From positions 32,001 to 96,000 of the forward strand of contig JAZDPV010000012.1 in assembly GCA_043797265.1 (NCBI GenBank): DNA of 64,000 nucleotides, in the 5' to 3' direction. Source of the DNA: an archaeon (lineage in GTDB: Archaea > Nanobdellota > Nanobdellia > Pacearchaeales > GW2011-AR1). The notes under the pieces are model-generated. The model did no database searches and was not told the origin of the DNA. It worked only from the letters and a program-made list of their open reading frames with translations. The translations under genes and the position numbers were made by a program. Shown one piece after another: positions 1-64,000 of this stretch (position 1 is the first letter of the stretch; each line of letters starts with the position of its first letter).

Positions 1-518
1 CCCTCAACAGAAAAATTCTCAATAACGCCCAAAGATATTTCTTCGTCGAGCAACCAGAAAAAATCACAATCAACGGATGCCCCCACCTCACCGCAAAAAT
101 CCCGCTCCATCCCGACGGCAAACACGGCACACGCGAATATCAAACAACCCAAAACTTCCTAATCCCAAAAACCGACTTCGACATAATGCAAAACGGAAAC
201 TACCGGCTCATGCACCTTCTCAACTTCAAATCCGAGAACATCCTTAAAACAAAACCGCGAACATTCTCTTTCATTTCTACCGAACAACGAACAGCGAACA
301 ACGAACAGCGAATTAAGTATCTACAATGGCTCCCCGCCGACGCTGAAAATATCAAAATCGAAATCACAATGCCCGATGGCTCAAAAACAAAAGGTCTCGG
401 CGAACAAAAACTAACCGAACTAAAAGAAAAAACAATAATCCAATTCGAACGATTCGGCTTCGTCAGACTCCACGAAAAACAAAAAAACAAACTCGAATTC
501 TGGTTCGCTCACAATTAA
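1..518 (+). CDS. gltX: Glutamyl-tRNA synthetase, C-terminal part (5'-truncated by window edge)
   Basis: Open frame from nt 3 (LNRKILNNAQRYFFVE...PLHPD); ends with the archaeal GluRS motif IIQFERFGFVRL...FWFAH. Confidence 0.9.
   Translation, partial: LNRKILNNAQRYFFVEQPEKITINGCPHLTAKIPLHPDGKHGTREYQTTQNFLIPKTDFDIMQNGNYRLMHLLNFKSENILKTKPRTFSFISTEQRTANNEQRIKYLQWLPADAENIKIEITMPDGSKTKGLGEQKLTELKEKTIIQFERFGFVRLHEKQKNKLEFWFAHN
281..312 (+). repeat. Heptamer tandem repeat CGAACA(A/G) x4.5, in frame within gltX
   Basis: cgaacaa cgaacag cgaacaa cgaacag cgaa, encoding EQRTANNEQR. Confidence 0.9.
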
Positions 519-1117
519 CCTTTCTTCTTCGGAACATAAAAAATCAATCGCCCAACTTTCTCAACCGGCTCCAAACCATTCCAATATTTATCATTTGGTT
601 TCGCAATTGAAACATCATGATAAGCAATAATTTCTTTCTCTCTTGGAACGCCCAAAATCTCTCCGTCAAAAATCGCCCTCGCATCCTCACGACACTTCTC
701 GTAAACTATCTTCTCATACCCGTTCATCGGCAACTTCCCAATCACTTGCTTCCAATTCCTATTCACATTATCAAAAACACAACTAAACGCATTTTTCTCA
801 TAAACAACCCCATGAACACTATTCTGATAATCGGGACTCCTTACTCTATTTAAAATCACTCTCGCAATAAATTTTCTTCCTCGACTAGACTGATTAGCCG
901 CCTCGCCATACAAAACATTTTGCAATTCCTTAATATCTTCAGAACAATACTTTGTCCCAGCCACCTCCGACGGACAAACCAACTTTTTTTCAACACCACC
1001 AGCGGGGCCAGATGAAACACTTCTATTCCCACCAAGCAACAAAAGCGGCACAGCCCCAACCGCGACAGTCCCTAAAAACCAATTTCTCAAATCATGATTT
1101 CTTTTTTTATTAACCAT
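515..1117 (-). CDS. SleB/CwlJ-like cell-wall hydrolase (Hydrolase_2 family), N-terminal membrane anchor
   Basis: LYGEAANQ...IARVILNRV...SVHGVVYEKNAFS and C-terminal VGRLIFY match the family pattern. Confidence 0.8.
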   Translation of the reverse strand: MVNKKRNHDLRNWFLGTVAVGAVPLLLLGGNRSVSSGPAGGVEKKLVCPSEVAGTKYCSEDIKELQNVLYGEAANQSSRGRKFIARVILNRVRSPDYQNSVHGVVYEKNAFSCVFDNVNRNWKQVIGKLPMNGYEKIVYEKCREDARAIFDGEILGVPREKEIIAYHDVSIAKPNDKYWNGLEPVEKVGRLIFYVPKKKG

Positions 1118-1187
1118 AAAAAATCAAACCCGCGCCATTTTTAAATCTTTCTATTGTAACCACTAACTAATAACACCACAACCACAC

Positions 1188-1266
1188 GGACGGCGAAGCC
1201 GCCAAAGATATAACAACGAAGTTGCCCAAATTCTCTCCCCCGTCCTCCCCCACCCTCGCGAAGCGC
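1188..1266 (+). repeat. GAA-triloop double-hairpin element (REP-like), copy 1
   Basis: cggcGAAgccgcc aaagatat aacaacGAAgttgcc caaat, a C-rich tract, then cctcgcGAAgcgc; related copies at 5461, 35636, 46733. Confidence 0.75.
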
Positions 1267-1279
1267 AAAGCGTTTTGCG

Positions 1280-1681
1280 TCAGCAACAATACAACTTCTC
1301 TTTATCAACATCCCCTTTTCCAAACGGATTACCAAACTTCCTAACATTCGCAATCATCTCCTCATTCCCCTTCAAACCCCTCCCCCTCAAAACCATCGCC
1401 TCCCGCGCTTTTCTAACAGCGTCGCAAACTTTAATCCCAATCGGACATTTCTCTTCGCACGCCCGACACAAACTGCACTCAAACAAAATCTTGTCCATAA
1501 TCTTGTCCGACAACAAAATCGCCTTCCCCCTCGCCGAAAATTCCTCTTCCTTCAAAACTCCAAACACCGGACACAACCCCTTACATATCCCACACCTCAC
1601 ACATCCCTCAAAAATCTCACTCGCTTCCTCCATTAAATTATCCGCTTCAATTTTTTCCGATTCATTAATCTTTTTTCCCAT
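1280..1681 (-). CDS. 4Fe-4S dicluster protein (GlcF/HdrC-like N-terminal domain)
   Basis: CVRCGICKGLCP and CSLCRACEEKCP motifs; start placed at MGKK after a GGGAG RBS. Confidence 0.8.
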   Translation of the reverse strand: MGKKINESEKIEADNLMEEASEIFEGCVRCGICKGLCPVFGVLKEEEFSARGKAILLSDKIMDKILFECSLCRACEEKCPIGIKVCDAVRKAREAMVLRGRGLKGNEEMIANVRKFGNPFGKGDVDKEKLYCC

Positions 1682-2228
1682 CATAACTCCCAACGCATTT
1701 ATCCAAATCATCCTTCTTTAAAACCAAATATCTAAACGCCCCCGCCCTCAAATCCCGAGAATATCCCCTCGAAATCGAAACACTAATAACTTCTTTCTTA
1801 TGACTCTTAATTAATTTCATCGCCGGAAGAAAATCCGCATCCCCGCTAATCAAAACACAAACATCACAAACCCCATCCAACAAACACAACTTAACCATAT
1901 CCGACGCTATCAAAACATCAATCCCCTTCTCGACCCTAATAACCTTGCCATCAACCTTAATCTTCTTCAAATGAGCAGTGCTAACAACCAATCCTTTCTG
2001 CTTCATCCCCGCCAAAAAAACCATATGCTTGTAATACATCTCCTCTCCCATCTCAATATCCGGAATCGAATTATAATACCTGACCTCAATCAAACTCAAG
2101 CCAAATTTATCACAAACCACTCTCGCAACCTTCCTAACGTCAACAACCCTCGGCTTCCGAAAAACAGTCTTCACATTATGATACCAATTATTCCCATCGA
2201 CAAACACAATCGCTTTTTTATTAACCAT
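1665..2228 (-). CDS. NYN-domain (LabA/DUF88 PIN-like) protein
   Basis: VFVDGNNWYH, EKGIDV, LISGDADF motifs. Confidence 0.88.
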   Translation of the reverse strand: MVNKKAIVFVDGNNWYHNVKTVFRKPRVVDVRKVARVVCDKFGLSLIEVRYYNSIPDIEMGEEMYYKHMVFLAGMKQKGLVVSTAHLKKIKVDGKVIRVEKGIDVLIASDMVKLCLLDGVCDVCVLISGDADFLPAMKLIKSHKKEVISVSISRGYSRDLRAGAFRYLVLKKDDLDKCVGSYDGKKD

Positions 2229-2315
2229 ATTAGAAAAGGTAAAGCCCGGCATTCCTTTCGTCATACCGGGGAGGTAATCCTAAATAAAGCCCTCCAATAT
2301 ATTTAAATCTTTCCA

Positions 2316-2978
2316 TCACAACTCCCCCTCCACTTCCTTAACATACCTCTCAGCAAATTCCTTGACAAAATCGTACCGACCCCAAGCAATCTCTTTTGCC
2401 TTATCGGTCTTGAAAAATTCCGGTCGCAATTTCAAAATCTTTTCATAAATATGATTAATTACCGACGACTTGCTCCCATCATAAACTTCTTTCACTGGTA
2501 TACCCGAATCATAAATCGGAACGCCCCATTCAACTGAAGCCTGAACCATCCTGACAAGAATAGTAGCACCCAATGCGTCCAACCTATCCGCATCCTGCAA
2601 AACCTCTGCCTCACGAGTTTCAGCCCTCAACCCCTTGCTATACCTATGAACTGCAACCGCATGAACAACTTTCCCAATTTTCTCCTCGGGAAAACCCATC
2701 TCTTTCAAAATCACACCAGCCATCCTCGCGCCCTCTTCGGCATGACAAACATTACCTTCATCAGAACTCAAAGCAATTCCTCCTTTTTCTTTTCCCCTGG
2801 CAACATCATGCAAAAGAACAGCCGCCCGAACAACATCCATATCAACATCCTCGCCCTCGCTAATCTTCATAGCTAAATTATAAACTCTCTCAACATGATC
2901 AAACCCATGCCCATCCCCTATCTCAAAATACGGCAACACCCTCTTCCTCAACCTCGCGAAAAATTCCTCATCCATCAT
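2316..2978 (-). CDS. HD-domain phosphohydrolase
   Basis: HGFDHVERV, LLHDV, QDADRLDALG. Confidence 0.9.
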   Translation of the reverse strand: MMDEEFFARLRKRVLPYFEIGDGHGFDHVERVYNLAMKISEGEDVDMDVVRAAVLLHDVARGKEKGGIALSSDEGNVCHAEEGARMAGVILKEMGFPEEKIGKVVHAVAVHRYSKGLRAETREAEVLQDADRLDALGATILVRMVQASVEWGVPIYDSGIPVKEVYDGSKSSVINHIYEKILKLRPEFFKTDKAKEIAWGRYDFVKEFAERYVKEVEGEL

Positions 2979-4120
2979 ATTACTTTATTAATATTAAATT
3001 TATTCAACGGGTCCGTCCTCTTCTTAATATTAATCAAAATTTTCTTATCATTAACGTCGACAAACTCTCTCTTCAAAATCCCAATCCCATGCTCCCCGCT
3101 AATCGACCCGCCCAGCCTCTTAACTAATTTTACCATCTCTGGTATAAACTTTTCTTGCTCTTTACTAAAACAAGGATGAAGTATACCAACTCCAATATGC
3201 CCAAAAACAGGTATACCTCTTTCCTCTACCCACTCAACTAACTTCACAAACCTATCAATAATAATCTTTGGATCCTCAATTCTGGTATAACCCTCCCCCG
3301 CAGCCCACGGATAAACCCTATCTCTCATCTCCATCAACTCATTATACTCCTTTCCATCAACCCATTTCCATTTACTCATCTCAATTTCTCGGCGGCTCCC
3401 GGTCTCGCACTCTACAATCAAATAATAACCTTCGACTAACCCAAGCCCAACGCTAATCTTCTTGTCTAAAAACTCAATCATCGAAACCGCAGAATTCCTT
3501 TTCAAACTCCGAACAACCGAAACAATCTCATCAAGACTTTCAAACTTCACCAACGTTGCGATTCTATTTTTCAACGACGACAACTTCAAACAAGCCCGAA
3601 CAATCACTCCACTAATCCCTTCCATCCCGGCGTAATCACTCAACTCCATCACACCCTTCCGATGAACCTCACCGCTCCCGTCGACAATCTCAACCCACTT
3701 CACCCAATTCGAAGTCCGCCCATACTTTATCGCCCGAGCACCAACAGCGTCGGTAGCAATCATCCCGCCAATCGTCGCAACCGAATGACTCGACGGCTTC
3801 ACCGGAAACTCCAAACCAAATTTCTTCAAATAACCCTGCAACTCATCCAAAATAACTCCCGCCCCAACCTCAACCGTTTTTTTTTCTTTATCAAGCCCGC
3901 CAATCCCATCCATCTTTGACAAATCCAAAACAACATCCAAACCATTCTGTGGAACCGCCCCACCGCTCAACCCCGTCCCGCCCCCGCGAATCACAACCCT
4001 CCTCGCACTCGCAACAATCCTGCAAACCTCCGCGACATTCCTCGGATGCACAACGTCCAACGCCCGCCCCTCAACTCCAGACGCATCCAACTCATAAGCC
4101 CTAATTAAATTTTTATTCAT
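2975..4120 (-). CDS. FAD-linked oxidoreductase (GlcD/D-lactate dehydrogenase-like)
   Basis: RGGGTGLSGGAVP, ATIGGMIAT, SGEHGIG, DPLNKFN. Confidence 0.88.
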   Translation of the reverse strand: MNKNLIRAYELDASGVEGRALDVVHPRNVAEVCRIVASARRVVIRGGGTGLSGGAVPQNGLDVVLDLSKMDGIGGLDKEKKTVEVGAGVILDELQGYLKKFGLEFPVKPSSHSVATIGGMIATDAVGARAIKYGRTSNWVKWVEIVDGSGEVHRKGVMELSDYAGMEGISGVIVRACLKLSSLKNRIATLVKFESLDEIVSVVRSLKRNSAVSMIEFLDKKISVGLGLVEGYYLIVECETGSRREIEMSKWKWVDGKEYNELMEMRDRVYPWAAGEGYTRIEDPKIIIDRFVKLVEWVEERGIPVFGHIGVGILHPCFSKEQEKFIPEMVKLVKRLGGSISGEHGIGILKREFVDVNDKKILINIKKRTDPLNKFNINKVI

Positions 4121-4479
4121 TTCAAGCACCTTATTAAATCATCACGCTTAATAATTTTAAACCTATTTTTCTCCGTCCTTAACTCTTTAGAATAACCCTC
4201 AATCACAGAACAAGAAACGCAATCACGCCCCAATTCCTTTGTTTTAACAATTAACCCATCCTTCCTTAAGATATCAATAAATTTTTTATGCTTCCAAAAA
4301 GATTTGCTATTCTCGCTAGGCACAGAATTATAATATTTAACATAAACCAATTCTAAACCAAAGCCAAAACAAATCAACTTAGCAAGCTTTCTAAAATCAA
4401 TATCCCCTAATCCCTCTAATGCTATCTTGGAATTATGATACCAATTATTCCCATCAATAAAAACAATAGCTCGTTTCAT
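4117..4479 (-). pseudogene. NYN-domain gene with internal in-frame deletion
   Basis: Starts AIVFIDGNNWYH like 1665-2228 but lacks the EKGVD...SGDxDF catalytic segment (120 aa). Confidence 0.65.
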
Positions 4480-4561
4480 AAAAAAAGTGCCTAGCGTTCA
4501 AGACGATAGGCGGTTATTACTTCTACTAACCAACCCCCCTTTTTATATTTTTCTCTTCATC

Positions 4562-4606
4562 CCCCGACACATCCAACTCATAAACCTTCATCAAATTTTT
4601 ATTCAT
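4562..4606 (-). pseudogene. Relic duplicate of the FAD-oxidoreductase 5' end
   Basis: MNKNLMKVYELDVSG vs active MNKNLIRAYELDASG at 4076-4120. Confidence 0.85.
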
Positions 4607-4640
4607 CTTTATCTAATCCCTCCAAATACCTTTCTAAAAA

Positions 4641-4672
4641 ATCCGTGTTAGTCCGTGTTAGTCCGTGTGCTA
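4641..4672 (+). repeat. Decamer tandem repeat (A/G)TCCGTGTTA ending GTCCGTGTGCTA
   Basis: atccgtgtta gtccgtgtta gtccgtgtgcta; same family at 22733 and 44634. Confidence 0.85.
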
Positions 4673-4699
4673 TTATTCTCTCATATAAGTTACACCTCT

Positions 4700-5434
4700 T
4701 CATCTCATCTCCTTAAGTTTTCTCAAAACAAAATCCGAAAACTCAATCGACTTCTCCGTCGCTGATTTAATATTAGCATAACATAAACCGCACGGCGAAA
4801 TAACTCCATTAACCCAATCAGGAATTTCAGAAACCTTCTTCTTCACAACCATTTTCGCAACACTCGGAAAATTCGCACGCATCCCACCCCCAGCCCCGCA
4901 ACAAATCGCGTCCTTTCGATTCAATTCAAACTCAAAAACTTTTCCACCCAATCTCTCAATCACCTCACGCGGCTCCTCATAAATCCCGCTATACCGCCCA
5001 AGATGACACGGGTCGTGATACGCAACCAACTCCCTCTCCCTATCCTCGCCCCTCCATTTAATATTTTTCTTCTTCAACGCATTCAGAATCGCAACCGTCG
5101 CGTGCTCAACCTCAATATCCCAACCCTTAACAAACTCCGGATAAATTTCTTTGAAAGTATGATAACACGACGGACAATTAGTAATAATTTTCTTAATCCT
5201 ATTTTTCTTAAACAAATCAAAATTCTTATTCGCCAATTTCCGCGCATCCTTCCGATAACCCGCATTCAAAACCGGCAACCCGCAACAAACCTCATCCATC
5301 GGCAACATCACAAAATCAATCCCCAACCGATTAAAAATCTCCTTGTAATTCTCCAACTCCGTCGACAAAACCCCCCTCGTCAAACATCCCGGATAATACA
5401 ACGTCTTCTTCCCAAACAATCCAAACAACCCCAT
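4700..5434 (-). CDS. CCG-domain Fe-S oxidoreductase (GlcF/HdrB-like)
   Basis: YYPGC, CCGLP, CPSC, YHDPCHLGR, CCGAGGG. Confidence 0.88.
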   Translation of the reverse strand: MGLFGLFGKKTLYYPGCLTRGVLSTELENYKEIFNRLGIDFVMLPMDEVCCGLPVLNAGYRKDARKLANKNFDLFKKNRIKKIITNCPSCYHTFKEIYPEFVKGWDIEVEHATVAILNALKKKNIKWRGEDRERELVAYHDPCHLGRYSGIYEEPREVIERLGGKVFEFELNRKDAICCGAGGGMRANFPSVAKMVVKKKVSEIPDWVNGVISPCGLCYANIKSATEKSIEFSDFVLRKLKEMR

Positions 5435-5460
5435 ATCAAAACCCTCCTCCACACACACCG

Positions 5461-5553
5461 CGCGACGCGACGAAGCCGCCAAGATATGGCAACGAAGTTG
5501 CCCAAATAGCGAAGCCGTCGAAGATATGAGAGCGAAGCTCTCCAAATTTTCCC
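5461..5553 (+). repeat. GAA-triloop hairpin element, two tandem units
   Basis: gacGAAgccgcc aagatat ggcaacGAAgttgcc caaat agcGAAgccgtc gaagatat gagagcGAAgctctc caaat. Confidence 0.8.
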
Positions 5554-5636
5554 TTCTCTAAATTATTTCCAAAATCTAAAACCTTGCAAAGCACCATCCA
5601 AAACAAACAAAACAACACTACTTAAAATTTATTATA

Positions 5637-6707
5637 CTAAACAAACCCAATCGCCCTTATAAAAATATACGAAGCAAGACCCACAAGCAACAACCCCGAA
5701 ATTAATTTCATATACCTCCTGTTCGAAACCGTCCAACTCTGCAACTTCTCCGTCGACGTCCCTCTATAAATCAAATAAGTCAAAATAATCAAAGGCAAAA
5801 CAAAAATTAAATTATAAATCAAAAGATACCCCACTCCAAAACTCTTATGAATAGACATCACCGTCAAAATCCCAATATAAATCTCGCCCGTACAAGGCAA
5901 TTCAAAAAGCGAAACAACAACTCCCAAAATAATAATCGAAACCAGACTCCCTTCTGCCATAAATCTCTCAATAATCGGCTTAACCCTCGAAGAAATCCTG
6001 AGTGTCACACCCTTCCCATACCAAAAAACATCCTTCAACTGCAAGAGCCCAAAAACAAAAATAAACACAGCAACAACAAGATAAAAATAATAAAAACCAA
6101 TCGAAGAAGAAAACCTATCAATCACACCATAAAGTCCCCATCCTATAAAAAAATAAACAACAAAAACAACAAAACTATAAATCAGCCCCGCCCTCAACGC
6201 CCGACGAGCCGAACCCATTCCAAGCAAGCTCGCCATCAAAAATATCAAAACCCCAAACGCACACGGATTAATCGAATCAACAATCGCTGCAACCAAAACC
6301 GAACCAATCGTAACCCCTGTATCAGAACCAGCACCATCTAAATCAATAACAACACCGCCCCCATTCAGAACCCTCTCCTCCAACGTCTCAATTATAGGAA
6401 TATCACCCATCAAATAAGAATACTTGCCATCCTGCTCAATAACCGCAAAAGGCCAACCCCTCTGGCTAATTCCAAACTCATCACAAAACTTATTAAACAA
6501 ATCCCGGCTATCCTGGTCCTCATACAAATTAAACTTTTCAACAGAAACACCGTCGATCAAAGCAACCTCATCAAACACACCCGAATCATCAACAGCCGCA
6601 CAATGAGAACAACCAGTTGAATAAAAATAGCTAACACTCGTCTCAGGCACAGCCGACACAACCCCAACTAAAAACAAAACAATCAACGCAATCAAAAACT
6701 TCTTCAT
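5637..6707 (-). CDS. Thioredoxin-like + CcdA/DsbD-type membrane disulfide-reduction protein
   Basis: Signal peptide, CSHC motif, DSINPCAF and ELPCTG, multiple TM segments. Confidence 0.8.
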   Translation of the reverse strand: MKKFLIALIVLFLVGVVSAVPETSVSYFYSTGCSHCAAVDDSGVFDEVALIDGVSVEKFNLYEDQDSRDLFNKFCDEFGISQRGWPFAVIEQDGKYSYLMGDIPIIETLEERVLNGGGVVIDLDGAGSDTGVTIGSVLVAAIVDSINPCAFGVLIFLMASLLGMGSARRALRAGLIYSFVVFVVYFFIGWGLYGVIDRFSSSIGFYYFYLVVAVFIFVFGLLQLKDVFWYGKGVTLRISSRVKPIIERFMAEGSLVSIIILGVVVSLFELPCTGEIYIGILTVMSIHKSFGVGYLLIYNLIFVLPLIILTYLIYRGTSTEKLQSWTVSNRRYMKLISGLLLVGLASYIFIRAIGFV

Positions 6708-6749
6708 TACAATCTCTAACAAACTAACTTTAAAAACCTTAAGATGAAA

Positions 6750-7025
6750 CTAATTACTTATCTTAATTGCCTTCCCATTAACAACAGCATCAGCAATTTT
6801 ATTCCGCCCGCTCTTCAAAACCCTCGACAAAGTAGACTGAGAAATCTGCATCTTCTTTCCAGCATCTTCTTGCGAAACACCATTCAAATCAATCAAACGA
6901 ATCGCCTCAAACTCCGCCAACTCCAACACAGACTCCTCTAAATCAATCATCCTTATTCCAGCAGGCTTAAAATAAGAAGAATTGGGTCGACCCCTAACTC
7001 TTCTCCTTAAACACGGCCTAGGCAT
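6750..7025 (-). CDS. DUF134 (UPF0251) HTH protein
   Basis: MPRPCLRRRV...YFKPAG...EFEAIRLID...SQSTLSR...GKAIKI. Confidence 0.88.
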   Translation of the reverse strand: MPRPCLRRRVRGRPNSSYFKPAGIRMIDLEESVLELAEFEAIRLIDLNGVSQEDAGKKMQISQSTLSRVLKSGRNKIADAVVNGKAIKISN

Positions 7026-7069
7026 TTTTCAAAAACAAATGTCTCAATGAAACATTCACCAATGTTACT

Positions 7070-7225
7070 TTAGGCATTTCGAGCCCTAAAGCCTCGTCCA
7101 CGCCCACAACCTACTCGACGGCCTCGTCCTCGAACAACAACCGGCTCCGCATCCTCGCAGTCGCCCATTTGTCGTCCAGTCCTCGGCCCTTTCCCTTCTG
7201 GTCCTGTTCCGTCTCTATTTGGCAT
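7070..7225 (-). CDS. DUF5320-like Gly/Arg-rich small protein (51 aa, not in ORF track)
   Basis: Hand translation MPNRDGTGPEGKGPRTGRQMGDC...GRGRRVGCGRGF; this family is commonly found next to DUF134. Confidence 0.75.
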   Translation of the reverse strand: MPNRDGTGPEGKGPRTGRQMGDCEDAEPVVVRGRGRRVGCGRGRGFRARNA

Positions 7226-7330
7226 TGTATTTTTCTCCCATTTTAGTTATGAATATACATTCATAATACTATTTAAATCTTTCTAAAATTAATTTTCTCT
7301 TTCTCTCATACGCCTCAATAAAAAATAAAT

Positions 7331-8953
7331 TCATAAATTACTCTCTAAACAAGCCCGAATAAATCCATCAAACATCGGCGACGGTTTCATCGGATAACTT
7401 TTGAACTCAGGATGCGCCTGTGTCGCTACAAAAAACTTATGATTTGGTAATTCAATAAATTCCACAAGCCTCCCGTTCGGACTTCTACCAGAAATAACCA
7501 AACCCCTCTCTTCCAAAATTCTGTGATAATCCGGATTAACCTCATAACGATGTCGATGTCTCTCGCTAATTTGACCAACTCCATAAATTTTCTCAATCAA
7601 AGAACCCTCTTTCAAAACAGCCAGATAACTACCAAGTCTCATTGTCCCGCCCTTCATATCAACACCAATCTGTTCTGGCAAAATATCAATAATTTTATGT
7701 TTAATATTTGGATTAATCTCTGTCGAACCCGCATCCAGCCCACAAACATTCCGCGCAAATTCAACAACCGCCAATTGCATTCCATAACAAAGCCCAAGAA
7801 AAGGAATATTATTTTCCCTCGCAAATTTAATCGCCAAAATTTTCCCCTCGACGCCCGAACTGCCAAAACCTCCCGGAACAAGTATACCATCGTATACTGA
7901 TAAATCAATTTCCCCAACTTCAATCTTCTTCGAATCAACCCAATGAATATTTACTTTAACATTATTCTTAGCCCCCGCATGACTAAGCGCCGCCGCAACT
8001 GATAAATAAGAATCTGTCAACTGAAAATTTCCAATATCTAAATATTTCCCAATAATCGCAACATTAACCTCAGACAATGAATCTGATATTTTCCTGACCA
8101 TTTCACTCCAAGCAACCCAATTCGGCTCCCTCCTTTTTTTCAAATTCAACTTCGCCAAAATTTTCTCGCCAAAATTTTCTTTTTCTAAATTCAAAGGAAC
8201 AACATAAATCGTATTCGCAGTTCCGGGTCCAACAACATCTGGAGTTGAAATTATATGTGTCGAAGGAATATTAGAATATTTTTCAATTTTCTTTTTTCTA
8301 ACTTCATCCAACGGCAATTTCCCTCGACAAAAAATAAAATCCGGTTGAATCCCATTCTCCATTAACAACCTAATCGCTAATTGCGTCGGCTTAGTCTTCA
8401 TTTCATTAATATGACTAGGCACCGGCATATAAGTAACCATAATATGACAAACATTTTCCACACCTAACTCCAACTCCATACTTTTCGCCGCAAACAAAAA
8501 AGGGACATTCTCATAATCCCCAATCGTCCCGCCAATCTCAATCAAAACAATATCATAACCATCCGACACCTCAATAATTCTATTTTTAATTTCCTGTGGA
8601 ACATGAGGAATAAAAGAAACTGTCTCTCCTAAAAAATCCCCACGACGCTCCTTCTCGATCAAAGACTTATAAACTTGCCCCGTTGTAATCGCATTCCTTT
8701 TCAAAATTGGCACTTCCAAAAATCTCTCATAATTTCCCAAGTCCTGATCAATCTCGCCGCCATCTTCAGTAACCCAAACCTCTCCATGTTCCGTCGGTCG
8801 CATCGTCCCAGCATCGCAATTAATATATGGGTCAATTTTTACCGCCGTCACAGAAAAACCATACTCCTTCAAAATTCGTCCAACCGACGCTGTCGCCACT
8901 CCTTTTCCAACCCCAGAAATCACACCCCCACTAACAAAAATATATTTCGTCAT
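7331..8953 (-). CDS. pyrG: CTP synthase
   Basis: MTKYIFVSGGVISGVGKG, KIDPYIN, GLCYGMQ, ERHRHRYEVN, QAHPEF. Confidence 0.97.
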   Translation of the reverse strand: MTKYIFVSGGVISGVGKGVATASVGRILKEYGFSVTAVKIDPYINCDAGTMRPTEHGEVWVTEDGGEIDQDLGNYERFLEVPILKRNAITTGQVYKSLIEKERRGDFLGETVSFIPHVPQEIKNRIIEVSDGYDIVLIEIGGTIGDYENVPFLFAAKSMELELGVENVCHIMVTYMPVPSHINEMKTKPTQLAIRLLMENGIQPDFIFCRGKLPLDEVRKKKIEKYSNIPSTHIISTPDVVGPGTANTIYVVPLNLEKENFGEKILAKLNLKKRREPNWVAWSEMVRKISDSLSEVNVAIIGKYLDIGNFQLTDSYLSVAAALSHAGAKNNVKVNIHWVDSKKIEVGEIDLSVYDGILVPGGFGSSGVEGKILAIKFARENNIPFLGLCYGMQLAVVEFARNVCGLDAGSTEINPNIKHKIIDILPEQIGVDMKGGTMRLGSYLAVLKEGSLIEKIYGVGQISERHRHRYEVNPDYHRILEERGLVISGRSPNGRLVEFIELPNHKFFVATQAHPEFKSYPMKPSPMFDGFIRACLESNL

Positions 8954-9068
8954 CCGCAAACCCGCCCAATTAAACTTATAAACATTTATATCCCAAAATA
9001 CAACAATTCCAAACCACCAATCTTTTAAACCCACAAAAACTTCCAAACTCATATCCCATCTTGTAAAA

Positions 9069-9737
9069 ATGAAAACCCAAACAATCCCAGAAGGAACCTT
9101 TTTTGCAGAATTAGAAAATTCTCAAAAATCTGCAATAAGATACGCTATAGAAAATGGAAAAATTCTCCAAACTCAAATACCAGAAATAGAAAAAAAATAT
9201 CGAAATGGAAATTCACTTAGAGAAATAGTCGAAGAACACGATCTAGAAAATAAATTTGGAGTATGTAAAAAAACAGCAGAAATAATAGTAACTTATGCAC
9301 TAAAAGGATATCATGGAGAATGGAATATGTTTACAAGCCCTTCTTATAATGGATTAATGACAGAAGAAGAATACGCCAAAATAGCAGAAGAACACCACAT
9401 AAAACAAGGAAGAATACTTGGTGAAAAAATAGGACATAAATCCGGCGTACTCACTTTCAGAAAACAAACCGGAGTCCACGGAATGACCTATTTAGAAAAA
9501 CATATAGGAGGACAAAAAGGAATCGTAGCACAAGGACATATTCCATGGTCAAATGATGAAATAAAAACTCTTTACGAATTAGTTCAAGACCCCTTTTATA
9601 AAAGAAAAACTCAAATTCACGCACAAAATATAGCCAAAGAAATAAACAAAAAATTTCATAACGGAAATCCCGTAAGAGATAATACAAGCGTAACAAAAGC
9701 ATTTAATAGATACAAAAACTTCCAAACTCATATCTAA
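9069..9737 (+). CDS. Hypothetical protein, AT-rich, possibly DNA-binding
   Basis: 222-aa ORF with composition unlike the surrounding C-rich genes; no family motif recognised. Confidence 0.6.
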   Translation: MKTQTIPEGTFFAELENSQKSAIRYAIENGKILQTQIPEIEKKYRNGNSLREIVEEHDLENKFGVCKKTAEIIVTYALKGYHGEWNMFTSPSYNGLMTEEEYAKIAEEHHIKQGRILGEKIGHKSGVLTFRKQTGVHGMTYLEKHIGGQKGIVAQGHIPWSNDEIKTLYELVQDPFYKRKTQIHAQNIAKEINKKFHNGNPVRDNTSVTKAFNRYKNFQTHI

Positions 9738-9757
9738 AATAAACAAACGATAGAACA

Positions 9758-9994
9758 ATGAATGAAACATATCAAAAAATATTAACCTGCGTAGAATTAT
9801 TTGAGAGAGATAATAAAGTAACTCCCAACAGAATATATCTAACTCAGTCAACAAAAGAAGCACTCATCGAAACAGGAAAATTAAATCAGCTCGAAAAAGA
9901 AATCGAAATAATTGAAATAGCAAAATTATTAAATCTCCCAAAAAAAAATAAAAGCCCAACGAGAAGGAATGATTTACCCAATAACTCTCGTTAG
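9758..9994 (+). CDS. Hypothetical protein, AT-rich
   Basis: 78-aa ATG ORF directly following 9069-9737. Confidence 0.4.
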   Translation: MNETYQKILTCVELFERDNKVTPNRIYLTQSTKEALIETGKLNQLEKEIEIIEIAKLLNLPKKNKSPTRRNDLPNNSR

Positions 9995-10066
9995 AAAAAA
10001 AAGATTTAGAAGAAATAAAACAACAACCTACGATATTTTCTACGAATTATCAACACTCGCCCAAAC

Positions 10067-10333
10067 CTAATCCCACTCCGCGTGCCCAAACTGAATAACC
10101 AAATCGTCGTCGCTATTCGGCAAATCACACGCCCCAAAACAACTACCAAACCAAATCCTAATATCAGCGTCACACCTCTCGCGCAAATAATCAACAATCA
10201 CAACCGCCCACGGCTTCAACCCATCCGGCAACTGCAACAAAACACTTTTCGCTCCACTTTTTTTAATCTCGCCAACGACCCGCTCCAACTCCAAATCATA
10301 TTTCTTCTCCAAATTCGCCATCGTGTAATCCAT
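10067..10333 (-). CDS. Diphthamide synthesis Dph2, N-terminal domain only (88 aa)
   Basis: VLLQLPDGLK, GSCFGACDL, IQFGH. Confidence 0.8.
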   Translation of the reverse strand: MDYTMANLEKKYDLELERVVGEIKKSGAKSVLLQLPDGLKPWAVVIVDYLRERCDADIRIWFGSCFGACDLPNSDDDLVIQFGHAEWD

Positions 10334-10372
10334 AAAAAATTAATAACTTAATCTTTAAAAATATACCCAAAT

Positions 10373-10678
10373 TCAATCATCTCCCAAAATTTCTTCTCCA
10401 TTTCCAACGCGTCTATACCTCACTTCTAAAGTAGCAGGAAACTTTGTATCCCCAATATCAGAAACATGAGAATAAACATCCCCCCAAGATGACCTAAATA
10501 TTTTTGGCCTCGCGAAAATCACAACAACATCCATCCCGGTCATCCGTTTATAATAAGAATCACATGGACCAACAAGCTTCCCACCGGGCAAATAAAAAGA
10601 CAAACATAATTTCTCAGGACCGCCTAAAAACCCAGCCGAACCAGTCACAACAGCATCCGCACTCCTCCCTGTCACCAT
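10373..10678 (-). CDS. Hypothetical protein
   Basis: 101-aa ATG ORF divergent from aIF5B. Confidence 0.45.
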   Translation of the reverse strand: MVTGRSADAVVTGSAGFLGGPEKLCLSFYLPGGKLVGPCDSYYKRMTGMDVVVIFARPKIFRSSWGDVYSHVSDIGDTKFPATLEVRYRRVGNGEEILGDD

Positions 10679-10728
10679 GCCAAATACCCAACATCAACCT
10701 TTAAAAATAAATCTATACTCAAACATAC

Positions 10729-12462
10729 ATGACAAACATACGCCAACCAATTGTGACAGTAGCCGGCCACGTCGACCACGGAAAAACATCCATCCTCGAC
10801 AAAATTAGGGGGACCTCTATCCAGGAAACCGAAGCCGGCGGAATCACCCAGAAAATTTCCTTCACGACTCTCCCGCAAGAAAACATCCGCGAACGCGCCG
10901 GAGCAATCCTCGAAAAATTCAAAATCCCGCTCGAAATCCCCGGCCTGCTTTTCATCGACACACCCGGCCACGCCGCATTCACAAACCTCCGAAAACGTGG
11001 CGGCTCCCTCGCTGACATCGCAATCCTCGTCATCGACATCAACGACGGAATAAAACCCCAAACCGCCGAAGTCATCCAAATTCTAAAACTAAACAAAACC
11101 CCGTTCATGATCGCCCTAAACAAAATCGACAACATCTCCGGTTGGCAAAAATCCGAATCTCTGCTCTCCGCCGAATCAATAGAAAAACAAGCAACAAACG
11201 TGAAACAAAACTTCGAAGAAAAACTCTACACAATTATCGGCGCCCTCCACTCTCACGGACTAAACGCAGAAATATATTACAAAATAACAAACTTCGCGCA
11301 AAAAATCGCAATCGTCCCATGCTCCGCTAAAACAGGAGAAGGAATCCCGGAAATCCTCGCGATACTAACCGCCCTGTCCCAAAAATTCCTGAAAGAAAGA
11401 ATCAAAAACAAAGAACGGGGAAAAGGCGTAATCCTCGAAGTCAAAAAAAACGAATCAGCAAATTTCCTCGAATGCATCCTCTACGACGGCAAACTAAAAA
11501 ACACTGACGAAATCGCAATCGCGTCAATGGACGGCACCCCGATAATAACAAAAATCCGAAACATCCAGGAAGCCAAACCGCTAAACAAAGGATTCGAAAC
11601 CAAAAAAGAAGTCGAAGCAGCGACGGGAATAAAATTGCAAATAACATCCAAAGAAGAAATCCTCCCCGGAATGCCCTTCCAAATAATAAACAACAACCTC
11701 GAAGAAATAACAAGAGAATTCAAAAAAGAAATCTCCCAGGAAATAAAAACCAGCAAAACCGGAATCATAGTCAAAGCCGACTCGCTCGGCTCTCTCGAGG
11801 CACTGCTCACACTCCTCAGACAAAAACAAATAAAAGTCATAAGAGCCGGAATCGGCCCGATAACAAAAAAAGACATCTACGCGGCAAACACGCTCCCGGA
11901 AGAAAACAAAATAATTTTAGGATTCAACATCAACCTAGCCAAAGACTCCCAAATACACGAAACAAAAAAAATCAAAATCCTCACAAATCCCGTCGTCTAC
12001 AAGCTAATCGAAAACATAGAAGAATTCAAAAAAGAAAAAGAAAAAGAAATCGAACGAAAAAAATTGGAAGAACTCCCGACAATCTGCAAAATAACCACGC
12101 TCAATTTCGTCTTCAGAAATTCCAACCCTGCAGTATTCGGAATCCACGTATCCGGCGGCAAACTAAAAAAAAGCGAACGATTCATAAATAAAGACGACAT
12201 AAAAATCGGACAAATAAAAGAAATCCAGGAAGACAAAAATAACATCCAGGAAGCGACAAAAGGAAAAGAAGTCGCAATATCAATCCCCGGACTAAACTTC
12301 GAACGTCAGCTAAAAACCAACGAACCCCTCTACACAAACCTCTCCGAAACCCAATTCCGAAAATTCAAACAACACAAAGACCTTTTATCGTCGGAAGAAA
12401 AATCAATCCTCCAAGAAATCGCCCAAATCAAACGAAGAAAAAACCCAACTTGGGGAATCTAA
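10729..12462 (+). CDS. infB: Translation initiation factor aIF5B (IF-2)
   Basis: RQPIVTVAGHVDHGKT, EAGGITQ, IDTPGHAAF, NKID, KADSLGSLEAL. Confidence 0.97.
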   Translation: MTNIRQPIVTVAGHVDHGKTSILDKIRGTSIQETEAGGITQKISFTTLPQENIRERAGAILEKFKIPLEIPGLLFIDTPGHAAFTNLRKRGGSLADIAILVIDINDGIKPQTAEVIQILKLNKTPFMIALNKIDNISGWQKSESLLSAESIEKQATNVKQNFEEKLYTIIGALHSHGLNAEIYYKITNFAQKIAIVPCSAKTGEGIPEILAILTALSQKFLKERIKNKERGKGVILEVKKNESANFLECILYDGKLKNTDEIAIASMDGTPIITKIRNIQEAKPLNKGFETKKEVEAATGIKLQITSKEEILPGMPFQIINNNLEEITREFKKEISQEIKTSKTGIIVKADSLGSLEALLTLLRQKQIKVIRAGIGPITKKDIYAANTLPEENKIILGFNINLAKDSQIHETKKIKILTNPVVYKLIENIEEFKKEKEKEIERKKLEELPTICKITTLNFVFRNSNPAVFGIHVSGGKLKKSERFINKDDIKIGQIKEIQEDKNNIQEATKGKEVAISIPGLNFERQLKTNEPLYTNLSETQFRKFKQHKDLLSSEEKSILQEIAQIKRRKNPTWGI

Positions 12463-12496
12463 CAACCTTTAAAAACCCAAATCCTCATCTCTAAAT

Positions 12497-12925
12497 ATGT
12501 TCAAAATAAATGTATCGCACAACGGCAAAACATTCAAAGTCGAGACTGAAAACGAAAACCTCCTCGGCAAATCTATCGGCGACAAAATCGACGGCAAAGA
12601 AATCTCAGAAAACCTAAAAGATTACGAAATCGAAATCACCGGAACATCAGACAAGGCAGGATTCGCAGGAGCAAAAACCATCAACGGCCCAAACCTAAAA
12701 AAAGTTCTTCTCGGCTACGGCCACGGCATGCACAAAAAACCGAAAGGACTAAAAAAAATCAACAAAAAACCAAAAGGACTAAAATTAAGAAAAACGATTC
12801 GTGGAAAAGAAATCTCCCTCGACACAGTTCAAATCAATTCCAAAGTCACAAAAGAAGGCGCAAAAAAATTCGACTCACTCTTCGAAAAACCCGAAGCTCA
12901 TCAAGAAGCAACCGAAAAAAAATAA
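12497..12925 (+). CDS. rps6e: 30S ribosomal protein S6e
   Basis: FKINVS...EITGTSDKAGF...GLKLRKTIRG...QIN; lies between aIF5B and aIF2-gamma. Confidence 0.9.
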   Translation: MFKINVSHNGKTFKVETENENLLGKSIGDKIDGKEISENLKDYEIEITGTSDKAGFAGAKTINGPNLKKVLLGYGHGMHKKPKGLKKINKKPKGLKLRKTIRGKEISLDTVQINSKVTKEGAKKFDSLFEKPEAHQEATEKK

Positions 12926-13064
12926 ACGAAACTTCCACGTTTCGACCAAGATAGTTTTTCTTTGTTTAGAGAAATTTCTTTTTTAGATCAGCAGATCACC
13001 TACTGGGCTAAAAAGAAAGAACTCGCAGAGCAACCCTTAAAAACTCATTCTACCTGATTAACCT

Positions 13065-13709
13065 ATGGCGGTGATAGCAGACATAACAAATTTCCTAAAC
13101 GACATGACAACCGTCTTCTCGAGCCGGACAAATCTTCTCTTCATCCTCGCCTTTTTCACGACGGTAATCGTCATCTACTCCGTCTTCGTTTTCAACTTCT
13201 ACCGCTTCCTCGCCAAAAAAAACATCATCGAACTAAATCTCAACCAATACAACCAATACTCAAACCCCGCCGCCGTCAAATTTTTCGCAGTCATCTTCTT
13301 CACAATCGAATACCTAATCCTCCTCCCAATTCTCACATTTTTCTGGTTCACAATCCTCTCAATCCTAACTCTAATCCTGGCCAAAGAACTCGAAATAAAC
13401 ACCGTCCTCCTAATCTCCGCCGCGCTCGTCGCATCAGTCCGAGCAACAGCATACGTCAATGAAGACCTCGCAAAAGACCTCGCAAAAATGCTTCCATTCA
13501 CTCTCCTCGCAATCGCGATAACAACCGCCGGCTTCTTCAACATCGGCAACCTTGTCTCGCGAATATCAGAAATCCCGTCCCTGTTCTCGAACATCCCATA
13601 CTATCTCCTCTTTATCGTGGCCGTAGAACTCATCATGCGAACGGGCGAATTCGTAGAAAACGCCGTGGAATCCTCAAAATCAACCGAAGAAGAAAACGAA
13701 ACTGAATAA
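13065..13709 (+). CDS. Hypothetical membrane protein
   Basis: Multiple TM segments; EDLAKDLAKMLPF. Confidence 0.7.
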   Translation: MAVIADITNFLNDMTTVFSSRTNLLFILAFFTTVIVIYSVFVFNFYRFLAKKNIIELNLNQYNQYSNPAAVKFFAVIFFTIEYLILLPILTFFWFTILSILTLILAKELEINTVLLISAALVASVRATAYVNEDLAKDLAKMLPFTLLAIAITTAGFFNIGNLVSRISEIPSLFSNIPYYLLFIVAVELIMRTGEFVENAVESSKSTEEENETE

Positions 13710-13739
13710 ACTTTTAAACCCCCTCCTCTACAATTCTCA

Positions 13740-14948
13740 ATGGAAGACATCTCAAAAATAGACACAATAAACGTCGGCATAGTCGGCCACATCGACCACG
13801 GCAAAACAACACTCCTCCAAAAACTCTCGGGCAAATGGGCCGACACCCACTCCGAAGAACTCAAACGCGGAATCACAATCAAGCTCGGATACGCCGACGC
13901 AATAATCAAAAAAGACGACGGCAAACTAACGACAAACAAAAACTCAAAAGGAAAACCAATCCGATACATAACATTCGTCGACGCTCCCGGACACGAAATG
14001 CTAATGGCGACAATGCTCTCCGGCGCAGCAATCATGGACGCAGCAATCCTCGTCATCGCAGCGAACGAAGGAATCAAGCCCCAAACACAAGAACACCTCA
14101 TCGCGCTCAAAGCAAAAAAAATCAAAAACATAATCATCGCCCAAAACAAAATCGACCTCATCTCAAAAAAAGAAGCCCTCGAAAATTACAAGACAATCAA
14201 GGAATTCACAAAAGGAACGATCGCAGAAAACGCACCAATAATCCCAATCTCCGCAATACAAGAAATCAATCTCGACAAAATCCTCGACGAACTATGCAAA
14301 ATAAAAATCGAAAAACCAAACACAAATGAAAAACCAATCTTCCTCATCGCTCGAAGCTTCGACATAAACCGACCCGGAACAAAAATAGAAAACCTTCACG
14401 GCGGAATCCTCGGCGGCGCGCTGAAACAAGGAACCCTAAAAATCGGCGACACCCTCGAAATCAAACCCGGTTACTCCTACAAAATCCACAACCAATTCCA
14501 ATACAAAACCATCCAATCAAAAATAATCTCAATGCAAAAAGGCGAACACCAAATAACAAAAGCAACTCCCGGCGGAAGCCTCGCAATCGAAACCGAACTC
14601 GACCCAGCCCTGACAAAAGCCGACTCCATCTCCGGAAGCGTCGCGTCAACAAAAGGAACCCTCCCCGAAATCACGGACAACATCACAATAAAATTCACGC
14701 TCTTCAAAGAAATCTTCGGTACCGGAAAACACGAACCGGTCCAGCCGCTAAAATTCAACGAAATGCTAATGCTAAGTCTCAACACCTCAACCACCGTCGG
14801 ACAAATCACAAAAATAACCAACGAACAACAAACGAATATGACCCTCTCTCTCAAAATCCCAGTCGTCCCACTCAAGGGCGAATCAATCGGCATCGCGCGA
14901 AACATAAACAACCACTGGCGACTAATCGGCTTCGGCGAAATAATATAA
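13740..14948 (+). CDS. eif2g: Translation initiation factor aIF2 gamma subunit
   Basis: GHIDHGKTT, EELKRGITIKLGYA, DAPGHE, QNKID, RSFDINRPG, WRLIGFG. Confidence 0.96.
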   Translation: MEDISKIDTINVGIVGHIDHGKTTLLQKLSGKWADTHSEELKRGITIKLGYADAIIKKDDGKLTTNKNSKGKPIRYITFVDAPGHEMLMATMLSGAAIMDAAILVIAANEGIKPQTQEHLIALKAKKIKNIIIAQNKIDLISKKEALENYKTIKEFTKGTIAENAPIIPISAIQEINLDKILDELCKIKIEKPNTNEKPIFLIARSFDINRPGTKIENLHGGILGGALKQGTLKIGDTLEIKPGYSYKIHNQFQYKTIQSKIISMQKGEHQITKATPGGSLAIETELDPALTKADSISGSVASTKGTLPEITDNITIKFTLFKEIFGTGKHEPVQPLKFNEMLMLSLNTSTTVGQITKITNEQQTNMTLSLKIPVVPLKGESIGIARNINNHWRLIGFGEII

Positions 14949-15004
14949 ACAATCACCCCGCTCCTTCCAAATAAATTTATTAAGCCAAAAGTTTTATATA
15001 TCTT

Positions 15005-15235
15005 ATGCAACTATCGAATTCAGAACATTGGTCCAAAAAACGAAAATACAGAAAAGATATAACTAACGATATAATCGAATATGCTATAAACAACTCAAAC
15101 GAACTCAAAGATAAATTTTGGGAAGATGCTCTAAACGCAATTTGCAGGATTCCACCCTCGGGAAGAATCTTAAAAGTTGTATACAAGAAAGAAAAATCAA
15201 ACAATAAAATAATAACCGCCTTTTGGCTTGATTAA
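15005..15235 (+). CDS. Putative toxin (BrnT/DUF4258-like small RNase fold)
   Basis: 76 aa, GRILKVVYK...KIITAF C-terminus; upstream of a DUF2283-like gene. Confidence 0.6.
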   Translation: MQLSNSEHWSKKRKYRKDITNDIIEYAINNSNELKDKFWEDALNAICRIPPSGRILKVVYKKEKSNNKIITAFWLD

Positions 15236-15236
15236 A

Positions 15237-15431
15237 ATGGAAGAATGGTATGATAAAGAAGAAGACATCATGAACATCGAACTAACCAGCGGAGACTATT
15301 GGAAAAGTATAGAACTCCCAAATGGAATAGTAATAGATATAGACAAAAACGGAAAAATCAAAAGCATAGAAATTCTCAAAGCCAGTAAAATATTCTCCGG
15401 AGACGTCAAAAAAGTAATAGGACTGGCTTAA
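15237..15431 (+). CDS. DUF2283-like putative antitoxin
   Basis: YDKEEDIMNI...IVIDIDKNGKIKSIEILKAS. Confidence 0.75.
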   Translation: MEEWYDKEEDIMNIELTSGDYWKSIELPNGIVIDIDKNGKIKSIEILKASKIFSGDVKKVIGLA

Positions 15432-15436
15432 ATTTC

Positions 15437-15461
15437 AATCGGCTTCGGCGAAATTATTTAA
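15437..15461 (+). pseudogene. Relic duplicate of aIF2-gamma 3' end (IGFGEII*)
   Basis: aatcggcttcggcgaaattatttaa vs aatcggcttcggcgaaataatataa at 14924-14948. Confidence 0.85.
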
Positions 15462-15509
15462 TACAAGCTCAAAAACAAATTATATAAACTCAATTCTCTT
15501 ACCTTATTT

Positions 15510-16100
15510 ATGCAAAAAGAGAAAATCCACAAACCTGAATACAAATATCTCGGCAAAGAATCCCTGAGCGAAATCATCGGCAAAATATTCCCAAAAAAAC
15601 TAATCCCAACAACAAGAATGAGCGCCATCTTCGGGGGAATATTCGTCCTCGCACTCATCCTCGCCATATTTAACTTCCCGCTAAGTTCCTTAATCGCCGG
15701 CGACACAAATATAACAATCGGCATCGGATACCCCTACCCCTTCCTCGACCTCGGCCCGACGAGCATAGACAAATCCCCGCTAAAACCCTTCGGCCTCGCA
15801 GTCGACATGATTCTCTACCTAATCATCGCCTACGCCATCGACGTGCTCCTGAACTTCCTGATACAAAACCCATTCAATAAAAAAGAATCCGAAAAATACC
15901 CCGAAACTTTCAAGGACCAAGCCCCAAGAAGCATCTCCGAAACAATCACAAAACAAATATTTAAAGAACCATTAGAAAATACAAAATCACAAACCGCAAA
16001 AAAACCCGTCGAGAAATCACCCGCAAAAACAATCAAAACTACAAACCCTCGAGAACGTAATCAGCCGAGTTCCCCGCCAAGTCCCTCACGACAATTTTAA
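15510..16100 (+). CDS. Hypothetical membrane protein
   Basis: Two TM segments flanking IGIGYPYPF; host-like codon usage. Confidence 0.65.
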   Translation: MQKEKIHKPEYKYLGKESLSEIIGKIFPKKLIPTTRMSAIFGGIFVLALILAIFNFPLSSLIAGDTNITIGIGYPYPFLDLGPTSIDKSPLKPFGLAVDMILYLIIAYAIDVLLNFLIQNPFNKKESEKYPETFKDQAPRSISETITKQIFKEPLENTKSQTAKKPVEKSPAKTIKTTNPRERNQPSSPPSPSRQF

Positions 16101-18678
16101 CGTCATCATAACCACCCGCAATTCTAAACCGCCCCTTACAAACACCATTCTTCAAACCGCCACACAATCGACTCTCCCTCGACCGCCCCCGATAATCATA
16201 ACTCACAACAACCTCGTCAAAATTTTTCTCCGTCACCGAAATATCAAAATCAATATACCTCGCATACCACCGACCCGCCTCCTTCCAAAACGAACCAGGA
16301 TTATTCACCACCGGCGCAGTCCTGTCAACAACAACCTCACTCTTCACAGACTCGACACCATTCCCCGCAACATCCTCGACGACAAACCAATATTCAACCA
16401 AACCATCCGGCAAATCAACCGAAACATCACACTCCCAATTCCTCCCGACCTCAACGCAACCCTCAACCTCCTCGACAAATCCATCATAATTCAAAAAAAC
16501 TCCCGACGGATTAACCTCCCTAAACCTGACACTAAAATCCCCGTCAGAAAAACCACCGCTCGGCTCGACCTTAAGAATCACGGGCTTTATCGAATCAACA
16601 AAAAAATTCAAACTATGCTCCTCTTTCTCAACCGAATCCGAGCACCTCACAAAAACATCATGCTCCCCCTCGGAAAAAAATCTGCTGCCAAAATACCCGT
16701 CGCAATTCCGGCACAACCTCACCCACCTCGGACTCGACGCCGAATAATCAATATACTCTATCAATCCCAAACTCTTGCTCCCAACAACTTCAAAAGGAAT
16801 ATTCCTCGCAGAAAAAACATCATCATCCGTCGGAGAACTAACAACACATAAACCACCACCAGCACAAACATCCCCTGCATCATCACAACCAAACCTGCAT
16901 TCCTCACAATTATCAACATTTTTACTATCACAATAAGACTCATCCGTCCCGCCATTCACACAAAAATGACTCACATTAGATTCACAAAACGTCCCTTCCT
17001 TACAAGACCTCGTCGACAAACTCTCGCCGCAATCACCATCGTCAAAACACTCAATCGGATTAACCCAAATCGGATTCGTATAAAATCTCCTCTTCCCATC
17101 CTTGCTCACGCAATCAAAACGATAATACTTCTTCCCGGCGTCAATCTCCAAACCAACCTCTGAAAAAGTACCAGTACTATTATAATAATAACCAGGATTA
17201 TCAAGCATATCCGAATAAACCCTGCGCTCAACTCCCGCATCAATAATTCCCTCATAAAAAGAAAAATTACAATACCCGTGAATAAAAACATTCGCTACCA
17301 TCTCCACCTCCCCGCCCTCAAGAATATTAATCTCCTCGCCAAACCCCGCGACATCCCCATGCAAATTATCAAATTTAATAATAAGAAAATCACCATTACT
17401 CACATAACAATTCCCATTCTTCAACGCCTCAAAAATACTCTCCTTAAACTCACTATCCCCGACGGTATACGGCGAATAACAACAAGTATACTCCTTCCCA
17501 AAATTCTGAAAATCCCCATGCGCATCCGACCCCGCCGAAATAAAAACCTTCCGCCCATCCAAAAGAACATCCTTCCACTTCTCAATCCCCTCCTTTAAAT
17601 CTACAACAACCTGTTCATCCTTAATGTCCCCATTCCAAATCTGCAAACCAGAAAACGGCAAAGAATAATCATGCCAAGTATCAACAGTTTCTAAACCTAA
17701 AATTATATCTATATTTGACTCCGGATGTGCAGCATAACTAAATCCACCCTGACCATTAACATTATTAATCACTTCCTCACAAGAAGGATTTTTCGACGAA
17801 AGCACATCAACAAAATTATCCTCGATATAATCCGAATAATCATAAGCCAGCAAATGATTCCCCCCTCCAACTAAATTATAATCACAATTAACTTCCGTGC
17901 CAACCAAACACTTGTCATAACTACTACAATCATTCTTAAAATCACCCCAACTTAAACCAATATCATCATCTTTATGTTCACTAAACGAATTCGAATGGTC
18001 AGTAACCGTCACCCAATCCAAACCCAAAACATCCAACACCGAAACAGTCGCACTAATCGGAGCACCAAACTCCCCCGCCGAAGAAGATAAAAATTTTGTA
18101 TCTGTATAACTACTATGATAATGACTATCCCCACAATACCAATTAGGAATTTTTGGCAAATCTGAATCAATCTGAACAACCAAAGGATAAAACTCATTAT
18201 CCGGCTCAGCATCACCGTCGGGAAACCCAACCCCCTTATACTTAGCAGTAATTTTAATACTATTATTACCATCCTTCTTAAATAAATCAGGATTAAGATA
18301 TTCAACATCATACCAAACACGAGTATTAATCGTGCAATAAGAACCCGAATCTATAGACAATCCTAAATCCGTACAAGAAAAACTTTTAACTAACCTACTC
18401 TTATTATTCCCATCATAAATTTCAACAGCATAAAAAGAATATTCCCAATAATCACTTCCATACGCATCCCTTACCTCAAACAAAACGGGAACAAGTTCGC
18501 CAGACTCGATTCTATGGGGCACGTCGACGATAAATTCTCTCTGAGCAGTCTCTTCGACATAAAGTGGTCTGATTACGCCGGAATCATTCTCCTCGATCAT
18601 ATCCTTATCTACATAAGCCGACACCATAGAAAATAAAACTAAAAATAATAAAATAACTACAAAAAATTGCTTCCTCAT
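16039..18678 (-). CDS. Secreted PHP-family (CehA/McbA-like) metallohydrolase with Cys-rich and Ig-like C-terminal domains
   Basis: Signal peptide MRKQFFVV..; GDSHYHS, VTDHS, AAHP, GSDAHG; DVAGN/DLAGN Ig-like motifs. Confidence 0.75.
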   Translation of the reverse strand: MRKQFFVVILLFLVLFSMVSAYVDKDMIEENDSGVIRPLYVEETAQREFIVDVPHRIESGELVPVLFEVRDAYGSDYWEYSFYAVEIYDGNNKSRLVKSFSCTDLGLSIDSGSYCTINTRVWYDVEYLNPDLFKKDGNNSIKITAKYKGVGFPDGDAEPDNEFYPLVVQIDSDLPKIPNWYCGDSHYHSSYTDTKFLSSSAGEFGAPISATVSVLDVLGLDWVTVTDHSNSFSEHKDDDIGLSWGDFKNDCSSYDKCLVGTEVNCDYNLVGGGNHLLAYDYSDYIEDNFVDVLSSKNPSCEEVINNVNGQGGFSYAAHPESNIDIILGLETVDTWHDYSLPFSGLQIWNGDIKDEQVVVDLKEGIEKWKDVLLDGRKVFISAGSDAHGDFQNFGKEYTCCYSPYTVGDSEFKESIFEALKNGNCYVSNGDFLIIKFDNLHGDVAGFGEEINILEGGEVEMVANVFIHGYCNFSFYEGIIDAGVERRVYSDMLDNPGYYYNSTGTFSEVGLEIDAGKKYYRFDCVSKDGKRRFYTNPIWVNPIECFDDGDCGESLSTRSCKEGTFCESNVSHFCVNGGTDESYCDSKNVDNCEECRFGCDDAGDVCAGGGLCVVSSPTDDDVFSARNIPFEVVGSKSLGLIEYIDYSASSPRWVRLCRNCDGYFGSRFFSEGEHDVFVRCSDSVEKEEHSLNFFVDSIKPVILKVEPSGGFSDGDFSVRFREVNPSGVFLNYDGFVEEVEGCVEVGRNWECDVSVDLPDGLVEYWFVVEDVAGNGVESVKSEVVVDRTAPVVNNPGSFWKEAGRWYARYIDFDISVTEKNFDEVVVSYDYRGRSRESRLCGGLKNGVCKGRFRIAGGYDDVKIVVRDLAGNSADYVLEGL

Positions 18679-18959
18679 AATTTTTTCTCGCAATATTTTC
18701 CTACAAAAATTCCTACAAAAACAAAAATTAAAATTAATAACAAAGAATAAACAAAAAATCCTATTATCCCAGTATTTCCAAAAAAAGGCAGACAGCCTAA
18801 GAAAAAAATAGGATAAAAAATAAAAGCTACCCAAGAATCTATTTTAAATGGACAACTATATCCAACAAATCCTAATGCAATAGAATAATAAATTCCTATA
18901 AGAACATAAATCCCTCCAACTCCCCCCCCAATCAAACCACCTTTCCAAGCCCTCTCCAT
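18675..18959 (-). CDS. Small membrane protein
   Basis: WKGGLIGGGVG, three hydrophobic segments. Confidence 0.55.
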   Translation of the reverse strand: MERAWKGGLIGGGVGGIYVLIGIYYSIALGFVGYSCPFKIDSWVAFIFYPIFFLGCLPFFGNTGIIGFFVYSLLLILIFVFVGIFVGKYCEKKL

Positions 18960-19015
18960 CCAACCTAAACAAAACCAAACTATTTAAAATCTCCTAAAAA
19001 TTATTCTCCAAATAT

Positions 19016-21937
19016 TTACCTCAAACTCTCTTCAATCACCCCCTTCTCCTCGTCGGTAATCCCATATAACTTGTAAACCTCTTCATTAATCTCATAATCA
19101 ATATTATCAATTTGCTGTTTCAATCTTTCTTTTTCTCCGCCCGCAATTTTCTCATCGTGATATTTTTTCTGAAGTTCAAGCATTTGCTCAACAAGGGAAA
19201 TTATTTTCTTTTCTTGGGCGGAAGGGGGAAGACGAATCGGAAGATTTTTAATAAATCTGTTTTCATAAGAATAATACCCTCCTCGTAAAAATGTAGAAGT
19301 CTTCTTAATAAAAAATTCAGATAACTTACTATTTAAAATTCCCAATAAAATTTCTTTGTTATATTCGTTTTTAACTTTAAGTCCATAACCTCCAGCCACT
19401 CCAGCAGTAAAAAACCATTCTCTCGTTTTGTCTATGGTAAATGAATTTGAAAAAGCATTAAACGGAGTTAGAATCTTTTCCTTTTCAAATTCTTCTAAAT
19501 TTTGAGGTCTACTAAATGCATACCAAGATATTTTATTTTCTTTTACATCTGTTCTATCTTTAAGAAGAGATTTGTGTTTTGTTAAATATTTATAACACTT
19601 AGGGAATTCTTTCTCAAGTTCTCTTTCGGAAATTAAAGTATATTTATTTTCTTTTAAGATATAAGGGAAAATTAAATGCCTTTGAGAAGTTAATGACTTA
19701 TATTTTTTTATTTCTAATCCTTTTACTAATTTTTTCAAAATTTTTCTCTCTATTTCAATATAACCATTTTCTTCGTCGGAGAAAAATTTTCCTTCTTTTT
19801 CATGTATAATAAAAACTTTATCAGCACTAGTTATTAATCCTTGAAATATCTTTTCGCAAACATCTTCTAATTTTAAATCTACTTTATCTAATTTTTCTAA
19901 AAGATTAGAATTATTTTCACTCCCAAAGTTCCAAGTTTTACCTTCTAATTTAGCTTGAGAATAAATAATGGAATTTTGAATATCAATTTCTCCAAAAGAA
20001 GCTTTTTTCAAATCAGAAATTTTTATATAAACTAATTTACTCATTTTATCTTCTTTTGATTTTCTAAGAACATAAATTCCAGGATAAGTAATAGCACTTT
20101 CAAATACTGGCAAATCTCCAAAATCAACAATTTTATTTATAGTTGAATTGTTTAATATAAATTCTCTTAAACTTTCTCCATAATTTGCAGACATAAATTT
20201 TGAAGGCATAATAAACGAAAACAATCCTTTCTCTCTCATTATCTTTAAACTCAATTCTGTGAATAACATATAAGTATCAATATATCCTTTAGCAACATCA
20301 TATTTTTTATTTAACCATTTAACTTCTTTTGGATTAATTTCCTGAACACGAACATACGGCGGATTCCCGACGACAACATCAAAACCTCCACTTTTGAAAA
20401 CATCTGGGAATTGCGCTTTCCAATTAAAAGCCCTGTCTGAAACTTTCGCGTCGTCAATTAATGAATTCCCACATTTAATATTATTTTCAAGATGAGGCAA
20501 AAGCATCTTCCTTGTTTCCTGCGTTTCTTCATCTAAAAGTTTTAATAACAAATTCAATCTCGCAAGTTCAACCGCCTTCTCATCCAAGTCAACTCCATAA
20601 ACGCAGTTTCTCAAAATCTCAATCTTCTGCCCCAAATTTAATTTATCTATTTTCTTCCCAGAATTTTTAAATAAAGTCTTGCTCCCTTCCTCTCCATTAT
20701 TTAATTTATCTTCTATAACATTGCAAACCTCAACAAATGCTCGCGTAATAAACGAACCCGAACCACACGCAGGGTCTAAAATATTCACTTCCAAAATTTC
20801 ATCAATCGTCTTATCTTTAATATATTCATAAACCGTATTCTTAACGATGTAATCCACAATATAAGCGGGAGTATAATAAATTCCCATTTTCTTTCTTTTC
20901 CCCGACGATGAATCCAGTTTCACCCGCTTTTCTGTTCCCGCCAAAATAGTCCCCAAATATTGCTCATAAATCCCTCCAAATAAATCTCCGGGAATCTGGT
21001 CAAATAAATATCTCTCTTGATTTCCCTCGCTCCCAAAATATAATGCAACTATAACTTTTCTTAAAACCTCGTCAGAAAAAGCTCCCTCCTTTTCCAAAAG
21101 TCCTTTCTCAAATAATTTAGAGTCATACTTTTTATTAAATTCTTCAAATTGTTCAAGTAAATAAGGAAATAACTGGAACCTTACTACTTGTTGCCTCACA
21201 TTACTTTCTAAACTTTTAAGAAAATTCATTGGCTCCAACCCCCTATCTTCAACGCTTCTTATAAAAATCAACCTGTCAATTAAAATCTGAACAACCTCGT
21301 CGATAACCTCTTGACTAAGATAATTCTTTTTTGCCTTTAATTCTTTTGAAAGCCAACCTCTAATATTCAATAAATCATTTAAAATATTTTCATCAATCGG
21401 TTTGTTAATTTTTTCATCTTTAGCCGAAAGCAATTTATCTATCTCCCTATTCTCAAAACTCTCCCTCGACAAAAGCCAAAGCAAATCAAACTTCTCAACA
21501 AAATCTTTCGCCTCAAGAATAAAATATGCTCCGTCCTTCTTTAATAAATTTCTATCTATAAGTTTTACATTCGAAAGTGCATGATAAACTCTAAGATGTT
21601 TAAAATTTGTAAGAACAGCAAATTTAATTTTTCTATGATAAGCATACGAAACCGCCTGTCTACCCTCTTCTTCCAACAAATGAACGCTAGTCTTCTTTGC
21701 TTCAATAACAAGTTTTTCTTGGTTCCCAATTCTCAAAATATAATCCGCTCGCCCCTTCAAAATCCTGGTTTCCTTAGAAATCTCTTCCCTTTTCCATCCC
21801 AAAGCTTCAAACAACGGCTCAATAAACTGAAACTTAATATCTTCCTCAGGCATAGAATCAATTTGACTTTTTGGATAAGACTCAAACTTCTCAACCAGCC
21901 TCCCAACCTCTTCCTTCGCCTTCTCTTTATCGCTCAT
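19016..21937 (-). CDS. Type IIG (Eco57I-like) restriction-modification enzyme: HSDR_N-like nuclease + N6-adenine MTase + TRD
   Basis: ADY..VIEAKK nuclease motif, GIYYTP, LDPACGSGSF, VGNPPY, TaqI-C-like ILNSK...YENRFIKNLPI. Confidence 0.9.
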   Translation of the reverse strand: MSDKEKAKEEVGRLVEKFESYPKSQIDSMPEEDIKFQFIEPLFEALGWKREEISKETRILKGRADYILRIGNQEKLVIEAKKTSVHLLEEEGRQAVSYAYHRKIKFAVLTNFKHLRVYHALSNVKLIDRNLLKKDGAYFILEAKDFVEKFDLLWLLSRESFENREIDKLLSAKDEKINKPIDENILNDLLNIRGWLSKELKAKKNYLSQEVIDEVVQILIDRLIFIRSVEDRGLEPMNFLKSLESNVRQQVVRFQLFPYLLEQFEEFNKKYDSKLFEKGLLEKEGAFSDEVLRKVIVALYFGSEGNQERYLFDQIPGDLFGGIYEQYLGTILAGTEKRVKLDSSSGKRKKMGIYYTPAYIVDYIVKNTVYEYIKDKTIDEILEVNILDPACGSGSFITRAFVEVCNVIEDKLNNGEEGSKTLFKNSGKKIDKLNLGQKIEILRNCVYGVDLDEKAVELARLNLLLKLLDEETQETRKMLLPHLENNIKCGNSLIDDAKVSDRAFNWKAQFPDVFKSGGFDVVVGNPPYVRVQEINPKEVKWLNKKYDVAKGYIDTYMLFTELSLKIMREKGLFSFIMPSKFMSANYGESLREFILNNSTINKIVDFGDLPVFESAITYPGIYVLRKSKEDKMSKLVYIKISDLKKASFGEIDIQNSIIYSQAKLEGKTWNFGSENNSNLLEKLDKVDLKLEDVCEKIFQGLITSADKVFIIHEKEGKFFSDEENGYIEIERKILKKLVKGLEIKKYKSLTSQRHLIFPYILKENKYTLISERELEKEFPKCYKYLTKHKSLLKDRTDVKENKISWYAFSRPQNLEEFEKEKILTPFNAFSNSFTIDKTREWFFTAGVAGGYGLKVKNEYNKEILLGILNSKLSEFFIKKTSTFLRGGYYSYENRFIKNLPIRLPPSAQEKKIISLVEQMLELQKKYHDEKIAGGEKERLKQQIDNIDYEINEEVYKLYGITDEEKGVIEESLR

Positions 21938-22023
21938 CACACTCCCTCACACCATTCACATTTCCCACTCGGACACTCCCCCTCCAACAACTCCAACGCC
22001 CCCCTCCAAACCTTCTCCTCCAT
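21937..22023 (-). pseudogene. Relic duplicate of the PD-(D/E)XK gene 3' end
   Basis: MEEKVWRGALELLEGECPSGKCEWCEGV* vs active AEDEWKSAIKLLNSDCPTKSCEWCEGR*. Confidence 0.8.
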
Positions 22024-22679
22024 CATCTCCCCTCGCACCACTCACACGATTTAGTTGGACAATCAGAGTTTAATAATTTTATTGCACTCTTCCATTCATC
22101 CTCTGCAACTTCAACATCAACCTTCATCTTCACCAACTCGCTATCAAAAATAACTTCTCCCGTCGACAAAACTTCCTTCGGCACATAAAACAAAAGAAAA
22201 AAATAATCCTCCGTCTCGTAGCCGTTCTTCCTCAAAAGAAAATTATAAACATTCTGTTGCAATCTATAATGCTCCGCCGTGTCGTCTTTGACCGCATAAC
22301 CCCTCGTCTTGTAATCCAACACAATCAACTTCTTCCCTTTCATCAAAATATTATCAACCGCCCCGTGCAACTCATTCCCATTCTTGTCCGTCCACGAAAT
22401 CCCCTTAAAATTATTCTGCCAAACCTTCATCTTCTCCGAATCATCAAACAACTTCATATCCTCGCAATGACAATTGTCGCACAACTCCGGCGGCAACAAC
22501 CCCTTGTCCCGAAACTTGTCAAAATGAATTTTCAAAATTCTATCCATCCCCGACGGCAGCGACGGAAAAACTCCGCTCGGCCGCTTCCAAACTTTATGTT
22601 GCGTCAGCCAAAAGCATCTCGGACACTCCTTAAACAAATTCAAAACCGACGGCGACAACTTATATCCCATTCCAAACAA
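22023..22679 (-). CDS. PD-(D/E)XK nuclease (AddB/Cas4-like, Fe-S ligands)
   Basis: LSPS..ECPRCFW, GAVD..LDYKT, QQNVY, C-terminal CEWC. Confidence 0.82.
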   Translation of the reverse strand: MFGMGYKLSPSVLNLFKECPRCFWLTQHKVWKRPSGVFPSLPSGMDRILKIHFDKFRDKGLLPPELCDNCHCEDMKLFDDSEKMKVWQNNFKGISWTDKNGNELHGAVDNILMKGKKLIVLDYKTRGYAVKDDTAEHYRLQQNVYNFLLRKNGYETEDYFFLLFYVPKEVLSTGEVIFDSELVKMKVDVEVAEDEWKSAIKLLNSDCPTKSCEWCEGR

Positions 22680-22732
22680 ACAACCTCACCCTATAAAAAA
22701 TTACCTATCACAACTTCTCACCACTTCCCTCA

Positions 22733-22765
22733 TCCTGCGTTAGTCCTGCGTTAGTCCGCGTGCTA
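22733..22765 (+). repeat. 10/11-mer tandem repeat ending GTCCGCGTGCTA
   Basis: tcctgcgttag tcctgcgttag tccgcgtgcta immediately downstream of the gyrA stop. Confidence 0.8.
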
Positions 22766-25336
22766 TTACTCCCCCCTCTCCTCAAACGGCACTCTAACCA
22801 AATCCGAAACCCTATCCCCGTCCTTCAACTTAATCACCCTAACCCCCTGCGTCGCCCGTCCCATAATCCGAATATTCTTCACCGGCGTCCTAATCACAAT
22901 CCCTTTCTTCGTCGTCACAATAATATTATCGCTATCAATAACCGACTCCGACTTCACAATCTCTCCCGTCTTCGCCGTAACCTTCATATTAATCACGCCC
23001 TTCCCCGCACGCCCCGTCAGCCGATAGTCCTCAATCTCACTCCTCTTCCCATAACCATTCCTCGAAATCGTCAAAACCGAAAACCCCTCTCCTATTTTCA
23101 ACTTTCTATTTTCTATTTTCCCGGCCGGCAACACCTCAAGCGAAACCACCTTGTCATTTTTATTTAATTTAATCCCAGCGACGCCATAAGACGCCCGCCC
23201 CATCGCACGAACATCCTCGTTCTTAAAATGAATCGCCTGCCCTTTCGCCGTCACCAGCAAAACTTCCTGCCCTTCCTTCATCGGCTTGACATCAACCAAA
23301 CTATCTCCCGTCTCCACAACTTTAATCGCCTTAACCCCGCCCTTCCTCGGATTCGCAAACTGCGCCAGCTCAATCTTCTTCACAACACCCTTCTCCGTCG
23401 CCATCATAAGATAATCTTTAAACTCTTTCACCGCCAAAACCGACGTCACTCTCTCATCCTTCAACTCAAGCAAATTCACAATCGCCTTCCCCCTAGTCGA
23501 CTTCGCCGACGCCGGCACCTCATACGCCTTCAACCAATGCACCTTTCCCTTGTCCGTAAAAAACAACATATAATCGTGCGTCGAACAAGTCAGCAATTCT
23601 TTCACGAAATCCCCCTCGCTCAAATCCGAACCAATCACACCCCGCCCGCCCCGTCGCTGTTCCCTGTATTGCTCCAAATCCAATCTCTTAATATAACCCC
23701 TGTCCGTAATCGTCACCACCACATCCCTCTTGTCAACCAAATCCTTCTCCTCCAACTCCTTCACCGCCCCGACAATCTTCGTCTTCCTCGCGTCCCCATA
23801 ATTCGCCTTCATCTCCTCCAACTCCTTCCGAATAATTTTCAAAATCAATTTCTCGTCCCCAAGAATCTTCTTCAATTTCTCAATCAACACCCTCAGCTCC
23901 TTCTCCTCGCTCTTCAACTTGTCAAACTCCAACGACGTAATCTGATGCAACCTCATTTCCAAAATCGCCTCAACCTGTCTGTCGCTCAAACTATATTTCA
24001 ACTTCAACCCCACAGCCGCCTCGGTCTTGCCCTTCGCCGCCCGAATCAATTTTACAACAGCGTCGATATTACTCTGCGCAATCAACAACCCATCAACAAT
24101 ATGCAGCCTCTTCTCCGCCTTGTCCAAATCAAACTCGTTCGTCTTCCTCACGACCTTCTGCCTATGCCCCACGTATACCTTGATATACTCGCGCAAAGTC
24201 AACAACCTCGGCACAAAATCAACCAACGCCAACATATTCGCATTAAACGCGACCCTCAACTGAGTAAATTTATACAAACGATTCAAAGTAAACTTCGGCT
24301 CAGCATCTTTCCTCAACTCAATCACAACCCGAACCTTCCCCTTCGACGACTCGTCCCGAATATCTGCAACATCCGGCAGCTTCTTGTCCCGAACCAGCAT
24401 CGCAATCTGCTCAACCAAAACCGACTTGTTCACCTGATAAGGAACTTCGCTAATCACAATCTTCATCTTGTCCTTCGACCTCCTCGGCTCCTCAACAATC
24501 GTCTTTCCCTCGACAACCAACTTCCCCCTCCCCTCAGTATAAATTCTTCTTATCTCCCCCGAAACCGAACCGCCCGTCGGAAAATCCGGCGCCTTAATCG
24601 CAGCAATCAAATCCTTGTCATCGCAATTCGGATTATCAAGCCACGTCAAAATCGCATCGCAAGTATTATTCAAATTATGCGGCGGAATATTCGTCGCCAT
24701 TCCAACAGCAATCCCGCTCGCCCCGTTCAAAAACAAATTCGGAATCCGCCCCGGCATCACGACCGGCTCCTCGTTCGTATTAGAATAATTCAACATCATC
24801 TTCACCGTCTTCTTGTCAATATCCATCAGCAACTCATCAGAAATTTTCGCCATCTTCGCCTCGGTATACCTGTAAGCCGCCGCGCCGTCGCCATCCATCG
24901 AACCAAAATTTCCCTGCCCGATAACCAGCGGATATCTAAACGACCAATCCTGCGCCATCCTGACCATCGCCTCATAAATCGAAGCGTCCCCATGCGGATG
25001 ATACTTCCCCATCGTGTCCCCGACAATCGCCGCCGACTTCTTCGTCTGCTTATTAAAATAAATCCCTAAGTCATTCATCGCCCACAAAATCCGACGCTGA
25101 ACCGGCTTCAACCCATCCTCCGCCGCCGGCAACGCCCTCGCAACAATAACCGACATCGCATAATTCAAATACGCCTCCCGCATCTCCGTCGAAATCTCGG
25201 CATCAATCAACTCCTTCGCCATCACCGACGCCTTCAGCTCCTCGCGCCTCTTCGCAAAATCCTCCGAATCTTTTTCCGCCTCGTCCATCTCAATCTCCTT
25301 CACATCATCATTCTCAACAACTTCATCTTTGTTCAT
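22766..25336 (-). CDS. gyrA: DNA gyrase subunit A
   Basis: YAMSVIVARALP, DGLKPVQRR, YHPHGD, AAAYRYTE (catalytic Tyr), GyrA-box QRRGGRG. Confidence 0.97.
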   Translation of the reverse strand: MNKDEVVENDDVKEIEMDEAEKDSEDFAKRREELKASVMAKELIDAEISTEMREAYLNYAMSVIVARALPAAEDGLKPVQRRILWAMNDLGIYFNKQTKKSAAIVGDTMGKYHPHGDASIYEAMVRMAQDWSFRYPLVIGQGNFGSMDGDGAAAYRYTEAKMAKISDELLMDIDKKTVKMMLNYSNTNEEPVVMPGRIPNLFLNGASGIAVGMATNIPPHNLNNTCDAILTWLDNPNCDDKDLIAAIKAPDFPTGGSVSGEIRRIYTEGRGKLVVEGKTIVEEPRRSKDKMKIVISEVPYQVNKSVLVEQIAMLVRDKKLPDVADIRDESSKGKVRVVIELRKDAEPKFTLNRLYKFTQLRVAFNANMLALVDFVPRLLTLREYIKVYVGHRQKVVRKTNEFDLDKAEKRLHIVDGLLIAQSNIDAVVKLIRAAKGKTEAAVGLKLKYSLSDRQVEAILEMRLHQITSLEFDKLKSEEKELRVLIEKLKKILGDEKLILKIIRKELEEMKANYGDARKTKIVGAVKELEEKDLVDKRDVVVTITDRGYIKRLDLEQYREQRRGGRGVIGSDLSEGDFVKELLTCSTHDYMLFFTDKGKVHWLKAYEVPASAKSTRGKAIVNLLELKDERVTSVLAVKEFKDYLMMATEKGVVKKIELAQFANPRKGGVKAIKVVETGDSLVDVKPMKEGQEVLLVTAKGQAIHFKNEDVRAMGRASYGVAGIKLNKNDKVVSLEVLPAGKIENRKLKIGEGFSVLTISRNGYGKRSEIEDYRLTGRAGKGVINMKVTAKTGEIVKSESVIDSDNIIVTTKKGIVIRTPVKNIRIMGRATQGVRVIKLKDGDRVSDLVRVPFEERGE

Positions 25337-25419
25337 CTTATTTCACTCCATTCCTCCTAATCCATTTAACACACTTCTCCGTCAATAAATCAAAATCCTT
25401 CTCTCTATCAAACTCAAAC

Positions 25420-25656
25420 TTAACTATTCCCATTTTCCCTCCACGCCCCGCGTTTATTCGCGTTCATTCGTGAGCCATTTTTCTTCCCCAATTTATTTTT
25501 ATCAACAACCAAAATCGGGAAACTCACATTGGTATACCCACACTTCGAACACCTCATCTTCGGTATAATCCCAAATAAATTCCCAAGCCCAAAGGTATAC
25601 CCAACATTAGTCGACCTGCATCTCGGACAAAACGAAACTTTAACTTTCTTCACCAT
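25420..25656 (-). CDS. Small zinc-ribbon protein
   Basis: FCPRCRS...RCSKCGY. Confidence 0.65.
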   Translation of the reverse strand: MVKKVKVSFCPRCRSTNVGYTFGLGNLFGIIPKMRCSKCGYTNVSFPILVVDKNKLGKKNGSRMNANKRGAWRENGNS

Positions 25657-25712
25657 TTCCAACCCTCCACCAAATCAACACAAAATCGGCAACGAAGTTG
25701 CCTTAACTTAAA

Positions 25713-25746
25713 CCTGACGCCTGACGCCTGACGCCTGACGCCTGAT
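25713..25746 (+). repeat. Heptamer tandem repeat CCTGACG x4-5, intergenic
   Basis: cctgacg cctgacg cctgacg cctgacg cctgat; flanked by hairpins ggcaacGAAgttgcc and atgaaaatc-ttt-gattttcat. Confidence 0.9.
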
Positions 25747-25765
25747 TTATGAAAATCTTTGATTT

Positions 25766-27667
25766 TCATAAATCCACCTCCGCCTTGTCAGCATTCTGCT
25801 CAATAAACTCCCGACGCGGCGCAACCGCATCTCCCATCAACAAACTAAAAGTCTCATCCGCCTCGACCGCGTCCTCGACCGAAACCTGTTTCAACCGCCT
25901 CGTCTTCGGATTCATCGTCGTCGACCACAACTGCTCATCATTCATCTCGCCCAAACCCTTGAACCGGCTAACCTCGCCCTTCCCAATCTCAACCAACTTC
26001 TTCTTTAACTCATCCCCCGAATAAACATAATACTCCTTGCTCCCTTTCTTGATTTTGTAAAACGGCGCAACCGCAACAAAAATATGCCCGCCCTCAATCA
26101 ACGCCGGCACATAACGATAAAACAAAGTAAGCAACAACGCCTTGATATGCTGCCCATCAACATCCGCATCCGTCATAATTATAATCTTATTATATCTCAA
26201 CTTCGAAATATCAAACGAATCACCGACGCCCGTCCCAATTGCCGTAATCAAATTCGAAATCTGCTCCGACCCCAGCGCCTTCACCGGATTCGACTTCTCA
26301 ACATTCAAAACTTTTCCACGTAAAGGCAAAATCGCCTGCGTCTCCCTGTCTCGCCCGCCCTTCGCCGTCCCGCCAGCAGAATCCCCTTCGACAACATACA
26401 ACTCCGTCGTCTCTCGCCTCTTGCTCGAACAATCCGCCAACTTCCCCGGCAAACCCGAACCAACACTCAACGCATTCTTCCGACGAACCAACTCCTTCGC
26501 TTTCTTCGCCGCCTCCCTCGCCTTCAACGCCGAACTCGCCTTCGCCAAAATCACCTTCGCAACCGCCGGATTCTCCTCGAGAAAATCAGTCAACGCCGAA
26601 CTCGCCATCGAATCAACAATCCCTTTAATCTCCCCATTCCCCAGCTTCGTCTTCGTCTGCCCCTCAAATTGCGGCTCCGACATCTTCAACGAAATCACAG
26701 CGGTAATCCCCTCGCGAACATCCTCGCCCGACAACTTCTGTCCATTCTTGAAAGCCCCCGTCTTCGCCCCATAATCATTAATCGCCCTCGTCAACGCCGT
26801 CTTCAACCCCGCGACATGCGTCCCACCCTCAATTGTATTTATCGTGTTCACAAATCCCTGAATATTCTCATTATAAGAATCCGAATATTGAATCGCAACC
26901 TCAACCACCGTCTTCCCCTCTTCTCTCTTGAAATAAATCGGCTTCGCGTGAATCGGCTTCCTCGTCTTGTTCAACCAGCTAACAAACTCGACCAACCCGC
27001 CGCTATAACAAAAAGAACTAACCTTCTCTTCCTCTCTAAAATCACTAAACACAATTTTCAACCCCGCATTCAAAAAACAAGTTTCCCTAAACCTCGTCGC
27101 CAAAGTCTTGTAATCAAAATCAATCACGGAAAAAATCGCGCCATCAGGAATAAAACTAACCTTCGTCCCATGCTTCCCCGCGTCCGCCTTCCCGACAACC
27201 TCAACATCCCTCTTCGGCTTCCCAATCACATACTCCTGCGCATAAACCTTCCCGTCCTTCGTCACCTCAACCCTCATAAACTTCGACAAAGCCGAAACAA
27301 CAGAAATACCGACGCCATGCAAACCGCCCGAAACAGCATACGCCTTGTTGTCAAACTTCCCGCCCGCGTGCAACTTCGTGACAATAATTTCCATCGCCGA
27401 CTTCTTGTAAATCGGATGCTCATCAACCGGCATCCCACGCCCGTCATCCTCAACAACAACCGACCCGTCCTTATTCAACGTAACATTTATCGTCGTCGCA
27501 GCCCCAGCCATGTGCTCATCAACCGAATTATCGACAACCTCATAAACCAAATGATGCAAACCATACTTATCAGTAGAACCAATATACATTCCCGGTCTTT
27601 TCCGCACCGCCTCAAGTCCTTCCAAAACCGTAATATCTTTCGCAGAGTAATTATCGTCAGCCATCAT
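25766..27667 (-). CDS. gyrB: DNA gyrase subunit B
   Basis: LEGLEAVRKRPGMYIG, EVVDNSVDE, LHAGGKF, VEGDSAGG, PLRGK, TDADVDG, RFKGLGEM. Confidence 0.97.
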   Translation of the reverse strand: MMADDNYSAKDITVLEGLEAVRKRPGMYIGSTDKYGLHHLVYEVVDNSVDEHMAGAATTINVTLNKDGSVVVEDDGRGMPVDEHPIYKKSAMEIIVTKLHAGGKFDNKAYAVSGGLHGVGISVVSALSKFMRVEVTKDGKVYAQEYVIGKPKRDVEVVGKADAGKHGTKVSFIPDGAIFSVIDFDYKTLATRFRETCFLNAGLKIVFSDFREEEKVSSFCYSGGLVEFVSWLNKTRKPIHAKPIYFKREEGKTVVEVAIQYSDSYNENIQGFVNTINTIEGGTHVAGLKTALTRAINDYGAKTGAFKNGQKLSGEDVREGITAVISLKMSEPQFEGQTKTKLGNGEIKGIVDSMASSALTDFLEENPAVAKVILAKASSALKAREAAKKAKELVRRKNALSVGSGLPGKLADCSSKRRETTELYVVEGDSAGGTAKGGRDRETQAILPLRGKVLNVEKSNPVKALGSEQISNLITAIGTGVGDSFDISKLRYNKIIIMTDADVDGQHIKALLLTLFYRYVPALIEGGHIFVAVAPFYKIKKGSKEYYVYSGDELKKKLVEIGKGEVSRFKGLGEMNDEQLWSTTMNPKTRRLKQVSVEDAVEADETFSLLMGDAVAPRREFIEQNADKAEVDL

Positions 27668-27797
27668 CCCTCACACACTAAAAAATCAAACTCACTTTAA
27701 AAATCTTTGTAAGATTTTTTCGAGAATCATCTTTAATGATACTCTATAAACATTTGCCCGCCAAAAATCAATTTTACCGACGACAAATCAAAATTCA

Positions 27798-27968
27798 TTA
27801 ATTCTTCTTCCCCTTCTTAACCCACTTAACTTTCTTGCTCAACCGCCCCATCGCAAAATTTTTCCGGCACTTCGACCCGCAAAAATACTTCACGCTCCCA
27901 TCTTTCTGCACAACCGTCACGCCCCGCGGAAACTCATACCCTCTCTTGCAAAAACTACAAACTGGCAT
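27798..27968 (-). CDS. rpl24e: 50S ribosomal protein L24e (56 aa, not in ORF track)
   Basis: Hand translation MPVCSFCKRGYEFPRGVTVVQKDGSVKYFCGSKCRKNFAMGRLSKKVKWV; L7Ae-S28e-L24e context. Confidence 0.92.
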   Translation of the reverse strand: MPVCSFCKRGYEFPRGVTVVQKDGSVKYFCGSKCRKNFAMGRLSKKVKWVKKGKKN

Positions 27969-28227
27969 TTATCCTCCTTCTGACTGATAAAAAATAATTA
28001 TAATCTATATTCCCCCCCTCACCCGCGCAAGGTCTAGCAATAACCTCACTCGAATAAACTACTCCGTATCCTTCCCATAAAAAATTTTTAAAACCTATTG
28101 CTCTTCCAATATCTCCCCCAAAAGGAATTTCAACCAACTGAACCTCACTTCCTAACCTATCATCAACCATTTTAATCAAAGCATCATTCAAGGAAGCACA
28201 AACCATCTCTTCAAAACTTTTTCCCAT
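27955..28227 (-). CDS. Hypothetical protein inserted between rps28e and rpl24e
   Basis: 90-aa ATG ORF whose 3' end overlaps the rpl24e start. Confidence 0.5.
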   Translation of the reverse strand: MGKSFEEMVCASLNDALIKMVDDRLGSEVQLVEIPFGGDIGRAIGFKNFLWEGYGVVYSSEVIARPCAGEGGNIDYNYFLSVRRRINASL

Positions 28228-28268
28228 TAATCTCTCCCCCTACAATTTACACAACCCGCCAAGTCACA

Positions 28269-28325
28269 CTTCCAGCGAAGCGGACTTCCAGCGAAGCGGA
28301 CTTCCAACTTCCAGCGAAGCGGACT
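28269..28325 (+). repeat. 16-mer tandem repeat CTTCCA-GCGAAGC-GGA
   Basis: cttccagcgaagcgga x2, cttccaa, cttccagcgaagcgga; same unit at 38469 and 43983. Confidence 0.9.
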
Positions 28326-28344
28326 GATTAAAATGCTCCGCATT

Positions 28345-28659
28345 TTAATCTCTTCCCCCAAATTTATTCTTCCCTATCCATCTCGCTTCAATCTCCGTCT
28401 CCCTCAACATCAAAATATCTCTCTTGTCAACCGGCCCCCGAACATTCCGCCTTATCGACTTCCCCCGATTTTTCCCCTGCAAAATCTTGCACTTCACCTG
28501 AGTAATCTCGCCACGCGTCCCGCCCCGCCCCAAAGTCGCCTCGACAATCGCCGGCACGACACCGCCCTCCGTCAACTTCTCGGCGCCCTTCGACCCCGCG
28601 CTCTTCTTCTCTTGATTATCCTGCTTCTTATCCTGCTTCTTATTTTCCTTTTTAGCCAT
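28345..28659 (-). CDS. rps28e: 30S ribosomal protein S28e with N-terminal extension
   Basis: GRGGTRGEITQVKCKIL..GKSIRRNVRGPV..DILMLRETEIEA. Confidence 0.92.
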   Translation of the reverse strand: MAKKENKKQDKKQDNQEKKSAGSKGAEKLTEGGVVPAIVEATLGRGGTRGEITQVKCKILQGKNRGKSIRRNVRGPVDKRDILMLRETEIEARWIGKNKFGGRD

Positions 28660-28681
28660 CTTAAATCCTACCCCCTACCTC

Positions 28682-28981
28682 CTACTTACTACCTTCTATC
28701 TTAGCTTCCCCAACCTCGATAACCGCAACCGCCGACGCCGGCCGATTAATCCCAACAGAAATCCCCAACTTCTCACGCGAATCAACCTCGACAAACTTAA
28801 TATTTTTCTCCTCACATAAAATACTCAAATGCTGCGTCAGCTCCTTCGGCTCAACATCCTTCGCGACAACAACCATTTTCGCAACCCCCCGCTCGACCGC
28901 CTTCGTCACCTCATTCACGCCCTTATCAACTTTCCCGGTCTTCGCCGCCTTCTCAACCACATCATAAACACTATTCGCCAT
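28682..28981 (-). CDS. rpl7ae: 50S ribosomal protein L7Ae
   Basis: KGVNEVTKAVERGVAKMVVVAKDVEP...LCEEK...LG. Confidence 0.93.
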   Translation of the reverse strand: MANSVYDVVEKAAKTGKVDKGVNEVTKAVERGVAKMVVVAKDVEPKELTQHLSILCEEKNIKFVEVDSREKLGISVGINRPASAVAVIEVGEAKIEGSK

Positions 28982-28997
28982 TTCAAATCCAAGAATC

Positions 28998-29018
28998 CCT
29001 CAGGGAATCCTTCATCGG
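28998..29018 (-). promoter_or_regulatory. K-turn in rpl7ae 5' UTR (L7Ae autoregulation site)
   Basis: mRNA 5'-CC GAU GA AGG AUUC CCU GA GG-3': C-stem, 3-nt bulge, tandem G.A pairs, NC stem; TATA (tttataaa) at 29041. Confidence 0.75.
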
Positions 29019-29085
29019 TAAAAACATTCCGAAAATTCAGTTTATAAAACTATCGGCAAAAAAACCCTTCCATAATTTTGATTAA

Positions 29086-29197
29086 TGGCAGAGAATTTCG
29101 CAACATAAAAATTTTCGGCTTTCGCACATAAGAAAAATTTTACCCCAACACTCCGCAATTCGGGGTATGCCGAGCGGCGACCAAGAAATTACCGCCA
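29086..29197. mobile_element. Structured inverted-repeat mini-element (family shared with 63721-63827)
   Basis: TGGCAGAGAATTTC...TAAAAATTTTC..GCTTTCGCACATAAGAAAAATTTTACC...CCAAGAAATTACCGCCA; overlaps the kae1 stop. Confidence 0.6.
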
Positions 29198-30280
29198 GGA
29201 ATCACAAATTACTTCATCCGTCCTCTCCCTCGGCGAAATATCAACCTTATCCAAATCCCAATAAACTCCTGACGCCTGATTTCTGACGCCTGATTTCTGC
29301 GCCGCGCGCCACATCTTCAACCCCAAATACCCAATCATCCCCGCATTATCAACCAGCAAACTCCTCGGCGGCACAAATAACTTGCAACCTCGCTCCTCGC
29401 ACATAATCCTGCACATTTCCTGCAACCGCGAATTACAAGCAACCCCGCCGCCCAACAAAAGTTCTTTCTTTCCAGTATGCGCCAACGCCCTCTCCGCAAC
29501 CTCAACCAGCATCGCAAACACAACCTCCTGCATCGAATACGCAATCTTAAATTTATCCTCGCCCCTCTCAATCAAATTCTTAATCTTCGTCTGCATCCCC
29601 GCAAACGCAACATCCATCCCCTTCACCGAATACGGCAACTCCAAAATCTCAACCCATTTTCTTTTAGATTCGTGTCCATCTGTGTTCATTCGTGAGCAAT
29701 TATTTTCTTTCAATGTCCGTGAGATATACTCCTCCGCCATCTTCTCAATCTTAGGCCCAGCAGGAAATCCAAGTTTCATAAATCTCCCAACCGTATCAAT
29801 AAAATTCCCAACTCCCAAATCCAACGTCTCACCAAAAACCCGATACTTCCCCGCCTCGTAAGCAATCACCTGAGTATTCGCTCCCGACGCATAAAGCATA
29901 ACCGGATCCCTCGCCCCGACACTCTCCCCAATTTCCAAATGTGCAACACAATGATTAACACAAACAACCGGTATACCAAGCCGCCCCGCAATCTTCTTCA
30001 CAAATTCCATCCCCTCCAAAAGACACGGGGCCAACCCCGGCGCATTCGAAAACGCAACAGCGTCGATATTTTCCTCAGAAATCCCTGCCTCATCCAAAGC
30101 CCGCTTATACAAACCATCGCCAACTTTCCTATGATGCTTCCGAACTTCCAAAGGAATCATCCCGCCTTCTTCAGTAAAATATGAATCCTTAACATTAGAA
30201 AGTATATTCCCTTCTATATCAACAACCGCCACACCAAACGTATGCGCCGTACTCTCAACCCCCAAAATAAACTTTCCCAT
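29189..30280 (-). CDS. kae1: tRNA t6A biosynthesis protein Kae1
   Basis: LGVESTAHTFG, VNHCVAHLE, YASGANTQV, GETLD, GGGVACN, DNAGMI. Confidence 0.95.
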   Translation of the reverse strand: MGKFILGVESTAHTFGVAVVDIEGNILSNVKDSYFTEEGGMIPLEVRKHHRKVGDGLYKRALDEAGISEENIDAVAFSNAPGLAPCLLEGMEFVKKIAGRLGIPVVCVNHCVAHLEIGESVGARDPVMLYASGANTQVIAYEAGKYRVFGETLDLGVGNFIDTVGRFMKLGFPAGPKIEKMAEEYISRTLKENNCSRMNTDGHESKRKWVEILELPYSVKGMDVAFAGMQTKIKNLIERGEDKFKIAYSMQEVVFAMLVEVAERALAHTGKKELLLGGGVACNSRLQEMCRIMCEERGCKLFVPPRSLLVDNAGMIGYLGLKMWRAAQKSGVRNQASGVYWDLDKVDISPRERTDEVICDSWR

Positions 30281-30352
30281 CCCAATCCAATAAAAATCTA
30301 TTTTAAAAAACTTTAGATAAAATTATAAATACCCTTTATGCCATTTTAAACC

Positions 30353-31396
30353 ATGGTGATAGAAAAAGAAAAAACATTTTTGGATTTTATAAAATTAGTC
30401 TCACCCGGAACGCTTCTAAGAAATGTAATCGACGACCTAATCCGCTCAGACCTCGGCGGCACAATTGTATTCAACAGCCCCGAACTCTATTCCCAAAATA
30501 TCGCCGAGGGCGGCTTCCGAATCAACTGCCGATTCACACCGCAAAAACTTTTCGAACTCTGCAAAATGGACGCCGCCGTGATAATATCTCCCGACCTAAA
30601 AAGAATTCTCCAGGCAAACGTCACGCTGACCCCGGACTCGTCAATACACACAACCGAAACCGGCACGCGACACAAATCAGCCGAACGAACCGCGAAACAA
30701 GCCCACACATTCATCATCGCAATTTCCGAACGACGAAAAAAAACAACCCTCTATTACGACACCTCTCGATACTATCTCAAATCAATAGACGAACTAATCA
30801 GAAATATCAGCTCAACTCTTCAGCTCCTCGAAAAACAAAGAGAAATCTTAAACGAAAACACAGCGAACCTCAACATCCTCGAAATGTCCGAAATCGTCTC
30901 CATCAGCGACGTCTGCCAAGTCATCCAAAGAACCGAAATGATTCAAAAAATATCAAACTCAATCAAGCGAAATTTCACCGAACTCGGAAAAGAAGGCAAC
31001 ATCATGCACATGCGATACCGCGAACTTCTAAAAGACGTCGAAAAAACCGAAAACGATATTCTCCGAGACTACTCAACCCTCCCGCTACGACGCTCCAAAA
31101 CTCTCCTCTCAAACCTGACCTTCGACGGACTCCAAGACCTCGACTCAATCGCAAGACTAATCATAGACAAACCCCTTGAAAAAATCATCGCCCCAAAAGG
31201 TTTCAGGTTCCTGTCACACCTCACCCTCTCAGAAAAAGAAATCTCTCAAATAATAAAACAACATCACGACATAGACAAAATAATAAAAACAGAACCGACC
31301 GACCTTGAACCAATACTAAAAAATCGCGCCGACACAATCCATAAAGAAATCAGAAACCTCCGCGAACAAGTCCTGAACGGAAAAACAATTTGCTAA
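30353..31396 (+). CDS. disA: DisA-like diadenylate cyclase
   Basis: SPGTLLR, FELCKMDAAVII, TETGTRHKSAERTA, AISERRKK, linker, PKGFRFL; about the length of DisA. Confidence 0.82.
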   Translation: MVIEKEKTFLDFIKLVSPGTLLRNVIDDLIRSDLGGTIVFNSPELYSQNIAEGGFRINCRFTPQKLFELCKMDAAVIISPDLKRILQANVTLTPDSSIHTTETGTRHKSAERTAKQAHTFIIAISERRKKTTLYYDTSRYYLKSIDELIRNISSTLQLLEKQREILNENTANLNILEMSEIVSISDVCQVIQRTEMIQKISNSIKRNFTELGKEGNIMHMRYRELLKDVEKTENDILRDYSTLPLRRSKTLLSNLTFDGLQDLDSIARLIIDKPLEKIIAPKGFRFLSHLTLSEKEISQIIKQHHDIDKIIKTEPTDLEPILKNRADTIHKEIRNLREQVLNGKTIC

Positions 31397-32430
31397 TGCT
31401 AACCAAAACTCAACTCAACGAAATCAGAAACCATTTAGAAACCTCACAAAACCCCCTCTTCTTTTTCGACAACGACGCCGACGGACTCTGCGCATTCCTA
31501 ATTCTCAGACGAGCAATCAACCGCGGCAAAGGCGTCGCAATAAAATCATTCCCCGACCTGAAAAAACAATACCTGAAAAAAGTCGACGAACTCAACCCCG
31601 ACGCGATATTCATCCTCGACAAAGCCGAACTAAGCAAAGAATTCGCCGAAACAATAGAACAAAAAAACATCCCGCTAATCTGGATTGACCATCACGAAAC
31701 AAAAACCCCGGAAGAAATCATCAAAAAAACTTTCTACTACAACTCGCTCCCGTCCGCCGAACCAACTACCTACATCGCACAAAAAATTTTCAACCGCCAA
31801 GAAGACCTCTGGCTCGCAGTCATCGGATGCATCAGCGACGCGTATATGCCAGACTTCGCAAACCAATTCGCAAAACAAAACCCAGAATTATTAAACCCAA
31901 ACATCGAACCCCTCGACGCGCTCCACTCAACAGAAATCGGAAAAATAATCCGCCTGCTAAATTTCGGGCTCATGGACACGACGACAAATGTCCTCACAAT
32001 GATAAAATATCTTTCCAAAGCAAACAACGCCCAAGACATCCTCGAAGAAAACCACAGCACAAAACAACTCCACAAAAGATACTCCCAGCTCAACGGATTC
32101 CTAAACAAACAAGTCGAAAAAGCCGAATCAAACTTCGACCCAAAATCAAAAGCCCTTTTCTTCTCTTACGCCGGCAACACATCAATGTCATCTGAAATCG
32201 CAAACAAACTTTACTACAACCATAAAGACAAAATAATCGTCGTCGCATTCAAGCGCCCAGAAAAAATCAACATCTCAATCCGCGGAGACAACGCACTCAA
32301 AATAACAAAACAAGCAATCGCAAACATCGAAGACGCAACCGGCGGCGGACACGAAAAAGCAACCGGCGCAATGATTCCCGTCGACAAATTCGAGCAATTC
32401 AAAAAAAATATCAAGCAATTCACAACTTAG
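31396..32430 (+). CDS. DHH/DHHA1 phosphoesterase
   Basis: DNDADG, WIDHH, GGGHEKATG. Confidence 0.88.
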   Translation: MLTKTQLNEIRNHLETSQNPLFFFDNDADGLCAFLILRRAINRGKGVAIKSFPDLKKQYLKKVDELNPDAIFILDKAELSKEFAETIEQKNIPLIWIDHHETKTPEEIIKKTFYYNSLPSAEPTTYIAQKIFNRQEDLWLAVIGCISDAYMPDFANQFAKQNPELLNPNIEPLDALHSTEIGKIIRLLNFGLMDTTTNVLTMIKYLSKANNAQDILEENHSTKQLHKRYSQLNGFLNKQVEKAESNFDPKSKALFFSYAGNTSMSSEIANKLYYNHKDKIIVVAFKRPEKINISIRGDNALKITKQAIANIEDATGGGHEKATGAMIPVDKFEQFKKNIKQFTT

Positions 32431-32517
32431 AAACACTTAAAAACTAACAAAAATCAATAACACTATGACTAACACATTAGCAATCCCAATCAACTAAACT
32501 AGTCGCAACACTTTCTC

Positions 32518-33492
32518 ATGAGTTCCAAAAACAAAGAACAAATTGCAAAAGAAAATATCCTCCGCGAAAGCGAAGAAGCCGAAGGTATACCAATCAAAGG
32601 ATACGATTTCGACAACGGCATAAACTACGAAAAACTAATCGACTCCTACGCAACAACCGGCGCACAGGCATCAAACCTCGCGCAAGCAATAAAAATAATA
32701 AAAAAAATGCGCGAACAAAAAGCATTCATCTACCTCGGCTACACATCCAACATGGTTACCTCCGGACTAAGAGATATCTTCAGATTCCTCGCAAAACACA
32801 AACTCGTCGACGTAATCGTGACAACCGCCGGCGGAATCGAAGAAGACATAATAAAATGCCTCGGCGATTTCAAGCTCGGCGATTTCAGATTAAAGGGCGC
32901 AACCCTCCGCGAAAAAGGAATCAACCGCGCTGGCAACATCCTAATTCCAAATTCAAGATACTGTAGATTCGAGGACTTCATAATTCCAATTCTCGAAAAA
33001 CACAAAAACGAAACAATTCCCGCATCAAAACTAATCAACCTATTAGGCGAAAAAATAAACAACGAAAAATCCATCTACTATTGGACACAAAAAAACAAAA
33101 TTCCGGTATACTGCCCGGCAATAACCGACGGAAGCTTGGGCGACATGGTATACTTCTTCAAAAGTAAAAATCCAAATTTCAAAATCGATGTATCCGACGA
33201 CATAGTCGAACTAAACAACTCAACAATCGGAAAAGAAAAAATCGGCGTCATAATTCTCGGAGCAGGAATAATAAAACATCACATCCTAAACGCAAACATG
33301 TTCCGAAACGGCGCCGATTTCGCGGTCTACATAAACAGCGCACAGGAACACGACGCTTCCGACGCTGGTGCACTTCCGGAAGAAGCAATTTCGTGGGGCA
33401 AACTTACCAAGGAATGTGAATCTGTAAAAGTTTACGGCGACGCAACAATTTTATTCCCTCTAATCGTCGCAAAATGTTTTGCCAAGAATTAG
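32518..33492 (+). CDS. dys: Deoxyhypusine synthase
   Basis: GYTSNMVTSGLR, TTAGGIEED, GINRAGN, PAITDGSLGD, EAISWGK, GDATI. Confidence 0.95.
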   Translation: MSSKNKEQIAKENILRESEEAEGIPIKGYDFDNGINYEKLIDSYATTGAQASNLAQAIKIIKKMREQKAFIYLGYTSNMVTSGLRDIFRFLAKHKLVDVIVTTAGGIEEDIIKCLGDFKLGDFRLKGATLREKGINRAGNILIPNSRYCRFEDFIIPILEKHKNETIPASKLINLLGEKINNEKSIYYWTQKNKIPVYCPAITDGSLGDMVYFFKSKNPNFKIDVSDDIVELNNSTIGKEKIGVIILGAGIIKHHILNANMFRNGADFAVYINSAQEHDASDAGALPEEAISWGKLTKECESVKVYGDATILFPLIVAKCFAKN

Positions 33493-33502
33493 ATCTTTAA
33501 AA

Positions 33503-33730
33503 TTATTCTAATTTCTTAGAACGCATATGCCTTGCAGCAAACCTCAAAATAGCATCTTCTCCTGTGCAGAAACTTAATTCAAGTATACAAGGAACATAAG
33601 AATCATAAACATCTTCAGCATGAGAAACCCTATAAGAAATACCAGCCTTACTTAATGCCCGTTTCAATAAATCAGTTTTAACTAATCTAGTATTCGCAAC
33701 TAACGTATAATCTTTTCGACCAAAACCCAT
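33503..33730 (-). CDS. Hypothetical protein
   Basis: 75-aa ATG ORF with a TATA-like box upstream; atypical composition. Confidence 0.4.
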   Translation of the reverse strand: MGFGRKDYTLVANTRLVKTDLLKRALSKAGISYRVSHAEDVYDSYVPCILELSFCTGEDAILRFAARHMRSKKLE

Positions 33731-33781
33731 ACCAACCCCAACACACTCCCCTTTTTAAAAATTTCTATACTAAAACATATA

Positions 33782-34072
33782 TCACCACTTAATCGTCCTC
33801 GGTTCCCGTCGAATATATTGAAAATCTCCAACCAACTCGTAAACTTCCAACGACGTTTCAACCTGGTCATCAAAATACCGAATCTGATACTCCCGCTCGT
33901 TCTCCGGATTATAAACTTCAATAATCATTTCATTAGTATCCCTATGCTTCATAAACAAATAATGTTTATCGACGACCATCGCCTTCCCATTAATCCAAAC
34001 CTTATCTCCCTCCTTCAACTTCCCAATCGCCTTCGACTGCCCCTCAATCTTCAACACAACCTCATCATCCAT
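33782..34072 (-). CDS. Hypothetical protein
   Basis: MDDEVVLKIEG...EYQIRYFDDQVETSLEVYEL; host codon bias, follows proS. Confidence 0.65.
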   Translation of the reverse strand: MDDEVVLKIEGQSKAIGKLKEGDKVWINGKAMVVDKHYLFMKHRDTNEMIIEVYNPENEREYQIRYFDDQVETSLEVYELVGDFQYIRREPRTIKW

Positions 34073-34108
34073 AATCAAAAAACATTTTAACAATTTATAA
34101 AATTATCC

Positions 34109-35593
34109 TCAATAACTCTTCCCCGCATAAACCTTAACCTTCGCGACCTTCCCACAAAACAAACACTTCCCCAACTTCTTCCCTGAATCCTGAATTCTGA
34201 ATTCTGACACCTCGCTTGCACCAGCAAGCGTCCCCATCACCCTCGCCTGTAATTCCTTCTCGACAAACTCCGCGCACTTCTCCCCGTCCTTGTCACACGA
34301 ACAAAAACTAAACCTCGCAACCTCCCCAGAATCCAACGCCTTCTTCACATCACCCTTCGACGCGCAATCAACAATCCTCGACGCAAAATCTTCATCCGCC
34401 CGCGCAATCAACCTCTCATCATATTCCGCTCCAAGATTTTTAATTGTCTCAACCAAATCCCCAGTCTTCACCGAAACCTTTTCTCGACTATCACGAATAA
34501 AAACCTCAACGCTCCCTGACTTCAATTCCTTCTCACCAATCTCAACCCGAAACGGCACACCCTTCATCTCCCAATAAAAAAACTTCTCGCCCACCCGCTT
34601 CTCCGAATCATCAATCTCAACATCAATATAATCCCTCATCAAATCCGCCCGAATCTTATCTACTAATTCTGACACCTGAATTCTGACACCTGAATTCTTT
34701 GGCTCCATTGGAATTACAACAACTTGCAACGGCGCCAAAATATAAGGCAAAACCAAACCATTATCATCCCCATGAACCGAAATCACCGACGCCAAAATCC
34801 TCGACATCGCCGGCCCATAACAAGTCAGCCACGGCACTTTATCCTTCCCCTTATTATCCTTAAAACTCAAATCAAACGCCTTCACAAAATGTTGCCCAAT
34901 CAAATGCGTCGACGGCTGCTGAATAATCCGCCCGTCCGGCAAAATCGAATCCGACCCAATCGTATACTCCGCCCCCGGAAATTTGTCCCACTCCGGCCTC
35001 TTCATCGCCAAAAACGGCACACCAAAAATCTTGTGCATCACTTCCTTCGTCATCATAACATCATCCCAAACCTGCACCTCCGCATCTTTCTTCGTCGCAA
35101 AAACATCATGCGCCTCAATCCAATGAAATTCCCTCGAACGAATCAACGGCCTCGTCGCCTTCGTCTCATTCCGAAAAACATTCGCCCGCTGATACAACTT
35201 CAACGGCAAATCCCGATGACTCCTAATCCAAATCTTATACAAATCATAAAACGCCGTTTCGCTCGTCGGACGCAACGCCAACCTTTCCTCGCCCTGCTTT
35301 TTCTCCAGCCAAAAAACGTCAGGCGCAAATCCCTCGACATGACTGCTCTCTTTCTCAAAATTCCCCTCAGGAATCACCGCCGGAAAAATCACCGGAGAAT
35401 GTCCCGTCGCCCTCAACGCCGATTCATAAATCCGATACATCTTCTCAATAATTCTCGCGCCCCACGGCCGAATCACAACAAACCCCTTCACCCCATATCT
35501 CAAATCAACAACCTCCGCCCTCGCTAAAATCTCCGAATACCACTCGCTAAAATTATCCTCCTTCGAAATATTAAAAGTCACTTTCTTACTCAT
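34109..35593 (-). CDS. proS: Prolyl-tRNA synthetase (archaeal/eukaryotic type)
   Basis: FSEWYSEIL, KESSHVEGFAP, LRPTSET, FRNETKATRPLIRSREF, WEMKGVP, C-terminal GKSY. Confidence 0.96.
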   Translation of the reverse strand: MSKKVTFNISKEDNFSEWYSEILARAEVVDLRYGVKGFVVIRPWGARIIEKMYRIYESALRATGHSPVIFPAVIPEGNFEKESSHVEGFAPDVFWLEKKQGEERLALRPTSETAFYDLYKIWIRSHRDLPLKLYQRANVFRNETKATRPLIRSREFHWIEAHDVFATKKDAEVQVWDDVMMTKEVMHKIFGVPFLAMKRPEWDKFPGAEYTIGSDSILPDGRIIQQPSTHLIGQHFVKAFDLSFKDNKGKDKVPWLTCYGPAMSRILASVISVHGDDNGLVLPYILAPLQVVVIPMEPKNSGVRIQVSELVDKIRADLMRDYIDVEIDDSEKRVGEKFFYWEMKGVPFRVEIGEKELKSGSVEVFIRDSREKVSVKTGDLVETIKNLGAEYDERLIARADEDFASRIVDCASKGDVKKALDSGEVARFSFCSCDKDGEKCAEFVEKELQARVMGTLAGASEVSEFRIQDSGKKLGKCLFCGKVAKVKVYAGKSY

Positions 35594-35635
35594 AGAAACA
35601 AATAATCACCGCCATATTTAAAACCACCGCCCAAA

Positions 35636-35742
35636 CCTCGCGCCGCGCGAGGCGGCGAAGCCGCCAAAGATCTGAGAACCGAAGGTTCTCTAATTTTCCC
35701 CTTCCCCACCTCCCCCAACCTCACCCATCCTCGCGAAGCGCC
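35636..35742 (+). repeat. GAA-triloop hairpin element, copy 3
   Basis: cctcgcg-ccg-cgcgagg, ggcggcGAAgccgcc aaagatct gagaaccGAAggttctc, C-tract, cctcgcGAAgcgc. Confidence 0.8.
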
Positions 35743-35809
35743 CATCCCCAAATTATTCCCAGCACCCATAAATCACAAACCCTTAAAAACAATTATAACA
35801 TAAAATCCT

Positions 35810-36058
35810 ATGGAAACAACTCTATTATCTATTATCTATTATCTATTATCTCTCTCTTTGGCCATCCCCCTCGGAATCATCCTCGCCAAAACAACCAAAG
35901 ACGAAAAACAAATTTACAAAAAATACTTCCCAAAAATCCTAATTATCCTCGCAATCCTAACAATCACCTCACTCATCCCCCCTACATCCTACCACCTACC
36001 TCCTACCATCTACTTCCTATTTCTATTCATCACAACCCTCGTCTGGCACAAAACTTAA
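35810..36058 (+). CDS. Small membrane protein containing two heptamer arrays
   Basis: LAIPLGIILAKTTKDEK..YKKYF; CTATTAT x4 at 35822-35851 and CCTACNN array near 35980-36025. Confidence 0.6.
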   Translation: METTLLSIIYYLLSLSLAIPLGIILAKTTKDEKQIYKKYFPKILIILAILTITSLIPPTSYHLPPTIYFLFLFITTLVWHKT

Positions 36059-36082
36059 AACCCCAAATTCTCTCTCAAAACT

Positions 36083-36802
36083 ATGACACTAAATTTAATC
36101 AGTCTCGGTATGAATGCAAACTCTCTCACAGCCGAAGCCCTCGACGCGATAAAATCCTCAGACAAAATCTACCTCGAAAACTACACCGTCAACTTCCCCT
36201 ACAAAATAAAAGACCTGAAAATAAAAGTCACGGAACTTTCAAGAGAACAAATTGAAAACGAATCAATCCTCAAAGAAGCAAAAACAAAAACAATTTCACT
36301 ATTAGTTTACGGCGACGCACTCTCAGCAACAACTCACATCCATCTAATCCTCGCCGCCAAAAAACAAAACATTCCATACAAAATTTTCCATAATGCCTCA
36401 ATCCTAACCACCGTCGCTGAAACCGGACTCTCTCTCTATAAATTCGGCAAAACAACATCGATGCCAAACTGGGCAGAACACACCAACAAACCAAAATCCT
36501 TCGCAGACTACATCGCCCAAAACCAATCCATAAACGCCCACACACTCCTCTTAATCGACATCGGACTCAAAATCAAAGACGCAATTAACCAACTAAAACA
36601 ATCAGCAAAAAATCTTCCAGAAAAAATTGTCCTGCTCTCAAACGCCGGCACGCAAAACCAAAAAATTTTCTACGATACTCCAAAAAATCTCACTACCACC
36701 TACCCTCTACCATCTACTCCCTATTGCCTAATCATCCCAGCCGAACTGCACTTCTTAGAAGAAAAAGCGCTAAATGAATTCAAAACAAATCTTAATCATT
36801 AG
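36083..36802 (+). CDS. dph5: Diphthine synthase
   Basis: LISLG, IYLENYT, LLVYGDALSATTH, TGLSLYKFGKTTS, HTLLLIDI, CLIIPAELHFLE. Confidence 0.93.
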   Translation: MTLNLISLGMNANSLTAEALDAIKSSDKIYLENYTVNFPYKIKDLKIKVTELSREQIENESILKEAKTKTISLLVYGDALSATTHIHLILAAKKQNIPYKIFHNASILTTVAETGLSLYKFGKTTSMPNWAEHTNKPKSFADYIAQNQSINAHTLLLIDIGLKIKDAINQLKQSAKNLPEKIVLLSNAGTQNQKIFYDTPKNLTTTYPLPSTPYCLIIPAELHFLEEKALNEFKTNLNH

Positions 36803-37532
36803 GCAAAACAATCACCTGACAATCCGAATAAAACACATTCAAATCACTCCACTCCGAATGTAAATCGCCATCCCTGCCAATGCCCACTCCCGCAATCCCG
36901 TCACCTTTCGCAAACCACGACCTTCTCCCTTCACACACAAAAATAGGCAATCCTTTTTTATCCACCTTATTAAACCTTCCATTCCCGCAAAAATATGAAA
37001 GTCTATCATCGTGAAGAATCTCAAATTTAGATAAATCACCGCCAATAGGTGCAACATTAATCCCATACCCTCCCTCCTCTGCAACCAACTCCAGCCCTGA
37101 AACTCTAAATGGAAAACTAATCTCTTCCTTCTCTTCCTTTTCTCTCACCAACTGAACCACTCTCCCTAAAATCATAGCATTATAAGGACGAGTCAGCTCA
37201 ATTTTCCTCACATCAAGACACGGATAAACAACACGATACCCTCCCCCAATCATCTCGCTCAACGGACTTCTATCCTCATCATAAGGCATCGCCACCCTCA
37301 TCCCGCTCTTCCTCGCAATCTCATCCGCCAAAACCGCGACAAAAAAATTACAATCAGTTATTCTCCTCTCTCCTCCCTCATATCTAAATTTCTTCAAGCA
37401 ATCCGGACTTCCCAATTCCTTTATTCGTTCCTGCATCGCCCCATAAAACGCCCCCGCATCACACTCCTGAGGAAAACTCGAAAACACTTTCGAACTCTTC
37501 CGCTCAGCCCTCCGCAACCATTCCCCTATCAT
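36792..37532 (-). CDS. Hypothetical protein
   Basis: ~246-aa ORF with minus-strand host codon bias; no family recognised. Confidence 0.55.
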   Translation of the reverse strand: MIGEWLRRAERKSSKVFSSFPQECDAGAFYGAMQERIKELGSPDCLKKFRYEGGERRITDCNFFVAVLADEIARKSGMRVAMPYDEDRSPLSEMIGGGYRVVYPCLDVRKIELTRPYNAMILGRVVQLVREKEEKEEISFPFRVSGLELVAEEGGYGINVAPIGGDLSKFEILHDDRLSYFCGNGRFNKVDKKGLPIFVCEGRRSWFAKGDGIAGVGIGRDGDLHSEWSDLNVFYSDCQVIVLPND

Positions 37533-37582
37533 GCAAGACAACAAAGCCAACTATTTATAAATCTTCCCAACCTGATAAACCA

Positions 37583-37801
37583 ATGAAAAAAGAACTCATC
37601 GAAAAATTCGCCACACTCATCACCGCCGCATTCGGTCTAATTACCGCCCTCGCTTGGAACTCCGCAGTCCAAAAAATCTTTCAGCAAATCTTCGGCGAAC
37701 AAAGCTCAATCACAGCAATGCTAACCTACGCAATCCTCGTCACAATAATCGCAGTCCTCGCAACCCTCTGGATCGGCAGAATCTCCCAATCTAAAAAATA
37801 A
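37583..37801 (+). CDS. DUF5654-like small membrane protein
   Basis: LITAAFGLITALAWNSAVQ...YAILVTIIAV. Confidence 0.8.
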   Translation: MKKELIEKFATLITAAFGLITALAWNSAVQKIFQQIFGEQSSITAMLTYAILVTIIAVLATLWIGRISQSKK

Positions 37802-37840
37802 ATTCAATAATCTTAAATATCCTTCTCCCCAAACCAAACT

Positions 37841-40731
37841 ATGACATCAATCAATGAAACAGAAAAAGAAATTTTAACCTTCTGGAAAAAGGATAAGACA
37901 TTTGAAAAATCACTAAAGAAAACCGAAAAAGGAAAACCCTATATCTTCTACGACGGCCCGCCATTCGCAACCGGTCTCCCGCACTACGGACACCTCCTCG
38001 CCTCGACGCTGAAAGACGTCTTCCCAAGATTCTTCACGATGCAAAGCAGATACGTCAAACGAAACTGGGGATGGGACTGCCACGGACTCCCCGTCGAATC
38101 CATCGCTGAAAAAGAACTCGGCATAAACTCAAAAAACGAAATCGAAAAAATGGGCGTCAAAAAATTCAACGACTTCTGCCGAACTAAAGTCCTAACCTAC
38201 GCCGACGACTGGAAAAAATACATCGACAGAATCGGACGATGGGTCGACTTCGACGACGGCTACAAAACAATGGACACCAACTACATCGAATCGGTCTGGT
38301 GGGCATTCAAGCAACTCTACGAAAAAGGATATTTATACGAAGGCGAAAAAATTCTGCTCTACTGCCCCCGATGTTCAACCCCGCTATCAAAATCCGAAAT
38401 CGCAATGGACAACTCTTACAAAATAACAAAGGACACAACCGTCGTCGTAAAATTCCGCCTTCTGCCTACTTCTAGCGAAGCGGACTACCAGCGAAGCGGA
38501 CTACCAGCGAAGCGGACTTAAATTTTTCCGAAGGAAAAACTTACGCCCTCGCTTGGACAACAACCCCATGGACACTTCCCGGAAACCTCGCCCTCGCAGT
38601 CAATCCAAAAATGACATACGCATACATCAAAGACAAAAACGACGGCAACACCTATCTCCTCGCAAAAGAACTAATACAAAAATTCTACAAATCCAAAGAC
38701 GAATACACAATCACCAAAGAAATCAAAGGCAAAGAACTCGAAGGACAAAAATACGAACCACTCTACCCCTACTTCAAAGACAACCCAAACTCTTTCAAAT
38801 TCCTGCTCGGAGATTTCGTAACAGCCGAAGACGGAACCGGAATCGTCCACGTATCTCCAATGTTCGGCGAAGACGACAACACTATATGTCGAAAATATGA
38901 AATCCCCTTAGTAAACCCCGTCGACGAAAACGGGAACTTCACAAAACTCGTAACCGACTACGCAAACAAATACATCCACGACACAAACGAGCAAATCGCA
39001 GCCGACCTCAAAAAAAATAACAAAGCAATCATGATAAAAAAAACGGAACACGAATACCCGTTCTGCTACCGATGCGACACAAAACTAATGTATCGCGCGC
39101 TCCCCGCTTGGTTCGTCGACATCCAAAAAATCAAAGACAAACTTCTAAAACTAAACCTCAAAATAAATTGGTTCCCAAAAAATCTCAAAGAAGGCCGAAT
39201 GCAACACAACATATCAACCGCCCCCGACTGGAACATCACACGAAACAGATACTGGGCAACCGCAATCCCAATTTGGAAATCACCCTCGGGAAAAATAAAA
39301 GTTCTCGGCTCAATCAAAGAATTAGAAAAACTAACCCATAAAAAAATAACAGACTTGCATAAAGACACCTTGGATAAAATAAAATTATTCCAAGACGGAG
39401 AAACCTACACAAGAATTCCCGAAGTCCTTGACTGCTGGTTCGAATCCGGCGCAATGACCTTCGCACAATTCCATTATCCATTTGAAAACAAAAAATATTT
39501 CGACGAACACTTCCCGGCTCAATTTGTCGTCGAATACATCGCACAAACCCGAGCATGGTTCTACTATATGATCGTCCTCTCCGCAATCCTCTTCGACAAA
39601 ATCCCTTTCGAAAACGTCCTGACAACCGGAACAATACTCGCGGAAGACGGACAAAAAATGTCAAAGTCCCTGAAAAATTACCCAGACCCTCTCGAAGTCA
39701 TCAACAAATACGGGGCAGACACTCTGAGATTCTACCTCCTCCAATCTCCGCTAATGAACGCCGAAAACTTCAACTTCTCGGAAAAAGGCCTCGACGAAAC
39801 ATACAAGCGAATCACAACCCTGCTCTACAACATCTCAAACTTCTATAAAGAATACCAGCAAGACGACGACAAAAATTATCAAAAATCAGACAACCCAATG
39901 GACAAATGGATAATCTCACGAACCGAAAACCTAAACACAACCATCCAAAAAAACCTCGAAAAATACGACACAATAAAAGCCTGCGCGCTCACAAAAAAAT
40001 TCATAGACGACCTCTCGACATGGTACATCAGAAACTCCCGCGACAGATTCAACGACGACGACAAATCCGCAAGAAAAACATTAAGATACGTTCTTGAAAA
40101 AACAACAAAAATCCTCGCACCAATAATCCCATTCGCCACAGAAAAAATATACCAAGATATGAACGGCAAAAAAGAATCAGTCCACCTTCAAGACTACCCC
40201 AAGCCAAATCAAAAACTAATAAACAAAAACCTCGAACAAGAAATGGAAATCGCAAGAGAAATAGTTTCAATCGCGCTAAAAGAAAGAGACAAAGCCCAAA
40301 TCGGAATCAAGTGGCCACTCGCAAAAGCGCAAATCAAGGCACCAATAAAATTGACAAAAGAGCTCGCAGAAATAATAAAAAAAGAACTCAACATAAAAGA
40401 AATTGAAATTAAAAACTTCAAAACCAATGAAACAATAACCGCAATCCTCGACACAAAAATAACTCCCGAACTCGAAGCCGAAGGATTTGCAAGAGAAATC
40501 TCAAGAAAAATCCAGGCAGCGCGAAAAAAAGCAGGACTATCAAAACCCGATTCAATCGAACTCGAAATAATATCAGAGTTCAGCGACAAAATAAAATCGC
40601 AACTCGACTTCATTCAAGAAAGAGTCGGAGCAAAAACAATCTCCCTCGACAAATCCAACAAGAAATTTAATCACTTTGAAGAAGGAAAAATAAAAGACAA
40701 ACCCTTCACAATAAAATTCAACAAAATTTAA
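37841..40731 (+). CDS. ileS: Isoleucyl-tRNA synthetase, frameshifted at a 16-bp tandem repeat (38469-38516)
   Basis: Frame A: DGPPFATGLPHYGH, GWDCHGLP. Frame B from 38518: WTTTPWTLPGN, GTGIVH, DWNITRNRYW, DCWFESG, KMSKS. Confidence 0.92.
38469..38516 (+). repeat. 16-mer tandem repeat x3 inside ileS
   Basis: cttctagcgaagcgga ctaccagcgaagcgga ctaccagcgaagcgga. Confidence 0.92.
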
Positions 40732-40813
40732 CAGCGTCGGTAAAACATTTTCACCCCTTGTTTCCAAAACAATTTGAAGAAACATTTAAATACTATTCAA
40801 CACTAAAACACTT

Positions 40814-41620
40814 ATGATAGTCAAAGAGGAATTTTTAAGTCGGCTAAGAAAAATATTCGACCTAAATCTCTACGAGGTAAAGGTTTGGACAGCACTCCTA
40901 TCCAGAGGAACCTCGACAGCCGGCGAACTCTCATCAATCTCCGACGTCCCGCGCTCCCGAACATACGACATCCTGGAGTCCCTCGAGAAAAAAGGATTCA
41001 TCGTGATGAAACTCGGCAAGCCAATAAAATTCGTCGCGCTAAAACCAGAAGAAGTAATTGAACGGGTAAAAAAGAATCTCGTGATAACCGCAAGAGAAAA
41101 ATCAAAAATTTTAGAAAAACTAAAAGGCAACGATGTTCTCGAAGAATTAAAAAGTTTATTCACAGACGGAATTAAATACATTGAACCTACCGACCTGTCT
41201 GGCGCGCTCAAAGGACGACAAAATATTTACAACCATTTGGACATGCTCGTCAGGGAAGCACAAAACGCAATCACGCTCGTGACAACCGCAGACGGACTAA
41301 GCCGAAAACTTGAAATCCTCTTGCCGTCATTGGAAAAAGCAAAAAAGCGAGGCGTAACAATTCGAATCGCCGCACCAATCACCGAAGACAACAAGCAAGT
41401 CGCAAAAGATTTTGCAAAAGTAGCCGAAGTCCGAAATGTCGAATCACTCCGGGCACGATTCATGATAATCGACAGCGAACAACTAATGTTCATGCTTCTA
41501 AACGACGAAGACGTCCACCCAACTTACGATTTGGGAGTATGGCTAAACACAAAATTTTTCGCCCAAGCCCTCGAACAACTTTTCGAAATCGCCTGGAACA
41601 ATTTTAAGCAAGTTAAATAG
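40814..41620 (+). CDS. TrmB-family transcriptional regulator / chromatin protein
   Basis: LNLYEVKVWTALL..STAGELS..SDVPRSRTYDILESLEKKGF. Confidence 0.9.
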   Translation: MIVKEEFLSRLRKIFDLNLYEVKVWTALLSRGTSTAGELSSISDVPRSRTYDILESLEKKGFIVMKLGKPIKFVALKPEEVIERVKKNLVITAREKSKILEKLKGNDVLEELKSLFTDGIKYIEPTDLSGALKGRQNIYNHLDMLVREAQNAITLVTTADGLSRKLEILLPSLEKAKKRGVTIRIAAPITEDNKQVAKDFAKVAEVRNVESLRARFMIIDSEQLMFMLLNDEDVHPTYDLGVWLNTKFFAQALEQLFEIAWNNFKQVK

Positions 41621-41699
41621 TTCTAACATTAACCATCCTCAAATCTATACAACAAGCAAGGATAAATACATTTTTATAACAAATAACCTATAAGACAAT

Positions 41700-42212
41700 A
41701 TGAAATTCATATTTAAAAATAATAATCCGCAACCCCAAGAAAAAGAAATACCATTAATTTGGGAAAAAAATGAACCAAAAATTATTAAAAATATTTATCA
41801 AATAACGGGCTTAAAATTAAAAACAAACAAAATAATTTGTACAATCGATAATTCAACTTCTCACGGACTTTATGGATACAAAAATATAACACTTGGAATA
41901 AAAGGAGGAATCACTAAAGACGATATACTTATGGTAATTACCCATGAACTTTTTCATATTTTTTATTGGGGAAAAATTAGAAAAATAAAATTATCAAAAG
42001 GGTTCCTCGGCAAAGAAACAAAAAAAGAATGGGAACTCGCAGAAATAACCGCCTTTTTTATAACAAGCGAACCAAAACTAAAAAAATTTTGGCCAAATGC
42101 AAAAGTATATCTTTACCCTGAGACCAAAGAACTATATAAAAAAGTAAAAAGATTTTGGAAGAAAAAAGATTTTGAATATTTTTTGAAAAATTCATATAAG
42201 CAAGTCAAATAA
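41700..42212 (+). CDS. AT-rich hypothetical protein with HEXXH zincin motif
   Basis: VITHELFH, later E (WELAE); ends KQVK* like trmB. Confidence 0.65.
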   Translation: MKFIFKNNNPQPQEKEIPLIWEKNEPKIIKNIYQITGLKLKTNKIICTIDNSTSHGLYGYKNITLGIKGGITKDDILMVITHELFHIFYWGKIRKIKLSKGFLGKETKKEWELAEITAFFITSEPKLKKFWPNAKVYLYPETKELYKKVKRFWKKKDFEYFLKNSYKQVK

Positions 42213-43865
42213 TTACATCTCCTCCAACGTCTCAATCCCCAACAATCCCAAACCCTTTCCCAAAACTTCTTTAAATTTAGAAACAATCGCCAATCTAAAA
42301 CCTTCCTCCCTCGAATCAATCACCGGACACGAATGATAAAACTCATTAAACAGCGTCGCCAACTCAAAACAATAATTCGCAACCAAATTCGGCGCCAAAT
42401 TCTCGTAAGCCCTCTCGACAACCTCGCCAAAAAAATCAATCTTCTTCAACAACTTAACCTCAACATCCTCAAGCTTACTGAAACCTGAAACCCGAAACCC
42501 GAAACCTCGTCGATTTTTCAAAATCGACGACGCCCTCGCATACGAATACAAAAGATACGGCCCCGTATCTCCTTCAAAACTCAAAAACTTATCAGCATCA
42601 AAAACCATGTTGTTCTCCCGGGAATTTTTCAAGTCACCATAAAAAATCGCCGCCAACGCAATCTTCCGAGCCCTCAAACCCAACTCTCTCGATGACAATT
42701 TCCCTCTCTCTAACAAACTCTTCTTCGCCTTCTCAACAACCTCATTAAAAATATCCTTCATAAAAATCGTTTTCCCGCTCCTCGTCGCCAACTTTTTCCC
42801 GTCGCTGCCCAAATATAATCCATGCGAAACATGAACACAATCCTTCGCCCACTCATATCCCATCTTTTCAAGAACTCTAAAAAATTGTTTGAAATGCAAA
42901 CTCTGCTCGCATCCCACTTCATAAATCATTCTATCAAAATTATACTTCTCCTTCCTATCAATCGCCGCCGCCAAATCTCTCGTCGCATAAAGCGAAGTCC
43001 CGTCGCTCTTCTCGATTAAAACAACCCCTAAATTCTCGCCAGCCAAATCAACAATCTCCGCCCCCTCGTTTTTCTTCAGTAACTTCTTCTTCCGCAACTC
43101 ATCAACGACCACACCCATCTTATCATTATAAAAACTCTCCCCAGAAACAACATCAAACTTAACCCCAAGCAAATTATAAATCTCATTAAACTCCCCCAAC
43201 GACAATTTCCTAAACCTCTTCCACAATCTCACATTCTCAGCGTCGCCATTCTCCAATTTCCTAAACTCCTCTCGCGCCGCATCCTCAAATTCACCGGCAC
43301 TCGCCAGAACATACAAATCATACAAATGTTCAACCGGACTCTTCTTCAACTTCTCCTCGCTACCCCATTTCTTAAAACCAAAAATCACTTTCCCAAACTG
43401 CGTCCCCCAATCCCCGAGATAATTAATCTTCACGACCTCAAACCCATTCGCCTCGCAAATTTTCCCAATAGAATTCCCGATAATCGTCGACCTCAAATGT
43501 CCAATCCCAAACGGCTTCGCAATATTCGGCGACGACATATCAATCACAATTTTCCCCATTTTCTTCGCAACTCTTTTCTTCTCCGTAAAAACTTTTTTCG
43601 CCAAAACTTTCTTATCAATAAAAAAATTCACATAAGCCCCGCGCGAATCAACATTTGAAATCCCCGTCGGCAAATCTTTCTTAATCTTCTCTGCAACATC
43701 CTTCGCAACAATCAACGGATTTTTCTTCACCGACTTCGCCAACTCAAAACACGGAAAAGCAAAATCCCCCATCTCATCCTTCGGCGGAACCTCGACCAAT
43801 TTCGCAACTTCACCCTCGGACAAACCAACTTCCCTTGCCAACAAGCCAATAACAACTTCCTTCAT
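42213..43865 (-). CDS. argS: Arginyl-tRNA synthetase
   Basis: SSPNIAKPFGIGHLRSTIIG, NYLGDWGTQFG, KSDGTSLYATRD, EGDTGPYLLYSYAR, EEM C-terminus. Confidence 0.96.
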   Translation of the reverse strand: MKEVVIGLLAREVGLSEGEVAKLVEVPPKDEMGDFAFPCFELAKSVKKNPLIVAKDVAEKIKKDLPTGISNVDSRGAYVNFFIDKKVLAKKVFTEKKRVAKKMGKIVIDMSSPNIAKPFGIGHLRSTIIGNSIGKICEANGFEVVKINYLGDWGTQFGKVIFGFKKWGSEEKLKKSPVEHLYDLYVLASAGEFEDAAREEFRKLENGDAENVRLWKRFRKLSLGEFNEIYNLLGVKFDVVSGESFYNDKMGVVVDELRKKKLLKKNEGAEIVDLAGENLGVVLIEKSDGTSLYATRDLAAAIDRKEKYNFDRMIYEVGCEQSLHFKQFFRVLEKMGYEWAKDCVHVSHGLYLGSDGKKLATRSGKTIFMKDIFNEVVEKAKKSLLERGKLSSRELGLRARKIALAAIFYGDLKNSRENNMVFDADKFLSFEGDTGPYLLYSYARASSILKNRRGFGFRVSGFSKLEDVEVKLLKKIDFFGEVVERAYENLAPNLVANYCFELATLFNEFYHSCPVIDSREEGFRLAIVSKFKEVLGKGLGLLGIETLEEM

Positions 43866-43927
43866 GCAACACCATAGCAAAATCAATTTATTAAACTTTT
43901 GAAACCCTACGGGTTAAAACATATCCA

Positions 43928-44000
43928 CTTCCAGCATCGACAAAGTCGACGCGAACTTCCAGAAAAATCAAGGATTTTCGAACTACCAGCGAAGCGGACT
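43928..44000 (+). repeat. CTWCCA-[hairpin]-GRA array with three different hairpins
   Basis: cttcca gcatcgacAAAgtcgacgc gaa cttcca gaaaaatcAAGgattttc gaa ctacca gcGAAgc gga ct. Confidence 0.75.
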
Positions 44001-44004
44001 GAAA

Positions 44005-45882
44005 TTAAAAAATCGCCCAATGATTTTTTAATTTCTGCTCCCTGTCCAAAACACTCCCCCTCTTGTTAATCCTCGGCCTCCCACTCTCTTTATCTTTTCT
44101 CAAAGTAATATCCAAACTTTTCAACAATTCACCAACCCCATCTTCAAAATTCCTAACCTCACTCGCCTCACAAACCCCAACTCTTTTCTTTAATTCGTGT
44201 TCATTCGTGTTCATTCGTGAGCCCTTACTTTCTCCGTCCATCCGCGAGCCGACCTCAGAAAAATTAATAATCAAATCCGCCAAATACGAAACCAACAACA
44301 AATCGTGCTCGACGACAAACGCCGTCTTTCCCCTCTCGACCATCACATCCTTAATCGCCTTCGCAACCAAAATCCTCTCCTCAACATCCAGATAAGCCGA
44401 CGGCTCGTCCAAAAAATAAACATCCGCGTCCTTCGCCAAACATCTCGCAACGCTAAATCTCTGCAACTCCCCGCCAGACAATTCCCTCAATTTCTTCCCA
44501 ACCAAAACCCCAAGATTAAACACCGACGACAATTTCTTATTTATCTTCTCCCTAAAAACAATATCCCGAACAAACTCCTCGCTCTCGCTAAACAAATACT
44601 GCGACTTATAAGAAATATCCAAACCTAAATCAAGTCCGTGTTTGTCCGTGTTTGTCCGTGTGCTATTTTTCTTACCACCAAGTCGTTCAGATATCTCCAC
44701 ATCACAAGAACAATTTTCATCGAGCTCGCCCACCAGCGCCCGCACAAATGACGTCTTCCCCGTTCCATTCTTTCCCAAAATCCCAATCACATGATTCTCC
44801 CTAATTTCCCCACCCTTCACATTTAACTCAAACCCCGAATCAAATCTCAAATTAAAATCAGGCCACTCCCCGATTTTTCCCCCAGACACCGACGCATTTT
44901 TCGTAAAATTAAAATTCAATTCCTTATCCCGAATCAATAAATTCTCCTCTTTCAAAAATCCCTTCAGATAAGCATTAACACCTTCCCTCGAACTCTTGAC
45001 CCCACTCACCGTCCCGAAAACTCCCTGCGCCCCATAAAACACATTTAAATAATCCGTCAAATAATCCAGCACCAACAAATCATGCTCGACGACAATCACC
45101 GTCTTATCTCGACCAATCTCCTTGATAAAATCCGAAACTCTCAATCTCTCTCCAATATCCAAAAACGCCAACGGCTCGTCGAAAAAATAAATATCAGCGT
45201 CGCCCAAACTCGCCGCCAAAATCGCAACTCTCTGCAACTCACCACCGCTAAGCTTGTCCATCCTATTCCCCAAAATATTCTCGACATTCAACTTCTTCGC
45301 TAATTCCCTAATTTCTTTTTTGTCCCCACGATTCTCCAACAACTCCATCACACCAATGTCCTTCGCCAACACCGACAAATTCTGCGGCTTATACGAAACC
45401 TTCTTGTCTCCAAGTAAATCAAAATATTTCTGCAACTCACTCCCCTTGAATTTCCCAACATCAATTTCTATATTTCCAGACAAAATTTTTACAGCAGTCG
45501 ATTTCCCAATCCCATTCCTCCCGAGCAAACCCAAAACTTTCCCAACCTTAGGAATAGGCAAACCATACAACGCAAACCCATTCGCCCCATATCGATAAAC
45601 CAAATCTTCCTCACTCACCGACGGCAAATTCACAATATCAATCGCACCCAACGGACATCGCTTCACACAAATCGCGCACCCAACACAACTTTTCTCATCA
45701 ATAACACACTTGCCCGATGAAGGTGGCACCTTGGTGCCCTCTATAGAGGGTATGCCGCGTGCGGCGCTACCAATAACGACGCAACTATCAGACTCCTTCT
45801 TCTCAACCGGACAATATTTCTTACACTCGCGCCCGCACACCGTCGGCTTACATTTCTCCCGATGAACAATCGCCAATCTCAT
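44005..45882 (-). CDS. rli: Ribosome recycling ATPase ABCE1/RLI
   Basis: N-terminal Fe-S motifs (CKKYCP; CVGCAICVKRCP), two ABC domains (GRNGIGKST, GKNGTGKT, LSGGELQR). Confidence 0.94.
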   Translation of the reverse strand: MRLAIVHREKCKPTVCGRECKKYCPVEKKESDSCVVIGSAARGIPSIEGTKVPPSSGKCVIDEKSCVGCAICVKRCPLGAIDIVNLPSVSEEDLVYRYGANGFALYGLPIPKVGKVLGLLGRNGIGKSTAVKILSGNIEIDVGKFKGSELQKYFDLLGDKKVSYKPQNLSVLAKDIGVMELLENRGDKKEIRELAKKLNVENILGNRMDKLSGGELQRVAILAASLGDADIYFFDEPLAFLDIGERLRVSDFIKEIGRDKTVIVVEHDLLVLDYLTDYLNVFYGAQGVFGTVSGVKSSREGVNAYLKGFLKEENLLIRDKELNFNFTKNASVSGGKIGEWPDFNLRFDSGFELNVKGGEIRENHVIGILGKNGTGKTSFVRALVGELDENCSCDVEISERLGGKKNSTRTNTDKHGLDLGLDISYKSQYLFSESEEFVRDIVFREKINKKLSSVFNLGVLVGKKLRELSGGELQRFSVARCLAKDADVYFLDEPSAYLDVEERILVAKAIKDVMVERGKTAFVVEHDLLLVSYLADLIINFSEVGSRMDGESKGSRMNTNEHELKKRVGVCEASEVRNFEDGVGELLKSLDITLRKDKESGRPRINKRGSVLDREQKLKNHWAIF

Positions 45883-45916
45883 AAAAATAAATAGAATCAT
45901 TCAGTTTTAAGTTTAC

Positions 45917-46246
45917 CTAAATCTCTATCCCCGTTTCAACCGCTTCTCTCACAATCGTAACCTGATTTTTCAATCTGTCAAATTCTTCAGGAGTATAACA
46001 CAAAAAATCAACCGGAAGCCCAATATCCGTTTTCAAATGCCATTCCAAATACAAATCCGGCGACCTCTTGAACGAACTCACTCCTTCAAACTTTTTACTT
46101 ACTATTATCAAATCTACATCACTATCCTCGTGTGGTTTCCCCGACGCCCTGCTTCCAAAAAAAATAATTTTCTCAGCACCATACTTTTTAGAAATTTTAT
46201 TCTTAAACCTCTTTAATTTTTTTATCAAAGATTCTTTTTTACCCAT
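45917..46246 (-). CDS. MNT (minimal nucleotidyltransferase) antitoxin
   Basis: FFGSRASG..EDSDVDLIIVS, CYTPEEF. Confidence 0.88.
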   Translation of the reverse strand: MGKKESLIKKLKRFKNKISKKYGAEKIIFFGSRASGKPHEDSDVDLIIVSKKFEGVSSFKRSPDLYLEWHLKTDIGLPVDFLCYTPEEFDRLKNQVTIVREAVETGIEI

Positions 46247-46596
46247 TTCAAAACCTCCTCGGCAAACTCAACAATTTTATTACACTCCTCCGCAGAATAA
46301 ACTCCTCCATTGTCCGGGTATCTAATTGCAGTATAAACCGGATTTATCAAAGAACATAATTTTATTATTTCACTCGGCGCACCTGCCAATTTAGCAAGCT
46401 CAATCAAATCATGAATTTTAGGAAACTGACTACTCTTCTTTATTAAAATTGCCTTAAACGCTTTCTCTGCAGACTGTTGAGCAAAAAACACCGCAGCATC
46501 AAGCATACTGCCATCCAAATTGTACTTAGCAATCTTCATATCGCTATCGGACTTTTCAATCCACTTCCGAAAACTTTCATCTTCTTGCCATACCAT
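46225..46596 (-). CDS. HEPN-domain toxin
   Basis: FFAQQSAEKAFKA, KIHDL, IRYPD. Confidence 0.88.
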   Translation of the reverse strand: MVWQEDESFRKWIEKSDSDMKIAKYNLDGSMLDAAVFFAQQSAEKAFKAILIKKSSQFPKIHDLIELAKLAGAPSEIIKLCSLINPVYTAIRYPDNGGVYSAEECNKIVEFAEEVLKWVKKNL

Positions 46597-46630
46597 AACA
46601 ACTAAAAATAAAACTCATATTTAAAACTTC

Positions 46631-46687
46631 TTACAACCCACACGCCGCCAGCTTACATTCCTCCTTATGAACAATCGCTAACTTCAT
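46631..46687 (-). pseudogene. Relic duplicate of the ABCE1 5' end
   Basis: MKLAIVHKEECKLAACGL* vs active MRLAIVHREKCKPTVCG. Confidence 0.88.
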
Positions 46688-46732
46688 AAAAAGCAAACAA
46701 AAAATAATTTTATAAACCCACCAACACCCCAA

Positions 46733-46775
46733 GCGGCGAAGCCACCCCGTATCCAAAAACGAAGTTCTCCAAATG
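46733..46775 (+). repeat. Degenerate GAA-triloop hairpin element, copy 4
   Basis: gcggcGAAgccacc...aaaaacGAAgttctc caaat. Confidence 0.6.
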
Positions 46776-46804
46776 GCTCCTATCCCAAAATTGCCCCCTC
46801 AATT

Positions 46805-46838
46805 CCTAACAGCTAATAGCTAATAGCTAATAGCTAAC
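46805..46838 (+). repeat. Heptamer tandem repeat GCTAATA
   Basis: cctaaca gctaata gctaata gctaata gctaac. Confidence 0.88.
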
Positions 46839-47037
46839 ATCTAGCGCCGCACTCACTACAAAACTTCACACCCGACTCAATCGGCCAACCACACTCGCAC
46901 CTCCGAACCTTCTCGACCTTCGCCTCCTCGACAATTTCATAATCACTCCTCCCCGACAAAACCTTCCCAAGAATTTTCCTTATCTTATTTCTGTCCTCGC
47001 CTTCTTCCTGATACTTCGTCAAATCAAACCCATCCAT
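46834..47037 (-). CDS. Small zinc-ribbon protein
   Basis: RRCECG...KFCSECGA. Confidence 0.65.
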   Translation of the reverse strand: MDGFDLTKYQEEGEDRNKIRKILGKVLSGRSDYEIVEEAKVEKVRRCECGWPIESGVKFCSECGARC

Positions 47038-47088
47038 GAAATATTTTATTACCGATAATTTTTAAAGTTATCCAAACATAAAATACAA

Positions 47089-47161
47089 GCCTCCGTAGCT
47101 CAGTTGACAGAGCATTTGCTTCGTAAGCAAAGGGTCACGGGTTTGAATCCCGTCGGAGGCT
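47089..47161 (+). tRNA. tRNA-Thr(CGT)
   Basis: Acceptor GCCTCCG/CGGAGGC, anticodon arm TTTGC-TTCGTAA-GCAAA, T-loop TTTGAAT (atypical T56). Confidence 0.9.
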
Positions 47162-47274
47162 TAGATTCAAACCTGTGACGTCACGGGTGAGCAATTCGCT
47201 TCGAGCGAAAACTATTCAAAAAATTATTTTCGCGAAATGCAAATTGCGAATAAAAGAATCCCGTCGGAGGCTTA
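47162..47274 (+). mobile_element. tRNA T-arm-associated ~110-bp element (copy at tRNA-Thr)
   Basis: Inverted T-arm copy 47164-47179, direct gtcacgggt 47180-47188, conserved core, repeated tRNA 3' end gaatcccgtcggaggctta 47256-47274. Confidence 0.8.
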
Positions 47275-47279
47275 ATGTC

Positions 47280-47382
47280 AAATTTAATTTTTAGCAGGTT
47301 CAGGCAAGGCGCGAGGTTGCGTGGCGTATACTAATACGCGAGCGGAATCGCAACGAAGCATCAACCGCTAAAAATTAAATTT
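47280..47382. mobile_element. MITE-like element with ~20-bp terminal inverted repeats
   Basis: aaatttaatttttagcaggtt ... aaccgctaaaaattaaattt around a GC-rich hairpin interior; right end overlaps the copA stop. Confidence 0.65.
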
Positions 47383-49525
47383 TAACTCGTCGAAGCAAAT
47401 TCGCATTCGTAACAACCGTTATCGACGACAAGGCCATCGCCAACTCCGCAACAACCGGATTCAAAACCCCAGCCACCGCCAACGGTATCGCAACCACATT
47501 ATAAAAAAACGCCCAAAACAAATTCTGTTTAATCTTCCCAAAAGTCGCATTCGACAAATTAATCGCCTCAACAACTCCCGTCAAATTCCCCTTCGCCAAA
47601 ACAATATCCCCAGATTCAATCGCAATATCCGTCCCCGTCCCAATCGCAATCCCAACATTCGCCTGCTTCAAAGCCGGAGCATCATTTATCCCATCACCAA
47701 CAAAAGCAACCATCCCTCGCCTCTGCAATTCCTCAACCTTCTTCGCTTTATCCTCAGGCATAACTCCAGCAATCACCTCACTAATCCCAACCTGCCGAGC
47801 AATCGCCCGAGCAGTAATCTCATTATCCCCAGTAATCATAACAGTCCTAAACCCTCCATCATTCAACCGAGCAATCGCCTCCCGAGAATCCTCCTTAATC
47901 GCATCAGCAACACCAATCACTCCCAACACTTTTTTAGTTTCAACAACAACCATCACACTCTCACCATTCTCAGCAAAACCCTTAACAACCTTAGCATAAC
48001 TCCCAAGCACAATCTTCCTATCCTTCATCAAAGCCTCATTCCCAACAATATACTTCTTCCCCCCAATGGTCCCCTCAAGCCCCTTCCCCCGAATAATCTT
48101 AAACTTACTTACAGCCCGATACTTCTTAAGCCCCGCCCGTTTAACAATCGCCTTAGCCAATGGATGCTCCGATAACTTCTCCAAACTCCCAGCAATCTCA
48201 AACAACTTCTTTTCATCCTTCGCAAAAACCTCAACAACCTCCGGCTCGCCCTTAGTAATCGTCCCAGTCTTATCAAAAACAACAATCTTAACTTCCTTCA
48301 TCGTCTGAATCGCCTCGCCCTTCCTAATCAAAATCCCCCGCTTAGCTCCCATCCCAGAACCAACCATCAAAGAAATCGGAACAGCCAGGCCCAAAGAACA
48401 CGGACACGCAATAACCAGAACCGCAATCCCAACCCCAATCGCCCGACCAATCTCAGCACCGACGACAAAATACCAAGTCAAAAAAGTAAACAAACTAAGC
48501 ACCAAAATAATCGGAACAAAAATCCCCGTCACACTATCCGCCAACTTCTGAATCGGAACCTTCGTCCCTTGCGCCTCCTCAACCAACTTAATAATATGCG
48601 CCAAGAAAGTATCCTTCCCAACCTTCGAAGCTTTCACATGCAAAATTCCATCCTGATTCAAAGTAGCTCCAATAACCAAATCTTCAACTCCTTTCTCGAC
48701 AGGCAAACTCTCCCCGCTAATCATCGACTCATCAACAGCACTCGCACCCTTAACAACAACCCCATCCGTCGGAATCTTCTCACCAGGCTTAATAATCATA
48801 ACGTCCCCAATCTTAACTTCAGCAATATCAATCTCAATCTCTTTACCTCCTCGCAAAACCCTCGCCTTCTTCGCACCAAGCTCCAACAACTTCTTAATCT
48901 CCGACGTCGCTCGCCCCTTAGCCTTCGCCTCGATAAACTTCCCCGTAATAAAAATTGTCATAATCATTCCAGACACACCAGCAAAACTCGTCACATCAAT
49001 CCAAAAACTAAGAATCCCTGTCAAATAAGCAACAACCGTCCCAAGACCAATCAAAGAATCCATCGTAAATTGCAACTTCCAAAAACTCCTTGCTCCAGAC
49101 TTTATCGTATGAAAACCAAAAATAAAAATAATTGGAAAACTCAAAATTAACATCCAAGGTGTCATCCATTTCATCGGAACAAGAGCAACGCCAAACAAAG
49201 GTTCAAAATACATAATCGCTATAATAAAAATAGTCAAAAACCAAGTCCCAACCAACTTAACCTTCCAACTAGAAAGCTCATCCTTCTTAGAATCCAAAAC
49301 CCCAGAATCCCGAATACCGGAATTCCGAAGCTTAAACCCCGCATCCTTCACAGCCTTTCCAATCTGCTCAGCAGAAACACCGTCGCCAACTTCAGCAAAA
49401 GCCTTCCCACTAACCGGATTAACACTAACATTCCGAGCACCAATTTTCTCAAGCTCCGCCGTCATTATCTTCGAACACGAAGCACAATGCATTCCTTCAA
49501 TGTCTAACTTTATTTTTTTTGCCAT
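47375..49525 (-). CDS. copA: Copper-translocating P1B-type ATPase
   Basis: [44 protein letters not shown]. Confidence 0.93.
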
Positions 49526-49581
49526 TTATTTTTCCTCCAATTTATTTATGGTACTCTTCGAGCTTTTTATTTTTCTCCAAT

Positions 49582-49788
49582 TTATTTTTTTTGTATTTGT
49601 TTAATTAACAAAACTATAATCAATACCAAGATAACCACAACTAACAAACCAATTATCCAACCATAGAACATCCCGCCAAAGCCATAATTACCAGACATCA
49701 TCCCATACATACCATAATCATCGGCATCAGCCGAAACCAAAGTAAATAAGGAAACCAATACAAAAAAGCTAGACATTATTTTTTTCAT
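49582..49788 (-). CDS. Small membrane protein (Met/Gly-rich, copper cluster)
   Basis: Signal peptide, YGMYGMMSG, one TM. Confidence 0.6.
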   Translation of the reverse strand: MKKIMSSFFVLVSLFTLVSADADDYGMYGMMSGNYGFGGMFYGWIIGLLVVVILVLIIVLLIKQIQKK

Positions 49789-49864
49789 CTTATTTTTCTC
49801 CAGATTTAGTTAGTTAATTATAGTGAACAAAAGATATATATCTTCCGCCCCCTAAAATCGATAC

Positions 49865-50026
49865 CTATCTCACCACCCTCCTATTAATAGTATTAAATTT
49901 TCTCATACAAAGTCTACAACAAAACTCCTCGAGATTATCCGTTAGCATCCCACACATCCGACACCCTCCACCAACTCCAGAAAAAACTTCCTTCTTACAA
50001 ACCGGACAACTCATAACATCTCCCAT
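49865..50026 (-). CDS. Small Cys-rich metal-binding protein
   Basis: CPVC...CRMC...CCRLC; starts just after the stop of 50028-51467. Confidence 0.55.
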   Translation of the reverse strand: MGDVMSCPVCKKEVFSGVGGGCRMCGMLTDNLEEFCCRLCMRKFNTINRRVVR

Positions 50027-50027
50027 T

Positions 50028-51467
50028 TTATCCTCCACACCCACAGCCACCAGCGCCACAAGTTCCACCAGCGTCGGAAATAACCTCGGCCTCTTTAATC
50101 TGACTCGCCGAAGCAACTCCATCATCAGTCACAATAAACGTCCCCGGAATCATTCCCATCCAACAACTCCATCGAACCGTCCCAACCTTATCCGGCACAA
50201 ACTCCACAACATTCATCCCCTTCTTCAACTTAGCATCCAAACCATAGTCCCGAACAATTATCTCATTATTACAACCCGTCAATTCCTTAACATCAATCTC
50301 CCACCGAACCGGCACGCCCTTCTTCAAACTAAAACTATCCGGCGTCCAACCATATCTCGTAACTTCCATTTTAATTACCTGAACATCTCCATCATAAACA
50401 ACTCCAGATAAACTAGCAATAGAATTACCACTAGCTCCCATAACGCTAGCAGTAATCGCCTCAAATGAGTAATCACTCCCCAAAACAACCAACCCTCTAT
50501 TCAGCATAACCAAACCAAGAATCAAAACAAGAACCGCCGCAATTTTCAAAATTTTCTTCGTCGCATTTTTGCTAATCACCGACGTCAAACTGCCAAATCC
50601 AATCAGTACAGGCAACGTCCCAAGACTAAAAGCTCCCAAAGAAAAAAACCCAGTCCAAAAACTCCCAGTCCCAGCCGCATACAAATACAAAGCCTGCAAC
50701 GGACCACAAGCAATAAACAAACCACCAAGTATACCTGTCATAAACGGCGCCTTGTAATAACCCTTCGAATCATGCGTCGTCTTTGCTGCCCACCTCGTCA
50801 AAAATTTCGGATTAAAAGAAAATCTCCTAAAAAAACCAACGCCTAACATACTCAACGCATAAAATATCATGAACACCCCAGCAAAAATCGCAATCCCCGC
50901 ACGAAGCCCAACACTAAAAGAAAACACCCCACCAATCAAACCAAAAATCCCGCCAATCACAGCATAAGAAATTGTCTTTGCTCCACCATAAACAAAATGC
51001 TGTTTGAATCCTTTATGCCCACGACTCGCATTACTAGTAGTATACCCGACGACAAACGCCCCACACATCGAAACGCAATGAAACCCTGTCAATAACCCAA
51101 CAAAAAATAATATAATAATCCCAGAACTCTCGCCCACCGCCGGAATCGAAAAACCCGAAGACGAAACCCATCCATAAACAAAATAAGCAAAAACCAATAG
51201 AACCCCAATCATAAACCAAAACCCAATCCTGTCTCCAGTATTCCCACTCTTACTCTCTTCCTTTAATCCACCAACCCCAAACTCACCACCCTCCTCAATT
51301 AATTTAACAATCTCTTTCTCAGAAATTTTATCCTCATCAAACTCAACCTCAACCTCTCCCATAGAAAAACTAGCATCAACTTTTATAACCCGCCCCTTCA
51401 ATTTCATCTCAATAAGATTTGCACATGAATTGCAAGTCATCCCATCAACTCTAAAAACTTTTTTCAT
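50028..51467 (-). CDS. HMA + DsbD_2/TauE-like membrane + cupredoxin-like protein
   Basis: GMTCNSC, GFHCVSMCG, IACGPLQ, C-terminal GCNN..WSCWMGM. Confidence 0.85.
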   Translation of the reverse strand: MKKVFRVDGMTCNSCANLIEMKLKGRVIKVDASFSMGEVEVEFDEDKISEKEIVKLIEEGGEFGVGGLKEESKSGNTGDRIGFWFMIGVLLVFAYFVYGWVSSSGFSIPAVGESSGIIILFFVGLLTGFHCVSMCGAFVVGYTTSNASRGHKGFKQHFVYGGAKTISYAVIGGIFGLIGGVFSFSVGLRAGIAIFAGVFMIFYALSMLGVGFFRRFSFNPKFLTRWAAKTTHDSKGYYKAPFMTGILGGLFIACGPLQALYLYAAGTGSFWTGFFSLGAFSLGTLPVLIGFGSLTSVISKNATKKILKIAAVLVLILGLVMLNRGLVVLGSDYSFEAITASVMGASGNSIASLSGVVYDGDVQVIKMEVTRYGWTPDSFSLKKGVPVRWEIDVKELTGCNNEIIVRDYGLDAKLKKGMNVVEFVPDKVGTVRWSCWMGMIPGTFIVTDDGVASASQIKEAEVISDAGGTCGAGGCGCGG

Positions 51468-51519
51468 AAAGATTTCAAAATAACTTTTTATTTAACCGCT
51501 TCGCTGAAACTAGTTTCAA

Positions 51520-51999
51520 TCACTTCACTAAAACAATAATATTATTCATCCCTCGACGCTTCCTCTCAACAATTCCCTTCGACTCCAACCTATCCATCAT
51601 CCTCGTAATCTTAACCTTCCCAACGCCCAACTCTTCCATTAAACTCTTTTGAAAAACCGCGCCATTCTCCCTCTCTAAAATCCCAACAACCTCTCGCTCA
51701 CTCTTATCTAACCCAGACAAATCAATCTTTTTCTTCCGAACCCTCTCTTTGATTTTCTTTACGATAATCTTCTCATTCTCCCTCGCAAAAATAAAAAACA
51801 ATCCTATCAGCAAAACCAAGCCCGCGACCGCCAAACTCAAATTCGTCTGCAATGAAATCGTATCATACATTTCACAATCACTCCCATGATTACAGGTCTG
51901 CCCAACAATCTTATTCAACCCAGAATTGAACAACAAGATTATAACAACTATCAAAACCGCAACTCCTACAATCAAGAATCCAACATTTCTATTTTTCAT
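51520..51999 (-). CDS. Membrane-anchored wHTH (MarR-like) regulator
   Basis: Two TMs with CxxxxxC loop; FQKSL..KVKITRMMDRLESKGIVERKRRGMNN. Confidence 0.75.
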   Translation of the reverse strand: MKNRNVGFLIVGVAVLIVVIILLFNSGLNKIVGQTCNHGSDCEMYDTISLQTNLSLAVAGLVLLIGLFFIFARENEKIIVKKIKERVRKKKIDLSGLDKSEREVVGILERENGAVFQKSLMEELGVGKVKITRMMDRLESKGIVERKRRGMNNIIVLVK

Positions 52000-52061
52000 A
52001 AATCTATAACCGTTCCCTTCTATATAAAACTTTATAAGTAATTCCAAATTTACAAATACAC

Positions 52062-52145
52062 GTGGGGGTGCCGGAGTGGCCAAACGGGCAGGACTTAAGA
52101 TCCTGTGGCTTATGCCTTTCGGGGGTTCGAATCCTCCCCCCCACA
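52062..52145 (+). tRNA. tRNA-Leu(TAA)
   Basis: GTGGGGG/CCCCCAC acceptor, CAGGA-CTTAAGA-TCCTG, long variable arm, GGTTCGAATCC. Confidence 0.92.
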
Positions 52146-52436
52146 TATGATTTGGCAAGATATTATCCTAACATTAGCAAACCTCATCTTTGGCTACGCC
52201 CTCATCCCTCAAGTATACCACGGCTTCAAGTACAAAAAACCACGATAACCATCCAGACATCGCTCCTCACAACAATCGGGCTTTTCGCATCTTCCGTCGC
52301 ATTCCTCTCTTTCGATTTAATTTTCTCCGGAATTATCTGCACATTCAACGCGACAATGTGGGCACTCCTCCTAATCCAAAAACTTATCTATCATTAATCC
52401 CAAACTTTAAAAGCCGGATTCTTCTAACGAAAACAT

Positions 52437-52512
52437 AGCGGGGTAGAGCAGCCTGGTCAGCTCGCGAGGCCCATAACCTCGAGGTCACGTGGTTCAAATC
52501 CCGTCCCCGCTA
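52437..52512 (+). tRNA. tRNA-Met(CAT), probably initiator (A1:U72)
   Basis: AGCGGGG/CCCCGCT acceptor, CGAGG-CCCATAA-CCTCG, GGTTCAAATCC. Confidence 0.88.
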
Positions 52513-52726
52513 TTGATTTGAAACACGTGACTCACGTGGCGAGTCGATTCGCTTTGAGCAAAACTAAATCTTAAAAATTTTGCGAAATGCAAATCGCGAG
52601 TAAAATCCCGTCCCCGCTATTGATTTGAAACACGTGACTCACGTGGCGAGTCGATTCGCTTTGAGCAAAACTAAATCTTAAAAATTTTGCGAAATGCAAA
52701 TCGCGAGTAAAATCCCGTCCCCGCTA
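52513..52726 (+). mobile_element. tRNA T-arm-associated element, two identical tandem 107-bp units
   Basis: Units 52513-52619 and 52620-52726, each ending in the tRNA 3' end aaatcccgtccccgcta; core homologous to 47189-47255. Confidence 0.85.
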
Positions 52727-52757
52727 TTCTTATAAACTCCCTCAATTTATTTCTACA

Positions 52758-53411
52758 ATGACACTCCTCCTCGGAATCGACGACGCCGGTCGCGGCCCCG
52801 TTCTCGGCCCAATGATTTTAGCCGGTATACTGATAAAACCCGAAGACGAAAAAATAATAAAATCGTGGGGCGCAAAAGACTCGAAACTCCTCACGCCAAC
52901 AATAAGAAACAAAATAAAAAACCAACTAATCGAAAAATTCCAATACCACACCGAGCTCTCAACCCCAACCGAAATCGACAACTCAACAAATCTAAACTAC
53001 CTCGAAGCAATCAAGTCCGCAAAAATAATAAACACGCTAACCAAAAACCTAAACGAAAAAGTAAAAATAATAATCGACTGCCCCTCGACAAACATAAAAT
53101 CATGGACAACTGACGTTCAAAAATTAATCGACAATCCTAAACTAATCCACCTAATCTGCGAACACAAAGCCGACCTAAACCATCCAGTTGTCTCCGCAGC
53201 GTCGATAATCGCAAAAGAAAAACGCGAAGACGAAATCCAAAAACTAAAACTCCAACTAAAAACCGACTTCGGCTCAGGCTACCCCGCCGACCCCAAAACA
53301 AAAAAATTCATCGCCGAAAATTTCAACAACCCAAAATACAAAAACCTAATTCGATTCTCATGGAAAACCGTCAAAAAACTCACACAAGAAAAACAACAAA
53401 AACTATTCTAA
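52758..53411 (+). CDS. rnhB: Ribonuclease HII
   Basis: GIDDAGRGPVLGPM, KDSKLL, EHKAD..VVSAASIIAK, DFGSGYPADP. Confidence 0.95.
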   Translation: MTLLLGIDDAGRGPVLGPMILAGILIKPEDEKIIKSWGAKDSKLLTPTIRNKIKNQLIEKFQYHTELSTPTEIDNSTNLNYLEAIKSAKIINTLTKNLNEKVKIIIDCPSTNIKSWTTDVQKLIDNPKLIHLICEHKADLNHPVVSAASIIAKEKREDEIQKLKLQLKTDFGSGYPADPKTKKFIAENFNNPKYKNLIRFSWKTVKKLTQEKQQKLF

Positions 53412-53942
53412 CTACAACCCCTGCCCGCCCTCATGCTTAGAACCAATCTTCTTCATCAAAAAATCCCTAATTTTCTCAGCCTTCTCAATCGACACAGCAG
53501 GAATAGACCCCTCTGCCCCAGCCCCTCGCCCTCTCGAGCTATACGAAAACCCAGCCGTCTGAATTGCAACCGTCGAAAACCCACACATCCTCGCTATAAC
53601 CCCTCGATGGATATCAACATTCTGTACTCTCTCATAAGGAACATTCGAATACTTCTTCCAAATTATCCCCCTCTCTATCTTTAAGTTCGTCGAAGTAAAC
53701 TCATAAAACCACCTATCATAAGCCATCCTCGCATAAATTTCCGCAAAAATAATTATCAAAATAACATAAACGACAAAACCAATAAGAACAACCGACAAGA
53801 CCGCATCAGAACCAAACATCAACACACCGAGAAATCCAATAATCGGAAACAAAATCCAGCCCAAAAACATCATCAAAAAAAACGCTCCAAAATACCCACC
53901 AATTCTAAACAACCACTTCGCTCCAGGATGCAACTTTTCCAT
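53412..53942 (-). CDS. Membrane protein with bacterial PH (bPH_2/YdbS) domain
   Basis: Two TMs; IERGIIWKKYSNVPYERVQNVDI..GFSTVAIQTAG. Confidence 0.85.
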   Translation of the reverse strand: MEKLHPGAKWLFRIGGYFGAFFLMMFLGWILFPIIGFLGVLMFGSDAVLSVVLIGFVVYVILIIIFAEIYARMAYDRWFYEFTSTNLKIERGIIWKKYSNVPYERVQNVDIHRGVIARMCGFSTVAIQTAGFSYSSRGRGAGAEGSIPAVSIEKAEKIRDFLMKKIGSKHEGGQGL

Positions 53943-54005
53943 AAAACTAAATAACTTTCAAACTTAAAAACCTTTCTAACCCCAACAATCTTAAAAACCC
54001 CTCTC

Positions 54006-54038
54006 CCTAAAACCTAATACCTAAAACCTAATACCTAG
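54006..54038 (+). repeat. Heptamer tandem repeat CCTAA(A/T)A directly before smc
   Basis: cctaaaa cctaata cctaaaa cctaata cctag. Confidence 0.85.
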
Positions 54039-54041
54039 ATA

Positions 54042-56906
54042 ATGACCTACATAAAAAAGATAGTGATGCACGGATTTAAATCCTTCGCGCGAAAAACCGA
54101 AATCCCATTCGAGAACGCAATGAACGTCATCGTCGGACCAAACGGCTCCGGAAAATCCAACATCACCGACGCACTCTGCTTCGTCCTCGGTCGACTCTCA
54201 ATCAAATCAATCCGAGCAACAAAAGCCGCAAACCTGCTCTTCTCCGGAAACAAAATATACAAAGGCTCGAACGAAGCAATAGTAGAACTCATCTTCGACA
54301 ACTCCGACAAAACATTCGGCATCGACACGAACGAAATCACAATCAAAAGAATCGTCCGAAAAGCCGGCCAATCAATTTACAAAATAAACAACGAAACAAA
54401 AACCCGTCAAGAAATTCTTGAACTAATGGCACAAGCCGGCGTCGACCCAAACGGTTTCAACATCGTTCTCCAGGGCGAAATCCAATCCCTCGTAAAATCA
54501 ACACCAGAAGACCGACGAAAAATAATCGAGGAAGTCGCCGGCATTTCAATCTACGAAACCCGAAAACAAAAATCCCTGAGAGAACTCGAAAAAACCGAAG
54601 AAAAACTAAAAGAAGTCTCCGCCGTCCTAAAAGAACGAAGCTCCTACCTGAAAAATCTCGACAAAGAAAGACAAGAAGCAATCTCGCACCAAAAACTCGA
54701 AACAACAATAAAAAAATGCAAAGCAACCCTCCTCTCAAAAATAGAAAAAGAAAAAGAAAAAGAAATCTCGATAATCAACAAAACAATCGTAGACTACGAC
54801 ATAGAAATAGAAAAACTCAAAAAAATAATCAACGAAAAAAACATTCAAATTAACAAACTCCAAGACAAAATCCTCATCATCAACAAGCAAATCCAATCCT
54901 CGACGAGCAACGAACAAGAAGTTCTCCATCGGGAAATCTCCGACATAAAAGCCAACCTCGCAGGACTCGGCGTCAGATACGAAAATTTCAACAATAGAAC
55001 CACGCAAGGAAAAGAAAAAATAGAAAACTTCAAAAACAAAATAGAAAACTTAAACCTTGAAATTTCAAAAATCAGAACATCCTCGCCAGAAATAAAAAAA
55101 CAGCAAGAACAAAATAAAATTCTACAAGAAAGACTAGATAAGCTCGAGCAAGAAAGAAGAAAATTCTATGTCCTAAAATCCGACTTATCGACGACAGAAA
55201 ACCAAAAACAACAAAAAGAAAAACTCCTAATCGAATCCTCTAAAGAAATCCAACTAATCGAGCAAACAATCACCTCCCTTTTCTACGAAATAAAATACTC
55301 AAAATCTATCGAGGAAAACGAAAAACTCAAAACCGAAACCAGAAATAAAATAGAAACAACAATGGAACAAATATTAAAATTAGAAAAAGAAATCCTCGAG
55401 AAAGAAAAAAGAAACGCAATTCTAGAAACAACAATCCAAAGAGAAGAAAAACTAAAAGCCGACATCGTCCAACTAAAATTCTGCCCAATTTGCAAACAAA
55501 ACGTCAGCGAAGACCACAAGCACAACATTTCATCGACGGCAAACGCAAAAATAGATTCAACAAAAAAAGAAATCGAAGAAAACCTTCGGACAAAAATCGA
55601 AGGCAACACAAGGGCAACCGACCTCAAGGAAAAATTATCGACGCTGAGAATCAAGTTAAATGAATTAGACATAGACCAGCTAAAACTAAAAAACTCCCAA
55701 GAGAAAAAAGAACAAATAAAAAAAATCACGAAAAACCAAGAAGAAGCAAAAAAAGAACTGGTATACCTAAACGAAAAATTTCATTCGATAAAAACGGAAT
55801 ATGAAAAACTAAAAAATATAGAAGAGAAATACGACGAAACAAAACTAAGCATCCAAGAAATCTCATTCATCGACATGGACATCGACACAGAAATAATAAT
55901 CAAGAAAAAAGAAGTAAACCGACTCTCGATGGAACTCAAATCAACAGAAAGAGATATCGAAGAATCTGAAATCGAAGTGAAAAAAATAGAAATTGTAATA
56001 AAAGAAAAAGAAAAAGAAGCGGTAAAAAAAGAAATCGAAGAACAAAAATTATATGAAAAAGCGCAAAAATTCTTCGACGAAAGAAATGAAACTCAAGACC
56101 AGCAAAAAGCAATCGAAACCGACGTCATCGGAGCACAGCACACGATTAAAAATTTCGAAGACAGAATAAACCAAAATAAAATACAAAGAGCGCAACTCTC
56201 GGCACAAATAGATTCAATAAAAATAGAACTCGCAGAATTCGGACAAATAGAAATCCTCCAGCTACCAACCGACCAAATAAAAGAACGACTTCAAAAAGCC
56301 CAATTCCAAATATCAAGACTCGGCAACGTAAACATGCGAGCACTCGAAGTTTTCGACACCGTCGAAGAACAGGTAAAATTAATCCAGGACAAAATCACAA
56401 CAATCCAATCAGAAGAAGAAAAAATCAAAACCATCATCGCCGAAATCGACAAAAAGAAAAAGAAATCTTTCCTAACAACATTAACCGCCATCAACGAATT
56501 TTTCACAAGAAACTTCACGCAACTCTCGCACAAAGGACAGGTTTTCCTCTAACTCTAAAATAAAAACGCCCCATTCGAAGGCGGACTAAACATCTTAATA
56601 AAAGTCTCGCGAGGAAAATATTTCGACATCGCATCTCTTTCCGGCGGCGAAAAAACCCTAGTCGCCCTCTCGCTAATCTTCGCAATCCAAGAATACCGCC
56701 CATACTGCTTCTACGTTTTCGACGAAATCGACGCCGCCCTCGACAAACACAATTCAGAATTATTAGCCGCCCTCATAAAAAAATATATGACATCCGGCCA
56801 ATACATAATCATCACCCACAACGACACGCTAATCTCCGAGGCCTCAAACCTCTATGGCGTCTCCATGCAAGAAAATATTTCAAAAATAATTTCTCTAAAA
56901 GTATAA
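54042..56906 (+). CDS. smc: SMC-family ATPase (954 codons) interrupted by two in-frame TAA at 56550 and 56556
   Basis: GFKSF, GPNGSGKSN, LQGE; the same frame continues past the stops with LSGGEK, FDEIDAALD, IITH. Confidence 0.88.
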
Positions 56907-56945
56907 GAAAAAAATCCTCAAAAAAACAAAAGAGGAAAATTAAAA

Positions 56946-58178
56946 TTAATAATATGAAGTTTCTACTTCTTCAATTGGTTTTTCCTTCCGTGTAAGAAGA
57001 ACAATCAATACTGCCAAGAGAACAACAAAGATAATCACAAGGACTACCGTCAAAGCAACAACCGAAGTCGAAACACTTTCGCCAACAACGTTCGCGCCAA
57101 AAACAATTTGTTCACCGTTAACACCAACAGAGAAAGTATAAGTTCCAATCTCGGCATCTTCTGCCGCAGTCACGCTAATAGCAACACTCTCGCTTGAACC
57201 AGGGCCAACAGTAATTACTGAAGGAACTGAAACGCTCAAAACATTACCAGAAACAGACTCTATATTGAAAACCTTAACACTGTCCGCGGAATTAACAATA
57301 ACCAAATCATAAGTTACTGTCTCTCCAGCATTCAAATCCTTATTCTTCGCAGCAGCCAAAACCATAGTCGAAGTCGAATCGCCAACACTAATTAACTTAG
57401 TGGCAACAACTTCAGCATCGTCGTTATATGCCTTAATTTCCAACTCATAAACACCACCTTTGGCGTTTTCAGGAACCTTCAAGGGAATAACTATTTCCAT
57501 AGAATCTTCATCGTCGCAATTACTTACAACAACATTATCGTAGCCATCTTCAGACAAGACGCAATCTTCTGTAGGAATCAAATCCCCAACATACCCTCGC
57601 GAAGAAATCGCCAAGGCGGGAATCGAAACCTGAACATAAACATCGTCTAATCTATCGTAACCATTGTTTTTAACAACAACAGAAACCGGAACAACATCGC
57701 CAGCCGAAATTCTCGAAGAATAATCAGCACTCAAAACTTCGATAGTATAAGATTCTCTCTGCATACTAACGGTATACTCCTGCTCTGTTCTTTTATCTTT
57801 AGAAACAATCTCAACATAGAGAGTATATTCCTCGGACAACTTATCAGAATCAGAAGGTAGCTTCAAGCTCAAAAGCTTTGTATAAACATTGCCACTTTCA
57901 ACATCAAATCTGCTAGTCGAAGCGGAAATATCCTCACGATAGCCTTCCATGGAAACTTTGACTTTTACGTCACTCTCGTCGCTCGAAGCCGCAAATGTTA
58001 CTCGCACTGGAACAACATCGCCAACATTACCAACCATGGTAGTTGAAGCTCCCAACCCGACACTGTTAAATTCCACGTCGACGCCAGTCGCAAGACCAGC
58101 CGAAGCGAAACCCACAATCATCAGAGTTACAACTGCAACAAAAGGAATCAAAAGCAAATTTCTTTTCATTTTTTCCAT
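56946..58178 (-). CDS. Cell-surface / S-layer-like protein with Ig-like domains
   Basis: Signal peptide, acidic beta-rich body, C-terminal TM and short tail. Confidence 0.7.
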   Translation of the reverse strand: MEKMKRNLLLIPFVAVVTLMIVGFASAGLATGVDVEFNSVGLGASTTMVGNVGDVVPVRVTFAASSDESDVKVKVSMEGYREDISASTSRFDVESGNVYTKLLSLKLPSDSDKLSEEYTLYVEIVSKDKRTEQEYTVSMQRESYTIEVLSADYSSRISAGDVVPVSVVVKNNGYDRLDDVYVQVSIPALAISSRGYVGDLIPTEDCVLSEDGYDNVVVSNCDDEDSMEIVIPLKVPENAKGGVYELEIKAYNDDAEVVATKLISVGDSTSTMVLAAAKNKDLNAGETVTYDLVIVNSADSVKVFNIESVSGNVLSVSVPSVITVGPGSSESVAISVTAAEDAEIGTYTFSVGVNGEQIVFGANVVGESVSTSVVALTVVLVIIFVVLLAVLIVLLTRKEKPIEEVETSYY

Positions 58179-58306
58179 CCTAATTTAGTTAAACTCTCAA
58201 CAAATAAAAGCTATTTAAACCTTAGCATTGTCGTAATTTCAAAAGGACAAAAAGATTTAAATAGTATACCAACGTATACCAAATATCGTAAATCAGAGTA
58301 ACAAAA

Positions 58307-58570
58307 ATGACAATTAAAAAAATACCAGCCGGAAAAATCACAACCATAAAACTTTTGGACGAAACAAAACTCCGAATCGAAAAACTCCGACAAAACAAGG
58401 GCGAATCCTACGACGACATTCTAAGAAAAATTCTCTACATCTTAAACACCGCCCGAGACGAACCCGACAAGGCAAAACGAATCCTTGAAAGAATTTCTGA
58501 ACTTCGAAACCGAATGCTCGAAGAAGAAAGACAACAAAAAGAAGATCTAAAGAAAGAAAATGGAAAATAA
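58307..58570 (+). CDS. Small RHH-like DNA-binding protein
   Basis: ITTIKLLDETKLRIEKL...ESYDDILRKI. Confidence 0.65.
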   Translation: MTIKKIPAGKITTIKLLDETKLRIEKLRQNKGESYDDILRKILYILNTARDEPDKAKRILERISELRNRMLEEERQQKEDLKKENGK

Positions 58571-58957
58571 TAATGAAAAAAGAAAACCCCTTTAATAAAA
58601 AATCCAAAAAATAACAGAAGAAAGAACTACTCAAGAATTTAAAGAATATATCGTCGGAGGAACTATATACTTTTATACTCTTCTAACATATCCTCACGAA
58701 ATATCTCTTAAAGAAGCAAAAAACTAGAAAAACTATGTGACGAAAATGGATTTTTTCATGAACAAAAAATTATTCCAAATACCCCCCTTGCCGAAATCTA
58801 CGATACATCTTTAAAGACGATATGAACAATAAAAATTCCTATAGCCTTAATCATTACAAAAGATTAGGAAAACCAAAAATCATAAAAAATACAAAAAAGA
58901 AATTTGTATTTTAGAATCTATCTTTCAATAATCCGCCTTCTTCCTATAACCTATCCT

Positions 58958-59746
58958 CTATTGTCTATTAACTAATTCCCACTCTCTCATCCCAACAACC
59001 GAATCCACAACAGCGTCGGGACTTTCGCAAATCAAAACAATATCCTTATCTAAATCCCTAAGAAAATCAAGCAACTTTCTCCACTCAGACAAAGGCGTCA
59101 CCAAATGTTTCTTCTCCCCCTTCTCACCAAACTCAATCCCAGAAAAATGCACATGCCAATTCTTCAACTTAAACTCGTCCCTAATTTTATCAAACTCATA
59201 CTTTCCATAACGAGCCAACACATGCGCAATATCAATACAAACCCCACATCCTGTCTCGCGAACCAACCGACCAACCTCATCAATCGAACCAAAAACATTC
59301 ACCTTCCCCATCACCTCCGGACACAACTCAACATCCCATTTATTTTCCTTCACAACTTTCATCATCTCAATTATTTCCCCCGCAATTTTATTCCCAACTT
59401 CCTCCGAACTCATACCAGTATAAAACCCCGGATGAAAAACAACTCGCTTCGCCCCAAGCCACGACGCGACCTCGCAACATTTCAAAATCCTCGTCTTCGA
59501 CATCTCAACTTTTTTCTCGTCCTTCGAATTTAAATTAACCCAATACGGCGCATGCACCGACAAAAAAATCCCCAACCTCTCCGCGACCCTCCCAATTTTC
59601 ACCGCGTCCTCTTTCTCTTTAATATAAACCCCATAAGTAAACAAAACCTCCGCCGCTCGAAATCCCAACTTGTGATACATTTCCAAATTCGCAACCGCGT
59701 CACCAACCGGACCAATCCCCGTCGGTCCAAACTTTATTTTCGACAT
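58958..59746 (-). CDS. nfo: Endonuclease IV (AP endonuclease 2 family)
   Basis: SVHAPYWVNL, VFHPG, PEVMGK..FGS, DIAH, HVHFSGI, CESP. Confidence 0.88.
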   Translation of the reverse strand: MSKIKFGPTGIGPVGDAVANLEMYHKLGFRAAEVLFTYGVYIKEKEDAVKIGRVAERLGIFLSVHAPYWVNLNSKDEKKVEMSKTRILKCCEVASWLGAKRVVFHPGFYTGMSSEEVGNKIAGEIIEMMKVVKENKWDVELCPEVMGKVNVFGSIDEVGRLVRETGCGVCIDIAHVLARYGKYEFDKIRDEFKLKNWHVHFSGIEFGEKGEKKHLVTPLSEWRKLLDFLRDLDKDIVLICESPDAVVDSVVGMREWELVNRQ

Positions 59747-59809
59747 ATAACAAAAACAATAAGCAACAATTTAAATTTATCCATCTTCCTTAAAAATTAA
59801 AACCCATAA

Positions 59810-60067
59810 TTAATTATAAACATTGTCCCTCTTGTCAATTTTCACCACGACAATTCTTTTCTCTTCGTAGTTCACACGATAAAGCACTCGATACTTCCCA
59901 ATCCTTATTCTAAACGTCGGCAATTCATATCCTAAAACTCTTTTAGCATTATGCGGAACGGGATTTTGTTTCAAAATTTCAAGTTTCTCAGAAATTCTCT
60001 CAAAAAGTTTATTTTCACACCGAGAAAGAAAATATTCAGACTGCTTATCAACTTTTATTTCGAACAT
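59810..60067 (-). CDS. RelE/ParE-family toxin
   Basis: LKQNP..FRIRIGKYRVLY..VVKIDKRDNVY. Confidence 0.88.
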   Translation of the reverse strand: MFEIKVDKQSEYFLSRCENKLFERISEKLEILKQNPVPHNAKRVLGYELPTFRIRIGKYRVLYRVNYEEKRIVVVKIDKRDNVYN

Positions 60068-60242
60068 CTCTAATTTCCTCTAAAGAAACCAAATTCCCAG
60101 ATTTCTCGTTTCTCACACTCTCGTCAAGCATTCTTCTTTCTTCTTCAGTCACAATAACATCTGCATCAACCATGTTCTCCTGTATACATTTCAAAATCTT
60201 CTCAATCCTATCTAATCTAATATCTATATTTTGCTGCTCCAT
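60048..60242 (-). CDS. Cognate antitoxin (RelB-like)
   Basis: Acidic small ORF upstream of and overlapping relE; TEEE..LDES..GNLVSLEEI. Confidence 0.7.
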   Translation of the reverse strand: MEQQNIDIRLDRIEKILKCIQENMVDADVIVTEEERRMLDESVRNEKSGNLVSLEEIRDVRNKS

Positions 60243-60313
60243 AAACAATCAACACTTCATGCCTATATAAAATTTTCTGAAACATCATCCTACAAAAGCA
60301 AATTTAAACCTTC

Positions 60314-60364
60314 CGCGTCACCAACCGACCCAATCCCCGTCGGCCCAAACTTTATTTTAGACAT
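60314..60364 (-). pseudogene. Relic duplicate of the endonuclease IV 5' end
   Basis: MSKIKFGPTGIGSVGDA vs active MSKIKFGPTGIGPVGDA (4 mismatches in 51 nt). Confidence 0.9.
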
Positions 60365-60543
60365 AATAAACACAAAACAAAAGAGAATCTAAAGATTTTC
60401 ATCAATCTCTTCAAGTCCTCTCGGACAAATATAAATAACAACACTTTGGTCACCCAAAACTTCTCTAAGATATTCTTCACTAACACATCTCGTTTCAATA
60501 TACCTTCTCATTTCTCTCACTATTGTTTCTTCGTCCATATTCT

Positions 60544-61071
60544 CTAACTCGGCACATCCAAAATTTCTAAATTAATCTTCCCCAAATTCTGAACAAGATA
60601 AGTATGCAACTTCTTAATCACCAAATCCTGCAATCCCTCTTTCAACAAACCATGACATCTCCCAATATTACTCTCCGGAATCATCACAACACCGTCGGGC
60701 AACACGCAACTCATCTTCTGATTTTCCAACTTAATCGAATCCTGATTATTCAACTCCCCCATCAACAACTCAACATCAACCATACACCCGGCATCCGAAC
60801 TACCTTTAATGGTATATTCAAAAATCATATCCGTCCCTCCAACAAACTTCGTCTTATCACAACTCTTCAAATTCTCATTGAAACAATCCCAGTTATCACA
60901 ACTTTTATAATTAAGAAACCAAAACCATACGACAACCAAAACCACAACCAACAAAATCAAAACCACAACCAACTTCCAACTTGAATACCACGACCCCTTT
61001 TCTTTTAACATCCACATTAAAACAAAACAAACTATATAAAACTTATCAAAATAAAAAATAAAGACCCTCAA
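60544..61071 (-). CDS. Hypothetical membrane-anchored Cys-containing protein (start uncertain)
   Basis: N-terminal TM, CDNWDCF, CHGLLKEGLQDL. Confidence 0.65.
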   Translation of the reverse strand: MRVFIFYFDKFYIVCFVLMWMLKEKGSWYSSWKLVVVLILLVVVLVVVWFWFLNYKSCDNWDCFNENLKSCDKTKFVGGTDMIFEYTIKGSSDAGCMVDVELLMGELNNQDSIKLENQKMSCVLPDGVVMIPESNIGRCHGLLKEGLQDLVIKKLHTYLVQNLGKINLEILDVPS

Positions 61072-61085
61072 ACGAGGGATTAATA

Positions 61086-62237
61086 TTACAACGAAATTAA
61101 TTGAACACTATCCGACGAAACTTTGCCAAATGTCTTTGCCGCCACCGCTCTCGAACCAAGTTTCTCAGCAACCTCGATCACAACATCAGTCGCAGACAAA
61201 ACCATCAAAACAAAAGCATCTCTCGCGTCAACGCTATCAAGTCTCGAAACAGAAATATTCTTGACAACTTCCAAATCCTCGTTCACAACAAGAACATTCC
61301 GTCCCTTGATTTCTGAAGCAATTTCTCTCAACTTGGCAATATCGTCGTCGCCCAAATTTCTTCGAACAACTTTGTCGCTCGACTCGACAACCGCTCTGCT
61401 CAAACCAGAATCAGACTTGTTCAAAAAAACATTTGCCGGAACTTTTTTCCTAAGTGCTTGCAAAATTTCTTTTCCAGCCAGCTCTTCAACTTCCTTGCCA
61501 TCTGGCGCAACAGCGATATAAACAACTTTCGCATTGTCACAAACATTTTGCGCAATCAGCTTTCCGCCCCTGTCACCGTCGACAAACAAAGTCAATTCCT
61601 TGCTCTCACCCAAAACTGCAATCGTCTTCGGAAATCGCGTCCCCTGCATGCCAACAACATTCTTAATTCCGCACTTCAGCAAATTGATAACATCAGCTCG
61701 CCCTTCAACAACAATAACCTCATTGGACGAATCAACATCAGGACCCGCAGCCAAACTTTCTGGACCATAACTAACAACCTTCGCGGTTCGACTCGACTCT
61801 CTCAATTCCGTTCCCATTTCTGTCGAATCCATTCCTTCGTTCTTGATCCCAGCCAACAAAGCCTTCGCTCGTTCCATGATATAATCCCGCTTAGAACCAC
61901 GAACATCAGAAATATCTCGAATCGTTATCTTCGCATCAGTCGGACCAATCTTGTCAATCGTTTCCAAAGCCGCAGCAATAATCGTCGTCTCGGTTTTATC
62001 CAAGGCAGTCGGAATAATAATCTTACCAGTTGTCTTCCCGCCCTCGCTAGTCAAATCAACTTCGATACGACCAATCTTTCCTTCCTTCTGAAGCTCTCTC
62101 AATTCCATATCAGAACCAAGCAATCCTTCAGTCTGTCCAAACAAAGCCCCGATAACATCAGGTTTCTGGAACGGACCTTCCGCTACAAAATCTGCCACAA
62201 TCGAATATTTTATCGACGTCGGACTTATCTTTGCCAT
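61086..62237 (-). CDS. dnaG: Archaeal DnaG (primase-like, exosome-associated)
   Basis: KPDVIGALFGQTEGLLG, ELQKEGKIGRI, VVEGRADV, FVDGDRGG, APDGKEVEEL. Confidence 0.95.
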   Translation of the reverse strand: MAKISPTSIKYSIVADFVAEGPFQKPDVIGALFGQTEGLLGSDMELRELQKEGKIGRIEVDLTSEGGKTTGKIIIPTALDKTETTIIAAALETIDKIGPTDAKITIRDISDVRGSKRDYIMERAKALLAGIKNEGMDSTEMGTELRESSRTAKVVSYGPESLAAGPDVDSSNEVIVVEGRADVINLLKCGIKNVVGMQGTRFPKTIAVLGESKELTLFVDGDRGGKLIAQNVCDNAKVVYIAVAPDGKEVEELAGKEILQALRKKVPANVFLNKSDSGLSRAVVESSDKVVRRNLGDDDIAKLREIASEIKGRNVLVVNEDLEVVKNISVSRLDSVDARDAFVLMVLSATDVVIEVAEKLGSRAVAAKTFGKVSSDSVQLISL

Positions 62238-62647
62238 TTCTCAGACCTCCGAGAAATGGTCAATGAATGATTTACAATCATACTTTGCCATTTTCTTCTC
62301 CATATTTAATTCATTAGAAATATACCTATCTTGAACTACTAACCGTGAATATGATAATCATGAAATACAGGTCATCCCTAACAAAAAACACAACAAATTT
62401 CAACTTATAAATCTTTCCAAATCAAAAATTCCACACATCCAGCAATTCCCAACACAAATATTTATAAAGATTTCAGCTCAGTAAAAACTAATTAAAGAGG
62501 GTAAAATAAAAAAGACCGCAGCCCGACGACGAATAATAACTTAAAACAAAATGTCTGAAAACGAAGAAAGCATAAATGCAGAATACCAGGATTTAGAAAA
62601 CGAGTTTGACCTTGAAGAAGACCTCGAATAATTTTCTTATTTTATTT

Positions 62648-63214
62648 TTAATTGTCCCCTAATAACTTTGCCTCTCTAAACATACCCAACGCTTTATACA
62701 TGCCAAACAATTTCCCCCTAATCTCACCCCTCTCAATCTCGTCCAAATCCATTTTAATCAACTTCTCATAAAATTTCACCGCCCCCAATCTCTTCCCCTT
62801 CATCTCCAAATCCCTCGCCAAAACCAAATAAATATTTTTCCTCGCCAATTTAATTTTCATCGCCTCCGCACCCTTCGCGTCCCGCCCCGCCCGAATAAAC
62901 ATTTCCTCAGCGTCGTCAATCTTCCCAATTTTCGTAAACAACTCCGCCGCATTCAAATAACTTTCAATCTTATCGCGAGCCATAACTTCCATCCCCGCCT
63001 TGTTCACCATCGCCTTCGCCGCCTTCTCAAACATTTTCCTCTCCTTATACAACTCACACAACTCTCCCCACAAAAATCTCTTAATCTCAAAATTAAATCC
63101 CGGAATTTTCACCGCCGACTCTAAATAAATAATCTTGTTCAAAGCCGTGTTCATCCCTTTCAACTTCTCCCCAATCTCCTCAACCGTCCGCTCCCGCACT
63201 TGAATCCCCATCAC
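62648..63214 (-). CDS. TPR-like helical repeat protein
   Basis: Helical Ala/Tyr-rich repeats (YLNAAELF..DDAEEMF). Confidence 0.65.
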   Translation of the reverse strand: MMGIQVRERTVEEIGEKLKGMNTALNKIIYLESAVKIPGFNFEIKRFLWGELCELYKERKMFEKAAKAMVNKAGMEVMARDKIESYLNAAELFTKIGKIDDAEEMFIRAGRDAKGAEAMKIKLARKNIYLVLARDLEMKGKRLGAVKFYEKLIKMDLDEIERGEIRGKLFGMYKALGMFREAKLLGDN

Positions 63215-63260
63215 AAAAAAATGAAGAGAGAGTTTTTAAGAATTTATATTGTAAAACATC

Positions 63261-63665
63261 TTAAGACAAATCCCTTCCTTGACAAACATACATTGTAGTT
63301 TGCACTCTAAACCATCTCGAAAGTTCTCTTTCAAATTGAGAAGTATCCTTTTTAATCCTATTTCTTATCTCAACAATCTTTTCACAAGGTATATCTACAT
63401 CCGAAATCCGCCCACCATCAATATACGAGACACCACAAAATTTTCTCCCATATTCTTCTCCATTAAACGAATATTCTACTGAGACATTACACTTTCTCAT
63501 CAAATCCCCAACCTCATTCCTCAACCTCGCCTCGTCCTCAACTTCCTCACTCCACGCAACATCACGTCGACTAGAAGAACCATCAATCACCGACGCGAAA
63601 TAACCAAGCCCCAAGCCAGCCCCGACGACGCCCCTCATAAAATCCCTTCTCGTAACCTTCTCCAT
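63261..63665 (-). CDS. Hypothetical protein with twin-arginine-like signal
   Basis: VTRRDFMRG followed by a hydrophobic segment. Confidence 0.55.
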   Translation of the reverse strand: MEKVTRRDFMRGVVGAGLGLGYFASVIDGSSSRRDVAWSEEVEDEARLRNEVGDLMRKCNVSVEYSFNGEEYGRKFCGVSYIDGGRISDVDIPCEKIVEIRNRIKKDTSQFERELSRWFRVQTTMYVCQGRDLS

Positions 63666-63720
63666 AAAAAATCCAACAGAACTTACTTTTTAAAAATTTG
63701 CATACTACAAAAAGAAAAGA

Positions 63721-63827
63721 AAAAATTAATTTATAGCAGGGAATTTCGCCGTGTAAAAAAATTCGCGATGTGCTCTCGCACATAAGAATTTTTTTACCAA
63801 GAAATTATCGCTAGAAATTAAATTTTT
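63721..63827. mobile_element. Structured inverted-repeat mini-element (family of 29086-29197)
   Basis: aaaaattaatttaTAGCagggAATTTC...GAAATTatcGCTAgaaattaaattttt; core gctctcgcacataagaa. Confidence 0.6.
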
Positions 63828-64000
63828 GAAATTATATTTTTTTCTCGACGAGACTTTTGCAAACACCCGCCGCAACTGTAACCCCAGCATCTCGAATCGC
63901 GAATCTCGCCATGTTTGGATTCTTATCAACAGACTCCAATACAAGATTCCCAATCGGCTTGATTCTTACAATAGCGACATCCCCATTCTTCAAAAAGTCT

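What the first reader, a model, noticed from the sequence alone, without database searches (positions are those of the whole stretch)
1665..60364. Recurrent 'gene-end duplication' cassettes: accessory genes enter at gene termini with a recoded copy of the terminus
Seen: seven sites share one architecture, in which a diverged duplicate of the neighbouring gene's start or end brackets a cargo. They are NYN at the HD/Fe-S junction (14 nt), NYN at the FAD-oxidoreductase start (15 codons), BrnT-like/DUF2283 at the aIF2-gamma end (25 nt), the HEXXH ORF at the trmB end (16 nt), HEPN/MNT at the ABCE1 start (17 codons), the RelE pair at the endo IV start (17 codons), and a cargo-less one at the PD-(D/E)XK end (28 codons). 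The copies differ by synonymous or conservative changes, so they are alleles rather than exact target-site duplications. No integrase or transposase is present in the window. Inference: DNA from related strains integrates by homologous recombination on one side and an illegitimate junction on the other, leaving the old terminus as a relic. This would be an integrase-free route that hitches TA modules to conserved genes.
Basis: partly seen in the sequence, partly recalled or inferred. Interest (0 to 1): 0.85.

Follow-up and report, generated by a model that had tools for sequence, protein, structure and literature searches.

The report
Cassette insertions with duplicated gene ends
In this tiny uncultured archaeon, small accessory genes (toxin-antitoxin pairs and nuclease-like genes) sit exactly at the starts or ends of core genes, and each is flanked by two copies of that gene boundary, one working and one a leftover; bacteria and fungal mitochondria show the same kind of insertion scar, but here it is unusually frequent.

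Summary

The window holds two more such sites, and the pattern is genome-wide. A strict automated screen found 23 terminus-plus-relic pairs in 625 kb, against 1 in a distance-shifted control. Cargo is mostly NYN genes (6 of 6 NYN genes above the Pfam cut-off), GxxExxY nucleases and TA pairs.

Differences between copies fall mostly on third codon positions. However, young events have perfect repeats (23/23, 24/24, 42/42). Some copies co-evolve within a genome. At one site the vertical/foreign roles may be reversed, on weak evidence. The genome also encodes three tyrosine recombinases outside the window.

The closest known cases are 'insertion with long target duplication' of bacterial restriction-modification genes and fungal mitochondrial endonuclease ORFs that bring a foreign gene end. 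This scan had already noted two such cassettes elsewhere in this genome. Verdict: a new variant of a known kind.

The parts
59695..59785 (-). Site A, working copy: conserved promoter plus the first 17 codons of endonuclease IV (gene 58958-59746)
   Evidence: The promoter motif is shared with 9 of the 11 relatives' loci.
60313..60403 (-). Site A, relic copy: degenerate promoter plus 17 codons of the endonuclease IV start, running into a 24-codon dead-end ORF
   Evidence: It matches relative G023 at 3 of the 4 sites where the copies differ.
59810..60248 (-). Site A cargo: ParE/RelE-family toxin (59810-60067) and an overlapping upstream small ORF (60048-60248, the antitoxin position), with their own TATA-like promoter
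   Evidence: Pfam ParE_toxin, 36 bits against a 23-bit cut-off. Sequence seen. Absent from 11 of 11 relatives' loci.
45832..45887 (-). Site B, working copy: ABCE1 start (ATG at 45882) with the genus-wide promoter motif upstream
46634..46692 (-). Site B, relic copy: ABCE1 start, 18 codons then a stop. Homology continues to about codon 22 across a small deletion.
45917..46596 (-). Site B cargo: HEPN (46225-46596) and MNT nucleotidyltransferase (45917-46246)
   Evidence: Pfam HEPN 93.9 bits and NTP_transf_2 47.6 bits. None of 29 relatives has this cassette. G043 has a different MNT-HEPN pair at the same spot.
4071..4120 (-). Site C, working copy: start of the FAD-linked oxidase (gene 2975-4129, ATG at 4120)
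4557..4606 (-). Site C, relic copy of the oxidase start (15-16 codons)
4117..4479 (-). Site C cargo: truncated NYN gene whose stop overlaps the oxidase start codon
   Evidence: Pfam NYN, E = 6.6e-4, profile positions 1-67 of 145. The CCG-domain and oxidase genes are adjacent in 10 of 10 relatives.
14924..14948 (+). Site D, working end of aIF2-gamma (last 7 codons plus stop)
15437..15461 (+). Site D, relic end of aIF2-gamma. It lies next to the promoter of the conserved downstream gene.
   Evidence: The downstream gene follows aIF2-gamma directly in 26 of 29 relatives.
15005..15431 (+). Site D cargo: DUF4258-like (15005-15235) and DUF2283 (15228-15431) pair
   Evidence: Pfam DUF2283 at 51.9 bits. 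DUF4258 is weak, 19 bits against a 25-bit cut-off. Absent from 29 of 29 relatives' loci.
41605..41620 (+). Site E, working end of the TrmB-family regulator gene (40814-41620)
41700..42212 (+). Its last 5 codons and stop (42197-42212) are the relic of the regulator's end, abutting the ArgRS end.
   Evidence: The site is empty in G023 and G061.
2291..2308 (-). Site F, first copy of the Fe-S gene's promoter and ribosome-binding stretch, now in front of the NYN gene
   Evidence: compared with the empty junction of G054.
1677..1703 (-). Site F, second copy of that stretch. It lies inside the NYN 3' end, in front of the Fe-S gene start.
1665..2264 (-). Site F cargo: NYN gene. This is an old insertion, present between the HD and Fe-S genes in 7 relatives.
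   Evidence: Pfam NYN 56.8 bits..
22023..22106 (-). Site G, working end of the PD-(D/E)XK gene (22023-22679), of foreign type
21941..22025 (-). Site G, relic end of the PD-(D/E)XK gene, of the vertical (G023) type. It overlaps the start of the low-GC type IIG restriction-modification gene (19016-21940).
9033..9055 (+).
9069..9737 (+). Extra site cargo: 222-aa ORF of no known family. Its last codons lie in the second repeat copy (9712-9734).
52496..52726 (+). Extra site: the last 17 nt of a tRNA gene (52437-52512) occur three times, separated by two identical 90-nt spacers
   Evidence: (D3).

Best explanation
These are scars of recombinational insertion that used no recombinase carried by the cassette.

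A piece of DNA from a related genome, either a small cassette or just a replacement gene end, is joined into a resident gene's first or last codons or its adjoining control region. A stretch spanning the gene boundary (14-150 nt) then ends up on both sides of the insert. The copy next to the gene body keeps the gene whole. The outer copy is a dead relic.

In a genome this compact, only insertions that duplicate the boundary leave both neighbours intact, so these are the ones that survive.

I commit to the following route. One end pairs by homology in the resident gene. The other end joins illegitimately or by template switching, as in homology-facilitated illegitimate recombination. Afterwards the flanked cassette spreads among relatives by ordinary homologous recombination, which mixes vertical and foreign copies.

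Later changes are gene conversion between the two copies, decay of the cargo, and finally a cargo-less pair of ends.

Shown: the duplications, the empty sites, the allele types at G, the perfect young repeats, and cargo decay. Inferred: the joining chemistry and the role of selection.
For: **More than chance**
- Local direct repeats scoring 18 or more number 222 within 3 kb, against 12 and 7 at 10-13 kb and 20-23 kb.
- The strict terminus-plus-relic class numbers 23 against 1 in the control. That automated list includes some tandem paralogs and misses some clear sites.

**Empty sites in relatives**
- Sites A-F all have an empty state in related genomes.

**No site-specific machinery**
- Repeat length varies from 14 to about 150 nt, and I saw no shared core motif at the junctions.
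- No recombinase family was found in any cargo scanned.

**Allele origin**
- At G the relic is 60/74 identical to G023 and the working end is foreign, in a mosaic gene.
- The ABCE1 relic carries residues A15 and L18, a combination seen only in G061 among the 29 relatives.
- Differences between copies show third-position bias, 29/25/59, p = 1e-4.

**Cargo decay**
- A 45-aa NYN stump lies between repeats at C1:21000. G056 has an intact NYN at the same host gene start.

**Recurrence in independent assemblies**
- 8 of 22 testable NYN loci in relatives have significant flanking repeats (z of 9 to 50).
- G044 has a cargo-less relic of the ABCE1 start.
- G051, G013, G052, G024 and G050 have repeated aIF2-gamma ends.

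**Precedent**
- Furuta et al. 2010 (PMC2853133, passages read) report long, variable target duplications that often span start or stop sites. Most of their cases are in naturally competent species.
Against: - Perfect repeats at the youngest events fit an on-the-spot target duplication by an unknown enzyme just as well.
- The same NYN family sits at many different host genes. The founding insertion at each gene therefore cannot have used homology to that gene on the cargo side.
- Several cargo ORFs end inside the downstream repeat copy. This regularity is not predicted by random illegitimate joins.
- No donor genome and no junction microhomology could be examined.
- The codon-position bias is also expected, more weakly, if only the working copy stays under selection.
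- Two sampled relatives show a lower density: 2 in 200 kb of G062 and 1 in 180 kb of G034. Something specific to this lineage is left unexplained.
Confidence: 0.5

Rival explanations
1. Transposition-like insertion. An unknown enzyme acting in trans makes widely staggered cuts, or a replication fork switches template, so that a perfect target duplication is made on the spot. All later differences come from decay of the relic, drift of the working copy, and recombination with relatives.
For: - Repeats are perfect or near-perfect at four events: 23/23, 24/24, 42/42 and 54/55.
- One NYN family sits at many unrelated host genes with the same geometry. The upstream copy ends 87-141 nt before the NYN start in 7 of the 8 flanked relatives' loci, and the downstream copy starts within about 70 nt after the NYN end in those same 7.
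- Cargo-less tandem copies exist in G051, G024 and G050 and at the window's tRNA end.
Against: - At site G the relic is clearly the G023-type allele and the working end is not.
- The ABCE1 relic shares residues A15 and L18 with G061, the only one of 29 relatives with both.
- No transposase family was found. A search for the TnpB family gave 0 hits, and no such family appeared among the window ORFs.
- Repeat lengths from 14 to about 150 nt fit no known transposase.
Confidence: 0.25
2. Homing-like spread driven by the cargo's own nuclease (NYN, GxxExxY/PD-(D/E)XK, HNH). The model is the fungal mitochondrial endonuclease ORFs that insert near a gene end together with a foreign copy of that end and leave the native end as a relic.
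For: - The architecture is the same as in Glomus and Allomyces mitochondria (PMC3630166, passages read).
- Cargo is rich in nuclease folds: 6 of 6 NYN genes above the Pfam cut-off, 3 GxxExxY genes and 1 HNH gene sit between such repeats.
- At site G the working end is foreign and the relic native.
Against: - Many cargoes are RNase-type toxin-antitoxin pairs (ParE/RelE, HEPN/MNT, HicAB, PIN) or carry no nuclease (dUTPase, the 222-aa ORF).
- Sites with no cargo exist.
- No DNA cleavage is known for this NYN family (recalled, not from a call).
- The 3 other intact GxxExxY genes are not flanked in this way; one of them instead forms a paralog pair with a broken copy.
Confidence: 0.12
3. Site-specific integration by a tyrosine recombinase acting in trans, of Xer or integron type, on small circular cassettes.
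For: - The genome has two XerA-type recombinases (235.8 and 231.4 bits against a 220-bit cut-off) and a third divergent one about 30 kb upstream of the window.
- Integrons are reported in archaeal metagenome genomes (PMC9668308, abstract read).
- One NYN cassette subfamily has a conserved hairpin.
Against: - Both XerA-type proteins score below the integron-integrase cut-off: 195 and 187 bits against 265.
- The cassettes are scattered singly at unrelated genes, not in an array next to an integrase.
- I saw no shared core at the junctions.
- The hairpin lies inside the cassette's 5' leader, downstream of its promoter, not at a cassette end.
Confidence: 0.08
4. Artefact or chance: strain-chimeric assembly joins, or chance matches in a G-poor, low-complexity strand.
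For: - The genome is a metagenome assembly in 18 contigs.
- One strand is very G-poor, which raises chance matches.
Against: - Distance-shifted controls on the same strand give 12 and 7 repeats against 222, and 1 terminus-plus-relic pair against 23.
- The same architecture appears in independent assemblies of at least 10 other species.
- Relics sit exactly at gene boundaries, with promoters and stops in place.
Confidence: 0.03

Closest known systems
Insertion with long target duplication of restriction-modification genes (Nobusato et al. 2000, recalled via the reference list; Furuta et al. 2010, PMC2853133, passages read)
   Same: - Small gene units with no mobility gene of their own.
- Flanked by long direct repeats of variable length that are single-copy at the empty site of a relative.
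- The repeats often span a translation start or stop, so the target gene stays intact.
- The mechanism is unknown.
   Different: - Described for restriction-modification genes in bacteria. No archaeal case passed that paper's screen.
- Here the cargo is NYN, GxxExxY and toxin-antitoxin genes.
- The density is about one per 25 kb.
- Many repeat pairs are diverged like alleles.
- Some repeats are shorter than that paper's 30-bp threshold.
Fungal mitochondrial mobile endonuclease ORFs with an inserted foreign C-terminus and a native C-terminal relic (Allomyces atp6; Glomus atp6, atp9, cox2, nad3; PMC3630166, passages read)
   Same: - The order is gene core, then a foreign working end, then the mobile ORF, then the native end as an unexpressed relic.
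- The native end clusters with close relatives and the inserted end does not. This is what I see at site G.
   Different: - There the cargo is a LAGLIDADG or GIY-YIG homing endonuclease, reported in that paper as shown to drive mobility.
- Here most cargoes are not known DNA endonucleases.
- Gene starts are hit as often as gene ends.
- Some sites have no cargo.
Homology-facilitated illegitimate recombination and sequential displacement of effector-immunity modules (PMC3240628 and PMC5361080, search listing and abstract starts only)
   Same: One homologous anchor and one non-homologous join bring in foreign DNA next to a conserved gene. Displaced remnants are left behind.
   Different: This was shown in naturally transformable bacteria. 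The junction microhomology that defines it could not be examined here. It does not explain first-time insertion of the same cassette at new genes.
Integron gene cassettes, including the archaeal integrons of Ghaly et al. 2022 (PMC9668308, abstract read)
   Same: Small, promoter-poor or single-gene cassettes, often toxin-antitoxin genes, that are gained and lost.
   Different: There is no integron integrase above cut-off, no array and no attC-type site at cassette ends. Each cassette sits alone at a different core gene and is flanked by that gene's own boundary.

Membership tests
Insertion with long target duplication (Kobayashi group) | Direct repeats flank the insert, are long (over 30 bp in Furuta 2010) and vary in length | tested here: met
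   Sites A, B and C have 91, 56 and 50 nt, and other genome sites reach 148 nt. Sites D, E and F (25, 16 and about 18-27 nt) fall below the 30-bp threshold.
Insertion with long target duplication (Kobayashi group) | The repeated stretch is single-copy at an empty site in a related genome | tested here: met
   A: 11 of 11 loci. C: 10 of 10. D: 29 of 29. E: G023 and G061. F: G054.
Insertion with long target duplication (Kobayashi group) | No transposase or integrase in or beside the insert | tested here: met
   Pfam scans of 63 window ORFs and 21 cargo ORFs found no such family.
Insertion with long target duplication (Kobayashi group) | The cargo is a restriction-modification unit | tested here: not met
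   The cargo is NYN, PDDEXK_3, ParE, HEPN/MNT, HicAB, PIN, DUF2283, HNH or dUTPase. The type IIG gene at 19016-21940 lies beside a relic but not between two clear copies.
Integron cassette | Integron integrase next to an attI site and an array of cassettes, each ending in a folded attC site | tested here: not met
   The best tyrosine recombinases score 195 and 187 bits against the 265-bit integron-integrase cut-off, and they lie on other contigs. The cassettes are solitary.
DNA transposon or insertion sequence | Transposase, terminal inverted repeats, and a short target duplication of fixed length | tested here: not met
   The TnpB-family search gave 0 hits. Duplications range from 14 to about 150 nt. 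I did not scan cassette ends specifically for inverted repeats.
Integrase-borne integrative element at a gene end | The element carries its own tyrosine or serine recombinase, and the att sites share an identical core | tested here: not met
   No recombinase was found in any cargo. I saw no shared core across sites.
Homing endonuclease ORF with a foreign gene terminus (fungal mitochondrial type) | The working terminus is foreign and the relic is native | tested here: inconclusive
   Met at G and compatible at A and B. Possibly the reverse at C12:4232, on one residue. The copies cannot be told apart at the perfect repeats.
Homing endonuclease ORF with a foreign gene terminus (fungal mitochondrial type) | The cargo encodes a DNA endonuclease that cuts the empty site | not testable with these tools
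   Only fold families are known (NYN, PD-(D/E)XK, HNH). Cleavage needs a bench assay.
Homology-facilitated illegitimate recombination | One crossover lies in homology and the other join lies at a 3-10 nt microhomology | not testable with these tools
   No donor sequence was found. The best NYN homologue of the youngest cassette is 65% identical.
Type II toxin-antitoxin modules (the cargo at A, B, D) | Two small adjacent or overlapping genes, one from a known toxin family | tested here: met
   ParE_toxin, HEPN plus NTP_transf_2, and DUF2283 are above the Pfam cut-offs. DUF4258 is below its cut-off. Toxicity was not tested.

The most novel reading that the evidence does not exclude
The NYN cassettes are a new family of self-contained mobile elements of DPANN archaea. 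Each has its own promoter, a 5' leader hairpin that is kept through compensatory base changes, and a PIN-like nuclease gene that has no stop codon of its own. These elements would seek out the first codons of host genes. They would duplicate the gene start, so that the host promoter reads into them and the host gene is re-started behind them. They would move without any integrase, with the NYN protein or the hairpin doing the targeting.
Probability: 0.15. Interest if true: 0.8.

Novelty: new variant of a known kind. Interest (0 to 1): 0.6.

Why it matters
How very small, host-dependent archaea with few or no classical mobile elements gain accessory genes is poorly understood.

This genome carries a dense, readable record of one route. 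It holds dozens of single-gene insertions placed exactly at gene boundaries, each with an internal control (the relic) that preserves an earlier or foreign allele. The record supplies dated events, from perfect repeats to decayed ones. It also supplies empty sites in sister species, and cases where the working gene end is demonstrably foreign.

If the route is general, three things follow:
- Core genes of such organisms are mosaics at their tips.
- Toxin-antitoxin and nuclease genes become wired into the operons of essential genes.
- The unexplained 'long target duplication' of bacterial restriction-modification genes gains a much larger set of examples on which a mechanism can be tested.

Tried and rejected
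- **Reads across junctions.** The only public runs found hold the organism as short, low-depth contigs (share 0.11 or less). Laying them gave no joints and no piece spanning a relic and its cargo, so neither assembly correctness nor empty alleles in the population could be tested.
- **Crossover in ABCE1.** A sliding-window comparison of ABCE1 with 18 relatives, meant to find a crossover behind the working start, was uninformative. The first 40 codons are 76-82% identical to many relatives. The script then stopped on a variable region.
- **Third PD-(D/E)XK end behind the restriction-modification gene.** I found only a gapped match of score 17 in G-rich sequence (18919-18962). I rejected it as not distinguishable from a composition effect.
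- **NYN remains in cargo-less spacers.** A strict scan for the NYN leader hairpin found it only at the two known cassettes of that subfamily.
- **Rfam.** A search of five NYN loci for the leader hairpin gave no match at E up to 1.
- **First automated codon-position count.** It mis-assigned several genes, so I replaced it with a curated list.
- **Nearest-neighbour comparison at C12:4232.** Identities differ by only about 5 nt out of 118, too few to place the relic by DNA. Only the residue pattern hints at its origin.

Full report
**Setting.** The window is bases 32001-96000 of contig 12 of a 624,983-base assembly in 18 contigs. Its genes are archaeal: aIF2-gamma, aIF5B-type IF-2, ABCE1, Kae1, L7Ae, S6e, deoxyhypusine synthase. 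Genes are tightly packed, and many stops and starts abut or overlap.

**The seven sites.** The repeat finder recovered three of them directly.
- Endonuclease IV start: 59695-59785 against 60313-60403, 78% of 91 nt.
- ABCE1 start: 45832-45887 against 46637-46692, 82% of 56 nt.
- FAD-oxidase start: 4071-4120 against 4557-4606, 84% of 50 nt.

Reading the sequence confirmed the same anatomy at each. Going in the direction of the host gene, the order is:
1. a relic with a start codon and 15-18 codons of the host gene, running into a stop;
2. at sites A and B, a TATA-like box of the cassette's own;
3. the cargo;
4. the working start.

At the aIF2-gamma end the last 7 codons and the stop recur after the DUF4258/DUF2283 pair, 23 of 25 nt identical. 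At the TrmB-family gene the last codons and the stop recur as the end of the 170-aa cargo ORF. At the PD-(D/E)XK gene a second, diverged end follows the stop directly.

**Chance.**
- Direct repeats within 3 kb that score 18 or more number 222. On the same strands at 10-13 kb and 20-23 kb there are 12 and 7. These controls cover roughly three quarters and just over half as many position pairs, by my own estimate from the contig lengths.
- A stricter automated class requires one copy to overlap the terminus of an ORF of at least 100 aa and the other copy to lie outside it on the terminal side. This class counts 23 against 1. The list includes a few tandem paralogs and misses several clear cases, ABCE1 among them, so it is a rough lower bound.
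- The two short matches are weak on their own. For site E, 16 of 252,405 random ORF pairs are as alike over the 16 nt ending in the stop, so about 0.03 would be expected among 466 adjacent pairs; one is seen.
- For site F, a 14-mer with one mismatch is common.

**Relatives show the empty state.** The genus holds 48 other species genomes in the collection.
- Site A: none of 11 loci has anything but a membrane-protein gene directly before endonuclease IV. In 9 of the 11 a conserved promoter motif lies before it, and in G000 that motif lies with the working copy.
- Site B: none of 29 loci has this HEPN/MNT pair. G043 has a different MNT-HEPN pair at the same spot. G044 has a 24-codon relic 50 nt before the working start, with no cargo.
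- Site C: the CCG-domain and oxidase genes are adjacent in 10 of 10 loci.
- Site D: the cassette is absent from 29 of 29 loci, and the conserved downstream gene follows aIF2-gamma in 26 of 29.
- Site E: in G023 and G061 the regulator's stop abuts the ArgRS end, just as the relic does in G000. The cargo ORF has a partial homologue in only 1 of 23 loci.
- Site F: the NYN gene lies between the HD and Fe-S genes in 7 relatives. G054, G012 and G047 lack it there. The empty junction of G054 shows that the duplicated piece is the Fe-S gene's promoter and ribosome-binding stretch. One copy now precedes the NYN gene. The other lies inside the NYN 3' end.

**More sites.**
- In the window, a perfect 23-nt repeat flanks a 222-aa ORF upstream of the CTP synthase gene.
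- Also in the window, the last 17 nt of a tRNA gene occur three times around two identical 90-nt spacers.
- Elsewhere in the genome, a perfect 42-nt copy of the [NiFe]-hydrogenase large-subunit start flanks a NYN cassette.
- A 54/55 repeat flanks a GxxExxY gene, and a perfect 24-nt repeat flanks an HNH gene.

**Cargo families.** All are Pfam matches above cut-off (plus for the window): NYN, PDDEXK_3, ParE, HicA/HicB, PIN, DUF2283, HNH, dUTPase and HIT.
- All 6 NYN genes above the Pfam cut-off lie in such cassettes. Five were found by the screen and site F by comparison.
- 3 of the 6 intact GxxExxY genes do so.

**Are the copies alleles?** Over 10 curated sites, the 113 differences fall 29/25/59 on codon positions 1/2/3 of the working frame (p = 1e-4 against an even spread). 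There are 38 synonymous and 46 non-synonymous changed codons, and no relic has a stop in the aligned part. This is more coding-like than free decay of a dead copy. A weaker bias of the same kind would arise if only the working copy stayed under selection.

The clearest case is site G.
- The gene's 5' half is most like G023 at the DNA level (73-81% in the first windows, against 62-77% for the others).
- Its last ~50 codons are only 52% like G023 but 61-68% like G051, G049, G043 and G045.
- The relic is 60/74 identical to G023.

The ABCE1 relic shares residues A15 and L18 with G061; among the 29 relatives only G061 has both. The endonuclease IV relic matches G023 at 3 of the 4 differing sites, which is not significant alone.

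**Results against a single simple story.**
- The youngest events have perfect repeats.
- At C12:4232 the working copy shares one residue (R29) with G056 and G061, while the relic is one residue from the genus consensus. This hints that here the relic is the foreign or ancestral allele. The DNA identities cannot confirm it.
- At C15:4692 the relic also exists in G056 at the same spacing, yet both copies in each genome share that genome's own residues.
- I saw the same pattern by eye at the host gene shared with G056, from the sequences printed. I ran no count on it.
- These last two cases point to gene conversion between the copies, or to repeated events at hot spots.
- One NYN family sits at many unrelated host genes with a fixed geometry. 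The first insertion at each gene therefore cannot have relied on homology on the cargo side.

**Recombinases.** No cargo encodes one. The genome has two XerA-type proteins and a third, divergent tyrosine recombinase on the window's own contig, about 30 kb upstream. A search for the TnpB family found nothing. I saw no shared sequence at the cassette junctions that I read.

**Density in relatives.** The same screen gave 2 pairs in 200 kb of G062 (same genus) and 1 in 180 kb of G034 (another family), against 23 in 625 kb here. These are small samples of two genomes. Even so, the architecture recurs in relatives:
- 8 of 22 testable NYN loci are flanked by significant repeats;
- several species have repeated aIF2-gamma ends.

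**What is known.**
- Furuta et al. 2010 (passages read) describe 'insertion with long target duplication' of restriction-modification genes in bacteria. The repeats are long and variable, often span a start or stop, and come with no mobility gene. Most cases are in competent species, no archaeal case passed their screen, and the mechanism is open.
- Beaudet et al. 2013 (passages read) describe fungal mitochondrial endonuclease ORFs that bring a foreign gene end and leave the native end as a relic.
- My searches found no report of this pattern for toxin-antitoxin or NYN genes or in DPANN archaea. Those searches cover only the held library.
- This scan had already noted two such cassettes on other contigs of this genome.

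**Verdict.** The proposed mechanism is right for at least one site and plausible for others, but it cannot be the whole account. I file it as a new variant of a known kind.

Noticed in passing
whole window; all 18 contigs: Extreme strand asymmetry. GC skew runs from -0.17 to -0.57 in every 2-kb bin of the window, whichever way the genes point, and |skew| is 0.29-0.53 on all contigs. Loci of G056, G023 and G061 share it (mean 0.44-0.47). G049, G012 and G013 do not (0.08-0.17).
   Followed up: partly
window 4640-4670, 22735-22765, 46800-46835; G000:C16:36440-36490; C15:1-28: Short tandem repeats of period 7, 10 or 11 lie directly after stop codons. Each unit contains a stop triplet, so two or three units put a stop in all three frames. 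I saw this by eye. Their function is unknown.
   Followed up: no
L157-L179 and G000:C16:36603-36627, C1:21145-21169: One NYN cassette subfamily has a conserved hairpin 5-65 nt before the NYN start. It has a 9-10 bp stem and a loop of mostly 4 nt. The stem is kept through compensatory changes, with several different pair types at one position. A hairpin was found in 24 of 26 leaders, including all 20 leaders of this subfamily. There is no Rfam match.
   Followed up: partly
window 37841-38521 and 38611-40731: The isoleucyl-tRNA synthetase-like gene is in two ORFs. They match the class I synthetase profile at positions 2-182 and 184-413, with 89 nt between them. This could be a split gene, a frameshift or another boundary insertion.
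   Followed up: no
window 18000-22000: A low-GC island (0.23-0.38 in 250-nt bins from 18251 to 21750, against about 0.42 for the genome) holds a 974-aa type IIG restriction-modification gene of the Eco57I/MmeI type. Its start overlaps the relic of the PD-(D/E)XK end. In G045 and G051 the PD-(D/E)XK homologue lies directly before a C5 DNA methyltransferase-like gene, and in G049 one lies nearby; I recognised these by motif only and ran no family scan on them.
   Followed up: partly
L083 (G051), L076 (G013), L077 (G052), L084 (G024), L085 (G050), just after the aIF2-gamma stop: The gene's last codons plus about 40 nt downstream recur one to two more times, in tandem in G051, G024 and G050, with no cargo. 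In G051 the outermost copy carries the allele that is widespread in the genus (read by eye).
   Followed up: no
G000:C1:25950-26792 and C18:84853-85677: Two XerA-type tyrosine recombinases are both above the NCBIfam equivalog cut-off, in a 625-kb genome. A third, divergent one lies at C12:513-1544.
   Followed up: partly
window 60389-60538: A 49-aa ORF with no family match lies between the membrane-protein gene and the endonuclease IV relic. The 11 relatives have nothing there. Its last codons overlap the degenerate promoter of the relic, so it may be a second, older insertion at the same boundary.
   Followed up: partly

What the first reader, a model, noticed from the sequence alone, without database searches (positions are those of the whole stretch)
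47089..52728. tRNA T-arm-copying mini-element behind two different tRNAs
Seen: tRNA-Thr (47089-47161) and tRNA-Met (52437-52512) are each followed by the same four-part unit. (i) An inverted copy of that tRNA's own variable loop/T-arm: gattcaaacctgtgac for Thr, gatttgaaacacgtgac for Met, each with 1 mismatch. (ii) A direct copy of the 5' T-stem (gtcacgggt / tcacgtgg). (iii) A shared ~65-nt core (gagcaattcgcttcgagcgaaaacta...ttttcgcgaaatgcaaattgcgaataaaa vs gagtcgattcgctttgagcaaaacta...ttttgcgaaatgcaaatcgcgagtaaaa) whose stems covary: CAATT/AATTG vs CGATT/AATCG, and GCGAAAA/TTTTCGC vs GCAAAA/TTTTGC. (iv) A repeat of the tRNA 3' end. The core sits where the T-loop TT(C) would be. The flanks are tRNA-specific, while the core is common. 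At Met the unit is tandemly doubled (107-bp period). Established: tyrosine integrases duplicate tRNA 3' ends at T-loop att sites, but those islands are kb-sized and do not carry an antisense T-arm. Inference: this is either a non-autonomous element that templates its flanks from the target tRNA, or a cis switch in the pre-tRNA trailer, where the antisense segment pairs with the T-arm or with the adjacent direct copy.
Basis: partly seen in the sequence, partly recalled or inferred. Interest (0 to 1): 0.9.

Follow-up and report, generated by a model that had tools for sequence, protein, structure and literature searches.

The report
Strand-polar hairpin element invading tRNA loops
A 60-base hairpin-shaped piece of mobile DNA repeatedly lands in the loops of tRNA genes of a tiny-genome archaeon, always on the same DNA strand, and each landing leaves a locally copied patch that keeps the tRNA gene intact.

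Summary
The ~62-66-nt core has 21 copies in this 625-kb archaeal genome; 18 of 21 lie within 150 nt of a tRNA (2.2% expected). It occurs in 31 of 49 genomes of the genus and in a second genus of the family.

The core is a covarying hairpin. It replaces about 3 nt in a loop, most often the T-loop. The usual unit is [intact gene end ..z] - X' (inverted copy, 8-17 nt) - I (direct copy, 8 nt) - core - E (repeat of the target up to z).

Near-identical cores sit at unrelated loci, flanks are always local, and orthologous empty sites exist. A simple 61-nt insertion in the 16S rRNA gene is absent from 21 of 21 aligned relatives. So the core moves and the flanks are made on site.

The core's forward strand lies on the C-rich strand in 21 of 21 copies of this extremely GC-skewed genome, whatever the tRNA's orientation. 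That points to a DNA-strand process, probably tied to replication. It argues against a pre-tRNA switch, an intron or a classical integrase island.

No dedicated enzyme was identified. The flap/snap-back model I propose is inference.

The parts
47089..47161 (+). Intact tRNA-Thr(CGU); its T-loop is the target
   Evidence: ARAGORN; Rfam tRNA 68.1 bits
47145..47163 (+). E, first copy: target from T-loop nt 57 to 2 nt past the discriminator (part of the intact gene)
   Evidence: Direct repeat of 47256-47274, 19 of 19 identical
47164..47179 (+). X': inverted copy of the uninterrupted T-arm 5' strand plus T-loop (nt 46-61), 1 mismatch
   Evidence: Read directly. It forms a perfect-centre palindrome with I. 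The DNA fold of the unit shows an X'/I hairpin.
47180..47187 (+). I: 8-nt direct copy of the target (nt 46-53) abutting the core's 5' end
   Evidence: Family-wide, I+gap is 8 nt in 21 of 38, 9 in 11, 7 in 5 and 10 in 1.
47188..47252 (+). Core hairpin element (TGAGCAATTCGC...GCAAATTGCGAA + TA tail; AAA follows to 47255)
   Evidence: CM hit at G000:C12:79186-79253, E 1.2e-15. 65 of 68 identical to the copy behind tRNA-Arg(TCG) on another contig. Covarying structure.
47256..47274 (+). E, second copy: repeat of the tRNA 3' end; T-loop nt 54-56 are missing between I and E
   Evidence: 3 nt lost
52437..52512 (+). Intact tRNA-Met(CAU)
   Evidence: ARAGORN; Rfam 56.2 bits
52515..52621 (+). Unit 1 at tRNA-Met: X' 52515-52531, I 52532-52539, core 52540-52602, E 52603-52621
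   Evidence: CM hit. The orthologous sites in L061 and L079 are empty: '...CCCCGCTAT|tcttataaac'.
52622..52728 (+). Unit 2 at tRNA-Met, identical to unit 1: X' 52622-52638, I 52639-52646, core 52647-52709, E 52710-52728
   Evidence: TRF period 107, 100% matches; cores 66 of 66 identical

Best explanation
Both loci belong to one family of small, non-autonomous hairpin elements. Each is about 62-66 nt: 5'-YGAGCAATTCGC..loop..GCAAATTGCGAR-YA-3'. The family is mobile in a genus-level clade of small-genome archaea.

SHOWN
1. The core alone is the travelling unit. The flanks X', I and E are always copies of the local target.
2. The core replaces about 3 nt in the loop of a hairpin-forming stretch. 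This is most often the T-loop after nt 53. It also occurs in D-, anticodon- and variable-loop positions, in a 16S rRNA loop, in the end-hairpin of another repeat, and in the last 20-45 nt of protein genes.
3. Where the target is essential, an intact copy of the gene end is always kept. The usual order is [..a..z] X'=rc(a..b), I=(a..c, 8 nt), core, E=(d..z).
4. X' reproduces the uninterrupted target.
5. The core's forward strand lies on the C- and A-rich strand of the chromosome, regardless of gene orientation.

INFERRED
6. The hairpin enters one DNA strand only. By the usual rule that leading strands are G/T-rich, this would be the lagging-polarity strand. The result is a heteroduplex over an uninterrupted template.
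7. Nick-translation or Okazaki-type synthesis arrives from the 5' side. It melts the last ~8 bp before the looped-out hairpin. That makes a 5' flap (8-nt tail plus hairpin) that flap nuclease cannot thread.
8. Displacement synthesis runs on over the uninterrupted template and so makes the intact gene end up to z.
9. After branch migration, the displaced 3' tail snaps back on itself and is extended to the flap base. This makes X'. It is then ligated to the flap's 5' end.
10. Where the insertion is harmless, as in the 16S loop, the nick is simply sealed and a plain insertion results.

The enzyme that first inserts the hairpin is unknown.

The confidence given (0.6) is for points 1-5 taken together with a DNA-strand, replication- or repair-coupled origin of the flanks. 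I would put the specific flap/snap-back sequence of points 6-10 at about 0.3.
For: Copy number and tRNA association:
- 21 CM hits in the own genome
- 18 of 21 within 150 nt of a tRNA, against 2.2% of bases
- 62 of 91 analysed cores across the genus within 150 nt of a tRNA

Mobility of the core alone:
- Thr-cgt vs Arg-tcg copy 65 of 68 identical; Ile-u1 vs Gly-ccc 61 of 66, with unrelated flanks
- three tandem units behind tRNA-Ile have the same flanks but different cores
- empty tRNA-Met sites in L061 and L079
- a 61-nt plain insertion in the 16S gene, absent in 21 of 21 aligned relatives, one of them with 98%-identical flank

Fixed anatomy:
- I+gap: 8 nt in 21 of 38, 9 in 11, 7 in 5, 10 in 1
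- target nt lost: 3 in 19 of 40
- tail: 2 nt in 21 of 40

Other points:
- The same layout occurs at protein-gene ends (L027, L041, L135, L114, L206) and in mirror image at tRNA 5' ends (Leu-tag, Leu-caa).
- Core-less fold-back units at tRNA-Met of G043 (L058) show that the duplication chemistry does not need the core.
- Hairpin: 94.9% of cells paired, 11 of 14 pairs with double changes, 0 of 500 shuffles reach this.

Strand polarity:
- The forward strand is C-rich in 21 of 21 own copies, while tRNA sense is C-rich in 11 and G-rich in 8.
- In other genomes, with flank |skew|>0.2 the count is 25 vs 4, and with >0.3 it is 9 vs 0.
- In C-rich-strand coordinates the intact copy is 5' of the core for 16 of 19 tRNA-linked own copies.
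Against: - No inserting enzyme was found. Y1 transposase is in 12 of 49 and reverse transcriptase in 19 of 49 genus genomes. Neither tracks the core: G049 and G050 have many cores and no Y1.
- The assignment 'C-rich = lagging strand' rests on the general rule. No origin or skew switch lies inside any of the 18 contigs.
- 3 of the 19 tRNA-linked own copies have the intact copy on the other side of the core (Arg-tcg downstream, Asn, Pro*). Some units lack X' or have longer I: L030, L215, Trp*.
- The skew link is weaker in weakly skewed relatives: 60 vs 34 overall.
- By nearest-neighbour energies the reverse strand folds slightly better. So which strand is the active one is open.
- The 8-nt rule could equally mark an enzyme's cut or a primer. 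UvrC was sought for this reason and not found.
- No reads, circles or transcripts could be examined.
- Genomes of one genus are not independent samples.
Confidence: 0.6

Rival explanations
1. The core is a PATE/REPIN-like derivative mobilised by an HUH Y1 transposase (IS200/IS605 or RAYT type). The transposase excises and inserts single-stranded hairpin DNA at the replication fork. The flanking duplications are host repair of those insertions.
For: - The core is a hairpin with conserved ends and a variable loop.
- The plain 16S insertion has no target duplication.
- There is a strict strand bias, as is established for IS608-type elements (recalled).
- A Y1_Tnp gene is present in the own genome, and 11 of 12 Y1-positive genus genomes carry the core 13-mer.
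Against: - There is no conserved tetranucleotide next to the core's ends (flanks listed).
- Y1 is missing from 20 of 31 core-positive genomes, including the core-rich G049 and G050.
- The ends of the IS200-like copies show no similarity to the core: no hit at E<=1 in 31 loci (sequences read).
- The Y1 genes are multi-copy IS in G043 and G047, not single-copy RAYTs flanked by the repeat.
- The forward strand sits on the C-rich strand. Under the usual rule this is not the lagging-strand template, unless the reverse strand is the active one.
Confidence: 0.15
2. Retro-mobility: a core RNA is copied by a reverse transcriptase at a nick in the target (target-primed). This would give variable-length target duplications and template-switch products.
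For: - The target repeats E have variable length, 11-60 nt.
- The junction is polar, with the core's 3' end joined precisely to the target.
- An RVT_1 gene is present in the own genome.
Against: - RT was found in only 19 of 49 genus genomes and not in core-rich G049.
- Orientation follows the chromosome strand, not transcription of the host gene.
- X' copies target DNA, and E extends into untranscribed downstream DNA, up to +45.
- No A-tail was seen.
Confidence: 0.07
3. Mini integrative circles (~110 nt) carry a tRNA 3' end as attP and are integrated by a tyrosine recombinase at the T-arm, as for archaeal and bacterial genomic islands.
For: - There is a direct repeat of the tRNA 3' end.
- Tandem arrays occur.
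- Three Phage_integrase-family genes are in the genome.
- Big elements do leave tRNA fragments in archaea (abstracts of PMC3293823 and PMC9897764).
Against: - Each circle would need the flanks of its own tRNA, yet near-identical cores sit at different tRNAs.
- Insertions occur in D-, anticodon- and variable-loop positions, at protein-gene ends and in 16S, without any common att sequence.
- Three nt are lost at the junction.
- Repeat length is variable.
- The strand polarity is not expected for conservative recombination.
Confidence: 0.05
4. The core is a mobile bulge-helix-bulge type intron or intervening sequence of stable RNAs, acting at the RNA level.
For: - It sits in loops of tRNA and rRNA genes, once exactly after nt 37, the canonical intron site (L026, L147).
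- A full-length tRNA-Pro paralog with the core in its T-loop has paired changes in the T-stem and acceptor stem.
- Intron 'transposition' has been proposed for Thermoproteales (search listing; details recalled).
Against: - The consensus ends in a closed helix (Y-R pair, tandem G.A). It does not show two 3-nt bulges 4 bp apart.
- Removing the core in silico gives a detectable tRNA at 1 of 21 sites.
- Three loop nt are missing, so splicing would not restore a T-loop.
- An intact gene copy is always adjacent.
- 16 of 62 tRNA-linked cores are antisense to the tRNA.
- The core also occurs at protein-gene ends and in intergenic DNA.
Confidence: 0.04
5. The unit is a cis-acting switch in the pre-tRNA trailer. 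The antisense segment X' pairs with the T-arm or with the adjacent direct copy and so controls maturation.
For: X' is complementary to the T-arm. The unit folds into X'/I and core hairpins.
Against: - Units lie upstream of, or antisense to, the tRNA in 18 of 62 cases.
- They are absent at orthologous loci of close relatives.
- The same structure is made from protein-gene ends.
- X' decays in older units (L027, L041).
- Orientation follows strand skew, not the tRNA.
Confidence: 0.02

Closest known systems
REP/REPIN repeats with RAYT transposases, and PATEs of IS200/IS605 (bacteria; single-strand HUH transposition)
   Same: - Short non-autonomous hairpins with conserved arms and a variable loop.
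- Tens of copies per genome.
- No target duplication in the plain insertion.
- Strand-biased.
- They sometimes insert into other hairpins.
   Different: - No conserved target or cleavage tetranucleotide.
- No cognate single-copy RAYT, and no IS with matching ends, was found.
- Targets are loops of tRNA genes rather than extragenic space.
- The unique flank signature (inverted copy + 8-nt direct copy + variable repeat that regenerates the gene end) is not part of the REPIN/PATE descriptions I know (recalled; search listings show none).
tRNA-targeting integrative elements (tyrosine integrases; tRNA gene fragments in archaeal genomes)
   Same: - A direct repeat of the tRNA 3' end starts in the T-loop.
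- The intact tRNA is preserved.
- Tandem arrays occur.
   Different: - The element is about 60 nt with no gene.
- Flanks are local rather than carried.
- An inverted copy is present.
- About 3 nt are lost.
- It is also found at tRNA 5' ends, protein-gene ends and in 16S.
- It is strand-polar.
Non-canonical archaeal tRNA/rRNA introns (BHB) and proposed intron transposition
   Same: Related short inserts lie at different loop positions of different tRNAs, and in rRNA, of an archaeon.
   Different: - No BHB motif.
- The inserts lie in redundant partial copies.
- Both orientations relative to the transcript occur.
- The strand rule is at the DNA level.
Hairpin-flap and fold-back (snap-back) templated duplications known from repeat expansion and alternative end-joining in other organisms (established mechanisms, recalled)
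   Same: - Tandem duplication with a short inverted templated insert at the junction.
- 0-3 nt of untemplated or microhomologous bases.
- A structured 5' flap that resists flap nuclease.
   Different: Here the outcome is stereotyped, with a fixed 8 nt. It recurs at dozens of sites and is coupled to one specific mobile hairpin. None of the enzymes has been shown in these archaea.
Hairpin-targeting mobile DNA (IS1111-attC group, group IIC introns at terminators, integron attC sites)
   Same: The target seems to be recognised as a stem-loop rather than as a sequence.
   Different: Those elements encode or depend on identified enzymes. They do not regenerate the target by duplication.

Membership tests
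Tyrosine-integrase tRNA island | The element carries (or is served by) an integrase and an attP identical to the tRNA 3' part | tested here: not met
   The element is 62-66 nt with no ORF. Near-identical cores carry different, local flanks.
Tyrosine-integrase tRNA island | Direct repeat of the tRNA 3' end at both junctions | tested here: met
   E repeats of 11-60 nt
MITE (DDE-transposon derivative) | Fixed-length target-site duplication on both sides | tested here: not met
   The 16S insertion has none. Elsewhere an 8-nt copy lies on the 5' side only, and a variable repeat on the 3' side.
MITE (DDE-transposon derivative) | A longer autonomous relative with the same ends | tested here: not met
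   In the 40 2.5-kb windows I fetched, out of 100 exact 5'-end matches, every 5' end has its 3' end within about 95 nt.
IS200/IS605-derived PATE or REPIN | Conserved cleavage/target tetranucleotide beside the hairpin | tested here: not met
   The 4 nt left and right of the core differ from site to site.
IS200/IS605-derived PATE or REPIN | Cognate Y1 (HUH) transposase with matching end hairpins, or a RAYT flanked by the repeat | tested here: not met
   Y1 is in 12 of 49 genomes. No core-like sequence occurs in the 31 Y1-, integrase- and RT-gene loci (L151-L181) scanned at E<=1.
IS200/IS605-derived PATE or REPIN | Orientation bias with respect to replication | tested here: inconclusive
   The strand bias is strict (21 of 21). 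Which strand is leading was not determined.
Archaeal BHB intron | Bulge-helix-bulge at the exon-intron boundaries | tested here: not met
   The consensus ends in a Y-R pair plus tandem G.A. The boundaries are at the helix base.
Archaeal BHB intron | Removal restores a functional RNA | tested here: not met
   A tRNA is detected after in-silico removal at 1 of 21 sites. 3 loop nt are missing in 19 of 40 units.
Archaeal BHB intron | Spliced in vivo | not testable with these tools
   No sequencing run was listed.
cis-regulatory RNA element of tRNA operons | Fixed position and strand relative to the transcript; conserved at orthologous loci | tested here: not met
   18 of 62 tRNA-linked cores are upstream of or antisense to the tRNA. 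Empty orthologous sites exist.
Rfam families | Match at the gathering score | tested here: not met
   Only the three tRNAs match in the window. There is no family at the core in 9 further loci.

The most novel reading that the evidence does not exclude
This is a previously undescribed way for DNA to move. A free ~60-nt hairpin is taken into the nascent lagging strand at exposed hairpin loops, with no transposase of its own. It is then fixed by hairpin-flap ligation. In essential genes this automatically rebuilds the gene end. It leaves the signature [gene end]-inverted copy-8-nt copy-hairpin-repeat. Such an element would be a parasite of Okazaki-fragment maturation. It would also be a steady source of tRNA-gene duplication, fragmentation and inversion in ultra-small archaeal genomes.
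Probability: 0.25. Interest if true: 0.9.

Novelty: new variant of a known kind. Interest (0 to 1): 0.82.

Why it matters
- It shows how a selfish element can colonise the most constrained genes of a 0.6-Mb genome without killing the host. Each fixed insertion comes with a locally made spare of the gene end.
- It offers a concrete DNA-level source for partial, duplicated, interrupted and inverted tRNA genes in archaea. That bears on the long-standing question of how disrupted tRNA genes arise.
- The stereotyped junction (8 nt, 3 nt, an inverted copy of the uninterrupted target) and the absolute strand polarity are a natural record of replication and repair chemistry in uncultivated DPANN-like archaea, where no genetics exists.
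- Practically, these units confuse tRNA annotation. They are also good markers for strain-level comparison.

Tried and rejected
- Rfam at gathering score on the window and on 9 loci found only tRNAs and 16S.
- In-silico removal of the core, to look for hidden tRNAs, gave a tRNA at 1 of 21 sites (Pro*).
I searched the 5' end alone instead and read 40 windows. I found no long copy.
- Candidate enzymes did not track the core: Y1_Tnp, Phage_integrase, TnpB (none), RVT_1. IS200-like ends are unlike the core.
- The UvrC idea for the 8-nt distance failed: no UvrC, and no UvrB over the cut-off, in this 83%-complete genome.
- A conservative Xer/integron-like exchange, a telomere-resolvase-like hairpin closure, a standard staggered-cut transposition and a target-primed reverse transcription were each worked through on paper. 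Each fails to give an X' that copies the uninterrupted target next to an 8-nt direct copy.
- Single-sequence folding energies are weak evidence (z -1.5 to -2.5, one at 0). I rely on covariation instead.
- My first palindrome finder crashed and was rewritten.
- The automatic Y/R boundary finder misplaced some boundaries and skipped 5 of 96 cores. The counts are therefore given as k of n detected.
- In the 16S comparison, 8 of 29 fetched relatives lacked my right-hand anchor and were left out.
- No sequencing run was listed for the stretch, and no RNA holder was listed.
- The literature searches (listings only) showed no description of such an element. For PMC3293823 and PMC9897764 I read the outline and abstract. 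For PMC3733652 I read passages. Supplements were not opened.

Full report
CHECK OF THE OBSERVATION

The window holds three tRNA genes: Thr-CGU at 47089-47161, Leu-UAA at 52062-52145 and Met-CAU at 52437-52512.

Behind tRNA-Thr the sequence reads as follows:
- tRNA 3' end GAATCCCGTCGGAGGCTTA, 47145-47163
- GATTCAAACCTGTGAC, 47164-47179. This is the reverse complement of T-arm nt 46-61 with one mismatch.
- GTCACGGG, 47180-47187
- a 65-nt core, 47188-47252, followed by AAA
- GAATCCCGTCGGAGGCTTA again, 47256-47274

Behind tRNA-Met the same four parts occur twice. Tandem Repeats Finder gives period 107, 2.2 copies and 100% matches for 52496-52728.

HOW MANY, AND WHERE

The window is part of contig C12 of a 624,983-base genome in 18 contigs, 83% complete. 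The genome carries an archaeal 16S gene.

Copies in the own genome:
- An HMM built from the copies finds 21 cores. A covariance model also finds 21.
- 18 of the 21 lie within 150 nt of one of the 37 tRNA genes. Only 2.2% of the genome lies that close to a tRNA (p about 2e-27).
- The other three are a copy inside the 16S rRNA gene, a copy in an unidentified structured region on C14, and the third unit of the tRNA-Ile array (289 nt from the tRNA).

Distribution beyond this genome:
- The exact 13-mer of the 5' end occurs 100 times in 31 of 49 genomes of the genus. The reversed control pattern occurs 3 times.
- In an even sample of the order, the model hits 11 of 151 genomes. All hits are in the same family: 10 of 105 there, and 0 of 45 in eight other families.
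- One genome of another genus (G144) has 22 copies with the same architecture.

THE CORE

46 distinct copies align to 5'-YGAGCAATTCGCTTYGAG-(stem, A/T-rich loop)-CGAAATGCAAATTGCGAR-YA. The structure is a long imperfect hairpin.
- The terminal Y-R pair is U-A in 22 and C-G in 21 sequences.
- 11 of 14 pairs show compensatory changes.
- 94.9% of cells are paired, against 82.7% in shuffles. 0 of 500 shuffles reach this value.
- Sliding the partners by 1-3 columns drops pairing to 23-49%.
- Two tandem G.A/A.G steps and a C.A mismatch are conserved, read from the alignment.
- Nearest-neighbour folding of single copies is only modestly better than shuffles. It is slightly better for the reverse strand.
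- No Rfam family matches.

THE UNIT

I read about 130 loci. One layout recurs:

[target ..a..c n d..z] - X' = reverse complement of a..b (8-17 nt) - 0-3 nt - I = a..c - core - E = d..z

A script run over 96 distinct cores could analyse 91 of them. Five were skipped by my boundary finder. It gave these measures:
- Distance from the palindrome centre to the core: 8 nt in 21, 9 in 11, 7 in 5 and 10 in 1, out of 38 detected.
- Target nt missing between I and E: 3 in 19 of 40. Otherwise 0 in 2, 1 in 4, 2 in 7, 4 in 3, 5 in 1 and 6 in 4.
- Tail after the closing R: 2 nt in 21 of 40.

In T-loop insertions the commonest junctions are after nt 53 and before nt 57. z ranges from +2 to +45 past the gene end.

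X' always reproduces the uninterrupted target, for example the T-loop TTTGAATC at tRNA-Thr. It never includes core sequence.

The insertion point is not confined to T-loops:
- variable-loop/T-stem border (Thr-GGU)
- anticodon loop after nt 37 (tRNA-Arg-TCG of G019 and G044)
- T-stem 3' strand (Pro)
- D-loop (both tRNA-Leu; mirror-image units upstream of the gene)
- the last 20-45 nt of protein genes (L027, L135, L041, L114, L206)
- the end-hairpin of another repeat (L116, L118, L119)
- a 16S rRNA loop

Whole interrupted paralogs sit next to an intact gene for Pro, Trp, Arg, Phe and Cys.

Other short inserts occupy the same slot:
- a 27-nt one upstream of tRNA-Val, tRNA-Arg and tRNA-Ser
- a 33-nt one, three times behind tRNA-Leu-AAG
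- a related 'C' variant behind tRNA-Met of many relatives

THE CORE MOVES AND THE FLANKS ARE LOCAL

- The cores behind tRNA-Thr-CGU and tRNA-Arg-TCG are 65 of 68 identical. Those at tRNA-Ile and tRNA-Gly-CCC are 61 of 66 identical. In both cases nothing in the flanks is shared.
- The three units behind tRNA-Ile share flanks but carry different cores.
- tRNA-Met lies next to the RNase HII gene in most of the genus (the protein was found in 46 of 49 genomes; 30 loci were read).
  - In G058 and G041 the tRNA is followed directly by TCTTATAAAC. That is the sequence which follows the last repeat in this genome. So X', I, core and E were all added together.
  - G009 has an independent unit built from its own, different T-stem.
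  - G043 has two tandem units with the inverted and direct copies but no core.
- In the 16S gene the core is a plain 61-nt insertion with no duplication. It is absent from all 21 relatives I could align, including one with 98%-identical flank. 8 of the 29 fetched relatives were not alignable with my anchors.

THE STRAND RULE

This genome is extraordinarily skewed.
- Every contig has a uniform GC skew of -0.29 to -0.53 or +0.32 to +0.44. No sign change occurs inside any contig.
- The window itself runs at -0.32 to -0.52.
- Long ORFs lie on both strands. A greedy count gives 294 with a G-rich and 230 with a C-rich coding strand. So the skew is not simply gene orientation.

All 21 cores have their forward strand on the C- and A-rich strand. 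The tRNA sense strand is C-rich for 11 of the neighbouring genes and G-rich for 8.

This one rule explains the variety of layouts:
- tRNAs on the C-rich strand carry units downstream (10 of 11).
- tRNAs on the G-rich strand carry mirror-image units or interrupted paralogs upstream (6 of 8).
- Read along the C-rich strand, the intact copy is 5' of the core in 16 of 19.

In other genomes the bias rises with local skew: 60 vs 34 overall, 25 vs 4 for |skew|>0.2 and 9 vs 0 for >0.3. These genomes are related and the loci are not independent.

WHAT IT IS

The data fit a small non-autonomous mobile hairpin whose insertion is a DNA-strand event. The alternatives fare as follows.

A pre-tRNA switch does not fit:
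- The strand rule is against it.
- Upstream and antisense units are against it (18 of 62 tRNA-linked cores).
- Empty orthologous sites are against it.
- Protein-gene targets are against it.

A BHB intron does not fit:
- The consensus ends are at the base of a closed helix.
- Removing the core restores a detectable tRNA at 1 of 21 sites.
- Three loop nt are missing.
- An intact copy is always adjacent.

A classical integrase element does not fit:
- The flanks are not carried with the core.
- There is no common att sequence.

Dedicated enzymes could not be assigned:
- A Y1 transposase, three tyrosine recombinases and a reverse transcriptase are present in this genome. TnpB is not.
- In the genus, Y1 occurs in 12 of 49 genomes and RT in 19 of 49. 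Core-rich genomes such as G049 lack both.
- The IS200-like copies have unrelated ends.

HOW IT PROBABLY WORKS (INFERENCE)

Four facts constrain any model:
1. X' copies an uninterrupted target.
2. X' ends, and I begins, at the same coordinate, 8 nt from the core.
3. The repeat E..z has variable length but always passes the gene end.
4. Polarity is fixed with respect to the chromosome strand.

I propose the following sequence:
1. The hairpin first sits in one strand only, over an uninterrupted template.
2. Synthesis approaches from the 5' side by nick translation. It leaves a shrinking duplex between the nick and the looped-out hairpin.
3. At about 8 bp this duplex melts. That gives a 5' flap with an 8-nt tail followed by a stable hairpin, which flap endonuclease cannot thread.
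4. Synthesis continues by displacement over the uninterrupted template. It thereby writes a new, intact gene end up to z.
5. When the old strand re-anneals, the new 3' tail (a..z) is displaced. It folds back on itself and is extended to the junction at a. This writes X'.
6. The tail is sealed to the flap's 5' end.

Where the interruption is harmless the nick is simply sealed, as in 16S. In essential genes only the duplicated outcome survives. That explains why z lies just beyond the gene end.

If the G/T-rich strand is the leading strand (the general rule, not shown here), the forward core lies in the lagging-polarity strand. That fits an Okazaki-maturation setting.

The model does not say who inserts the hairpin. 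It does not account for the three own units with the intact copy on the other side, or for units without X' (L030) or with long I (L215). An enzyme cutting 8 nt from the hairpin, or a unit-length primer, would explain the 8 nt equally well. UvrC, which cuts at the 8th bond, was not found.

COMPARISON WITH KNOWN SYSTEMS

It resembles REPIN/PATE-type hairpin repeats in size, shape, copy number, strand bias and lack of a target duplication. It fails their defining tests: no conserved flanking tetranucleotide, and no cognate Y1 gene or matching IS ends. It shares with integrase islands only the repeat of the tRNA 3' end.

The flank signature and the regeneration of the gene end were not in any listing returned by six full-text searches. 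Of the papers returned, I read two abstracts and passages of one paper. I therefore file it as a new variant of the small hairpin mobile elements. The mechanism may prove to be new in kind.

LIMITS

- All genomes are metagenome-assembled drafts.
- Tandem copy numbers are unverified, because no run was listed.
- Leading and lagging strands were not assigned experimentally.
- The counts across relatives are not independent.

Noticed in passing
window 1-64000 and all 18 contigs of the genome: GC skew is extreme and uniform. The window runs at -0.32 to -0.52. Every contig is at +/-0.29 to 0.53, with no sign change inside any contig. AT skew has the opposite sign. Long ORFs lie on both strands (294 vs 230 by a greedy count). 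This is far beyond usual replication skews.
   Followed up: partly
window 47275-47385: A GC-rich segment of about 75 nt (AGGTTCAGGCAAGGCGCGAGG...CATCAACC) is enclosed by an AT-rich inverted repeat (AAATTTAATTTTTAGC / GCTAAAAATTAAATTT). A similar element lies beside the tRNA cluster of G004 (L060). A comparable AT-rich clamp surrounds the core-bearing region at G000:C14:~21990-22120. It may be a processed small RNA. No Rfam family matches at gathering score.
   Followed up: no
G000:C14:139-203 (locus L081): The 16S rRNA gene carries a 61-nt core insertion in a variable loop near its 5' end. The insertion is absent from 21 aligned relatives. Whether it stays in the mature rRNA is unknown.
   Followed up: partly
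G000:C2:~10650-10760; C5:~19935-20000 and ~20150-20205; C16:~40480-40510: A second insert family of about 27 nt (AAAGTAACATCG.AGATGTTTCATGGA) lies between a copy of the tRNA 5' end and its inverted copy. It is upstream of tRNA-Val-GAC (two tandem units), tRNA-Arg-TCG and tRNA-Ser-GGA.
   Followed up: no
G000:C18:81340-81440; C16:~40545-40585: A third insert family of 33 nt (TACCCCTTCGGGGCACGAGGACCTGCGAGCAGG) occurs three times in tandem in the T-loop slot behind tRNA-Leu-AAG. It occurs once inside a tRNA-Ser-GGA paralog.
   Followed up: no
loci L051-L080 (tRNA-Met / RNase HII neighbourhood in the genus): The orientation of tRNA-Met relative to the RNase HII gene flips among genomes of the genus. 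In some genomes tRNA-Leu-UAA and tRNA-Thr-CGU are rearranged around it. The inverted copies left by the units could promote such inversions.
   Followed up: no
G000:C18:8700-8790: A full-length tRNA-Pro(UGG) paralog has the core in its T-loop. It differs from the intact neighbour by paired changes in the T-stem (CCCGG/CCGGG vs CCCTG/CAGGG) and in the first acceptor pair (G-C vs A-T). This is unexpected for a dead copy.
   Followed up: partly
G000:C2:12620-12700: tRNA-Thr-UGU is followed by an inverted copy of its T-loop (GAGTCAAAC) with no core or repeat. It may be a remnant of a lost unit. Relatives G002 and G050 have full units at this tRNA.
   Followed up: no
G043 and G047 (loci L156-L181): IS200-like elements (Y1 transposase only, about 560-720 bp) are multi-copy in two genomes of the genus: 10 and 5 matches. 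Some matches have in-frame stops. A repeat derived from their end-hairpin is itself a target of the core.
   Followed up: partly
window 28268-28306 and 38474-38518: Two perfect 16-nt tandem repeats share the motif AGCGAAGCGG: ACTTCCAGCGAAGCGG x2.4 and AGCGAAGCGGACTACC x2.8.
   Followed up: no
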